This document shows, piece after piece, positions 1 through 64,000 of a stretch of DNA of 64,000 nt. Below the pieces are notes generated by a model, which saw only the letters and a list, made by a program, of their open reading frames with translations, did no database searches and was not told where the DNA came from. Source of the stretch: Phoronis australis (lineage: Eukaryota; Animalia; Phoronida); assembly GCA_002633005.1 (NCBI GenBank), contig NMRA01000249.1, positions 267,456-331,455 of the forward strand, read 5' to 3'. Position 1 is the first letter of the stretch. Each line of letters opens with the position of its first letter. Both the position numbers and the translations under genes were made by a program.

Positions 1-1215
1 AGCTCACCATCCGTTTTGTTCTTCTAGAATCCAAGATGTTTTCCATCGTGTTAATAACCTACCCTTTATTCCTTAAACGTAGGAAGCACAAGGGACATGT
101 ACTGTTGGTTCAGGTCTTCGAAATTCAAGTTCTGAACCAACCAAATTTTGCTAATCGGTGAGCTACTTCATCACACTGATTGGCAACATGTTCAAGCGTC
201 CAGTCAACTGCGTTCGCAATATTGTTCCATCAGGCTTTACCTGCTGCATGGCTATCTGACGGTATAGCTACTTCGTGTACATGTATAGAATTATTTTGGA
301 TTACCTTTTCAAACAGTTCTTTTTTAGAACTTTACAAGCAGCAAAGGCATCTGCTTGGAAAACAGAACTATATTCAGAGTTACATGTAGATAGTTTTTTC
401 AATTGGTTGTATATTAGTCAGGTATTTAATACGAAACCCCGCACCAACCAGTTCATTTATTTTTTTAGCCATCACTGTATGCTTTAATTGCTTATATCAA
501 TGTTTCTTTTATATCCGATTTTACCATTTCTAATTAGAATGAGACATTCCAATTTACTTTCAAATGTCTTGGTTTTTACTGAGCGATCACTTGGCGTGCA
601 CGGCAGTGGAAGTTCATTTCTAGCACTGTTACACATGTCAACATGATTTTGTTTTTGTTGATATAATCACTGGTTTGACCATCCAGGGTCCTGCTTAATC
701 GATATGGAAAGATCTCCGGATTGTCTCAACCATAAGAAACTCATCAGCAATACCTTCATTGCTCCCAATGGAATGCTATAGTAGGAAGTGCCAATGTCAT
801 CAGATGTTATCATAAGGTAACCTAAACGCTGTACCTTCTGGAAAAACTTCTTAAGGAACAGTTTTTCAATTCTACTGGCATAAAATAAGATTAGTCTTTT
901 CAAGTATTTTTGGAACGAACATAATATTATTTCATTCGAGTAGAGATACATGTACAGTACCAACCGAATGTTGCATTTGGGTTGCCAATATGGTCAAAAC
1001 AGCTGAAGTGCACCCAAGACGCTGATATGCGGCACACGTGCGTTCACGAACCCAAGAGCTGAGGACGCTGGGAGAATTTTGGTTGACACGATAGTTATAT
1101 AAACGTGTGAAGTTGCAAGTGAAGTTGCTGTTTAAGTACTTTCCAGTTATTCAATGCAACTTAATTTTTGTTAAAGTTTCTAGGCACATATTCGAACACG
1201 GGGGTTATGTCTAGA

Positions 1216-1325
1216 AAGTTGCATTGATACTCTCACTTTTCTCCAGATGTCAAGTTGCATTGATACTCTCACTTTTCTCCAGATGTCAAGTTGCATTGAT
1301 ACTCTCACTTTTCTCCAGATGTCAA
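1216..1325. repeat. 36-bp perfect tandem repeat x3
   Basis: AAGTTGCATTGATACTCTCACTTTTCTCCAGATGTC at 1216, 1252, 1288. Confidence 0.95.
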
Positions 1326-1843
1326 TGGATTTGGGAGACGTCTCCACAATTGTTGACACAGTGTTTACAGGAATGATTCAAATTATCGATGGTATAGTAA
1401 ATAATTGTTTTCGAGAAATGTACTAGAGTATTTTGTGCAAGAATTTTGCGTACATCACGAAAGGTATGGCGTGTGCCCCAGGTCTGCGCAGCCCGTTGAA
1501 CGACGCGTCTTCCAGGCACAGTAGTCAAATAGACACCAGTTATGTGACAAGGACGTGCTACTCGGAAATGATATATCATTCACTTTTCCATAAAAGGAGC
1601 CTATCTGTACAGAGGTGTGGGCTCTAAGAAAAACACTCCGTTTGATCGAGTTGATCTGCAAACTCTTCTGATGCGATTTTAGCGAACAGCTATTATCATT
1701 TTCAGACAACCCCGAACCACACATACATTGTAGCCTGTGACAGAGATTTCCGTAAAGAAGCCTTTTCGTAAACTCGAATTGTATAACTAGTACAGAGACA
1801 GCCAGATGTACCCTCAGATACGGTGTGGGTTTAGGAGGAGACA

Positions 1844-1905
1844 GTGTTGCTCAGCGGCTTGAGCTCCAGGCTGCCGTTTGGCAGACCTGGGTTGAAATAC
1901 CGGCT
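1844..1905 (+). mobile_element. Degenerate tRNA-derived SINE head
   Basis: TTGCTCAGCGG (A-like) and CTGGGTTGAAATACCGG (B-like) at tRNA spacing. Confidence 0.35.
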
Positions 1906-2712
1906 TTACTGGCTTGCAAGTAATCATGTGTCTCTTACCCTATGAACTCGATCTTACAAGTGAATATATGCAAGGGACTGCATGAAAACCTGTATTATAA
2001 AGTGAAAACGATTTCAGGGGGTTTACAAGTACTGAAAAATACACGCTCGTTTTTATCAATGTTATCGTATAATCGGCGCATAAACTGAAATCCAGGAAGA
2101 AAATGCAAAAAACTTCCGGTGAATGGTGGTCTCCAAGGTTAGAATTTATTGCTAAAAATGTACTTTAGTTAGGATTTTGGTGTCCATTTTCAAACATGCG
2201 TAGTTCTCCCAAACGTCCTCACTGGGCGTACAGTGTATCTGCGGAAACAACATTCATACGCACCTATTGGAGGTTTCTTTAGATGGATCTGTCACAAACG
2301 CGTCACCTGAAACCGAGTTGTATAATAAAGAAGCAAAAAATAACTTTCGGAAAATGAAAATATTTTCAAAATAATTATTTTATTTAGGAAATTGACTGAA
2401 GAAACACCTTTTCGTTGGGACGCTGTCATGGAAATGACACATTGCAGACCAAGTAACGAGGGAACTTTCCTAACATCGCCCATGGGTTAAAAGGCAGCTG
2501 TCGGTTGTTTGTCACTCAAATCATTCTTGCCAAATTTATGTAACAGCATGTCTCTTGCTGTCTGCGCTTGACAAATCCTTGGTTTCGCTTATCAAGCGAT
2601 GTCGTACGAATCATTACACAAAACGTTATCTCAATAACCCTTTGCTGACATTACTCACCTGGCACGGTAGGTAGTAAAATAAACGAGACGCAGTTAATTA
2701 GTCTTTGCAAAG

Positions 2713-3024
2713 ATGGCCGAGGTAGACGTAAACGTGCATTCGGAGAAACCCTTTCCTTCTCCTCCGCCTGATAATCAACTAAAACTCCAAGACGGTCGTG
2801 ATGGCCACACTGACGATATCAATGATGGTGTTAGTAGCAGCGTATCGTCGTGTAGTTCATTGGAGAACGGCGATAACAATGCGTCGCCACCTTCTTACGA
2901 AACGCAAGTATCGAAAAGAAAGGGCGAAACAACGAAAGAATTGACAGAGAACGTAAGACGCATGGTTCAAAAGGTCAACCACATCTCGGAACGGGTGGAT
3001 GAGTTGTGCGACATTACATCGAAG
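2713..3024 (+). CDS. SLC6 transporter exon 1 (cytosolic N-terminus, MAEVDVNVH...DELCDITSK)
   Basis: ATG in AAGATGG context, 104 open codons, strong donor AAG|GTAGGT at 3025; phase 0 matches the acceptor at 14860. Not conserved sequence, so linkage rests on splice logic. Confidence 0.72.
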
Positions 3025-6000
3025 GTAGGTTTGTAGTTGCGCTGTGTAATGTACATGCATATTTGGTTGACATCATTATAAAACGAATGAGCACAAAAGG
3101 TGGAAATATGACAAGATAAACGGAATGTTGGAAGACGTACATGTATGCCAGTATCAAATAAAAGCTATCTTATTTTATGAAACACCCGTTTCTCCAAGAA
3201 TATGAATCAAATGCAGGCTAACGGGCACGATGGACGCATTGTGTGTCAAAAATTTACCCTCAGATTCGATAAAAAATTACGGAGATTCGGCCTCTACAAA
3301 AATCGGGGAAGCAGAACCTCCAAAGCAAAGGCAATGGAAAACATGAACAGGCTGCAAGAACGGCAAAATATGTAAATAAGAGACAGATGAGATTAAAACA
3401 GGAAGTTCACTGTGTCAACTATTCAGGCGAGGAAGAAGGTAGACCCGAAGTTAAGTCACATGACTTTTTCGAGAATATGGAAGCACTAAAGGTGGGCTAG
3501 GAATAGCAACTAGTTTATGGTTTTGTTAGAATTGGATGAACAAAAGATTGGATTGCCAACACTGATGACCACTTTTCTGTAAACCGTACCCAATAGTACT
3601 GCAAAGTCAAATTTATGGATTTTTCGCCCAAGTAATCCCATGGTTCATGGTAAAATATCATATTAATTATATAATACATGTATAATTATATGTGTCCTCG
3701 CGACGTTACCTGTGTGGATTACATTGTCAGTCGTGACTTATTTTTTAGGATTGCCGTTAAGTTTTGCCGGAGAATGTCCATGTATTGAGAAATTCTTAAA
3801 TTTTTCTACTTACAAGTTTGAAAGGATACGAAAACCTGCTTTGATGATTTCAATCAACCATCGTTGTGTCACCTGCTAAGGCATCAATCTTTAAAGATAC
3901 AAAGAGGAATTATCTAAAGCGTGTACTCTCTGTGTCATAGGTTGGGTATTACGGTTTTTGGTGGAAGGTTTTTCTCCACCGTTGCCTAGTAACTCATGGT
4001 TGGCGTTTTAAAAGAGTTCGAGTTTCAAATTCCCCCCCAAACTTTTAAGGGTTGTAAAGAGTTAAAGAGCATTTGCTGCAGTTATTGGATGGGAATTTCT
4101 TTAACAGGGTGTGTTATCCTTTACCATTAAGTCATTAATTGGGTCGCCGGACTATGTATTTTAGTAAGATTACGCAAAAAAGGAAGGTACATGGATAGCT
4201 AAACAACAACGTTATAAACACCTTCTTAAAGTGTACCCAACATGACTCTAGTACCTCAAAATAAATTTTATTATTATATCTTACTTGATTTCAGTGCCTT
4301 TAGTGCACAGCTCATAAAGAAACACGTAAAAATTGAAAAAATAATAATTATGTACAACGTCATGAGTTGAACCCAAGTCGTTCGGCACACTGTTCAGCTC
4401 AGCAACTAAGTGTATAGAGTGAAGTGAAAGTAAAGTATATTTAGCGTCGAGAAGGTTCGTAGAGTGATGAAAAGATGTGTTTGCGGATGCTGCAGCAACA
4501 GCAGTCAGACGGAGAACGTCTCGGTGTTCCCGGGACGCCAAAGTTGCGCAGTAGTGGCATCGCTTCGTGCGCCGAACGAGAGTGTGGGACCTCAGCGTGG
4601 ACCAAGCGATTCTGTCCGGGGCCACTCTGTGTTCTGCCCACTTTGAGGAGTCGTGTTTCGACTCCAAACAGAGGAGATGTTACGATGAAGGCCTGGTTCA
4701 ATAAAGGACAATATTTACAATTCAGAAACATCGGCTCTTTATTCAGGATCGTCTGTTGGATGACTGGGTTGACTGGCCGAGCCCGAGGCCGCTTCTCTCG
4801 CGGGAGGATCCAGTTCGTAAGGCCTCAAAGTAGAAAAGTACGCAGCTGAAAACATATCAAACTCGTTCTCGATTTCGTGCAACCCCATTTCGTCATCCTG
4901 GCCACCATTATCGTACGTTTCTTCATAGTATTTGTTCGTTTCTTGCTCATAATCGTTGTCGCTTTCAAATTCCCTACTCTCAGCCGTTGTTCAATGCTAG
5001 TCGCTAGATCTCTTGTGTTCAACCCATGATGTCACATGGCGGGAAATGTGAAAATTGGTAAAATTGAAAGAGAAATCAAAATTTCGAGCTAATGACACAA
5101 AATAATCATGGATTTGGTTAAATTTTACGTCATACATTTAGTCTGTGGCCACCGGTAATTCGAAATGTGCAAAAATCCATGGTGTGTTCTGTTTGATATA
5201 AATTTTCAAGACAAAATCTCAAAAAGCTATATTCATCTTGTTTTCACTTTAAGCAAATGTTATTCTTTTTCGTGAAAATCAGGTGAGACAAATTTCTCAT
5301 AGCCTCCGATATAAAAGTGGAAGATGGTAAAAAAACATTTCTTTACCGCGTTTTGGGGAACAGTGCATCTACACACATGTAAAGCCTAGATTTCAAACGT
5401 TTTAAATGAATGTGGTCCGATCAGCCATCTATGAATTATAATTTTTCGATGTTATCAATAGTTGGACATTCATTTTCTCCGTAGACTTGAATAACCCACC
5501 AATTCCAGTAACAAGGTATCACTGGAATGCACCAAATGTCAAGTAGAAGTGCCTGAACTTGGGCCACTTGTGTGGGAGCCCAACCCTCCGGGATGTACCG
5601 TGACTGCAATAAGGCTTCCTGAGTCAGATGTCTACGGAACATCATTCGTACTCGAACGCATACACGATGAACGTTTAAATAGCAACTTCTAGTAGAACCT
5701 ATGGAATTAAAAACATTTTAATACACGGCCTGTCACAGTTTTGGTTGAAACTTTACCAATAGATACCTATCCACCTCAACTGACACCAACTACCATAATA
5801 CACTCATTGACCCCTCCGTCTATTTTATAGACCCTTACATTTTTACTTGAAAAATGCAGAAATTTCAGCTTAACGTCGTTGGGTAACACTACTGCAGTAA
5901 TCCGTGTAGATTACGGATTAGTGTTCAATAGTTTTTGGCATGGATAATATTCATTTCCCACTTCAAATTATAATTTTCAAAGAAATAAAGTTACCCTCTT

Positions 6001-9000
6001 TGTGAGAGCACTTGTTTTGTCGTACCACGTAATTTAAGTACCCAAACTCAAGCTAATGGACTCGTAAGGCTATAGCAAGCTGTAACGAAATGAAATCTGA
6101 AATTTGTAGACTAAGAATAAAAGTTACAACAATCAAGGTCAAAATATGGGTTTTTTGACTTCATGCATAGAAATTTAACTGTGCATGGGCACATTTGGAT
6201 GTTAAGTGTCGAACGCTTGTTGTAATTGTTCAGTAATATAAAATACAAACAATGACTGGAAGTTTTTAACTGGCAGTATAGAGACGTTATTTAACAGGAA
6301 GTCTAATATTGTCGACAGTTTCTTTTCTCTCAGACTGATTGGTCTTATCAGGGTTATCATCGGATTCTTAGTGCAGAAGGTAATGTCAGCAGGTGACACG
6401 TTCTTTGTGACCATACAGTATTGTGGAACATCTTGTTCATGGAAATGTGGCTGCTGTGGTGTGAATATTTAAAGCCGACTTGAGCGGTAACACTTGGAAA
6501 TTTGGATCCTACAATATATTAAGAGCATCGCACTGGGCCCATCAATTCCATAAATTGTGAAATGTAACAAACTGTTAGGCGTATTGGTTTGTTTTTGCCT
6601 ACGTCACCGCCAGAATTACCATTTTTAATGCAAACAGCTTCGAATAACAACCGCAAGCAATGGTGTTCTATTGACCTTTTGACGCAATATGGCGTGAAAA
6701 GGCAGCTTCACCTAACATTTGCGTTATTAAACTCGCGTTTTCTTATTTTGCTAAAGCTTTGCTAGGAGTACCTGGTTTGCTCAATGCATCTAAAATTCCG
6801 TTTCAAATAAGGCTTTAAAAAGGTATTTTCATGAAACTATTCACACGAGGTGGTACGATCTACCGGAAATGTGACTGAGCCAGTTTTTGAATACGAACCC
6901 ACGCTGGCTGGAGTGGGCGTGTTTGGTATATTGCTACGTTGTAGATGCACGGATGCCCATTCCATTGGTGAACTATGGGTATTGACAGACACACGTGTGA
7001 TCAAATGGGATAAACTTTATTTGAGGACACTACAAGGCAGTAGGTGTCCGCCCTGAATGCATTTGAAACACAGGCATTTCCATGGGCTTCTATTGAAGAG
7101 AGCTTGTTGCGGTCAACTTCTAATAAAACTGAGTCTAAGTGGACACTGCACGAGGGCAAACGGAACTCCAAATATGCTCATGACGCAAAAGCGTTCTGGA
7201 CAACTGACGAAGGTACCCCTGCAGTCATGGCTGAACAGATGAAGTTGACAAGAAATGGCCAGAGAAGAACGTTTTAAATGAGATGTCTGGCTAAAAGAGA
7301 ACGAGATCAGCGGCTTCTTTTCGCGCTGGGCTTAATCCTCTCAGGCTGGCTGCTGAATGGGGACATGCACACGGTGAAAGGAGAAAGCTTAAAATCCAAA
7401 TTTTTGCTTGTTTTGAATATGGGTTAATACTGGAAAGTTCTATCGTTGTCTTGTCCTGTTGGTTGATTGTCGCGATTTAAAATGCACAAACCTTTCTTAA
7501 TGTTCGCTGTATGTTCATACATTTTGATTTGTTCCGTAAATTGTCTCATGAGTATATTCTGCTGTGAAAAGAATGAAAAAATGATATGTAAATTTGGTAT
7601 TTCGGGGGGCGAATGTCTGACGGGAAAAATCCTGCCAAATACTCTGTCACCGACCCCGCAAACTCAAAATCTTGGATACGCCCCTGCACTATATCACCAA
7701 CCTCTGTAGAAAGGATTACTGTTCTGTGAAGAATGTCGTACTTGCAAATGTTTGAATACAGGTGCAAGGACCATCACTTGGATGCTCATATTCAAACCGT
7801 ACTGAGCAGTTAATAGCTCTCTCTACCTAGCGATAAAGTCAAAATACCGAATCACAATTGAAGGGCCATGGTCGTTATCGGAAATTTTAAGATGGAATTT
7901 TCATGGTTAAAATTCGTGATTCAATTAAAACTCATTTAACAATCCAGATGTTCACCCAACGGTGGATTCCCTGCCCGTTGCGGCGTCGGCAAGTCGTCTG
8001 ACTCCATCGTGAGTCACTAAATGAATCATATGGCTTGCGGTGGACGACATTTCCAGCTCTGGTCAACGTAACCATGGATGCTCGCTAGACCGTTTTATCT
8101 CTCGGCAAATACCAGACAAGGTACATGTACATGCGCATAACCCAGCTTAAATGCACTGCGAAGTCGCTATAAGCATCTCTCGGCTCAAACTAATTACCCA
8201 CGCATTCATTGCGTCATAAACAAAAATAGTTTTCAGAACAAGTCGCGTACTTGCAAATATATGAGCATGGCAATTGTTTTCCAATTATGTATTTTTATTT
8301 TCACATACCTTGTTCTCAGCACGTGGGAAAAATTGCAAAGCATCACTGATCAACTTCAAGTGTGATAAGAAATCACGTTAAACACGTCTTACCCTGTATA
8401 TACAAAATAAGAACACTAGTAACTGTGGTCGGATTTTTTTTCGTTTTGGGACCGCTCTTAACTGAATTGTTACACTTGTAATGAATCTAGCAATACCTTT
8501 TAAAGGCATGCGAACACCCGGGGGTGAAGGCTCGAATTAGCCTCAATATTTGGCGAAGTGGGCAAAAAGGTTCGCCTCAAAGAAACAAAAAGTCCGAAAA
8601 AAGTAGATAACGAGACAAAAGTCCACTAAAAATGCAGGAACTACTAAAATTCGGTGCATGCACGATTCAGAGCTCTGAACGTACCCCCTTTTTAGTAGGA
8701 GGTGCACGTGCTTAAAAATACGTGCCCCATTTTAGGCTGGGTGCGCTCGTGAAAGGCTAAGTGGCTGTTGTATGTTTCCGGCGACGGTCACAGACAGAAG
8801 GGTATCATAATAGAATCATGGTTTGCTAGCAATGGTACATTCAATTGGGCGTATTTTTCACGGAAGTCATTATTGGTATATGTGCTGATATGGGATTATC
8901 CATAATGAAAAGCCTTAAAGACAGCCTCATTTTAAATTCCCAAACAAAAAGGGAAATTAGGCTGCTGGGATTATTTTTCATCGGAAACACGTTAGGTGCG

Positions 9001-12000
9001 TAGATTATAACCCGGACGAGAAGCCAGATCGCGTGTTGCGTAGCCCGACCTTGGGCCAAAACAACCGTCTCCCAGTGGTATTGCGGGTAAGTCAATCGTC
9101 GGTCACGAGAATGCAAGCACTGTTTTTTTTTACTTTTATACGAAGTTTGGTCTATACTTTAACGAAGTAGAAAACGTCAATTAGGCATAAAACCGGAAGT
9201 CCGAAATCGTTGATGTTTGACAATACAGCATCTTATAAATAATCACAAGATTTGCGTTTGAACGAAATTATGATTCGGGTTGGAAAAATGGAGATGCGTT
9301 GTTAACGGCGGGTGACATGTGAAACAGCTCTCTCGAGCGCTTTAACATTGCCTGACGCAGACCGTAATCATCAGATAGCCATGATTTGAGTAGAATGCGC
9401 AATCTTCCTTGAAGCTTGCCATGTTGTACTTAAGGTCTGTAATGAACGTTGGCAGCATCACACTCATTCAGTCATTTTAATGTAGAGTGTACCTACCGAC
9501 ATCGCAACACTTGTCGGGTTCTTTCCACAAGTAAACGTATGCTGCTGGTTACTGTGCTACACCATTATGATTGCGTAACTCATCATTTAAATAAAGGGAA
9601 AGATAATCTCTTATTAATAAAATTTGAGATGCAACGTCGACACCAATTGCCAAAATTCAATGGGCAAGTATCAGGTCTTGGTGTGCTTCTCTTGTTAATA
9701 AACTAGGGAGTGTCAATCATCCAATATAGTTTACTACCTCCACTAAAGAAGAGAGTACAAAAATAGACCAATGGCTCGATCAGCAGGTCTATGAAACAAT
9801 CTTAAATAGTAACGTGGCTATGTTCCCCAAACTTTGACGGCATTTTTAACCTTGTGACAACATCTATCATTCTTTTCAGTGTGGTATTCTCCTTGCTGTG
9901 TTCGTTTTTGAGTAACTATTTGGCACTGTTTCATGCAACCACTCCTAGATCTCTTGTTTGTAAACGATAACACTCATAAAAAAGATAAACGTCAGGTGGT
10001 TGTTTTGATACTCCCGTGGGAACGGCTTTTCAAGTTCATTAGAGTGCAAATAAAGTATAGTGTGAAACACAGTGACTAAAACATGCGGTCTAATAAATGC
10101 GCTGTCAGTTTCAGTTTCAAGATATTTTTCGGTAGTTTTACAACAAGGTCCAAGTACTTTAAAAATTGTCAAACATCCCAAATTCCTGGTCAAAACAGCC
10201 ATTAGTACATCTGCAGCAGGTTGCAAACCGTGTTCAGACCGAGGATCTGTGAAAGATATGTTTTGGTGGAGTGATATACTGGCCCTTTTCCGGGACGAAC
10301 GGGTTGTGCACACCCGTATACGATCTGTAAACAGTATTGGGTTTACGGAAAAGGAAGCAGTTTGGCCTGTGTGATGAGTTTGTCCTTCGTTTGGCCAAGT
10401 CGTGGGTTTGAGTCCCAGTGAGGCACTCTGCGTTAGGTCTCCAGCTCCACAGCTCAGCTTTAACTAGACTAGTAATGCATAAAATGGTCCCAGGCAGACA
10501 GTGCAGTGGGCCAACATGAGCGACCTGCACACGACTTGTACAGCGTGTTCGATGCCGCCTGCAATTATTATCTAGCAAAATGAGGAAATGTTGGGGAAGG
10601 TAAGGATATTTTGGAGACTTTCGCACGTAAAGCTATTTTTAATCTTTTATGGAGAAATTGTACATGTACAGTATCGCCTCAAATCAACCTCAACATTGAA
10701 TTTAAGACGATCGAGCAACACGCCTAAGGTATTTGAAAGGCCCAACATTATGGGGTATCTGGTAGAGACTGGTAGTTGCTTTTTTGAATGCTGTGCAATT
10801 AATTTCCTATCCAGTCCTGCCGTCCCAGTAAAACAGCCTACATTTTAAGCATATATTTTGAACAAAAGTTTCACACGTACATGTAAATATACTGTACACG
10901 ACAGCCATTAGCACGGAACCAGTGTGGTACATGTAGTCTTGAGGTGAAAATGGCGTCTCGGTTTTCGCCGGTTTGCAATCCGCGTAAAATACTGGCATTT
11001 TTGCACAACAGCATGGGCGAAGTTTTAACCAAATCGAATAGTTGATGAACTTCCGGAAGAATTGTTCTGAAAAAAGGAAACGAAGTGATGAATTAAATGC
11101 AGTGCTTTCTAACAATGCAAAATTACAATTAATCCGACAATTTATCATTACAGAGCAGATGTTTTGAACATATTAGCTGTATTTGAATGAATAAGCGTAT
11201 TCATGACAACGAAGTTTCTTGGATATTTAAATAACGGTTTAAGGATTGAACTGCTATTACGCAAATTCTACCCAGATAATGGTCGTTTTAAGCAAATAAA
11301 ACTATCGGCGATTGCATTATCCTCTGTTAATCTTGACATCTTATGGTCTTATCAGTAACTGTGCTCATTTAAAATCCCGTTTAAAGCATTTACCTGCCCG
11401 TGTACAATCGAGTAATAAATTAATAAATTTTTATATGCTCGTTTCAGGCTCTTCAAACGAAGAATACAGCTACTTCGGTAAGTGTTTGAGTGGCACAGCC
11501 TACTCGATTTATTGCACCTGTGCTCGCTGTATACGTAAATTACTGTAAATCCAGGTACATCGTGCGGTTTACTTTGAAAACATTTGGTAGACAACGACTC
11601 ACTCCTTATTGAGAACGCACACTGTGAATAGACGCAAGTAATTACTTTTGAAATGGTCGACTCTAGAGCAGAGGTCACATGTTCAAAAATGACGACATGT
11701 CTATGAATCCTCAGAACTGTAAAAAAACAGCAGAACAACGGTCGACCACCCCACACAATATTTTCAGTTTTGTGGAGTAGAGTAAAGGCTGGTGCTCACA
11801 GACACTGAAATCAGTTCAGTTTTGCAACGTACAACCGCCTTCAGAGCTTGGTGGAGCTCGGTGACTCCTCAACTATAGTTGTAAACGTACAACCAAAACA
11901 ACCGTTCAGCATAACAAAGCATCCGTCCTTCGGCGAATCCGATATAATTCGCAGAGCCGAAAAGGAGTGCGATCACGGTCGAAGAAAAAGCAAACCAAAA

Positions 12001-15000
12001 AACAAAACAAAACAAACAAATGGAGCAAGAGGTTTTATCTTTTGACAACGCTGCAATTTTGACACGCATAATGCTTACTACCATAATGTCACACGCAAGT
12101 CGGAGGTGTGGCTGTTGCACTTGGAGCCCGTGATCCTAGTTCTGACATTCTAGCTGCTGTGACGACTTCTGCGCATGATCCTAAATTGCTCAAGAAACAT
12201 AGGGAACGGGTACATGTAATTAATGTCAAACTCTTATCCAATCGTACACTGTATATTCATAACTGTTCGTGTTGGAACTACTGTAAAGATCCTTTGGTAT
12301 AATTTCTGATACGCATAATATGAGATGGTTATCACGCGATGCAAACTTGAAAGTAATTTCTTTCCCAATTGATTTGCAGGCAAACCGTTCCAGAAATACG
12401 TTGTCTCAGGTTATAACTAACACTAAATGTAAGCTGACTGAATGTATGAATATAATGTACATGTATGTATGAAGTGTGTTATCAATGTAAAGCATCTGGT
12501 AAGAACAGACTGTTCCATCGACCAGTGATACTCATCTGACTTAACGTCTATGGAAAGTGAATTATTACATGACATGTTTCGTTGCTGTTTACTTCTGAAG
12601 TTGTTAATTTTGACCGCCATTGACTCTGGCCTCTTGCTGCTCAACAGCGTTTTTTACAAGATTTTCAAAAAAAGATTACGAATATCATCGAAGGGTGGCT
12701 GCCTTTCTCAAAGTTTTGGCAAAAACACAAAAAGAAACCAAACAAAAAACAACACTTAGGCATTCATTGTTTTTCAATTTTGTCAATTTAACGATGAGAT
12801 ATTTCATCAACGTTCTTGAAGAACATAATTTAAATCTTAATGACTGTTTGTCGTTGAATAAAATGTTATCATTATTCCAGCCATCGTCAGCCAACGGTAC
12901 GACAGACAACAATAAAGGAGTTGTGGTGAGTAACAATCTTATAAATACTAAACATTTATCATAAAAAAAACTGATTCATACCATCCCCCTGTCCCCACGG
13001 ACATTACCGATCACCTCTTTGGCGTGCCGTTTTTATGGACAAGTCGGCCAGTTTTCCTTTGAAATGTTTGCTTACCCCTCACAATGTCTTAAATCAACCG
13101 ATGTAAGGGCTAACAGCACAGTCAAAGTTAATCTTTTCCCTGGGAGCTTATTCCTGCCGCAAGGTCGGGAGTTCTTTCGTTAAAAAGGTCGCAATGTTTG
13201 TTGACTGACGTAATGCCCAAAAACATCTCTAAGTTGACTGCTCGGTCCGATGACTACAGTAGCTGTAAACTTCAGCCCGTATTTTACTCCCTGTCGTTGA
13301 CGACGTCTCATTTTATAAATACTTACAGACTCTAGCTTAGAAATCACAATTAGTGGGTTTCCTAAGGTAATTCCATGTAATGGTTTTACTGAAATTATCT
13401 GATCGTAGGCGTGGGACCTGAATGTGGAAGTTCCCGGTGCATGCCTGTTCTGAAACCATTTGCCAAAACTGATTTCAGAATTAAGGTAGGGGTATAGGCC
13501 TAATGAGTGAAATGACTGGAAGTGTTCAAATTGTGTAGGTGGGTCTTATAATCGTTACCATGCCTGCAGTCACAGAAAGCTGAACTCACTTTAATCTGCG
13601 TTTTTCCAAAATTTGTTCCTAGGTTTTGCAATCTCAAGAAATATTTCCTCCCTGGATTGAGCGCTATTCCTGTGCAGAGGTAGAAACATAAATTGCATTA
13701 AAGGCATACTTTTCAAAATGTCAAGCACTCCTCAGATGATTAACAAGGGAAGCCCACCCAGCACTGATAGTTGACCTTTTGTTGTCAGCTTTACAACTAA
13801 AATGCAACAATACAATTGTTCTGCCTAACAATGGTAAATTACATAATATCAAGGATAGAGATATGAAGCTGGGTATATGAAGTTCTATAACCAGTGTTGC
13901 CTTACCTTGAGGTGAGACTTGCACCATGCTATGTTATGGGGTTATGATTGCTCGTGGAATACGCATTGTGGCAATTTCAAGCAAAGCCCTGAAATGTAGA
14001 AGCTTTTATAAAGCTGTCTCAGATCCACCCCTGTTGTCTGTTAAAGTACCGCCTTATTTTCAAACAGTTCTGCGTTATTTTGTGTTTGCTTGCTTTGATC
14101 TTAACAACATTTTTGCTTTAGTTACGTTTTATGTACAGTGTATATTAACACTACGACTTACGTTATTTTACACTGTACATTTTTGACGTCAACAACATAG
14201 CCTACGCCTGCAGCTTGCAGACCTCAAACTCATAGAGCTTGTAGGCCCGCGTGGCGATAATTGTGAACGGTCCCTTTTTGATCCTGGCATCTCTCTAACG
14301 CAAAGAAATCACGCTTTATCTAGTATGAGGCGTACACGACCTGCGGTTGGAGTCTCATCTGTGCACTCAAAAGTGAAATGGAAATTAGTTTTGACATTTT
14401 CCGAAGTTCTTTTTTGTATGTACTCAAGATATATATTCTCGATTATTCTGTACTAGCTGAATATTATGGTTTCATTAGACTACTATCAATTCCAATTTTG
14501 CACTTGGTGATCTCTAAATTCACGCCTCAAATTCGAGTAATAACTCATGATTTCGAGTAAAAGCTCGGAATTTCGAGTTCAAACTTGATCTGATAGCTTT
14601 ATATGTAGGGTCAACAAAAAGTGCAAATTGGATTAGGTAATCGTCCTCCTAAACCATGATGTACTCTTGCAAAACATACATGTAAAAGACACGCGTCTTG
14701 AGTTCACACAAAATTTAGACGAAACTTTAAAATTATTTCGGGTTCGATTTCAAGTGCAACCATTATACCCCCGGAGGGCGCGTTGATGGCTGTTTAAGTC
14801 TGCTTTATATTCTGTCAAAACAATTCTGAAATAATGACCGTCGTCCTTGACTAACCCAGAATGAAGCGTTCGAAGGTGATTTGGAAGTTGGTTCAAAGGA
14901 AGAGCACGGATTCTTTCAAGAGGATGAGAATGAAGAACGCGGCAATTGGTCTGGAAAGCTTGATTTCATCATGGCTTGCCTCGGATATGCTGTTGGCTTG

Positions 15001-18000
15001 GGGAACGTGTGGAGATTTCCATACATATGTTACCAAAACGGAGGAGGTAATTTCCCATTTGATCACATTAAGAAAAAGAGATACCGCTGTGTGGTGTTTT
15101 TGCATATGGTGCACCAGTAACTCTATTCTTTGCAAATAAACTGAGGAGCTACCATTTATATGTGTGGTTTCATAGAGCTTGTGATCGAGGTGCGATAGCT
15201 TATTTTTCGGAAATAGTTGTGCAGAACGTGAAACCAGATTTCACTGTTCATGAAAAGGCCCCGATGAAGTATTGTCATTAACTTCTTATCCATAAGACAA
15301 CGGTTATGAGTTGAAATCTATTCGTTACCTAATGCAAATTACAAATTTCTCTTGGGAGCTGTTTACAACCTTCCGGATTTCTTTCCTCGTCCACATGCAC
15401 GGGCTTTCCGGCAGACGTGCGTCTTTCAATGGAGTTAACATACATGTAGGCGTACAAAAGCATTGGTCCGAAAGAATGTCAGACTATTAATATGTGACTC
15501 TTTAGCGTTGTTTAAGGAATAATGAACCTTCCGTTGAGTAAATCTTTTGACCACTAGTTCGTCAAAAGAGAGGAGTTTCGTAGCAGTGACCGGACAAATA
15601 TTTCGACCGGTATTTTTTATGCAGTTTTCCGCGACTGCACACTCTGGGGAGCCCACGAGCTAACACCCGCAGTTCATGGCAAATAAGCATTTCCCCTTGG
15701 GCGAAGTTCTTTAATATTTGCCCTCGAGCTGACTCATATCCCGGTCACCAACAAAGTTTCGCCTTCCCCTGGCTAAACCAGTGCTTTGGAATTTGGTAGC
15801 TGTCATTAATCCACGTAAATATAAATTTGGATAAAATTGAGGCCTAGACTTCCCTACGTCACGAATTAATGGGTCTGTGGTCATTAGTGTTTCACCATTG
15901 CACCTTTGATTGCGCCACATACTTATTGCTTGGAGGTAAATCTGACAATTGCATGTTGCGTAGATATTCAGAAAAGGGGGATGGTTGCCATGGACAATGA
16001 TTCATTTACCTTTGTGCTGGCATCCTTCATTTATCTATGTAACAACTCCCCTCCCACATTACCCCCTCTCCCTCTTACACTATTTCTCTTATTTCAGGTG
16101 CATTTTTCATCCCTTACGTCATCATGATGCTGTTCGTGGGACTTCCGGTATTCTTCCTCGAGTTGTCTCTAGGTCAATTCTCAAGCAGTGGACCTTTGAC
16201 GTGTTACAGGTTTTCGCCAATATTCTCGGGTAAATTTCGCAGGATAGGGTGAAAAATAGTAACTAGGTCAAGCAAGCAATGAAACGTAACTTTATATGTT
16301 GATCTGTCAACACTTGCACCGTACATTTGTCGGCAAATAGTTGTGTTTATTGGCCCAGTTGAAGAAGACTGGAACGCAAAAACTTCGTAAAAGTACCCTT
16401 TAAACAGGTGCAGGTGAAACTATTTCTTGAAGATGATAACATGAGCGTTATTCATCTGAAATATTGCTTGTATTTCTAAACGAAATTCGTAAGATTCAAT
16501 ATTTTTGCAACACATACGAAAGACAAACTCTGTCATCCCAAGCACGTTTCCAAATTCTCCTCCGCAACGATAACATGTGTGTAATTGCGCTGATGTTCAA
16601 GAATTACCAAAATATATAATCGCCCCTGTATTGCTCACATTGATGATCAAAGGTTACATTTGTCATTTACGGTAAAATGACTTTGTGCTATTAGTCAGGT
16701 TCACTATGTTCAAATTTTGACATTCGTTGGAAATTTTTGGCGAAAGTGGCAACTATACCTTTTTGGAAACATCATCGAATGACGAAACAGGAAAAATGAT
16801 TCCATTTTGGCAGACATCTTGGTGCCTTTTTGGATTTTCAAAAATAGCGCCAGAAAAAAAACTTGCTCAATGTCTCTGCACTTGGGTCACTTAGAATGTT
16901 ACTTTTTATGGTGCACCAGCATTTCATGGGGCAAGGTATTGAAATTTTAGTGACGGCCATCTTGGATTTTCAAAAATGGCGCTCCTAAAATAGATTTTGG
17001 TTATTATCTCTGTTCTTGGGTCTTGAGTGTTAGTTTCAATGGATACACCCACATTTTGTGGCGAAATGAGTCGAAAAACATTTATTGATAAAATGCTACA
17101 TATAACCCAAAACATCTTAGAATCAGCTACGAATCTTCTGCCTGAGAGAAAACCTGATCCATTCAGCTTTAGCCAATGACGAAAAAATCCTAGACGATAT
17201 AAGGAGAGTCTTCAGAGCAGCAGAGAGTATACGCCAGTGTGTTACTAACTTGAGAAGCCAACAGGTGTCACCTGTGTATCGTTAAACATCGGTGATGTAT
17301 CGTGTGAGCTATTTAGTAGAATTCAATGGATTACTGTTGGCCCTAAAGATGAGCTTCACTCAGAACCAATGCCATCTGCAGATTGGCAGTAAGGGCCAGT
17401 CGAAAAATCCTCTTCGGTTTTAAATCAAGTCAGCAAGTAATATACAAACCAAGCACAGATTCAGCAACATTAGGCAACACCATGCAATAGAAAACTCCCA
17501 AGTCCTTGAACCCGGCTGTAACTGCCATCATGACACCAGAAACGAGAAGCTAATAAAACTACTCAATGCGCAGAGATACTTTGTCTCACATGACTGCACC
17601 CTGCGCTAAGAAACTGCTCTAGGTAATGATGTGGTTGAAAGTTCCAGGTACATGTTGTTGGAAGGGCTTTATTTACCCCAATTCCTGAATAAGGATGCCC
17701 TTGTCGTCTTTGCTGTTGACAACACAGATTTTGCAGAAGATACTGCCGATGGAAAAGGCACAACTCATGGGACGGCTGTATCAGTGTATCAGAAGTCTGA
17801 TGTTCCCAGCGGCCTCATCACTCCACCTTCAACCATGAGGGAAGCAGAGATCCTCAGTTTCACCCCATGTCACGTACGTATGGTCCACTGTGAGAAGCCT
17901 ACACCACAAGCACGCAAAAAGAACACATGGGTTGCAGTCAACAAAGAGGAAATCTCTAGTGCATGTCAGGTGACAAACTTGGTTGACTGATAACTCTGGC

Positions 18001-21000
18001 AGTAACCAGGCTGAGGAATGACGAGAACTAAACGAAGATCCGATTCTGGACAGGCTACAATGCAATCTCTACAGGCTATTTTCTCACTGAGTTTGTTACC
18101 TTTCCACTACTTCCAGAGGTGACTCACGAGTGGTCGACACTGCTGGCAGTCATTATGCAGCCGAGCCAGCGGAAGAGGTTGGTTGTTGGCGAAGCACTGT
18201 TTGAGAGAGTCCTGGAAGAAATCGTTAAAGAATGCACCTAGTTAGAAACCATCAGATGTGAGGCTGCAGAGTCAGCAGATAAAGCCTGTTACAGCCACAG
18301 CAAATCCAGAATGGCCGAGATCACACACATTCACAGAATGGGAGGCCCAGACATTATCCAGTGTCATGTTTAAGTCCGTTATGAACTGTCTACATCAATT
18401 CGAAACCATCCTATTATTTGCGGAGCCATCTCGAATTGATAATTTGACTCTGCATCTCCAGGCTGCTAATGGAATGACCATCAGGATTTCTTTCCTAATT
18501 TCGTTGCATCAAGTACAGAAGACTGTGAGCCAGATACATTGCTAATATGCTAGATTTAAGAATCAACCGCACCGGCTGTACTTGGACCGGGCAACTTACC
18601 AGTCGCTAAAACTGCAATCCCATTTGTGCAAACCACCATTGTGAACACTGCAACACAATGATAAAAGTCCATATTTTGAACTGACCGCTAATTCCATCAG
18701 TGCCAATATCAGGTGGAGATTCTTCATGGCAACTCCAGAACTTTCCTGTCTATCTAGTCATTTCAAGAGTCAGTTCAGCAGTGAAGCAGGCACTCTGACC
18801 TGTGACCCAGTCAGATCAATAGGGGTATCGATACCATAGACAAGATTATACGTGCCACACTCAGCCACGGCAATTCAGCAACAGTGCAGGGTTACCAACT
18901 GTACAACATGATCACACATATGCCAATGTCTCTGAAGAGTATGTACCAAAGACCTTGTATGCTGATAACACAGGTGTACTGTACGAAGGTTACGTTTCTA
19001 AGAGAATCAATGGAAATGGGAGCATTGGATCACAGGTCAAAAAGGTCAACAATAAAATGTTCATGTCTGGAAACAAGTAGGCAACATTGAAATTCTGTGA
19101 CAACACCGTTGATTTCAAAGAGACGTGGGGCCTGTATGACAGGCTGCTTGGACTTGTCAGGTCAAACAGACAAATCGACATACATGTACCACTATGAATT
19201 TATCCTAACGCCAAGAGCATTCTTTACTACCAGTGGGAAAATGATGACATGTACTGACATGTCGAAGCTCATCTACCTCCCGCATAATATTTCAGAAACA
19301 GACGCTTTAGAGCAGGACAGGCCTCAAGCTGCATGAGAAACAGAAAACATGGAAACGACATCCACTGAGTGTGTTCAGCCAAGCCACGAAAATGCATCTT
19401 TGGATAGCATTGTAGTGGTTCAAAAGCTAATCAAGAAGCCAGCAACTGTGATTACACTCAGTAATATCAGAAAATGGCTTTGTGACATGGTGAGGTTCAG
19501 AATTATGACGAGATCAGTATCGTTTTAGACACCTACATGTACAAAGACAACTGTTTGAAACAAGTCACAAGAGAAAAAAAGAAGACAAAAGGATGATGTA
19601 CAGTTCTAGATACATGTAAGAGATGAGAATAACATCAAGAATATCCCAATGAGCCGTATCCTCTCCCAAGACGAAAGAAAGGCTCACAAGTGACTGATTA
19701 TCTGTCTCCAAACATACTTGAATTCAGCAAAGACTGTGTCAAGGGAGTATTTATTTTCGCTTCAGGATTTAGAGAGCAACAGATTTCGTCTACGCTTAAA
19801 CGGAAACAACCTCCAAGAAGCAGTACATTGCCAATACATCATGCAGTGCTGACATCACATCGAAAAGTGCCTGATTCTCAGCTGATATGTTTTTCACCAG
19901 AAACAGATGTACTGGTACTCGTCATTGTCTATTATGACAGGCTTCTCAGATATACTTCAGTCTCCATGGCATGTGGGATTGTGGACGTAAATCCAATATG
20001 GACAGCATTCGTCGCTGCCCGGGAAAAGGCTCTACAGTCTTCCCATGCCTTTACAGGGGCACAAAACACTGCTCGTTTCCTCTGGATAGGCAAAGCAACA
20101 TGGTTGAACATACGTATTTGAAGGCGGACAGTGATGTTGTCAGTGCAATGCAGGGTGTTTGTACTGCTTCTGAAGTAACAGGTGAATTTGTGATCACATG
20201 TGCTAAATACTCACCACAAGGTATCGACATACATGTAGAGAGTTTCCCTTAGTCGAGCTTGTTCCTTCTCTGCAAACATATGGCTGACAGCGACAAACTT
20301 CCAAAAACCATTGTTGCTTCAAAACAGCGTGTCCTGAGGGTGTTTATTTTAGCAAAATATCTCTTTGTTTTGCCATACCAAAGAAGGAGATTGGCTTTGT
20401 CCTGTGAGAGAAAAATCTTTTTTTAATAACTTTGAAACTGAAGGGAAAATGCTTTGATATTAACATAAACTCAACACAAAACATAAATACCTGGGGAACA
20501 GTTTGAATTCTGTTTAAGTGGCACATAACCACTTTTACAAATGCAATTTAATCTGTTTTTTGCGTTATGTGCAAATTTAAGAATAATTTTTGATAGCCCT
20601 ACACCTGAAGCCTGTTCAAACCACGCGCGCTGTCCTAAGTGCAATTCCAACTTCTGAAATTATAACCGTGTCAGATTGGTGTCAAAAACAAATGAAAAAC
20701 CTATCACGCAATATAAACTAAGCTTATTTCTTACTGTAACAGCTTAGAATCGTTTTAGTTGCTCAATTACTACTTTAAATATTAAAAGTCACGCCAGACA
20801 CCATCTTGTTTTTCTAGCTAACATGCTACTGCGAGTGGTGAGAGTTTACGAAGCGACCGCTCGCGTAGCCCGCGGCCGCGATCCTTACTGTGCAGGCTTC
20901 TGGTGCATCATTAACATCGCTTAGAAGGTGATTTTGTGGTTGACGGCATTGAGACTGACTTATGCACTCTCAGTAACACTTGTTACCCGTAGGTCTTGGC

Positions 21001-24000
21001 GCCGGAATGGTGATTGCTTCTGGTCTACTGTCTCTCTACTACAACGTGCTCATTAGCTGGGCCATATATTACCTGGTCAGGTCGTTCACCGATCGACTTC
21101 CTTGGTCCACCTGTGACCCCGAGTGGTCAAACTGGCGTAAGTGAAACGCAGAATGCAAATACGTTGAAGAGTTTTCCCAGTTTGGTTAGTGCATCGAGAG
21201 CCCCGCAAACTACATTGGATTCGTTGCCTAATTTTAGTCCTCCCCTCTTTTCATCAAAATGTTAAGCTAATGTTTAGCTACATTATCAACTACCTCAGTG
21301 TCTTTGTTGTGTTATCCACAATGCCACGGCTGTGTATGCCGGCGGGACTCTAAAAACATCGACATTTTCCTTAATTCGCGATGGTTGTTTCGTGAAAGAT
21401 GTTTATAGTATATAAGAATCTAAAAATGGGGAAGCATGTCATGAGGCAAACGTCATAGGAGGCTCAAAATCATTTGGTGTGCAATCCTGCTCACTTGTTT
21501 TTGATGTCACCATCCAGTGTATTGTTTAAAGAAAGGGGTCCGAGTCAGTGTTTAAATTTGAACAGTCTGTGAAAGTTTACTTTTAAATTAAACTCACCCT
21601 GCAAATTGTTGTGAAACAGAAAATATTAGGTAATAAAAATTTGCGACCCCGTATGTTGCATTGTTACTAAAACTCAGATTGATGTTTTCTTCTATTTTAA
21701 ATGGAATGTTTAAGAACGCTTCCAAATTTACGTCTGCCAGCTAGTGTTGAAATTTGGAACCATCATTGCAAACATTGGCCTGGATTCTAATCTGTTTACT
21801 CGAAATGGAACTCGAAAATATGTTTGACATTTTCTGCTCTACTTTTGTGCGAACTCAAGATAAAGGTTTATTATTCTATGCTCGAGTACATAATGATTTA
21901 CGTACACAGTTTTAGTGAAAGTTCACAATTGACAAACCCAACATTAAAGCTAAAAGTTCAACTTTGAACTAGAAAATTCGATTTATTACTGGAATTTGTA
22001 ACATGAATATAAGGGTCATGAGTGCAAACTTGAACTAGAAACTCATATACATGTACATAAACTGTAATGTAATTCAAATACAGTCTTATAACCACTTATT
22101 TTGAATTCGCAAAAATAATTTCGAGTTCGTTTCTAGTACAAAGATTAGATTCCGCGCCATTGTTGATGTTGCCAACTGTAATCCTTAGTAACCTGACAGT
22201 TTCTGTAGCGTTGTCTTACTGGGTACACTAACGTTTGGTAATTGTAATTTTTTGTAAAACAAATATATTCAAGTTTGTCTGGACAATCTCCCCGACACCT
22301 TCTGCAATGGCACATACGATTTTATGAACGAAACCAACGGTGTGTGCTACAATTCAACGCTGGTTGACACACCGGTTGGACTTTGGAACAAGACTTTGGC
22401 CGAAGAAAATGGGATTCGAAGACAGACGCCGAGTCAGCAGTTTTTCAAGTATGGAATTACTTTCATTTAATACTCGTTAATTGTTGTCTCGTTTTTCTTT
22501 TTGGTGATTCACAAGCAATTGAAATTTCTCATGGAGGATCGAAATTTTCTCCTATTTTTATCTGACTGAGGAAACGGACCTTAAAGGAGTGCGACGGACG
22601 TGCCACCTTAAAGGAATGTGACGGACGTGCCAAGAGACTTTGAATTTTTGAAGTCCATGAAGTTAGAGGTGTCTGTTTTATATGACGGTTTAGCAGAATG
22701 TACTGCGCAGCATTCTAATTTTTTATGATATCTTTTGTCAGACAACTCTATGTACATGTAAGTTGTGTTAGTGTGACGGACGTGCGTGACGGACGTAAAC
22801 TCTGAATTTTCAGTGTTTAATTGTTTGCTAGGGCTAAGATTTCAATTCAAAATAATTCAAACTTCAGTATTTAGGCTACACTGGTCTTTTGCTACTGATT
22901 TATTTTTAATCAAAGTACACCGATTGACTTTTTGCATGAAATCATCACCCCATGTAAGCCAGTGCTGGGAATTTACTTTAGGAATTTAATTTCTCAACAC
23001 ATTTGACTAAAGATATAAAACAACCTCCTAAAATCCTCTTTTCTCTTTGAAGGTGGTAAGCTGTATAGATGAAAATGAGAATTTTAACTATTTTGTATTC
23101 CACATCTGATGGTAATCAGGAAAACTGTTTATACGTTAAGTAGATCTAATACCAATGTGAAAATAGAAAGTAAACGTGACTATCCTAAGCATGAAATGAT
23201 CATCACTTTAGTAAATATTCAGTTTATTATTTATTTTTAAAGGAATTGCCATAAGCTTGAACAAACTTCTCTGGGCCATGTCGATGATAGGATTGATGCA
23301 TGCCAATGTTAATAATGAAAGTGTTGTTCAAAAGTATTAGTAACACTATCTTTTTATAACGAACTATGAATCAAACAATTGGTTCAGCATGATTCACTTG
23401 ACACCGTCGTCTTTTGGTATTTGAATTTTGATCAAAAACACCGGTGCTGTCTTGCAGTGTTAAGGCAGACTTTAAATTACATTAAATTTAGGATTATGAT
23501 TAAGGAATAGGTGGAGCAAATAAAATTATCGCATGTTGGTCATTAGTGATAGGCTTAATTAGCTTTTCATGTAGGTTTTCAATTCAATATTGTCATCTTT
23601 TCAATTTTAAAAGAGGTATTAAATTAAGGTCGCTTTACAGTTCACGTAGATACAATTAATGAATTCATTTATCAATGATGGCATTTTTTGAGTTTCAGAG
23701 AACTTTACCGCAGATAATTGTTCCTCTCCCAGTTGCTCCTGGTCTCCAAAAATCCCTCTTTTGTTTCTAATGCTGGTTCAATCTCCTCGAAGCCTAGTAG
23801 ATAAAAATTTAATCTTTCTCAAACAGATTGCGACATCGATGTTCTTTTTGCCATATTATGTAAAATGAGACGATGTAATCATTTGATACGAAATCATTTC
23901 ATGCAAGCGACCCAAGACACTAAGAAACACGCAAGTTAATACATGTACATTCACTGAGGGTGTAATAAAATGCTAAATAAAGAAGATCACCGGTTGATAC

Positions 24001-27000
24001 TACTTAATAATGCCCTGTAACAAAATAGCATAGAGAGTCAGAGCGAAAATAAGAACATTCCAACAGAACAGCAAATTGGCGGGTATTGTTTTAGTTCTCG
24101 TGTTACTTAAACTCCATGGCACTCATGAAAATCTTATATACGTTTTGCTTCCAAAGATTCCAAAAACTAAGAAATTCTTTGCAAACATGGGGCACTAAAA
24201 CAAAAACATTCAGTTTATTAAATCAACAATTTGTTTTATTTACATTCTATGAAGTGGTCCAGTTGTCTAACTTTAACAAATTGTTTTCTCATAAGAATAA
24301 CTAGATGAAACCATAATGTACATGTATACCTTCTCAGCAAATACACAGGGAATTGAAAAAGTCCAATGCATGTAGTTTAAATTAGAAGCAAATTCTGTAC
24401 TTGTCTGTCTTTGTAATATTGTATCGTTTTATGTTCCTAAGTGTGAGAAGAATTCCATTTTCTGCAAGGATGGAAAGTAAAAAAGACCTATGGTTATTTT
24501 CAGTGGCTGAAAAATTGTAGTTTCCTGGATGTGACGGACGTACGTGACGGACGTACAAATTCCCATTGCGTACCTCACGCAATTTCTAACTTAATAAATA
24601 ATCCCTGGGATCTAAAATATGTTGTCCATGTTGTTGAGAAACAAGTTAAAAGAGAATCTGAAATTATTTAAATTTTTATTGAAAACTTCTGACGTGACGA
24701 AACCTTTTAGCCCTTTTTGTGATGGACGTATGGCATCGTGATATCCAGGTGTTGGGGTTTGACCCATAGAGGTAAACGATGCGATACTGGTCAAATGGTT
24801 ACATTTTTGAAAGCTTAGGCTACACGTGATTGCACAAAATTTGGTAATATAGCAAGAAACATAAATAGCTTATTTATGACAATAGGTAGTGAGACACATA
24901 AAATGGGGTATTTCTTTAGGGCCTAGTAACCTCCAAAATTGGTTCGATTAGGAAAAATATTGAAAGCTACACTGTATAAGAATTTCAAATTTGAGCCTTG
25001 AAACTAGAGAGACGATGCTTTCATATGACACTGGAAATGTTAATCCAGTAATAATTTTATTTGTTTGTCTCTAAATTGGCCTTTTCACGTGTACTAATTG
25101 AGGCCGTCTTTTGATGAGGTCGCTTTTCGATTGATGTTGCTGGATCTTTGTTTAAGATCCTGACTTTTAGTCACAGTTGTATGAAACAGTCCTCAAGACA
25201 CATTCAAGTCGTTGGAGTGAATCATTAAGATATGCGACTGCACGTCTTTGTGCTACTTGATCAGGAATATAGGTAGACATCTGTAAATTGATTAGGGTCT
25301 TTGCTTGCAGCAACCGACTGTTGAACTTAACCGCCTCGGAGTCCATTGACAACATAGGCGGTCTGCGTTGGGAACTCGTTCTTTGCCTTCTTGGAGCGTG
25401 GATGATCGTTTGCCTTTGTTTGATTCGAGGCATCAAATCATCCGGCAAGGTATTTGGGAAACTGTGCGCGAGTATGTATGTACATGTATGTATGCATGCT
25501 GTCCAAATGGCCTTGTTTCGCGTTATTTCCCGCAGCCTCGTCCTGGGTTGTTACCGTATAATACACTTGTGATGGTTGAGTTTAATTTAAGGTGATAGGC
25601 GTAAATTTTTTGTGAGATCAGTCTGAGTGCGGAATGGAACCTGAAATTCTCACGTCGCCGCCAAACGATCCTTTAAATTATATAAATACCTAATACACGT
25701 TGGAGTATTTTATACATGAGCCGAACTGAACTAATAATGTCACCATCCTTGATTTCATCTAATGTCAGGCAGAAAAGGGAGACAAGTGGCGATTTGTAAT
25801 AAAAAACCCATAACACTGTAACGGATTTTGTAGTTTTTAGAAGTCTGGTCAATGCCCGAAAACTTCAAAAAGTCAATCTCATTCAACACCAATGCAAAAA
25901 AGCGGTTTCCCAACATAAAAATTATATTGTCCGTATAATATACACTTGTTATTGTCACTTTCACAAAAGATTCTGTTAATGTGCAAACACATTTTGCTTC
26001 GATATTTGATTGCACAAGAATGCAACCAGATTTAATGGCAACAGTAACGAAACCTTACGCTGTGTACCATAATCCTTTGTAAGCTCTAACTTCCGTTCAC
26101 TAAATTCAATTTCGAAATACAAGACACTCACTGTCCGAATTGGTATTCCCTCCTGGCAACACAACCTGATGTTCAGAAGATTTAACTGTTTTTATATGTT
26201 TTCACAATGATAAAGAAACATGTTAATAAACGCAAGTCTATGGGGTGACAAATCTTCCACCTCGATCCTTGGCGTGATTACTGACACTGGCCCTATTTTG
26301 CAGGTCGTCTACTTTACGGCTTTGTTTCCCTACGCCGTTCTAATTACGCTCTTCATCAACGGAATGACTTTGAAGGGTATGGAGGAAGGAATCAAATTTT
26401 ACATCACTCCGAAGTGGGAAACACTTGCTTCAGCGAAGGTGAGTCAGAATGCACTTGTTTCGGACGCATACGTACTCTGTTAGGTTCTAAGTCCGACTCA
26501 GTGTTGTGACAAAACAATGAGATCATTTCCAATGAGAACACTTACGTCACAGATCGCGTGGCACAATGGGTTTCAAATTTTAAAAAAAATCATTATATGC
26601 ACCTCAAAAATGCCGTCGCATTAACGGAATTAAGGTTAAACATTGCGAATGAATTGATCAAGTTTTCGGTAAGTGTTCTTCCGATAGCAAGAACCTTGAA
26701 GTTTGAGAACGACCTGATCGAATAGTCTGTAAATTCAGTCAAACATCTACAAATCCAATATAAATTTGTACAAAAAGGAATACAGTTTCTGGAAATAAAA
26801 AGCCTGTAGACTTGGTGTTTAACTTTATCCCAGCCTGTCATAGATTGGTTGACGAGAATACATTTGTATTTCTTTAACAAAATTTACCAAACAATAACGG
26901 TACCCTGTACATCCGTACCAAATGACGGTATCAACAACGTGGCCAAATTTCGCTAATTGTTGTATAAACTTTAACATAATATCCCCAATAGACCATTGCA

Positions 27001-30000
27001 GTTCTCTTGGGTATTTTTTCAATTCTTGTTTGATGGAAATTTTGAGTTTGTTTCATGAACAACATAAAGGCCCTAACTGTAATTGTAACGTGTCAAATAA
27101 CGTCGCAATGATGATTTCCTGAGTTCAGTCATGTAGGGATATCAGTTGCACTCTATTCTGTTCAGGTGTGGAACGAGGCCGCCGTGCAGATATTCTTTTC
27201 GCTGTCGACGTGTTTTGGAGGATTGATTGCGCTTTCAAGTTATAACAGATTTCATACCAATACGTTGAGGTAAGTTTCAAATTACAACAAAATGTCGACG
27301 GAGTTTTAACCACCAGACAAATGCACCAGTTGCAAATTAAAACTAATTTATTCCTCTTCGCGATTACTCTTAAAACAAGGGCGCACTTCAAAACATTCGC
27401 AACGCAAATGAGTTCACCACAACGATTCTGAACGAATGAACATAATGTTTTACGTTGCGAGGTTCAACCCATCGTAGGAGATTGAGACTAGTGCGATGAA
27501 TATAAAACTGCTTAAGAGTGACCGTACGAAGTTGTTCGGCAGATGGAGAAAATACACTATATTACTAGTAATTTGAATCGAGGCTTCATGAAAAAGTGTG
27601 ACCGGTGAAATCGGGTAGGTGGCTGATATGGCTTAGTTGACATTAGGAAGAATTGTGACTAGACGACATAATGCTTTTTAGAATTATGCTTGTGCCCGGG
27701 GTCTAATACTATTTATGGAGACCGAACTCGAAATTATGTTTTGCGTTTTCTTTTCTACTTCTATACTAGCTCAAGATGCGTGTCTGCTATTCTACGCTCG
27801 AGTACATGATTGCGGACGCGGAAAAGTAGCGCATCATATTTGTATTTTGTACTGAAATAAGTTGTCGCTACCTCGAATACGGGGGTCACCAAATGCAAAC
27901 TCGAATTAGAAACTCATTTGCATAAACTATAATATGCTACAACACGCTTTAGTTGAGTTCTCACACAAGTAGACCGGAACACGCCAAAGAATAGTTTTGA
28001 GGTCGATTCCCAGTAACAAAGATATTAATCTTGACCCAAGTTGTTTTGTACTATTCATCGGTTTCAGGGATTCTCTTATCGTTACGTTCGGCAACTGCCT
28101 CACCAGTGTGTTCGCCGGCTTTGTCATCTTCGCCTACCTTGGTCACATGGCAGACAAATTAGGCTACACCATCGACGAAGTCGCCGATGGAGGTACGTGT
28201 ACACTGTACAATAATTAGATTTAGTGCCAAACTAGTCATATTAATTCCACGGATGTTACCAACAATGACATCAGTACTAACAATGCCGTCACTCTATCGT
28301 CTCTACCAACAATCACGACTATCATTGCATGGTTGACATATCGTAAGCTCCGGCCCCTTGCGAAATGTCGACAAACAAACAACAAATGTTACCCGGCATC
28401 GAGTTTTTTGTCGGGTAAATAGCGCTGTGGAAACGAAGGTGTGTCAAGAATGCTGTGTTGTGATTGGTTAGTTAAGCCGTCACTACTGGCGATAGGTCAA
28501 TTATGGTAATGCACGGCCTGATCGAATAGTTTGTATTTAGCCGAATATCCACAAAAGAATAAATCTTATCTCAGTAACAGTGTACGTTTTAAACGTAAGA
28601 AGCATGTAGAGTTTTGTCAATTTATACAATGCTGCTATTAATTTGGTCAATTGACCATGTCGTTTCAGTAAAATTTAGCCAAAAAGGCACACCCACAGAA
28701 AAACAACTGTTCGATGTATAACGTTCAAAATGAAATCTCAGAAAACGGCGTTACAAAATTCTAAAGGATCATTTCAGTTTTCGTTTGATGTAACTTTTAC
28801 ACAATTTGTTCCTTGGTCGAAAATAATCGACGATTCTCCTCTATTCCCTGTATATCAAGTTCAGGAAATGTTCCTGGGTCACGTCCATGTTGTCCTTAAA
28901 AACGTATTGATACCAACTGAACAAAAACCTGTAATAATTTGCTTGATTTTTCTTGATTCACGTTCTTCAAATTTGATTGCCCATCGTCCAAATGATAAGC
29001 CAATGGTTTGCATGTATACAGCGGCGGATCCAGGATTTTTATTTCGGGTGGCCAGGGCAGAGCATTTGCCAGGATTTTTCCCATCACAGATTCGCACCCC
29101 CAAACTGCAAAATGGAATCTGGGAGATTTTTAGTTTTAGGGAAGCATGGTTCCCTTGCCCCCACCCCCTAAATGCGCCACTGGTTTATGAAGCGAAGTAT
29201 TCAAATTGAAATGGTCGTACATGTACAAGCGTTGCTGATCTAAAATGAAGACGATTAGAAATGACTCAGTGTTAGGTCCAGTATGTTTACATGAGCATCT
29301 TCTGCCAAGAAAAGTGATTTGTCCCAAAACCACCCAACGTTTACGACGTGGTGAAAGGTAGAATGTCCATCAATTTCGTTGGATTCTTTAGACTTTATGC
29401 GATCCGCCTAAGATGAATGCTGGCGCACAGCTAAATACACAACAAAAACGTAACATGTAATATTGGAAGTGGCGTTTTGCACTGCTTGGTTTTGAAAACA
29501 TTGTTATGGAATTTAATTTGCTCAACTATTTAGAATAGTCGGTGTGATATTAAAAAATAACTAAAATTTGCCAATGACGGCACCAGATTCCACAATTCCT
29601 GTGTGAACCTTATAACATTAAAATTGATTTTCCCTCCTAATTTCGTTCACAAGTTCCTATGCGGAGCGGTCACAATCTGACTCAGCTAACCCAGTTGAGT
29701 ATGTGCTTCGAGCCTTTTTAAACACTGCGTTCATTGGCAAAATCGTATCATAACCCATAAGTTGTAGAATGACGTATTTGACAGATGATATTGCTTGAAC
29801 TTCAAAACAGAGTTGACGAGGTGGCCGAGTGGTTAAGGCGATGGACTGCTAATTCATTGGGGTCTCCCCGCGTGGGTTCGAATCCCATCCTCGTCGTTCT
29901 TCTTTTTTGAAATATTCTGTATACATGTGTGTTGTGTAATTCGCGACATAGACTGACACCTATGATTTTTGTAAGATACGTTATAGTCCTTTTGAATTTG

Positions 30001-33000
30001 AATCTGTGTGGATATCTTTACGCTTGAAAACTGCGCATGTCAAATAAGCCCAGGTGCAAGCAAAAACACGCTGCACTCGTTTAACAAGTGGCAGTGGTCC
30101 CCCTATTATTGGCACTGAAGGAAATCCTTCAACCATCTCTTTTAATAACGTTAGCGGCTGTCCGCCAAAATCACAAGAAACTTGGCTGTTGCGTTACAGA
30201 TTGCACCTAGCTTATCACCATCATGACGTACCTGTACATGCACGTGTTTGGACACCAAGAGTGCCATCTCTAACTACAGGAATGTGTGCATTTTATCGTT
30301 GGCCAAAAAGATGAACGTTGCGCTCGTAAATTGCGTGCGCAAATTAATTCTTGTTAGTGGTGTAAATCAATTATTGAGACGTAAGTTTTAACTTAAAGTC
30401 GCAAATAATTAAAATTATTTGCGACTTTAATTAATTTCTTTGCTGTGTCAATTAAGTTTCAACGGCGAATGTTAACTTTTTGCGGAGTAAATTAATGAAT
30501 TTGTCGCGTAAATTAACTTTTAAAGGCGTAAATTAGGTATTGAAGGCGTAAATTAATTATGTTCGGGCGTAGATTAACTTTTAAAGACGTAAATTGTATA
30601 TTAATTCTTGTTAGTGGCGTAGATAACTATTAACGGCGCAAATCAATTCTCTACGACATCAATTAATTGTTTAACAGCGTAAATAAAATATTTGCGGCAT
30701 AAACAAAAGTTTATATTCACACGTAATTTTAGGTACGTAACGTTCGCCCATAAGCCTGCGAAAGCATTTTGCTCGCAGCGTCATTTTCTCACAATCGTCA
30801 CTAAATGAATTGCAAGTCGTCCGAGACCAGCTCCTTAAAACAATATCCATTGCTGGAGATTTTAACTGCTATATGTATTCGTTAGCAGGCAAAATATTGC
30901 GTTCTACAATGATGTACTGTACCTGTTGAAATATTTAGCATCTGCTGATTGCGCCTTCTCTCTCGTCAGGCGTTGGCCTTGCGTTTGTGGTTTACCCTCA
31001 ATCGGTACTGACGCTGCCGTTTCCGCCAATCTGGTCCATCTTATTCTTCGTCATGCTGCTGACGCTAGGCCTAGGAAGCCAGGTGACTCATGAACATACA
31101 ATAACGCTATTGTTGATCAGTGTAGTTTTTCAGCAGAATACATGTGCCCTTCTATTTACCGTAGTTGCGTGACTAAGAGTTAGAAATAACGGTGTGTTTT
31201 GCGACCTGTTCTTGACAAAAGAAATTCTGTGTGTATTTTCCACTCTTCCAGGCTAATGTTGCGTCAATACTAATCTAATTGTGGTCACAAAATGCCACTA
31301 GTCAAATGTCGTTGCAAACTTGGTTTGTTCCGGAACAATTCGGAAGAACCTGCGCTAAGTAATACCATTTTTTGCACTTAGATTTTAGCCTAAAATGCAT
31401 GCTTTTCCCAATTTGCTCAATACCACCGCGTAAATACGTCGCACACAGTGTGAACTACATGTACATGTAACTGTAACCAAAATGGGAGCAACGTTCACCT
31501 ACTGTATTCCCAGTATTGTGCAGACGCCCTATAAACGGTGCAGTCTATATGATATTTTTCAGATAGGATGGTTTAGTTGACAACGAATGGGTTTGGCCGA
31601 CGATTTTAGTTGTGCTGCTATTAATGTTGGTCATTGATCATAAGATTTTATTTGGTGGCGTACAAGAAAAAAGGAGCAGTATAACAACGCATAATGATTT
31701 CCAATTATATTTTTTGTATGACGCAGTTTGCTTTGACCGAGACTGTGGTTACGTCGTTGAATGATCGATTCCCAAAGCTGCGTGCAAAGCAGAGTTTAGT
31801 CATCGTCATCGTCAGTATAACCTTTTTTCTGGTTGGTTTGACGATGTGCACTGACGTAAGTATCTTGGATTTGGTTGTCTGTCATTGACGTTTTTACGGT
31901 TATCAAGAAACGTCCTATAATCATGGGACTTGAGGATAGCAATTACATGCATCTAAACATAACTTTGATAAATGAACATTTAATTTAAATTGGAAAAACT
32001 AGAAAATTTTGGAACCATGGAAATACCCACTTATTACGATTGAAGATGATGCCTTCGGCGGATTCTAGCGTTTGTTTGAGTACACGGTGTAGTGACTGGC
32101 TCGAAATTCAACGTGATAACAAAGGAAATATAAGCACGAGATGCGAACACACTTTGCATCAAGTCATGAGTCTTCGATGGCACGCTTCGGCCATCACCTA
32201 GTCAAGTGGTTTGAAACAACCGGAACGAGAATATTAGAGGACTGAGGAAGCTAGAATCGACTTAAACCAAAGTTGTTTTCATCCGTGCTTTGTATTGTAT
32301 TAATAGAATAATAGTAAAGGTGTTCTTGTGCAAAATTGATGTCATTACCCGAAATTTGTAATTATTCCCAATATAATTTCTTTTTGCAGGGAGGTGTCTA
32401 CGTTCTAACGTTGTTCGACAACTACACCGGAAGTTGGGGCGTATTATTCATAGGAATTTTTGAAACCCTGGCGATAGCTTGGGTTTACGGTTAGTATAAT
32501 GGTTATATTGCGTGCGCCGTGTTATCAACGTTTTGCCAAATAGATTTTTAAATTGTATATACTCGGGTAACTATCTGTAACCACACACCACATTCCGTGT
32601 TGGCTAAACTGAAGATTCTCTGGGTGTACGGCGTTTGCACGTCCTTGACATTATACAAGTACATATTGCACCACGATTGGACATTTAATTGTGTATTCAA
32701 TCTTCAAAATTCCATGTATGCCGTAAAATCATTATCCTGATAGCGTTATTTTGGTCGTGTCTCTAGGGGGCACCCTTTCTAACACCTCGTATGCATGATC
32801 AGTTTCATAACTTTGGAAGACTGGGACTGGTTTACTTCAAGAAGATAGTCCAATTCTAGAAAGGATGTCCTGAAATGTGTGTTAAATATACGCAAAGAAA
32901 TGCAGACCAAACGGCATGACACCCTCCCTGGTCGACATTGGGCAATTTGACCGGTTCACCTGCCTGGAAATTTGCCACAATCTTCTAAGACACGATGCAG

Positions 33001-34480
33001 TTGTAGGGAATTACATCGCACTTTGACGCCACGGGCTGCTGATAATCCCGTTCTCTAGAACCATCATAAACACACTGTGGGAGACAAGGGTACTTTTTAA
33101 AAATTCCTTTTGGAAGTTTTAAGTAGCATTTCGAATAACTCCTACAATAAACGTGGTTTTTGAATGTTGAAAATAGGGCAGGACATGCGAGTTTTACAAC
33201 TTAAACTTCTGAGCATTATTGCCAGTATTCTGATTCTCATTTATAATGCAGTCTGTGCAACATACACTGTAGTTGGATTACTCATTGCTAGTTGCAGTTG
33301 GGAATTGAGGAAAGCCAAGTTTCATCGTGCAATTCTTGACATGCTTGCATAGGTGTCACCTAGATCATGGCGGGTGTACAGGAGACATACCCCTACATAC
33401 CAAGCGTTGATTTCATTGTCAGGGAGACCAGTTGCCGATTCTACGCTCTAAAACTGATTACATCCGTACAGCCGTATCTCATTTTTACCCGTCAGTATTT
33501 AGCACCTCCCAAGTTTACTATAACAGGTTTAGTGTCACTGCTTGTTCACATCCACATGTTTTCCTGCTCTTAAGTGTCCAGAGCTCCCAGCGAGGCAACC
33601 TATTATAATAAGGAAGGCCCCGCTCTGCCACCGCCTTCCGGTGAGGCCTGCTTTAATGATACAGAGGGTCCCACTATCTGACCGCCTTTCGGCAGAGGGT
33701 CTACATTCATATGGAGGGCCCCACTTTGAAGCCCAAAAATTCAATTTCTTGGTTATGTCATTTTAATACGAATAAGTCATTTTAAATAGTAAGCTGTTTA
33801 TGACCACTGTGAGCAAAGTAGTTTTATCAGTTTTATTTATAATCCACTTCTCAGGGTGAAAATTTTGGTATACACTACTTAATTAATACTTATTAAGAAG
33901 GTTTGTTCTAATTTTTGTCCTTGTATGCATTTATGCGTTGCTGCTGCTGCTGCTACTAGGGCCTACTACTACTACTACTACCACTACTACTACTACTACT
34001 ACTACTGCTACTACTACTGCTACTGCTACTGCTGCAGCTGCTGCTTCTACTACTACTGCTACTGCTACTGCTACTGCTACTGCTACTGCTACTGCTACTG
34101 CTACTGCTACTGCTTCTGCTACTGTTATTGCTACTACAGACAGTAAGATCACCGCGAAAAAACACAGGTGGAAACAGAAAAAGGCCATTCTCGCCTACAC
34201 ACCAGAGAAAGAGGCCCTGAGAGTAAAACAGGCTTAGGGAAAGAAGGAGAAACCTGCGAGAAAGCTTGCTGTGGNNNNNNNNNNNNNNNNNNNNNNNNNN
34301 NNNNNNNNNNNNNNNNNNNNNNNNNNNNNNNNNNNNNNNNNNNNNNNNNNNNNNNNNNNNNNNNNNNNNNNNNNNNNNNNNNNNNNNNNNNNNNNNNNNN
34401 NNNNNNNNNNNNNNNNNNNNNNNNNNNNNNNNNNNNNNNNNNNNNNNNNNNNNNNNNNNNNNNNNNNGCTGCTGCTTCTT

Positions 34481-34514
<34 letters not shown>

Positions 34515-34612
34515 TGCTGCAGCTGCTGCTTCTACTACTACTACTACTACCACTACTGCTACTACTAAAACTACTACTGCCACTGCTACTGCTACTGTTA
34601 CTACTACTACTG

Positions 34613-34654
<42 letters not shown>

Positions 34655-37600
34655 CTGCTACCACTACCACTACCACCACTACCACTACCTCTACCAAGTC
34701 TACTACCACTACTACCGATTATAATACCTCAAATTATAATGATAATAATAGTAACAATAATAGTAATAGTAATAGTCATAGTAATTATGGTAGCAAATGC
34801 TACAACAACTAGTACTGTTACTGTCTTCACAAACACCATTACAACAATGGAATGCTTATTATCATTTGTAATATCAATATCTTTGGTGATCATAATTATC
34901 ACATCTAAACCCTTTGCATGAACAGTTAGTGACCATGTAAAATATAATTACATTTTGCTATCTAGTAAATTAACAGTTTTCATTTTTTTTTCTCAGGATT
35001 CCGACGATTTTTCAAAGACATTGAGATCATGTCAGGCTCAAGACCTTCTGTTTGGTGGGCCATATGTTGGGGTGCCCTGTCTCCTGCAATACTGACGGTG
35101 AGTTGATCATGGTGTCTTTCAATCAATGGCTGGATCCGCAGGATCAAGTGCTTTAGGCATTTGAGTGATCTTTAACCGAAGTAGTTGTTATTGGGAGATT
35201 GGATGTCTGGATGAAGTGCCGGAACTAAACACGTCAGTCATGTGTAGTCGATGTATGCCTTTAGAAGTCATTCACCTGACTGCTTACAAAAATTTCGATG
35301 CATTGGTAATGTGCAGAATATGGGATTGTTAAACAGTTGCCTAAAGGTATCATTACTCACGAAATCATTGAAATGAATAAAAAGACCGGAATGAAAGATA
35401 TTCCATTGGGCGGCGGAGCACTATAAAAAAATCAGTGGGGGGGGGCTATAGCACCTCCAGTTCCTATGGTGCACCGCCCATGTATTGATGCATACATTCA
35501 AAACCAGATTTGCGTGTGCACTTTTCCTCGGCAGTCTAATAACGTAAATTGGTATTGTAGGAGACAACTGTTGTTGTGTTTTTACCCAGTCGTAATGTGT
35601 TCGGGATAGCCTGCGGGTGACTGCTAGGTCACGTGCAAAATAACTCTTGACAACATTTTAGGTGACACTGTATCAAGCAAAAGTCTTTGGCCATTGTCGG
35701 CCATTACCATTTCTGAGACCCATTGTAAGATGTTCCAAGAGTTGGCTCTGTTACTAAGGGCTTACAAATTCGTAATACATGTATACATGGGTCATAACTT
35801 TTAATGATCTAACGACACAGAAAACGACTTTCGTTTGTGATGGGTACTATGAGAAGAATCGGTGCGTCATCTAATTTCCACTTATTTTTCCGTGTTTACC
35901 GTTTGTGTAAAATTGATGGGAATAGAAATCTGGTTGTTAGTCTTTTTATTAAAAGAGAAACATTGTTCAGCTATAGCATTGCCCTCATTGTATCGCAAAA
36001 TATTTTCGGTAGTTCGAGACACGTAGCCATTCTCAGTTCGACCAAAGAATTAATCATGTTTGCCAAGTCAATCGATTTTGTAATGAGTTTAACCAAATTC
36101 GAATATACGTACCTAAAATTGACGACATTGTAAAGACCATTATCTTCTATCAAATGTAAAACTTGTTGCGTAGACATTAATATACATTAAAGAGTTCCCA
36201 CCATGACCGTGCTTCTCGACAAGAATGTTATTAATACATCTTAAGAGATTTAATAGCGTGATGAATTACAGACTGACCTAATACCATGTGAGAGATCGCC
36301 TTCGAGTGAGGCTTTATAATGATTTTATGGAGTTGTTGATTTCACGTGTCTTCACGGTCGGTGAAGTGCAGTTGCAGGTGAAGTTTACGGGCGTTTTGGG
36401 ACTCACATAACCTGAATTTTGAACGACTGGAGCGGAAAAACAAATTTCGCATGCTGTCGGCTTACACGCGCGCTTCATCTTGCATTGCGCCAAATTGTCT
36501 TACACATCCTGAGTATGACAGATGATATATAATTTGAAATGATTCCATAGACACCTGACTCATTCTGCGCACAGAGTGTGCCGGATAACAAACACTAGGG
36601 CTTTACATTATGGGAAATAATTGGCTTGTTAGTGTCAACTTTTGCAAAAGCAGCACTTCTTAAATAAGAAATCAACCAATTGATTTGAAACCCTTGCATG
36701 TTTTGGTGCATGCGTAGCTAGTATTGTAAAAGAACATTATTCTTTGCGAATTATCGATGCCGGTGTTTGAACTGTCCTTTCAATGGACGCGTGGTACTGT
36801 ATTGTTTAAGGTAGAGGGCATGCGTGTTTTATTTTTGTTATAGTTTGTGCTGATCTTCGGATGGGTCGACTTCTCACCTCTTAAGTACAGTGGTGAGTTG
36901 ATGCCGTCCTGGACCAACGTGGTTGGCATTTTCCTAGTGGCACTGGTAGCAGCTGGTACGCCCATTACGGCAGTGTACAAAGTTCTCAGGTCTCCACAAG
37001 GTGACACATTTATTGAGGTAATAATGCTTCCGGATGATCATCGTGACAGTGAATACAATGTGGAATAATTCTCGATGTCAGAGAAGGAATTGCATGAAAA
37101 ATTATTGTAACCGGACCCGTCTGATTAATCTACAATCCCATGGTTTTTGTAGAGTTACGTGTAGCGTAATAGTATATGTACTTTTAATGGAAATAGATGC
37201 TGGAATAACTACAAAAAAATCCGGAACACTTAAAAGAATAGTCAGTTCTTACATTTTGGCCCCTCATCCGTTTTACGTTTTCTTCGTGGTTACAGTGGAG
37301 CCCTTGCTGTGTATAGCGAAATTCACTTTATGCACTATTTAGGCATAGTGCATCTATAAATGTTTCAAATTGATAAACACATTAGAAACATTGTTTCGTT
37401 ATTCATAGTACATGCTCTAATAATAAACAATGTGCCACCAACCTTTTTCAGAAACTGCGCTACGTGTCAAAGCCCAAGTGGAACTGGGGACCTGCTTTAG
37501 AGAAACATCGCCTCTTGGTGACCTACGTCCCTGGGTTCATCACTAACATCAGTGACCCAGACCTTGTCAACAAGAACTCGGATAACGCTTACGATCTGCA

Positions 37601-37916
37601 GAAGTCGCATAAGGAAGTAAGCAGCCTGAGTGACTATTTCATTTTTAATCTGGCACACTGAAGTACTTTTTATTCTGACCAACTGCCTCGTTATCAGGTG
37701 GCCACGCTTGTATCGCTTTCAGGGATATCTTATCTAAGCGTTTTTCTGTTACGTGTACTAAGTACTGCTGAGTTCCTGTCTGATCGCATCATTCCACTGT
37801 TCCATGCTTTAATATGAGTTCGTTTTGAAGCCACCATTTTATTTCAGAGTGTGGCAAGTGACGCAGTGCCAAAGACCACTGTGTGTACAAACCAGGCCTT
37901 CGAAGCAAAGGAATGA
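2713..37916 (+). CDS. SLC6-family sodium- and chloride-dependent amino-acid/neurotransmitter transporter (glycine/proline transporter-like), 16 coding exons, about 767 aa (whole-gene span)
   Basis: Hand-spliced exons all have GT-AG ends and matching phases (sum 2304 nt incl. stop). SLC6 signatures: [94 protein letters not shown]. Confidence 0.95.
4230..5248. mobile_element. Kolobok-like non-autonomous DNA transposon relic with THAP remnant
   Basis: TTAA at 4226-4229 and 5249-5252; imperfect TIRs AGTGTACCCAACATGACTCTAG / AGTGAAAACAAGATGAATATAG (16/22); RR termini; internal THAP zinc-finger remnant. Confidence 0.7.
4467..4703 (+). pseudogene. Frameshifted THAP zinc-finger domain (transposase N-terminus remnant)
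   Basis: [11 protein letters not shown]...FP then, after a frameshift, WHRFVRRTR...[11 protein letters not shown]: C2CH pattern with conserved P, W and F. Confidence 0.8.
14860..15046 (+). CDS. SLC6 exon 2 (NEAFEGD...[37 protein letters not shown]; TM1)
   Basis: CTAACCCAG acceptor, G|GTAATT donor, canonical SLC6 TM1 signature. Confidence 0.96.
16098..16229 (+). CDS. SLC6 exon 3 ([44 protein letters not shown]; TM2)
   Basis: TTTCAG acceptor, G|GTAAAT donor, phase 1-1. Confidence 0.96.
16780..20345 (+). mobile_element. Decayed Academ-like (transposase + XPG/PIN nuclease) DNA transposon in SLC6 intron 3
   Basis: Disrupted ORF pieces: [39 protein letters not shown]...[31 protein letters not shown]; left subterminal GGCCATCTTGGATTTTCAAAAATGGCG repeats. 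Many stops/frameshifts; boundaries approximate. Confidence 0.7.
20993..21136 (+). CDS. SLC6 exon 4 ([48 protein letters not shown]; TM3)
   Basis: CCGTAG acceptor, C|GTAAGT donor, YYN..I.W and LPW..C motifs. Confidence 0.95.
21777..22158. mobile_element. MITE, PIF/Harbinger-like, about 50-bp TIRs, 3-bp TSD ATT
   Basis: Left GGCCTGGATTCTAATCTGTTTACTCGAAATGGAACTCGAAAATA vs reverse complement of right end GGCGCGGAATCTAATCTTTGTACTAGAAACGAACTCGAAATTA; ATT on both flanks. Confidence 0.8.
22274..22448 (+). CDS. SLC6 exon 5 (extracellular loop 2: [58 protein letters not shown])
   Basis: AAG acceptor, AA|GTATGG donor; phase 1-2 bridges exons 4 and 6; ends in the SLC6 TPS..FF motif; four N-glycosylation sequons. 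Confidence 0.88.
22567..25130. mobile_element. Probable degenerate DNA transposon marked by GTGACGGACGT repeats (SLC6 intron 5)
   Basis: GTGACGGACGT(G/A)C motif at about 22589, 22618, 22773, 22786, 24530, 24544, 24719; very AT-rich interior; ends not resolved. Confidence 0.45.
25311..25449 (+). CDS. SLC6 exon 6 ([46 protein letters not shown]; TM4)
   Basis: TTGCAG acceptor, AAG|GTATTT donor. Confidence 0.96.
26304..26438 (+). CDS. SLC6 exon 7 ([45 protein letters not shown]; TM5)
   Basis: TTGCAG acceptor, AAG|GTGAGT donor. Confidence 0.96.
27166..27269 (+). CDS. SLC6 exon 8 ([35 protein letters not shown]; TM6)
   Basis: TTCAG acceptor, AG|GTAAGT donor. Confidence 0.96.
27692..27932 (+). 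mobile_element. Truncated copy of the 21777-22158 MITE family
   Basis: Shares GAACTCGAAATTATGTTT, ATTCTA.GCTCGAGTACAT, GGGTCA...TGCAAACT.GAA.TAGAAACTCAT; a related fragment lies around 14370-14600. Confidence 0.7.
28068..28192 (+). CDS. SLC6 exon 9 ([41 protein letters not shown]; TM7)
   Basis: TTTCAG acceptor, G|GTACGT donor. Confidence 0.96.
29019..29182. mobile_element. GC-rich CAGCGGCGGATCC...GCGCCACTG MITE (same group as 48150-48384)
   Basis: Inverted ends; flanks GTATA / GTTTA (4/5 TSD). A related end (GGATACGCCCCTG) is at about 7674-7686. Confidence 0.7.
29815..29896 (+). tRNA. trnS-GCU: tRNA-Ser(GCT), intronic to the SLC6 gene (intron 9)
   Basis: 82 nt GACGAGGTGGCCGAGTGGTTAAGGCGATGGACTGCTAATTCATTGGGGTCTCCCCGCGTGGGTTCGAATCCCATCCTCGTCG: 7-bp acceptor stem, A/B boxes, long variable arm, GCT anticodon, discriminator G, followed by a T-run. 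Confidence 0.95.
29897..29908 (+). terminator. RNA polymerase III oligo-T terminator of tRNA-Ser
   Basis: TTCTTCTTTTTT immediately after the tRNA 3' end. Confidence 0.75.
30313..30746. mobile_element. MITE with internal tandem GCGTAAATTAA subrepeats
   Basis: Ends GAACGTTGCGCTCGTAAATTGCGTG / CACGTAATTTTAGGTACGTAACGTTC are inverted; more than 12 degenerate GCGTAAATTAA units at about 21-22 bp spacing inside. Confidence 0.7.
30970..31082 (+). CDS. SLC6 exon 10 ([38 protein letters not shown]; EL4-TM8)
   Basis: GTCAG acceptor after pyrimidine tract, CAG|GTGACT donor. Confidence 0.96.
31727..31855 (+). CDS. SLC6 exon 11 ([43 protein letters not shown]; TM9)
   Basis: CGCAG acceptor, GAC|GTAAGT donor. 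Confidence 0.95.
32390..32489 (+). CDS. SLC6 exon 12 ([33 protein letters not shown]; TM10)
   Basis: TTTGCAG acceptor, G|GTTAGT donor; GG.Y...L.D.Y motif. Confidence 0.95.
33940..34800. repeat. Compound trinucleotide microsatellite (TAC/TGC/CAC/TAA)n spanning an assembly gap
   Basis: (CTA)n/(CTG)n arrays on both sides of the N run 34275-34467; intron 12 of the SLC6 gene. Confidence 0.95.
34275..34467. other. Assembly gap (193 N)
   Basis: Run of n. Confidence 1.
34997..35097 (+). CDS. SLC6 exon 13 ([34 protein letters not shown]; TM11)
   Basis: Poly-T CTCAG acceptor, ACG|GTGAGT donor. Confidence 0.95.
35404..35482. mobile_element. Short CATGGGCGG...CCGCCCATG-type MITE
   Basis: Inverted ends, central G-run; related copies at about 48492-48610 and 57137-57279. 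Confidence 0.6.
36844..37017 (+). CDS. SLC6 exon 14 ([58 protein letters not shown]; TM12)
   Basis: TTATAG acceptor, GAG|GTAATA donor. Confidence 0.94.
37452..37616 (+). CDS. SLC6 exon 15 ([20 protein letters not shown]...DLQKSHKE; C-tail)
   Basis: TTTTCAG acceptor; WGP.L..HR motif typical of GlyT/PROT subfamily C-tails; GAA|GTAAGC donor. Confidence 0.9.
37848..37916 (+). CDS. SLC6 exon 16, terminal ([22 protein letters not shown])
   Basis: ATTTCAG acceptor, phase 0, TGA at 37914-37916. Alternative: read-through of exon 15 to TGA at 37661. Confidence 0.7.
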   Translation, partial: SVASDAVPKTTVCTNQAFEAKE

Positions 37917-38073
37917 ACCTTGAGACCTATTGAAGTTGACATTTTAGATTTTATGATCGTGTGTATAGGGCGCCGTAATGTTTCACTAGTGTGAATTTGA
38001 ATTTTATAAAATTGCAAGTGATATGAACTTATTTGTAAATGTTAGACATGCGCACACTCAGCATAAAAGATGG

Positions 38074-38775
38074 GGGGTCGAATTTTTGAGAATGTGGAAC
38101 TTTCACTAGGATTCAGGGGGTACCTTAAGATCTATGAATTTTGCATCTCCAAATCTTGGTAGCCGTTCCAGACCTGTCTTTCGGGGTTTAGTTTCTCTAA
38201 CCTTTTTTGCCAATTCCGCTAAATGGGGGGCTGCGTCCGTGCATGGGCGTGTCCAGCTTCATTGTTTGTTGAGACACTGAAGATCTCTGAGTTGCAGATG
38301 TTTTTGACTGATATACAGGTTATGTATTTCATGAAAGATCAAAGTCGTTTTCGTCAAAAACTAGTGCCCCAATAATTGGAGGGAGGAAAGACGCTTTAGC
38401 ATAAACGCACTCGTAACATCTTTTCANGGGGTCGAATTTTTGAGAATGTGGAACTTTCACTAGGATTCAGGGGGTACCTTAAGATCTATGAATTTTGCAT
38501 CTCCAAATCTTGGTAGCCGTTCCTGTCTTTCGGGGTTTAGTTTCTCTAACCTTTTTTGCCAATTCCGCTAAATGGGGGGCTGCGTCCGTGCATGGGCGTG
38601 TCCAGCTTCATTGTTTGTTGAGACACTGAAGATCTCTGAGTTGCAGATGTTTTTGACTGATATACAGGTTATGTGTTTCATGAAAGATCAAAGTCGTTTT
38701 CGTCAAAAACTAGTGCCCCAATAATTGGAGGGAGGAAAGACGCTTTAGCATAAACGCACTCGTAACATCTTTTCA
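38074..38775. repeat. About 350-bp direct duplication split by a single N (likely assembly artefact of two haplotypes)
   Basis: 38074-38426 vs 38428-38775 near-identical, differing by a 5-bp indel and one A/G substitution; N at 38427. Confidence 0.9.
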
Positions 38776-39072
38776 TACGGCATTCTAGTAGATCGCAAAA
38801 TAAATACTACTGCAGTCACGAGCTTACTGCGATGTCTAACAAATATTACATGTACATGTACATGTAAATGTACGTGTCCTTCTCAACACACCAAGGAAGA
38901 TAATTACCGGTCGCTCCAACAATTGAAGGATACAAGTTGAATGTAAACTACAACTTCAATGTTTCAGTTGCGGTTTAAAACATTTGCTGATTGCATTTGC
39001 AACCAAGTTTTGACGACATTTATTTCAAATGAGAGCGACTCAAACCGTTTTGCACAATTAATTTTAGGGCGA

Positions 39073-39247
39073 TGATAAAAGGCGCCTTAAAATGTATTAA
39101 TGCCGTAAAATGCAACAAGACGTTATGTGTTTGAACCGTTTCCATCCGTGTGACAAATACCATGCAAACTCATGAAATATGACGTTGGTTTCGTAAAATG
39201 TAACAGTTGTTACATTTTACGAAATTGTTATATTTTACGGCGTATCA
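39073..39247. mobile_element. 175-bp MITE with TG...CA ends and 6-bp TSD GGGCGA
   Basis: GGGCGA|TGATA...TATCA|GGGCGA; inverted CGTAAAATGTAACA subrepeats. Confidence 0.75.
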
Positions 39248-41659
39248 GGGCGACTTATGAAAGAAATCCGAGTCCGCTTGACATATGATTCACGCGAACC
39301 CCGACCGATAACCAGGCACTTGACTGCATGTGCATCAAAAACATACAACACTTAAGTCAAGTCCGCTCTTTTTTAACCGATTTAACAAGAACCATCAAAA
39401 AATTGATATATCCATTGATCAGCAAATGACTCTAGAAAGAAAATCAGACACATGTCTATACTGTAGTGTTTCACCCCAGGGCAGCGTCCGAAGTCAAAAC
39501 GTTTATGGTCAGACTGCGCCAAAAAACAATGGGTGGGAAATAAAACTGGATAGAACCAGAGCTATTTCAGATTGGGCAATACAACAAGTGGTTTCTCCTT
39601 GCGTGCCGGGTTTGAGTGTTAGTTGGTCGTCGGGAAACTCACTAAATCTACGAGGACGTCTAAAGGTCACCGTGCATCCCTTCTAGCCCTTCCTCTTGAC
39701 AAAGAGGACGTCACATTGCTGACAGTGGCAATGGGTCATCGCATGGCAAAAAATGTTATGTAAACTCAATAATGCTGTTCTTTTTTCAAAGTGAATTTGT
39801 ACTATTGAGTCACGCGTCACGTGGCTTCAAAAATGTGACCAGTCTGTATGTATTTTGAAAATGAATATCGTTGAACCTGTGTATGAGTTATATATGGAAA
39901 ATATAATATATAATATAAGCACCTGTATTTTATCAAGACACCCTTTAAATGCGTGTTTAATAGACACTAGCATATGTGCAGGGCAAACTAAGATATTTTG
40001 ATTACAAATGCGCTGTCTTATGAACACTACGTAACATTCTTGATTTACTATGAGATGAGAACAATGTCCGTTTACCCAGACAACACTGAATAATCAGCGA
40101 CTCTCGTCTCCAAATAAATGCAGTCAAAAAGAATTCCAGTCCAGACCGTTTAATGGTTTCAAGAATAAGAAGACACACAAGGCATGTATAGGCCTACCAC
40201 TGCAAGAAAGTAATAAGTCTAATTGTCTTATTATCATTCAATTCCAACACGTTAGTTGGGCGTTTTGTAAATAGAGAACCCTACGCGAGTCTCAGGTTCA
40301 TGACATGGGCAAAGCCTTTTGGAGATTTCGTCAAATATATATAAAATAAATATGAGACGAGTCTAGCATTTGCTTTCTCACATGAGCAGTAAAAACGATT
40401 TTTTTTACCGAAAACTCGACGTGTCTAAAAGTTTCCACCACGTACATGACGCATTTTTTTTAAAAACACGTTTGCGCAATGTAAAGTAATTAATTTACTT
40501 TTTGTTAATGTTAATTGTAAATTGCATTCAGCTTTCGTAGCAAATATTAAACAGTCTTTTTTACAGTTGCAATATTAAAACTTAAAAATGCTTAGGAGAA
40601 TCAGCCCGTCGTGAGCACTGAATTGATCTTGAGACAGCACAGCTGGACAGTCTCGCAGCGTTTCTTGAGTTGGGGCTCGTTTCCGTTTAAATGAACGTGG
40701 GTATGAAAATCCGCCGCCGAAGACGGGTCCGTTTAAGAAATTGTTTGCAAGTCTTTCCAGCTTGGAGTACGGGCAGTTGCGACACCCGATTTGTCTATCA
40801 TAACCTCGTTACCTTCTTGGAATTACACGTATGTCATTGATTGGTTGGCGGACAGACGATAAAATGTAACGCGTATGGATTTCTACTTTGCACTACTTTG
40901 TGATTCGCCCATCTAATATAATCAAATTGTGAACACAGTCTTATTAATCAGTCGTGTAGTAACACATTCACATGTGAGAACAACTTATCCTGAGACAGGT
41001 TATCATGAGTACCTGTTTCTACCACATCAAAACCTACTTTCAAATTATCCCGAAGCAGTGAAAAATACATGTAAATCGACAATAGAGGTGTTCATGAGTG
41101 ATCTGGTAAACATGTATCAAGATATACATGTACGTCGGGATCAGCTTACATACCACCGATGGTGTGATTACTGATGAAAGAAATGAAAAAGAAAAGAAGG
41201 TCTTTATAGTACAAGAAACTGTGTAGAAACCGGTTTTCTTGAATTAAAAATCAGAGCGTTTCTTGCCTTGAGTTCAAAACATACATGTACCTGCATGTGA
41301 AGAGACCGAATGTCAATTGCCAACTCCGCCCATTCCTCTACACATGGCTCACTACTCTAACCTGTCTTTTTTGTTGCTGGTGCTACGGTGATGCACATTA
41401 CAGTGATCATTTGAAAATATGACAGTTATACAAAATGCTAGTCTGAGCAGTATATCACGATATTGATCAATACATCCCATAGGCTAAAAATTTATGCAAA
41501 AGTGTGACTGCACCTCAAATTGAATCTAATTCGCAGCCTAAATGTTGTCAGCCAATTTAAGTTTAGTTCGTGTGTGAACTTGTCAATTCTGATTCTAGAA
41601 GACTGATGACAGCCGGCATTCAAGGAGGATAGATGTTTTTCGAAGCACTCGTTAGGCCG

Positions 41660-42445
41660 TCTGCAGGATTGTTAGAAAACCCCTCGACACTTCGACCCCC
41701 TAGACCCACAACCCCCACAGCTGGCCGGGAAAAGCTTCCATGCGCTCGACTGCACGAGCTCTGCTGTGCGGAGTCAGAGAGTGACTGCACTATTGTGCTC
41801 GTTAGCTGTCACAATGTCACATGCAACAAAACTCAAAATTCGATTTTATCACACCAAGACATGGGTTGCGCAGCACTGAAATTCGTGAGACGTTATAGTT
41901 CACAGCCGCCTAAGGTGCCACACCCATGTAATATTTTTTCAAAAGGTGCAATATACATTAAACGCCCTTAACTACAGTCACGTAACTGACATTGAATAAT
42001 TACAGTACATGTAGACGAAATCGGCAACAATGAAACATGAACCGCGAAGAAATGCCCAACGTTCAACTGAAAATTACACTGAGTTAGTCTCAGACAACAC
42101 TTCAATAGTTGTTCAGCTCTGTTTCATAACGATCTTTGATTTTCTTACGTGAATGTGCTTTTGTTTGGCTTTTTTTGCAAAAAATTGCGAGGCTAATGGT
42201 CGTCGACCTCTCTGTTCCACCACGTGACAGCAGTTGTGTTCAAGGAAAGTCAATCAGCGATGTAATAAGATTATGAAATACGTAAAAATTGCAAAAATAC
42301 CTCTATTGCCACAGGTGATGGGTCGAGGGTGTCGTGACTCGTGAGTAGGGGAGGTTGTGGGACGAGAGGGTTGTGGGTCGAGGAGATCGTGAGTCGAGGG
42401 AGTCGAGGGGTGTGGGGTCGAGAAGTTTTGGAACAATACTCTTCT
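41660..42445. mobile_element. About 800-bp foldback-type element with C-rich/G-rich subterminal repeats
   Basis: CAGGATTTGTTAGAAAACCCCTCGAC left, GTCGAGAAGTTTTGGAACAATAC right; CCCCTCGAC/GTCGAGGGG repeat blocks. Confidence 0.65.
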
Positions 42446-42572
42446 GCCCTGTGAAGCGATTGATAAAGTGAGACTGCAAGGGGCTTGTCGCATATTCAAA
42501 ATTTCGAAAAGGGGTATATAACATGCGCGCACCCAGCTCAGATCAATATGGGGGGCTCGAATTCTCGGCGCT

Positions 42573-42669
42573 GTAGACCTTTTGGTAACAAAAAAGCTAG
42601 CGAACTAAAAAAAACACGGTAGACCTTTTGGTAACAAAAAAGCTAGCGGACTAAAAAAAAAAAACACGG
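42573..42669. repeat. About 46-bp direct repeat x2
   Basis: GTAGACCTTTTGGTAACAAAAAAGCTAGCG(A/G)ACTAAAAAAAAACACGG twice. Confidence 0.9.
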
Positions 42670-45600
42670 GGCACCGCTATGAATTTCACGCGTTTGTGCT
42701 TGCTTGGTGGACTTTTGTCTCGTTTTCTCGGTATTTTTGTTTCTCGCAGGCGAGCCTTTTTGCCCCCCGAGCTCCCCCCTGGGTGAGCGCATGTATAAAA
42801 GCAAGCACTTTGATTAACCTTCCCCTGTCCCCAGACCTCTGTTTACCCAATCGAGACCATACATGCACCCTTCAATAATGATATGACCACTCTCAGGGTC
42901 CTCGACTGAATAACTGGCATTAGTTGCCTCCCACGCATGGTTTTGTATAATCTCATTTTTTTCTTGCAAGAAGCTTCTGTCCACTCACTCCGCAAGTGTG
43001 CTTGTTTTAGACCTGAGGTTGTCACCGCTCATCCACTGGCTTGTATCCATGTGAGCTAGCTACCTGACTAGTCAATTATGGAATACCTGAAAATAGGCGG
43101 CGCTTTTCTTATGCCAATGAAAACGCACGAATAATTTTGAAATTCAAGTCCCAAGTCTGAAAATTGCAAGCGGAGAGAAAGCCAGCCCACGACCATCGAG
43201 TGACAAACAGGGTCCATTGACACACAACGACATTACGCTCAGTTGCAGTGGCAACATTTGTAGGCCTAGGCTATATTGCAGATTTTACTCGACTCGACGA
43301 CTCGAGCACAATGATTACTATCAAATCCAGGTAATAGGTTTCATCAAATTCTAAGCGTAATAGCAAGACTGTTCAGCTCATACGGGAAGCAATACATGTA
43401 GCATAATCGAAATATTCCATATAAATAAATTACCTTGCCAAGGCGAACTACATGTACATGTACTCCTCTTCGAAGCAGTAAGGGAAACAGCTATTTGTCT
43501 GTCTCGAGTTGCCAAAATTTCAACGTACACAGCATTTGTTTTGATCACGCAGATTTTCATGAAAATAAAAAATAAAAGAAAAGAGTATGTACAGACAGTA
43601 GATCGACTTCATACTTACAAAAAGTTCCTAAAAGATATCAGAGAGTACATGTACATGTGCGTTTCATTGATTTTTATGCAGTTTCACGCCATTTTAAGGT
43701 GGATGATGTTCAATTTTGAAGTGATTGTCGAGTACGTTCCTCATTCAGTGCTCACTTTGGCTGTGGGTTTGTACATGCATGTAGCGTGGTGTGCGTGTTC
43801 ATTCTTCAAATACAGCACATGTAAATTCAATTGGCAGTCCTTTGTCCTTGACCAAAAAGCAGACATTTCACATCCGTGTTTTCTTGTACCGATAAAACCG
43901 GCCGATGAGAGTGTTCATATTATTCGGTAAAAGCAGGATTAAACCTAGTAAAAGGTTACATATCACTACTCTTAAGGTACACTATTTGAAAACAATGATG
44001 TTGCGACAGTTTGCTACAGTACTCTAAATGCCTGCTGATGAAGCGGAACTGACATTTATTTTCTATTTTATTTGCGTCTAATTAATAACCATTTAAAGGG
44101 TGTGAAAAACGAGTAGATCGTACATCATGTATTGCATCTTTTGCTAATGAGCTCAGTTCCAGTGCACGAGTTTCAGAGCCAAAGCAGAACAACAAATAAG
44201 GCAAACGGCTGACATGGTTGTTTTTTTAAATTAAAGGTATGTAATAGCTGACCATGATTTTTTTAAAATCAATATATTATAAGAAAAATTAGTGACTGGT
44301 TTTTCTACACCACCGTGGCTAAAACATGCGTATTTATTTACCAATCAATTAGACGGATTAGTATCAGTCTGGTTAGGCTCGCTTAAGCATTGTGGTAACA
44401 AGACTCCAAATGTTAGCGTAGGTGTTGCCTCATGAATGATTGGTTCACACTCGACTGTGCCGTATCCAATTTTCGACCTTCGCAGTCGCAGTAGCACGCC
44501 TTGCTAGCGGAAAGAGTTGTTTTTTAAGCACGATTATGATTGTTATGGGTGAAAAACGCAGTTTTTGGGGTTGTGGTTGGATGAGAATTAAGGATTTTGC
44601 CCTGACTACCGAACAAAAATCTATCCGCAGTCTCTTTTGTAATTCTATTGCAAAGTGCAATTTTCGCTGAATCTTGTGAACATTACCTGAAACAAACCGG
44701 TGACTTTAGCTGCTAAGCACCATTAAAATATACCATTTAGCTTTTGGGATTGAGCTCTGCTGCCAGTGCTTTTGAGTTCAACTAAGAAATTTTCAGGTTT
44801 ATATCCGCGCTGAGGCTGATCTCAGAAAAGTGCTTTCTTCGTCCATGTCACTTCACTTGATAAAGCTCCTGGTCTCGATTTCAGCGAATGAGTCGAGTAC
44901 CAGTACACTAAACGAGAATTTGGCAACTTGTGAAGTCACAGAAATAAAATTGATTGTGCTGTTTAATACTGTAACACTGGTCAAATCTGATGGCAGCGAA
45001 TAAAGCGTTTTTCGGCGCTAAATGTGACCTTTAAACTACGGCAACAACCTCTTGGGCACAAACAGATCATGTATATAAGTACTTGTTGTAGAATCGCCCA
45101 ATACATTACATGCAACACTTTACCTGAGACATAATCTTACATCTGCCTGCTCTCATTTACAGATGTATCATAAAAGACGTGTACATGTAAATGTAATATC
45201 CCAAAAATAACCAAACGCAATAATAAATACAGGTTTCATTAAACATTATTAGTCTTCAGTTGCACTCCAATAGACTTTCATGAAATATCAGGATGCCTCG
45301 AGGAGCTCCTTTCTGTATGATCTTTTAATAATTTTTATTAATATTTTTGTTGGTTTAAGCAGATGTTGTCGTCCCAGCTGGTATAGACAACGGCAATTTC
45401 GTTGCTTCTTTAACTTCTTGAGACTATTTGAATCTATTTCCGCTTATGGGCCATTTGCCTCGAGGTATCTACATTAAAGACACACACTCTTCTGAGCTGT
45501 TTCTGAAGAAAAAATAAGACTAGTAAAAATATCTATCAGCCATCCATTTTTCTGCGCACATGAATTGAAAAAGCTTCGCAAATGTACAGTTGCATACATG

Positions 45601-46741
45601 TAGAGTTACAATGTACATCTATAAAATGTCACCAATCTCAGCAGCATACGCACATCCCCACTATAATAATTACAGTGACATTTATTTGTGGTGGGGATTC
45701 ATTAATTAGACCATAAAATATACTTTTTGTGGTTATTGTTGGATGGTGTGGGCTTCTTGAAGATATTGTCTGTGACAACACAGCTATAGATTAACAAATT
45801 TAGAGCACATGTATTTGTTTGCAGTACTGTGGTGGAGGTAGGCGCAGGTAGGCGCAGCCAACCCCCTTTTGGCATTAGAACGTAGCGCCTACGCACCGTA
45901 AGTTACGTTCAGTGCTCAAGGTGATACGGTGGGCTTTCGGGGCCTACTAAGCTCTAATTTTGCAACTACAGCACTGTTTGTTTATTTCGAAACAAATGAC
46001 CAAGTCTGAACTTAGTGTGGCAGCCATTCGCTGTAACCAAGACCGATGTTATAGCTAACATGCCCTTAAAATATCTTGCCACTTACTAAGTAGCAAAACA
46101 CGAACTAAAAAAATTATTTCCGCCCAAGTAAAGTCACTTTAAGTTACAACGTACATGAATTTAAAGATTTCCCCTCCATTTTTACGATATTCGTTAACAC
46201 GAAAATATACATGTATACACAAAACGTAGCGAGAGTGGCATGGATGAAGTAATATCCCACGAGACATTATTCCGCTTCTATACGCGGAATAACGTATTAA
46301 TCCCATATGCTTCGAATTCCTAAGTGTCTTTCATTTTTCTTCGGAAGATTTTTAAAAAACTTCACTGAGACTGTTTACGTGGCAGATCACATCCTATATG
46401 CCAGCACATGTACTTAGGGTTACGTTAATTTTTCTCTAGCAAAAGAATCAGATTCATTACTTGAAAACAGATAACAAAGATGAAAGTAATGGACGGTTCT
46501 TGGCCATTGGACTTGTAACATTTCGTGAATATACTTAATTAACAACAATATTTGACATTGCAGCTACCGAGGAATCGGCGCCTGAGTTGCAGACTAGGTA
46601 ATTTAGCAATTTTTAAATTGAGAGAGTAGTGTCAAATTATTAACAGTTTTGTTCGAGATTTTAAATTCGGGACTTGAATGCGTCTTCGGTTTGATTTATA
46701 CTTTTGCATTTGTAATACTGTAAATTATTTTGGGAAAGTTT

Positions 46742-46815
46742 GACACGCTACCGTGGGACTCGAACCCATGGCGTTGAGTAAAGGTAACGAACGCTTATCT
46801 CACTAAGTCACATTG
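46742..46815 (-). mobile_element. tRNA-derived SINE head
   Basis: Minus strand: TGACTTAGTGAG (A box) ... ATGGGTTCGAGTCCCAC (B box/T-arm). Confidence 0.55.
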
Positions 46816-47125
46816 GAAACCAATGGTCACTTTCGGAGCGCATGTTGTCGGTAAACATCCGATGACTTGCAAGCTGCTATTGTTCCAGAAGTTGATTTTC
46901 ATAATGTTACATGTAGTTGATAAACGATACACAGCAAAAATTAATCCTGTGAAATATTTCAATTAAAACCAATTAATTGTAAGTCACTACTATCATTGAA
47001 CACCGGCCAAATAGAACGAGATTCCAGGGACAAAGGCCAATTACATAGCCAATCAGGGTGTCAATTCTTTATCCCACAACATATATACTGTAGATTATTA
47101 CCTGGTGAAGTCGTTAGAGCTCTCG

Positions 47126-47189
47126 TGGATTTTGGAGAATTATCGCCCGAGGGGAGTCAGCCCCGAAAGCGATAATTCTCCAAAATCCA
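47126..47189. repeat. Perfect 21-bp inverted repeat (hairpin) inside a larger foldback
   Basis: TGGATTTTGGAGAATTATCGC-22 nt-GCGATAATTCTCCAAAATCCA. Confidence 0.9.
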
Positions 47190-47782
47190 TGATGGCTTTG
47201 AATAAGGGGGACAACGACTGAGAACATATAACAATCTATTTATACCAAATACTGAACGAGAAACATTGCAATGAATCGATCTACCTTTCTGGACTCGCCT
47301 CGGCTTTGTAACTACTTTCTACATTTGTATGTCAGAGGCACGGGGTCGGAGGTCGTGACCTTTTAAGAAAAGCCGAGCTATTTTTGTAAAATAATGCTGT
47401 TACTCAATGCAATTGAAAATTTAAACAAAATAGAAATTGAGTGAATCTATAAATTAAGGTTTAGAAACTCTTATAGCTTACTACACATTTTATCACGCCA
47501 AGGTTCAACAGGGAAAATATCGTCTGCTAAAGTAGGTTACCACTGGTAACTTAGTATACACTGTAGTGCTCAAGCCAAAGGATCCTGATGACACGATATC
47601 CGCATTCAAATTGGAGATCGATGATTTACAAGTGAGAGAACAAGAGAGAAAAAATTCAATTAATTAAAATATTATTTTTTCATAGCGTAGTCTCTAAATG
47701 TCGGTACAATGCCTTTCGTTGAACATGCGATTGTTGCGCGTGCTCATATAAGTATTCTATTTTCATGTTCGATGTTGTCAGC

Positions 47783-47858
47783 TGCTGAGTGGTGTAGTGG
47801 TAAAGTCGACGACTCGACACTCCTGCGGCCGGGTTCGAAACCGGCCTGCGTTCCCGCC
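47783..47858 (+). mobile_element. tRNA-derived SINE head or tRNA pseudogene
   Basis: A box TGGTGTAGTGG and B box GGTTCGAAACC at tRNA spacing, T-stem GCCGG/CCGGC, but no proper acceptor/anticodon stems. Confidence 0.6.
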
Positions 47859-48149
47859 AAAATGTTATCTCACTAGTGAGATAATGGAATATTACACGGT
47901 TGTATTGGCCATTTGAGGCTAATACTGTGGTATAATTACACGTTATGTAGCGTAAATTCTTTATCAAGAGCTGCTTTTCTATTTTATTTTATTTAGTGAG
48001 AACTCTGCTGCAGCATTTTATTGCCAAGTCATCATAGCCCGCACACTTAAGGTGAGTTTGTTTGCTCTCCACTTGAAGCCGCGGAGACGTGTTCATATAA
48101 ATCTCATTATATAATTCGACAATATAACTTCAAGCAGTCACCGAATATT

Positions 48150-48384
48150 CAGTGGCGGACTTAGGTGATGGGGGGGCAAGGTGGCCATGGCCCCCTAAAA
48201 ATTTCCCACATACCATTTGGGGGGAGGCGAAACTTCGTTTGCCGTTCTTTTTTTTGTAATGTGGTCCACAAACCCACATATTCGAGACCCTTTCATCCCT
48301 ATATTTTAGGCTGGGCGCGCATGTGGCGAAATTGTGGTATTCCTGCGCCCTGTCCCCCAACTCAAAATCCTGGATCCGCCCCTG
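48150..48384. mobile_element. GC-rich CAGTGGCGGA...TCCGCCCCTG MITE with 5-bp TSD ATATT
   Basis: ATATT|CAGTGGCGGAC...GGATCCGCCCCTG|ATATT. Confidence 0.8.
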
Positions 48385-48892
48385 ATATTCACTTCAGTTT
48401 TGACCAACATTTTGCTGAGATACCCTAATAAGGTCAAGAGCTCACATACAAAGCATTTGCTTGTCGCAAGGGTGGATCTGAAGGAATTTAACATGGGCGG
48501 CGCACCATTGGGGGCCATAGCCCCCCACTTTTTCCAAGCTACGCCGCACATGGTCTATAGGGGGTGCACCACAGGGGGCTCAGGGGGCTTTAGTCCCCCA
48601 CACTTTTTTCAGACCTGCACCTCTCATGTTAAACAGACGTTTCCTCAGTTGCAAAAACATGGTCCACGCACCAATAGCCTGCTTCATCAGCTGGTATAGC
48701 CGGGTTACTACGCTATATGGAGCTTACAAGTCAAGGCCTTTGCATGTGACACACGCGTGACCAGGAAGTCAATTGCAATACTGATTCTCGTATAATTAAT
48801 TCATGGAAAAGATTATTAATTTTCGAAGCCAAAAGGCACACACATTGGCATGTGTATCGGTAGATATGTATCAACGTAGGCCAGTCTTTGTG

Positions 48893-48927
48893 TATATAAG
48901 GATTCCCATTTTGACAGCAGAACAGTT
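48893..48927 (+). promoter_or_regulatory. TATA box and initiator-like site of gene 2
   Basis: TATATAAG at 48893-48900, CAGTT about 30 nt downstream, ATG at 48979. Confidence 0.55.
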
Positions 48928-48978
48928 GCTCTCTTTCACTTCAAACAGCGGTACTAGAACCTACAGTTGAGAAAAGAA

Positions 48979-49008
48979 ATGGACACACTGTTGATCTTCT
49001 GCATTCTG
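48979..49008 (+). CDS. Gene 2 exon 1 (MDTLLIFCIL, start of probable signal peptide)
   Basis: AAATGG start context, hydrophobic decapeptide, CTG|GTATGT donor; phase 0 joins exon at 50170. Confidence 0.6.
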
Positions 49009-49851
49009 GTATGTATTGGTTATGCTCGTCATATGAACTGTATTCTGGTATATAAAACTTCAGCTGTTTACAAACTATAAAGTCAACTGACAAGTTCAGA
49101 AATTGAAGAAATTGCCTCTAAAATTCAAAAAATAGGAAATTTTAAAATGACAAAGTATTCCTTCGCAATGCCGGTTGATGCAAGTAGGGTTGTTTTTGTA
49201 TAATGAACACTGGCAAAAACTAGTATTTTCTCAGCAATAATTGTATGTTAAATGATGCTGTGATACTTTGTACCTTGAACAGGAAATATAGGCAGTTTTG
49301 TACAGTGCGCATGTGCAATGTACGTAGGTGACATCTCTCGTGTGTTGTAATGTATCTAAACATTACTGCACGAGAAAATCGGGTAAAAGTTGAAGCATGA
49401 CATATCATAGATTTTTTGGCATGTACCTTATTTGTACACCTAGGAAGTATGATTAATTAGTTGGCTATTTTAAGATTTAAAAATTATGTCGGTATCTCTG
49501 AAATTGGTCCTGTTGCATTATGGGGATAGAATCTGAAGGTCAGAATGTCAATTTTAGCCATCTTCAAACTGCCGCCAAATACCAGTACAAGAAAACCGTT
49601 TACCGTTTCTACCATAATTGTTTCTATCCTATTTTTAATAGGATGTAAAATCATTAATCTAAACTCAGTTGCAATTCCTTCATTTCATAGGTGTTAATCG
49701 AGCGCGTGTGGGTGCGTGGGGGCTCATGTGAATTCGAAATTCTATTTGTGAAATATGATGATCCAAATCAGACAAATGAGGACACGTTTTCAGGGTCTAG
49801 CTAATACTTACATGTACAACAGACTGGTCAGTGATACATAATGTCAAACAT

Positions 49852-50099
49852 GACCCGTTCCAAAAAAATTGACTTAAGTTCGTTTTCGAATTAAGTCCCA
49901 ATATTTGTCTTAACTTCCGTACTTTGAAACTTCCACATCCGAGAAAATAACTAAAATTAAGACAAAACTTATATCAAAAACTTAATTCAAACTTAAGATC
50001 TCTTTCTTGAAACGGTATCGAGACAAATTTAAGTTTCACCTTAAAATTCAACGAAACTTAAGATTTGTCTTAACTAAATCAGTTTTGTTGGAACGGGCC
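49852..50099. mobile_element. Harbinger-like MITE with CTTAA subrepeats in gene 2 intron 1
   Basis: GACCCGTTCCAAAAAAATTGACTTAAG vs reverse complement GGCCCGTTCCAACAAAACTGATTTAG. Confidence 0.65.
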
Positions 50100-50169
50100 C
50101 CTGAGCTGCAAGAATACTTGTTAGCACGCATGCTGCAAGTAGTGAGGATCTTCATTTTCTTGCCTTCAG

Positions 50170-50354
50170 GATGTTGCGTTTGGTGTTTCGGCGGAATTAG
50201 GGTCTCCAACTCTAGCAGCCAATGCAGTATATGATGGAAACCGCAAGGAGGATCCCCTGGTTTACTATGAAGGCAACAACACCTTTAAGGCAGAAGTCAA
50301 CTTTTCCGTCAGCAATCCGCTTCCAAAATCAGCAACGCTCACCTTGAAATGCAG
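50170..50354 (+). CDS. Gene 2 exon 2 (DVAFGVSAELGSPTLAANAVYDGNRKEDPLVYYEGNNTFKAEVNFSVSNPLPKSATLTLKCR)
   Basis: CCTTCAG acceptor, open frame, AG|GTAAAA donor, phase 2 matches exon at 57671. Confidence 0.72.
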
Positions 50355-53300
50355 GTAAAATAATGTATACTCGTGTAAATGTGATTAGACTTCTTCAGGA
50401 CAACAGTAATGTTAGACAATTTGAAATGTAACAGCGGTCTATAAACTACTAAAGAAAAGTAAAATTATGTTCCCAATTTGCACGTAATTGTGACTTTTAT
50501 TTCATATATCTTCGAATCTGTGGATCGTGACAAAACACTTGCCTGAGGGAGACCGATTGACACATTTGCCAGCCAAAGGAAATGTACAAGGATTCGAACT
50601 CACTTATTTTACGATATACCCTTGATTATACAGATATTCTATTGTTGTTGAATTATAAAAATTCGCCCTCTGAAAAATTTAAAATAGAAATTAACGAAGA
50701 AAAAATCGTTTATTTTTGTATTTTAACCCAGAAATGAACAAAAAATAGAGCTTAACACGAATGCCCATCTCCCATGTTCCCACGGTTACAATTAGAAAAT
50801 TTGCGAGTATGCCTGCGGAAAATGCTTACCACATTACGCTTTGATAAACAAATTCTTTGGTTTCGGATGTACATGTAGATATGTAGATGTGTATGTACTG
50901 TAACTAGGAAATCCGACAAATTCACAGGATGGTATTTGAAAATGAGAGGGTACAGTTGAAATCTTAGTGATTTTAATGGCTGCCTGAAGTTGTAAAAATT
51001 CTAAAATCCGATCCCCAATTAGTACAGTACACTTAGACGATTTCTGCCTATCTAAAATAACACTCAAAGTCATCTGATGAAATTGGGACAGTTTCCAAAA
51101 ATATACTCATAATTCAAATGACTATAAAGCCATTGATTTTGGCTACGGTAGGAGGAGATCATAAAGGAATTATGTCATTAAATCAAGGTAAACGTATTGC
51201 TCATGGAATCCATTGTTAGTTTCTGATTTAGATGTTATGTTTCTACGAAAATCGACTGATTGATTGATTATTTCTTGAAAATTAGAAGCTAATTTTGTAA
51301 GAAATGACGAGGCTTCACAGATCTTAGTTCGACATTGGGAAAAGTCGATCTATCATCAGATCGCCAAATATCAAAGTAAACTAAACGATTTTTCTTTATA
51401 TGAAATAGGTCCCGACTATATTGATTAATGTCACACAGCTCCACGAAGTGTCCCAAAATGTCCTCAAAATTCAAATGGCAATGATTTTTATTGACTATGG
51501 AACTAGATTAGTGGCTGTGGATTGAAAAAGAAGTGGGGGTGGAGGGGGGGGGGGGGCGGAGGTGGTGGCCATAAGAAGAGGGGGTAGTTTGGTGAAGTAC
51601 CCCCCAATAATTTTTTTGCTTCCTGCGGGCTGATGGAACATTATATTGTCATTTATCCTTTGGTGTATCAAAATATATACCATCTTTCGTAAGAAATTAG
51701 GACATCCCACAGCGGTGAAAAATTACAAGCGTTTTAATGACAGGAAAGGTTTTTGCATCAGTCAAACCTTCAAACCACATTCATGGGGGAGGCAATGGAC
51801 GCCATCTGGTGAGCTCGTGAGTTTCAATATGGCCCTTTTGAAAGTCAGGTATTGCTAAAATGCGCAAGTATTGTGCTTCATGGGAAATGCCATGCGGCTT
51901 GTTAAAGCTATGACTGCATGATAAACCTGAAATGATACATTTACTATCCTCATACTTTCGTGTTACTCGATATATTCAGCAGTTGGCGTGAAAGAAAACT
52001 CACGAGGAATTAAACTGGCCATTGAGAAACGTCAAACGTCTAAACCAAGACATGCAGATTAAGAACCGGTCATCGAGATTTTTGCACGACATTTACCAAT
52101 TGTTTACCAGTCTGCTTTTTCCACAGGTGGCGGAGTGATTTGGGCGTGAGATAGGGGATGTATCATCTTAGTGATGTCTGGTTTGTTTAAATTAGCTCGC
52201 TTTAACCAAAACGGGCATTTCCAGACAGAAAAGCATAACAATTTATTTTGTGCAAGGCACTAAACACATTTGTCAAGTGTGCAGCTACCTATCTTTGTCA
52301 ACTCGCCATTTCATCTAGACATGTGTGAGGGTTTCCTGGGCGCTGATTTGTAGTTCGACACTCGCTTACTCCACCCTGATTTTGGTAAAGGGCCTATCAA
52401 TTACAGATGTAAACTATAGAAATATTTTATACTCTTCTAACTTTGATATAAGGTTGATATTGCGTCCAGGCTCTGAACTCACTCCACCATTAGTTTACAT
52501 AACTGATAACTCGACCAAGGGTCATGACACCATCTGTATGCCATGCCACAGAGTGAGTTTTTCTTAAATGGATCAATTTATGAAATGTTTAAGCGTATTT
52601 TTGACAAAAGTGAGTCGATTTTGACCAAAGACATACCGTTGTGGTTCACTATGACCAAAGATATACCGTTGTGGTTTATATAGTACTATTAGCATTCAAA
52701 ATTAAAAGAGAAAATACAACAGTTGAGATAATCGAATGCTCTGGCCCATTCCACTCACAGACAGAAGGCGGCTTATCACGTTCGTAAATGAAACGCCAAG
52801 CTGAAGCGTGACCGCAACTGCTACAGTACATACATCGTGCTTGTAATGTGGCCGTCCGCAATAATCTATTCCAGTTCATGGGCGCCGGACATCAGACACT
52901 GAGCGGAATGGACAAATGTAAATATGATGTTTTGATACGGGTCCTTTTGAAGTGAAGTTTCGTATAACATTCAGCATGGCAATGGCATAGGAGTAAAATT
53001 ACTAAAGGGAGGGTTTATCATGTAAATTCAGAAGAGTTGATGCCTCGATGTGGGCAAAATAAAATGTTTCGTCATTAAATTTTAATTAAGAATACGTGTA
53101 TAAGACAATTCAGTGCAAATCGCTCAGTGTGGGGACATTCACTTTCCATACAGAAAATTCAGTTTCACAAGCTTTGAAATCAGCAAACGTTTTGGAAAAT
53201 GATAGGAATTTGAAAAGTTTATCTATTAGAAAGTAAAAGATGTACTCTGGACATGTAGTACACCAAAATGGCACCAAAAACCTTATTCTCAACAATTTTG

Positions 53301-53834
53301 AGAGACAACAGAGTTCCCATATCGAAATTTGTCATAACCAAAGTTTTGATGAAATAGTTGACTTGCACTGAAGTTTGTGGCTATACGGCAATTACAAGAA
53401 CACACGATTTATATATCCTTGAAGTGTGACCTCGTTTTCAATGTGACATATAATCTCAATTAATAATCAACGCTGCCAATCAAAAGAAACGTCAAGTGAT
53501 TTTTGTTAAGTTACTTGAATTTCTGGAGATTCGAAGTTTGCATGAAGTACTTGATTTTTTTCATCAAATCAGATTAAAAGTTTTTCACCATCAAGGTTTT
53601 TCCAGTTGAAGCTGAACAGACAATAACTGTACATGCTGGCAGTTACGAGTGTGTAAGTTTACTAGCAGGCAATGGTTATGGAATAAAACAAATGCTAAAA
53701 TGCCTTATTAAAGTTCACACCACGACGTGCTCTTTATGCAATAATTAAAATTAAATTCCTCAAATGTAGTCACATACATGTATGGACAAAATCAACGTAC
53801 ATTTGAATGGTGTGATACGATAGAAACGTTGAGG

Positions 53835-54682
53835 GTTCCAGGATTGTTTTAAAACACCTTGACTCCTAAGCCCCGGCCACGACCCATCGACCAACCACCT
53901 CCTCGACCCACATCCCCCACGACCCACAACCCCCTTGACCCATGACCTGTAGAAATAGATCGACGTATCTGCTCATTTTGCACATTTTATGATCATATTG
54001 CGTCACTGAATGACTTTACATGAAACGTACATGTAACTACACGCGAATCGGCTCTGGCTCAAGTCTGTTGGTTAAAAACAGAAAGTAGCGTAAGCACATG
54101 ATCAGAACTAGTGAATTAAGAGCGTACTATCGCTGTCACGGAAATAGTTCCAAGAGCGACTACCAATGACCCTGCTCTCTTAAACTTTGGGAAGGAATGC
54201 ACATAGTTTTACATTTTTATTATTTGCTTTCGTATACACCTTCACAAAAGCTCCGACCGTGTAATATTCAAATACATTTTTAGTTAAAGATTTTTTTTTT
54301 CAAACTGTATTTATTGAAGCAATTACATATTTATCGGTTCCTTGCAACTCTCCCAAAAAAGCTTGAATTTGCTATTCACTGAAGAGCACACTCTGCCGGA
54401 AATGCCATTTGTAACTTTGGTACATGTAGTACATGTAGGTCTGTCATTTGATTTTGTCGCGATGTTTTTACTTCTGTTTTTGGCTTTCAGACTTGTCGAA
54501 TCGGCTCTCTTAATTTCAACAAAATAGGGAAAAGCCGGCCGAGCTCACTGCCAAACTCGCTGGTCCTGCAAGTCAGCGCTGTTCTATTTTCATATGGAGT
54601 CGAGCTTTTGTACACTACGTTGAGGGGATTATGGGTCGTGGGGGTTGTAGGATATGGGGATAGAGGGTTTTAAGTTGGCCCC
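53835..54682. mobile_element. Second copy (opposite orientation) of the 41660-42445 element
   Basis: CAGGATTGTTTTAAAACACCTTGAC start, CGACCC repeats, CCATGACCTGTAGAAATAGA matches reverse complement of 42303-42322; G-rich right end. Confidence 0.6.
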
Positions 54683-55289
54683 AAGATTGACGGGTTAGGT
54701 CAGTTTGAACTTACGAAGAACGACGCTCTGAAGAATATGGGAGTCGGTAGATTAGTTCAGTTTTTGGCATCCAGATGATTCCTTCCATTCAACATGGCGA
54801 TATCACTACCGGGAAATACTGCGAGCAGAAGTTTGACGATAAAATACTCTAGGGAAATGGTAGGAGATATTTTCATGTATTTCGTGCCGACGTTTGGATT
54901 GGAATCGAACGATAACAAAATCGTGAGTCGTCATATTTTAAAACAATTACCAGACCAGCGACTTCGAGCAGTGATGCCTTATGCATTCAGCCGTTACTGG
55001 TTCTCAGGTTACTTTAGGTTATTTTAGAGGACTGTATACAGTACTGCAAAAAACAATGCATACCTGACCATTCTGGGAAGTCACAATGCTCTCAATCTCA
55101 TTTCTTATTTCCCCCAAGACATTTAAAAGAGAATGCCACTCGATTTAATTAGTGTTTTTACCATCTCAATCGGTATATATTCACATGGCCTCTTATACGG
55201 TCGACCTCACCTTGCCGAGAGGTGTCGCGTTAACCTGTAAGAAAGGTGAGAAACGACGCAGCGACGTCAGTGGTTCGTCTGCAGAGTGA

Positions 55290-55584
55290 ATGCCGCTATA
55301 TTGCGGTGCATCGTTCCCGCTTGTCCGAGCTATGAAGCTGCGAAGAAAGCAGGTATATCGTTTTTCGACTTTCTCGAGAGCCCTACATGCTTAGGAAGTG
55401 GCTCGCGGTAGTGAAGAATGAAAGGTATGCTGTTAATAGCAAGTATGAGGCCGTAAAATATCTCCGTGTCTGTGGCCGGCATTTCGTCGACAGTGATTTC
55501 TCTGACGACTTCCTGCTTACCAAAGAACGATCCATACGTTCCGTTGCCTGTGTACGTTCACGGTACCTCTCTATTAATTCTTGA
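55290..55584 (+). pseudogene. Frameshifted THAP zinc-finger domain (second transposon relic, gene 2 intron 2)
   Basis: RCIVPACPSY...GISFF then LRKWLAVVK...LRVCGRHFVDSDF: THAP C2CH pattern. Confidence 0.78.
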
Positions 55585-56239
55585 TCAGTGTATTCCTGTT
55601 CGAAACCTAATGATCCGACCCGTGAAGTCTTCGTCGGATGCCAGTGTGCTCTTGACTAAGTCGGGATTGGCGGCGGGCGAGTTGTCATGTAGACGTTTAT
55701 TATTCTGCGTTCTGTTTCAAAATGAATTATTCTCATCCTAAAATGATCCTAACCATGCTTATATGAAACTGAAACAAAGTGTGTCTCATTAGATACACTT
55801 TGTAACGCCTTGGAATGCCCACGCGTGCAGATGTTTTGAGAAGCCAGCAATGAATAAACCACTGCGTTACCGGCTTTTGATGCCGGCAACAAAGGCACCG
55901 AGGCAGTGTGAGAGCATGCTAATTCAGTGCTTGCTGATAGAAAGATGTGGTTGTAAAACAATTACTCGATTTTATATGCTATGGTCACATGTTATGGGAA
56001 TCTTCATTTAGAAATACAAATATATTACATTATTCAAATCATTTGGTTACTGTACATCCTTTGCCCTGGCGGTCTGTGGAAGGGGAACCCGACTTTGCGG
56101 CCCCCGACTACTAAGTAGATTTTTAGTTTCGTGGCTAATTCACATAAATTATTACGTGCACATTAATTCTTTGGCTCACTATTACAGTCTTTTCGTGACT
56201 GGAGGCTTAGTTTCCACCTCAAGCTGGTTTATGTTCGTG

Positions 56240-56352
56240 TCAGTCCCGGCGGCCGCGACGGTCCTGATCGGGTTCCGAGCCACTGGCCGCGATAATTGAG
56301 TCAGTCCGGCCGCGACGGGCCTGATCGGGTTCTGAGCCACTGGCCGGGATAA
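56240..56352. repeat. GC-rich about 60-bp tandem duplication
   Basis: TCAGTCC..GGCCGCGACGG.CCTGATCGGGTTC.GAGCCACTGGCCG.GATAA twice. Confidence 0.85.
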
Positions 56353-57670
56353 CAAGCGTTTTGAGTTGTTAGAACTCAAAAAATCACAAGTATAAACAAC
56401 ACATATCTAGATTCTCCGGTCTGTATTTCACAGAAGAATACTTCGAATTTATCTCCTTATCTCCAAACAGACCCCAAACTCCTGCTACAGACATTGGTAA
56501 ATTGGCCTGCGCGAACTTTTTAGGCTACGGTGTGTCCAAATACCAGTAAATCCGTAACAGCGAAATACATGTAAAACAACATGTTTTTATAAGAACTCGA
56601 TGTATTTTTAAGGAGTTTACATCGAAGTTTGATGATTTATTGGTATTAAAAGATGAATTCAAGCGATAAGCTGACGCCACTAACCCGTGTTGTGAACTGC
56701 TGAACAGACTGCGTGTGAAACCAATTACGTCATTGAATAATTTCAATACTTCCGTCTGCCGTCAGGTGTCAGGTAACGCAACCGAGCCTGCCGTTAACGA
56801 GTAGAACTACTCGATCTAAAGTGATACAAAATAGGTTGTTTTTGGGCAGCGTTCTCCTTTAAACCATTTGTGCGGCAACTTCTTGGAGCCGCGAGATCAT
56901 TCCCACTCTTCCCTCCATGAGAAGGGGCAGTGTTTAGACGGGAAGAAGTCCACACCAAACTCGGAATGAGACACATTGTCTGTGCCGTAGGCTCAGCAGC
57001 CAAGTCCTTGTCAAATCCATCTTTGATCAGCAGAATGTTTCATTCTGTTACATTTTCCGAAGTGTTTATGTAGTGCAGATATTAGATCTCCGTCACATGA
57101 TTAACATTATCTACACTAATTTCACGGCTGACTGTACATGGGTGGCGCAGCACTGAAAAAAGGTGGGTGACTAGAGCCCTCGCACCCTCGGTGGTGCACC
57201 TCCCATAGAGCATGAGAGGCGCAGCAATGAAAAAAGAGGCGGGCTATAACGTCCAGCCCCTTACGGTGGGCCGCCCATGCTACAGAACACTTTGCTGTCG
57301 ATGTTTAAAACAACGAACAACCCGTATCTGCTCACATCTTTGAACTTCCTTTTTTCTTTTATACTATCAAAACCTTAATTCTTGTTCTAAGTGCCGTCAA
57401 ACTATTATTTTCTATTAAAATAAAATATTTTTAAAACCAGTATTCATTGAAAAATAATATTTGAGATAAAATGTTTCATCTTCAACTGGCGATTGTGAAG
57501 ACAATTACGCGAAAGTGCCAAGGGTTGTCAGGAATGGGTGATTTATCCCACAGCTAATATGGTATTATGGTACCTCTTAACACTTACGCTAAGGCACTTC
57601 AAAGTGCGCGATTTTACTCGTTATTGTGGATAAATTAACTCTGTGTTTGACCAATACAGTTGCTTTTCAG

Positions 57671-57936
57671 AATGAAGATGGCCTATTCTAATGACGCCGA
57701 CAATTTCAAGCACAACGAGGTCTTTGTCCAGAAATACTTGTTTGATATTGCTCCAAACGATACACTGGAGAACACTCAGAACTTTTCCTTCTCAACGCAC
57801 ATCAGCGAAAAGGGCGGTTTTAATGGCCAAATGCAATGCAGTGCTCACCTGAGCTTTGTGGACACCGCTGGACGTCAGCAGGACAAATCACTGACGTTGA
57901 GAAACGTTCCGCGAGTGTACGCATACTCGGCGTCGG
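57671..57936 (+). CDS. Gene 2 exon 3 (MKMAYSNDADNFKHNEVFVQKYLFDIAPND...GQMQCSAHLSFVD...YAYSAS)
   Basis: TTTTCAG acceptor, 88 open codons, G|GTGAGT donor; phase 2-1 fits neighbours. Confidence 0.78.
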
Positions 57937-59702
57937 GTGAGTACTGAAAACTTAGACCTCAAGAAAGGGGTACCGGAAGCATTACATTGTCATATCCCAG
58001 TTAAGGTTTCAGTCTAATCTGTGTTTCATTGTAGTGTGGACTACTGTCATAACCACTGCATACGTTTCCAATTTTGGATTACGACTAGTGCCCGGTTTCG
58101 AAATTCATTTCACAGTGTTTTCAACATGACCAATGCAGGGCGATGCTTTACCGCCTGGTCTCGTTCCCCAATGATTTTGCATTTACAGTAACTTCCAATG
58201 AATTTTCCTAGTGTCACAAGTATCGTATGGTTTTAATAATATTATTTTGGGAGAAATTGTATGTAGGAACAAGATATTGAAAGCAAAAACAATGATACGG
58301 CCCGGCATGGAGGGCGTTGCCATTATAGAAAAATGTCATCTTTACGCGAAATATTCAAACTGACTAGAACAGAATGCTCAATTCTAGTCACATCACAGAC
58401 CACCTGTCAACACTACATGTACAACTTCATGTTGTATAACGATTTTACGTATGGCTTTCACATTATTGGGGACAAATAAAACAACAAGAATAATATATAT
58501 TTTGAGGTGTATTGGGAATTTCAGGGTCACAGCTCTACAAATAAATATTTCACAGAAAGAAACAGATAGGTTCCTTAGTTACAAGAGATAACACTCACAT
58601 TTCCGATACCCAAAGTGTAATTGAGTAGCGGATACCAAGTGGCACATTATCATGGGATCTAGGCGCCACCTTTGACCTATGTCAAACGCTTTGTTTTGAA
58701 TGAGGCTCAGCAATTATTTCTTCTTGAAACCATTTTAAATCCAATGAAAGTACAAAAACATTCGTATAAAAGTGCAGAGAACGCAATATTTTGGATATTT
58801 TTGGAAAATTCGATTCGAGAGTTTTTTTTTTAATTTGTTTGCACCACCGAGATCTATCTATCTCCAGGATATTCTACATGTACATGTAACTGTATAGCAA
58901 TTGGATTTAATTTTGCTTTTTTTGCTATTGCATCCGACTTGTTATGTTTAAACTGTTTGTTCACCAGAGTCCATTGCATGCAGTAAGGCACGCTTAGCGC
59001 TAGTCGCCGTAACTGTTCTTGTTATTCAATGAGTACAGGACTGTGACTAGTCCGTAATTATAGGTACTGTAAGCGATTGAAACCACTTTTGTGTGTATGC
59101 GGCATTGATGATTTGAACCATTTATTCCAATAAAACATACGGCGACGACATGCCCTCTCCTTTCACGAGTGCTTGTCTCGATCCGCACCGGGTCATTGGC
59201 TGCAAGACGGATTCAGGCAAATTCTTTCAAAAATTATTTGCCACATTTTGTCAACAAATTCAATACTTTTGGTTTTATTAAAGTTACTGTTGTCGGTTAT
59301 TTCATCCCCGTTTGCAGGCTGTTAATAGACACTGTTCCAGTCGCACAGAGGGCGTTTTTGAACTATACTTCCACTTTTGCGTTTAGTTCAAAATGGCGGT
59401 GTGTTTTTCGTGTCAGAATCATGAGTGGCGTGTTTATTTAAACTCTCTTCAACTACGAATTGTGCATTGTTTATGGGATAGGTACTTCTTGGGCCCTTAC
59501 AACTTAATATAAATATTTAATAAGGGTTAAAACGTGTGCTACTAGGAATTGAAGGTCGATCCATAGGTAACCCCAAAGTGTGCGCAGTCAGCTCAATAGG
59601 GGAAACAAGTACAGTTAAGACACTGCAAAACGCTGTGGGGAAACCAATATACTGTAATCATCTCATGAAGTTTGACTAATTCGTAGACCATGTTTATTCT
59701 AG

Positions 59703-59867
59703 TGGACGGAGCTTGGACTGAGTGGAGCTTGGAACAGTCTTGCGTCGTATCTTGCGGTGAGAATACTACTTTCAGAACAAGGAATTGTACTAATCCTGCA
59801 CCTGTGGGGAATGGTGCGGACTGTCCTGGAGACGAGCTTGACGGCTGTTCCACCGAAGAATGCATAG
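59703..59867 (+). CDS. Gene 2 exon 4: thrombospondin type-1 (TSP1) repeat (VDGAWTEWSLEQSCVVSCGENTTFRTRNCTNPAPVGNGADCPG...)
   Basis: VDG.W..WS, CS/VSCG, R.R.C.NPAP..G..C.G signature; TTCTAG acceptor phase 1. 3' end uncertain (donor at 59868 or 59874, or stop at 59893). Confidence 0.88.
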   Translation, partial: WTELGLSGAWNSLASYLAVRILLSEQGIVLILHLWGMVRTVLETSLTAVPPKNA

Positions 59868-60710
59868 GTACATGTAATGCAGGCAATTCCTAGTGTACAT
59901 TATCAGTATAATATATGAAACAGTAATCAGGTGTGCGTCATTCAAAATGGAGTAGTTTCGCGTTTTTTTATAAGATACATACAGTAGAAGTTGCAAGCAG
60001 GAGCACCGTATTTCTGCGTATCTTTTCATTTTTGCTTATCGAACATTTATTAATGCATTTTAGGGAAAAGAAGATTATTAAAGGGTTGATGAACATAAAA
60101 TTAAATTAATTCAATAGGCAGGGGATATAATATAGTTTTTGTTCTAGTAGATGGTTCAGACAAATCCCTTGGAGTACCAATTTTCTAAAGTCTCTGGTCT
60201 GAAACCCAATACAGAAAAACATGTTTCTCACCGATAGCGGTTTGTAGGTTTAATCAGAATAAATGACCAGCTTTTGGTCAAGCAGTTTTAAGTCGTGATT
60301 TGCAAAAGTATTTGAACGAGAGCCTTTTCATCCTGTGCGAACAATGAGGATTCTTTAAAGAAGCGGGTTTACACAGATTGCTCCGCTTGTGTTGGTGTCG
60401 TTTGTCATCTCTTGTCAGTGATGATCGCAGATCGCGTGACACGTACATGTATACACCCCGGCCAACCCGCGATCGAGAACGCCCGGAAGGCGATTGAGAA
60501 CGAAATTTGGGGCGAAAAGCGAAGCCAGGCAAGGTGAGTAAATTTGATGAATTTTCGTTGTTTTTACTTCCAATGTGAAAACAAAGACATGAGTTCAAGG
60601 CGCAACAGATTCAGGAATGGCAGGTACACTGTAGAGGTTTAAGCTAGTGTCTCTTCCAATTATAGGAGAAAAATTACGTTGACCGAGGCATCGCATGAGC
60701 AGAAGGNGAG

Positions 60711-60716
60711 GTGCGC

Positions 60717-60751
<35 letters not shown>
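60711..60751. repeat. (GT)n microsatellite next to a single-N contig join
   Basis: GT array at about 60718-60751; N at 60708. Confidence 0.9.
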
Positions 60752-60752
<1 letters not shown>

Positions 60753-61151
60753 ATTTATGTTCTGTTACATACATGTAATAGAACTGGCCACTTTCCCAGG
60801 AATTACCATAGACCTTAGGAATTCACGTTAGGCTTCGTGGAAAATAGCCTTTCTGAAAGGCTGCATTCATTAACTAGCCAGAAGGAGGCTCTGGTCCAAC
60901 AACCTCTCAACATCTTGACGGGAACGCATCGTAGTGTGCAGAACAATAATGAGCTTTTTACTTATAAAACGTGAAAAAGATTACAGAATAAGTGTGGTGC
61001 AATTAATTAATCACATTTTGCGTCATTACTGTGTTACTTTCGTATCAAAACTGAACAACAACATAGCATATTTCTATCATTAAATTGCCATGAGCACTAC
61101 ATGTACATCAAGCATAATTTTAGTTTCGCAAACGAATTTATTTCATTTCAG

Positions 61152-61210
61152 AAAACAAGTTCACTGTTATTGTGAGGCGAACTTCAACGAACATGTTACC
61201 CACGGCGTGA
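61152..61210 (+). CDS. Possible terminal exon of gene 2 (ENKFTVIVRRTSTNMLPTA*)
   Basis: Good acceptor TTTCATTTCAG; phase-1 reading gives a short tail and TGA. No homology support. Confidence 0.3.
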
Positions 61211-64000
61211 AGGTACACCCTACCAGGGTTTTAAATGCAGACATATACACTGTACTTTAGTTTAGACGAAACCACTGAGAACAAGGGGATCTAAACTCGA
61301 AGACTCACCCAGAAGTTGTTCCATGTGGCCTGTGAGCCAGGGTTAAACAATTTATTGCAGCAGATGAACGCGAGTGTAGAATCTTCGTGTAAAATTGTGA
61401 CAGCATATGGAAAAAAGCAAATAGCCAGTGAATTCAAATAATGATGATAATCTTGCCCATTGGGAGAGAGGGGAGAGCGGCAACATTTAACGAGATGATT
61501 TAAAGATTCCCACTCATAAACATCTGGGATCTAAAAAAAATGGTCAGAAGTTGTGTAAACTGGTGTGCTGATAAAACGGGTGGGGTTTTACTTGATGTTT
61601 TACTGATAAAATCTATACAGAGATGAACAGATTGACTTGTGGCACCCGTGTGGCTTGAATAAACGTTGTATTTGACTCTTCTGTTTTGGTCCTAAGTTCA
61701 CCGTGCATCTTCAGATCATCATCTTCAGGTTAATGTGACATTGAAAAAGACTGAGACAGTTATAATACACGTAGTATATTGGGATTTTCTTAAAACATAG
61801 TCAAAATGTTGTCAAAGAATGTATTTAGGACTGATTTATAGTATAACAGGTATCAACAACAATATGAAAGCAATTTCTACAATAATCATAGACATATATT
61901 TTCTTTTAAAATACTAATTAGTCTGAACAAATTTATGTAAGTATTGCCCAATGACATGGCCATTTAAATCTACCTAAACACTACAAAAATGTACTGGTTC
62001 TGTTAGAGATCCTTTTGAAATAACACAAATATATAAAGAAACTTTAGGAAAACAGGTTCAAACCAAAACGTCAAAATACTATCACATCAGACAACTACCA
62101 ACCATAAACTCTGTAAATTTGAATAAATTATAGTGACTTAATAACCTTCAGCACTGGACTTAATGATTTCATTCATGATGTTTCTGCTTGCTATGCTTCT
62201 AGAGGGAGGCATACTGTTTGCATGACATTCCACATTCACCAAAAAAGGAGTTACCTCTTTCTGGCTCACCCTTTCCGTGAAACATTGATCACAGATAGGA
62301 CATTGAATCTACTTGGTTCCTGAGCACGATGCTCCATGTTGTGTTTTACTATATTGGTAAAAAACTTAACGCATGCAACGCGTCAATCACAGGGCTGGTA
62401 AAGGTCTTGCTTATTGTACTGTCACTGTGTTTTATTGCCATGTGGACATAGTAAGTCGATTTAATAGTTCCTAAACGAGGCTCCACAACATACTGTACAC
62501 ACACACACACTCCTTTCCGACATGCAGCAGTTGTAACATTCTTCTTTGAAGGCGTGGACGTTAACACACTGAAGGACTGGTCGTGTGGCTACAGTTCAAC
62601 TGAAAAAAATCAATCGTATTCTGTTATGTTTGTTAGGCTAAATCTCACTTAGAAGTGATGAAAAAACAATTAAATGTAATTAAAAACCTACACATCAACT
62701 CATTCAGGCTCCGTATTACTCTAAAATTCTTGACATAATACTGTAACTTAACGACTATTCTGTCCAATGCAGAGAAAAAAATGCGCGTTCACGATCGCTT
62801 TTTTGCTTTCACGATCGCCATAGAGAATTAACGACTTCGTTCCAGATAGTCGTCTCACGCAAGGACCTGCTTGTATCGTTAAATATCTCAAATTGTTTCA
62901 CAAATCATAAATAACAAAGGTGTCACAAGGTACAATTAAATTATAAATGTCACACGCCTCTAATTCTTAAGAACCCTGGAATTGCTAATAACAAGTAGAC
63001 ATTGTCGATTTTACGAGGGGCAAGGCATTTTACCGAAAGCCATTGTATTCTGAGCTCTTTATTTCAAAAAATAAGCAAAAGCCAAGTATTATTTCAGATC
63101 CACAACAAAGGTTACACTCTGACGCTTTTCTGCTTTTCTGTGTGTAGCATTCGTAGCAAAATGACCCCTATTTAAGGAGAAAATGACACTTAAACTCACC
63201 GGATACGTCATTGCATGTCGTCTGCCAATTTTGGTGCAAGGTCTCGTTTTCGATCGCCATTCGCGTTCTCGATCGTGGGTTGGCCGGGGTGGTATACGTG
63301 CACGCAAAATTTTTATGAATGATTTTTTTCAGCCTGCGTGACACGGCAGTCAAGTTGTATTTTACAGCAGCTACAGGCTTGGGGTGTACTAGTATATCTG
63401 CTATTTTCGGTGTTTTCGTTAGAGTTTGAGCTAAACGTATTTCTAAGTTGAAGTTTTCTTACATTTCTTGGTCGAGTAATACATGTGCAGGACACCCAGA
63501 ATTTGTGGATGATGCACGTTCAGACGCTTCTTAAAAATGCTCCTTGAGCGCGGTTTTTATCATTTGTAGGTAGAAAGTATTCCGAAATTTATCGTAAAAT
63601 TGACAAAAAGGCAGTGTTTACAAAAGTTGCAGTTTTGATTTGGACTTTTGATTGTTTTGAGAACGACTTTAAACATTGACTCACATAAAGAACATCAACT
63701 GTGTAGTGCAATAGGTGAGCAAATGAGGCAGGCATTAGTAATGCATATTGTTTTCCTAATTTCAAACATATTGGGGCAAGTTCGAGACTTTTTGTGATTT
63801 AAGCGTTGTACTCAGGTGCAAAATTTCTTGGTGTATTAAGAAACATTGTCAACGACATCTTTATTTAATTTTTGTTTAGATTTCAGAACTCTTATCATAG
63901 TAATGGCATGTGAAAATTTTGCGCATGGAGCTGAACCCAAAGTGATGTTATACATGTAACCATGTTTCTACCAAATGTAGGAGGGAATTTTGGAGAAAGA

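Follow-up and report, generated by a model that had tools for sequence, protein, structure and literature searches.

A field of TACATGTA words inserted at TA in Phoronis australis, probable excision scars of a Tc1/mariner-type transposon

Results

Abundance and gene context of the word

A 64,000-nucleotide stretch of the Phoronis australis genome (the window) is strewn with the palindrome TACATGTA, which raises the question of what wrote it there. The initial annotation had read the word as a mass footprint of Tc1/mariner excision, counting about 55 copies where about 2 were expected, and the count was borne out. We found 56 exact matches at 51 loci (47 single, three double and one triple), compared with a mean of 1.51 and a maximum of 5 in 100 dinucleotide shuffles of the window; the excess over a Markov background likewise held within the window (1.6-2.2 expected from order-2 and order-3 models with the motif masked), and the excess over chance is ~35-fold. 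Twelve of the 13 coordinates quoted for the word were exact, 58415 should read 58414, and the GC content is 39.7%, not about 38%. TACATGTA is the most frequent real 8-mer in the window, with a density of 0.8 loci per kb at ~1.3% of TA sites, and the DNA added amounts to ~0.5% of the window. Its loci showed no significant clustering along the window and were unrelated to CpG depletion there (rho -0.01). In the feature lines here and below, no strand is assigned unless one is given.

278..63958: field of 56 TACATGTA at 51 loci, 29 TACAGTA/TACTGTA and 10 TACA(C/G)TGTA (word counts)
2713-3024, plus strand: putative first exon of an SLC6 gene
14851..37620, plus strand: SLC6 transporter gene, 14 exons mapped by homology
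59869..59876, plus strand: scar within the probable 5' splice site of a thrombospondin-1 exon (exon 59702-59867; Pfam TSP_1 match and sequence)

The word had been said to be missing from 16 SLC6 exons. We mapped 14 exons and one putative first exon, and no TACATGTA locus fell in them, but this absence is uninformative because only 1.0 locus was expected there (P of zero = 0.36). Judging from the sequence, the scar at 59869 likely leaves two candidate GT splice sites 6 nt apart.

Insertion at plain TA

A dead transposase-like reading frame within an SLC6 intron, presumably of the Academ family, served as the ancestral reference for the scars inside it. A literature search on the Academ name for this frame returned no paper, and a homologue search with its C-terminal piece gave no match. 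High-copy repeats provided further sites, compared with reads (X5) and contigs (X1-X4).

17145..20357, plus strand: dead frame resembling a transposase, inside an SLC6 intron (alignments to 47 homologues)
17649..17656: TACATGTT, decayed scar with one mismatch, two extra codons (net 2-residue gap in 42/45 spanning alignments)
19181..19188: TACATGTA where a net deletion shifts the frame, no clean +6 (homologue alignments)
19534..19541: TACATGTA, two extra codons relative to homologues, flanks without CATG (9/9 in-frame alignments; 6/6 with a stricter span filter)
19611..19618: TACATGTA, two extra codons relative to homologues (9/9 in-frame alignments)
20230..20237: TACATGTA, two extra codons relative to homologues (7/7 alignments)
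47320..47329: TA-CA-TT-TG-TA (+8) in a high-copy repeat, plain TA in other copies (8 letters absent in 2552/5198 X5 reads)
47557..47565: TACACTGTA (+7) within a high-copy repeat whose other copies continue from TA without the word (X5 reads, X2 contigs)
56566..56573: TACATGTA in a high-copy repeat, plain TA in other copies (6 letters absent in 2025/4526 X5 reads, also in X1-X3 contigs)

Three of the four perfect TACATGTA sites in the dead frame, together with the decayed copy, were exact two-codon insertions relative to the homologues. In the profile alignment, four of five six-nucleotide insertions lay at TACATGTA or decayed scar words, and the chance of three of the five falling near a perfect site is 9e-5. 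The site at 19181, with its net deletion, counts against an excision reading. Among the repeats, loose ends behind 47558 matched the window after TACACTGTA (4320 X5 reads and 29 X2 contigs). By homologue or repeat-copy comparison, the ancestral state was TA at seven sites (17649, 19534, 19611, 20230, 47320, 47557 and 56566); where this could be checked, TACATGTA words are six-letter insertions at plain TA. No repeat pair spanning a TACATGTA site emerged when the window was compared with itself.

Several candidates were set aside. The 6-nt indel at 19370 is of another type and lies in a poorly aligned linker, the loose end at 41664 that begins with CATGTA marks a repeat boundary, and the 5-nt indel at 47690 is also of another type; the 5-nt indel at 56021, with TA on either side, is of ambiguous type.

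Allelic variation and rate

Two letter-resolved 6-nt indels of the CATGTA unit were allelic among the matches listed from X1-X5.

43646..43653: allelic site, other allele one 6-nt unit shorter, CATG already in the flank (4/5 X5 reads, single contigs in X1 and X3)
45072..45073: TA without an insert in the window, CATGTA inserted on another allele, CATG already in the flank (one X4 contig, depth 3.1; 0/11 X5 reads)

Together with the transposase homologues and the repeat copies, these indels uphold the proposed +6-nt insertion at TA. Because CATG adjoins both, slippage fits them equally well, and each could be a gain or a loss. Contigs of net +6 length over 44147-45043 and 57695-58486, and one of net -6 length over 48549-49983, speak to net length only. 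At 44844, an allelic indel of 5 nt includes CATG without TA flanks, which counts against the excision reading. Among the matches listed from X1-X5, sites were in the empty or the scar state only, with no filled allele carrying a full element at TA.

Scars were ~30-80x rarer than substitutions. The description of the process as a "dominant" insertional mutagen therefore holds only among indels of at least 5 nt: 14 of the 19 insertions in the transposase fossil were of a length other than 6 nt, and substitutions and the small share of DNA added also weigh against it. The scar-making process looks recent and is probably still ongoing.

Companion words, flanks and stacks

Related words were enriched in the window as well, with TACAGTA/TACTGTA at 29 versus 10.0 expected and TACA(C/G)TGTA at 10 versus 0.74, while the TACACTA class stood at 9 versus 7.9; among the 16 inverted dinucleotide pairs, CA..TG stands out. 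The one-sided words TACATA/TATGTA were not enriched in the window (48 versus 43.6), an observation that counts against the excision reading. One-transition variants of TACATGTA were in surplus (27 versus 11.4) and transversion variants were not (24 versus 24.8), which fits neutral decay of scars, and perfect copies were far more numerous than decayed ones.

The flanks carried a signature of their own. A-Y-R preceded TA at 27 of 102 half-sites versus 7.9% of other TA (p 2e-8), and at 12/58 and 6/20 in the 7-mer and 9-mer classes; A at -3 was enriched even without ATG halves (p 0.002), and C at -4 of the scar flanks was not. Scar flanks thus follow a Tc1-like palindromic target preference, resembling the Tc1 consensus CAYATATRTG as given in an excerpt of PMC9635669. 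Tandem extra units were also in excess (5 versus ~0.7 expected), and the following stacks were read from the sequence.

947..959: mixed stack, one CATG and one CAG scar with a TA in common
10661-10673 and 42001-42013: further mixed CATG/CAG stacks
31456..31469: double scar, then a related word
38847..38866: triple scar
43449-43462: double scar
58875-58888: same arrangement as 31456..31469

Search for a putative parent element

The initial annotation saw no parent element in the window, and our scan for TA-flanked terminal inverted repeats agrees: it returned scar-to-scar and AT-rich chance pairs only, and no TA-flanked CA..TG element. No Tc1/mariner transposase domain was found by Pfam in 164 of the window's 189 open frames of at least 68 aa; most of the other 25 lie across SLC6 exons or the dead transposase. 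A primer taken from the high-copy repeat yielded 0 loci in one metagenome scan.

60454..63291: the one clear element with terminal inverted repeats in the window, ends CAC..GTG, target duplication of 5 bp that overlaps the 60444 scar

This element was ruled out as the parent by its 5-bp duplication and CAC ends.

Discussion

We consider it highly probable that the TACATGTA words are repaired excision sites of CAG-ended DNA transposons of Tc1/mariner/pogo type. What the data show directly is the excess of the word, its insertion at TA, the companion words, the bias in the flanks and the variation between alleles; the parent element, its ends, the repair route and the rate we infer. The parent's ends were likely CAG...CTG, given the series CATG, CAG/CTG and CAGTG/CACTG. 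Such an element would insert at TA and duplicate it, and at excision its transposase would cut 2-3 nt inside each end, so that CA(G) and (C)TG would stay on the flanks. End-joining that kept 2+2 nt would give TACATGTA, the commonest product, whereas 3+0 nt would give TACAGTA/TACTGTA and 3+2 nt TACAGTGTA/TACACTGTA. Each scar would create two new TA sites, each with a Tc1-like half target, so that repeat hits would pile up into stacks of double, triple or mixed type. The full elements would have been removed or moved on, with near-neutral scars persisting until eroded by point mutation.

The excision reading of the initial annotation thus agrees with insertion at TA, the companion words and the flank bias, but a parent with CA..TG ends is absent from the window and the filled state from the matches listed. 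Its fill-in of 2-nt overhangs differs from the 3' overhangs and end-joining repair described in an excerpt of PMC8151067. In rice, the portion of PMC4423477 on excision products gives 8/94 as clean, and therefore the uniform scars here would need unusually faithful repair.

The strong uniformity of the 2+2 product, the +8 and +5 oddities, and ~80 excess scar-like words with no parent in 64 kb could instead suggest that a transposon-end-like insert arrived without a full element at most sites, by abortive integration or a tiny end-to-end junction, or that another TA-targeting family or enzyme was at work. We regard this as unlikely, since the word series and flank bias are those of Tc1/mariner, and with a few thousand copies spread over a genome of several hundred Mb, a family would often have no member in one 64-kb window. 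Replication slippage or tandem duplication of a microsatellite-like hexamer is very improbable as the maker of the words, even though both allelic indels are tandem-compatible, four loci are arrays and 7 of the window's 27 hexamer doublets consist of the CATGTA unit. Once collapsed to TA, only 2 of 51 loci have CATG beside them, and therefore the insert was not copied from the flank at the other 49; the transposase and repeat cases began as plain TA, and the mixed CATG/CAG stacks cannot be duplicates. As a general origin of TACATGTA, slippage is refuted; it may add units to existing scars.

Slightly less credible still is that TACATGTA is a selected transcription-factor site of Irx/TALE homeodomain or Myb type. 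The word is reported as a preferred Irx site and as bound by PsMyb37 in Phytophthora (excerpts of PMC3520976 and PMC11134190, respectively), and the predominance of perfect copies would suit selection, but the insertions arise inside dead coding sequence and private repeat copies, and their even spread, allelic variation and decay by transitions (at 54030, C>T in 16/16 X5 reads) are against it. Some scars may later have been co-opted as regulatory sites.

Returning to excision, the footprint itself is known: an excerpt of PMC3520976, citing Eide and Anderson 1988, gives taCATGta as the Tc1 footprint of Caenorhabditis elegans, the identical word at the same TA target. It is called rare there, whereas here it stands at 0.8 loci per kb as standing genome variation with its parent unseen; our literature search found no paper on such scar density in animals. 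Sleeping Beauty leaves cag/ctg, and Tc1/mariner elements make staggered cuts repaired by end-joining (in passages of PMC5224488, PMC8151067, PMC2170065 and PMC7913693). The cut 2-3 nt inside the ends is shared, and TACAGTA/TACTGTA is the second enriched word here, but the 2+2 product dominates and 3+2 is also enriched. The rice survey, as excerpted (PMC4423477), likewise traces small mutations across the genome to excision, though mostly messy ones, unlike the one stereotyped scar countable here from a single sequence. The same abundant palindrome appears as Phytophthora motif-1/AM-20 and as the Irx site, where the excerpted texts (PMC3520976, PMC11134190) favor a transcription-factor site and dismiss a footprint; here, insertion at TA is seen.

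Cut-and-paste transposons normally wipe out their own history, and therefore the number of excisions over their lifetime can rarely be measured. With a stereotyped scar at almost every kb, excision leaves a record that can be counted and dated, and studies of invertebrate indel spectra gain a defined mutational signature. Being in frame, it can add two codons or move a splice donor and leave the gene unbroken; being a reported Irx and Myb binding site, it both supplies new regulatory sites and confounds motif discovery. Our broader proposal is tentative, and we would not yet bet on it: a resident CAG-ended family may act, here and in many other marine invertebrates, as a standing sequence-specific germline mutagen that writes the commonest segregating multi-base indel (~one for every 30-80 substitutions). 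It would strike again at the scars it had left, alter splice donors without shifting the frame, and plant Irx-type binding sites in the hundreds of thousands. One genome would then suffice to read and date its excision history, and some of the TACATGTA "regulatory motifs" in the literature would be such scars.

Abundance and spread of the word

The initial annotation had put TACATGTA, an 8-letter TA-CATG-TA word, at about 55 copies against about 2 expected, and an exact count bore this out. The window holds 56 matches, compared with a mean of 1.51 and a maximum of 5 in 100 dinucleotide shuffles, and the same comparison with a Markov background, motif masked, gave 1.6 to 2.2 expected. The excess is real. 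Twelve of the 13 coordinates quoted at the time were exact; 58415 should read 58414. The copies form 51 loci (47 single, three double and one triple) that are evenly spread, with short gaps no commoner than among random TA sites, and within the window their density bore no relation to CpG depletion (rho -0.01).

Coding context

14851-37620: SLC6 transporter gene, 14 exons mapped by homology

The best-scoring named homologues of this gene (single-domain proteins) are nemertean, annelid and brachiopod, at ~50-57% identity, an affinity that suggests a lophotrochozoan-like invertebrate. That the word is absent from its exons, as first noted, is true but empty as an argument, because only 1.0 locus is expected there. 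A thrombospondin-1 exon at 59702-59880 carries a copy in its likely GT donor, giving two GT sites 6 nt apart; on sequence grounds, choosing between these putative splice donors would likely add or omit two codons without changing the frame. Open frames at 57651-57944 and 50146-50355 look like exons but gave no Pfam hits; they possibly belong to the gene of the thrombospondin exon. A 349-nt near-identical duplication either side of a single N (38074-38775) is likely an assembly artefact.

Insertion at TA

The ancestral state was approached through three substitutes: a dead coding sequence, other repeat copies and alleles.

17145-20357: decayed transposase-like frame in an intron, 47 homologues

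This frame is of a 1500-aa class with many unnamed homologues, fish and frogs included; it gave zero Pfam matches and is the most CpG-depleted 4-kb bin (o/e 0.55). At 19534 and at 19611 it has exactly two extra codons in nine of nine spanning in-frame homologue alignments, and at 20230 in seven of seven, while a one-mismatch word at 17649 corresponds to a gain of two codons in 42 of 45. Site 19181 falls on a net deletion that shifts the frame and does not count as clean. When the frame was aligned, with frameshifts allowed, to a profile built from seven long homologues, 19 insertions emerged, five of them 6 nt long, of which four sit at the word or its decayed (one-mismatch) form and the fifth in a poorly aligned linker. 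The process, proposed earlier as a dominant +6-nt mutagen, therefore dominates the 6-nt class but not insertions as a whole.

For other repeat copies, 38790-58789 was compared with sequencing runs X5 (reads) and X1-X3 (contigs), taking the best 12 of 228 indel rows and the best 24 of ~13,750 loose-end rows. Six letters at 56566 are absent in 2025 of 4526 X5 reads, and eight at 47320, where the window has TA-CA-TT-TG-TA, in 2552 of 5198; loose ends behind 47558 (4320 X5 reads, 29 X2 contigs) equal the window sequence after TACACTGTA. At all three sites the window has a TA-CA..TG-TA word and other copies plain TA; the remaining indels of at least 5 nt among those listed, at 47690 and 56021, do not have this form. 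A 370-nt segment (50865-51234) with a cluster of scar-like words at its start stands for 12 nt in other copies of its repeat, and a THAP-domain remnant (55336-55581) lies within a very high-copy repeat block (~54800-57450).

An allele stretch, 43100-45700, was picked because the repeat-copy comparison had hinted at 6-nt gaps there; three single-copy indels were resolved in it. One 6-nt unit at 43645 is absent in four of five X5 reads and one contig each of X1 and X3. CATGTA is added at 45067 in one X4 contig (depth 3.1) and in 0 of 11 X5 reads. At 44844-44848 one low-depth contig lacks 5 nt that include CATG but are not flanked by TA.

Signature of the agent

Besides TACATGTA, TACAGTA/TACTGTA (29 versus 10.0 expected) and TACA(C/G)TGTA (10 versus 0.74) are enriched in the window, whereas TACACTA/TAGTGTA (9 versus 7.9), TACATA/TATGTA (48 versus 43.6) and TACGTA (11 versus 13.6) are not. 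We infer that the enriched words are the expected leavings of CAG...CTG ends with 2+2, 3+0 or 3+2 nt kept from the two ends. A-Y-R precedes TA at 27 of 102 scar half-sites versus 7.9% of other TA sites, resembling the Tc1 consensus CAYATATRTG (PMC9635669); unlike that consensus, C at -4 is not enriched at the half-sites. Extra tandem units (5 versus ~0.7 expected) and three stacks, each a CATG scar and a CAG scar joined at a single TA, fit repeated use of a site, the scar itself being a good half target. Four copies of TAGGCCTA (13495, 31066, 40189 and 43261; 0.4 expected), one of them exonic, may be scars left by another family, one with GG..CC ends; a search of mainly open-access literature returned nothing on this word.

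Probable origin of the words

The words are most likely excision footprints of Tc1/mariner-type elements. The footprint and its chemistry are already known: integration of such elements is confined to TA, which is duplicated (PMC2170065), excision cuts a few nt inside the ends and leaves 3' overhangs whose end-joining yields footprints (PMC8151067), the Sleeping Beauty footprint is cag or ctg (PMC5224488), that of ZB 0-3 bp (PMC7913693), and taCATGta is described as the rare footprint that Tc1 produces in C. elegans (PMC3520976). A search of mainly open-access literature returned no account of such scar density in an animal genome.

As the initial annotation observed, no parent is visible: the window has no TA-flanked element with terminal inverted repeats (TIRs), none of the 164 open frames scanned, out of 189, gave a Tc1/mariner domain, and no filled allele occurs among the rows listed. 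It has one clear TIR element.

60454-63291: TIR element, 2.8 kb, non-coding

This element has CAC..GTG ends, terminal inverted repeats of 29 nt and 5 bp of duplicated target, and is presumably Transib-like; it sits on an existing scar at 60444 and bears two scars of its own (60770, 61098). It is unlikely that the words come from an agent depositing ends with no stable insertion. Slippage is highly improbable: only 2 of the 51 loci, once collapsed to TA, adjoin CATG, so the insert was not copied locally. Slippage would account equally well for the 6-nt indels at 43645 and 45067, which adjoin CATG and may be gains or losses, and it may extend existing arrays. Least probable is a selected binding site. 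Literature matching TACATGTA appears to concern oomycete or fungal promoters. Some scars may have been co-opted as binding sites, since the word has been reported as an Irx site and PsMyb37 also binds it.

Age and rate of the probable excision footprints

One-transition variants of the word are in excess (27 versus 11.4) and transversions are not (24 versus 24.8), which suggests a mean scar decay of roughly 3% per base. Across 24 long contig pieces of 38790-58789, six showed a net change of +/-6 nt against 186 substitution calls, or about one 6-nt indel per 30 substitutions as a rough estimate; the six are not independent, representing ~4 distinct events, few resolved to letters. Scars have added 336 nt, 0.5% of the window. 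With ~0.85 words per kb, the decay estimate would imply roughly one scar per 60-80 substitutions.
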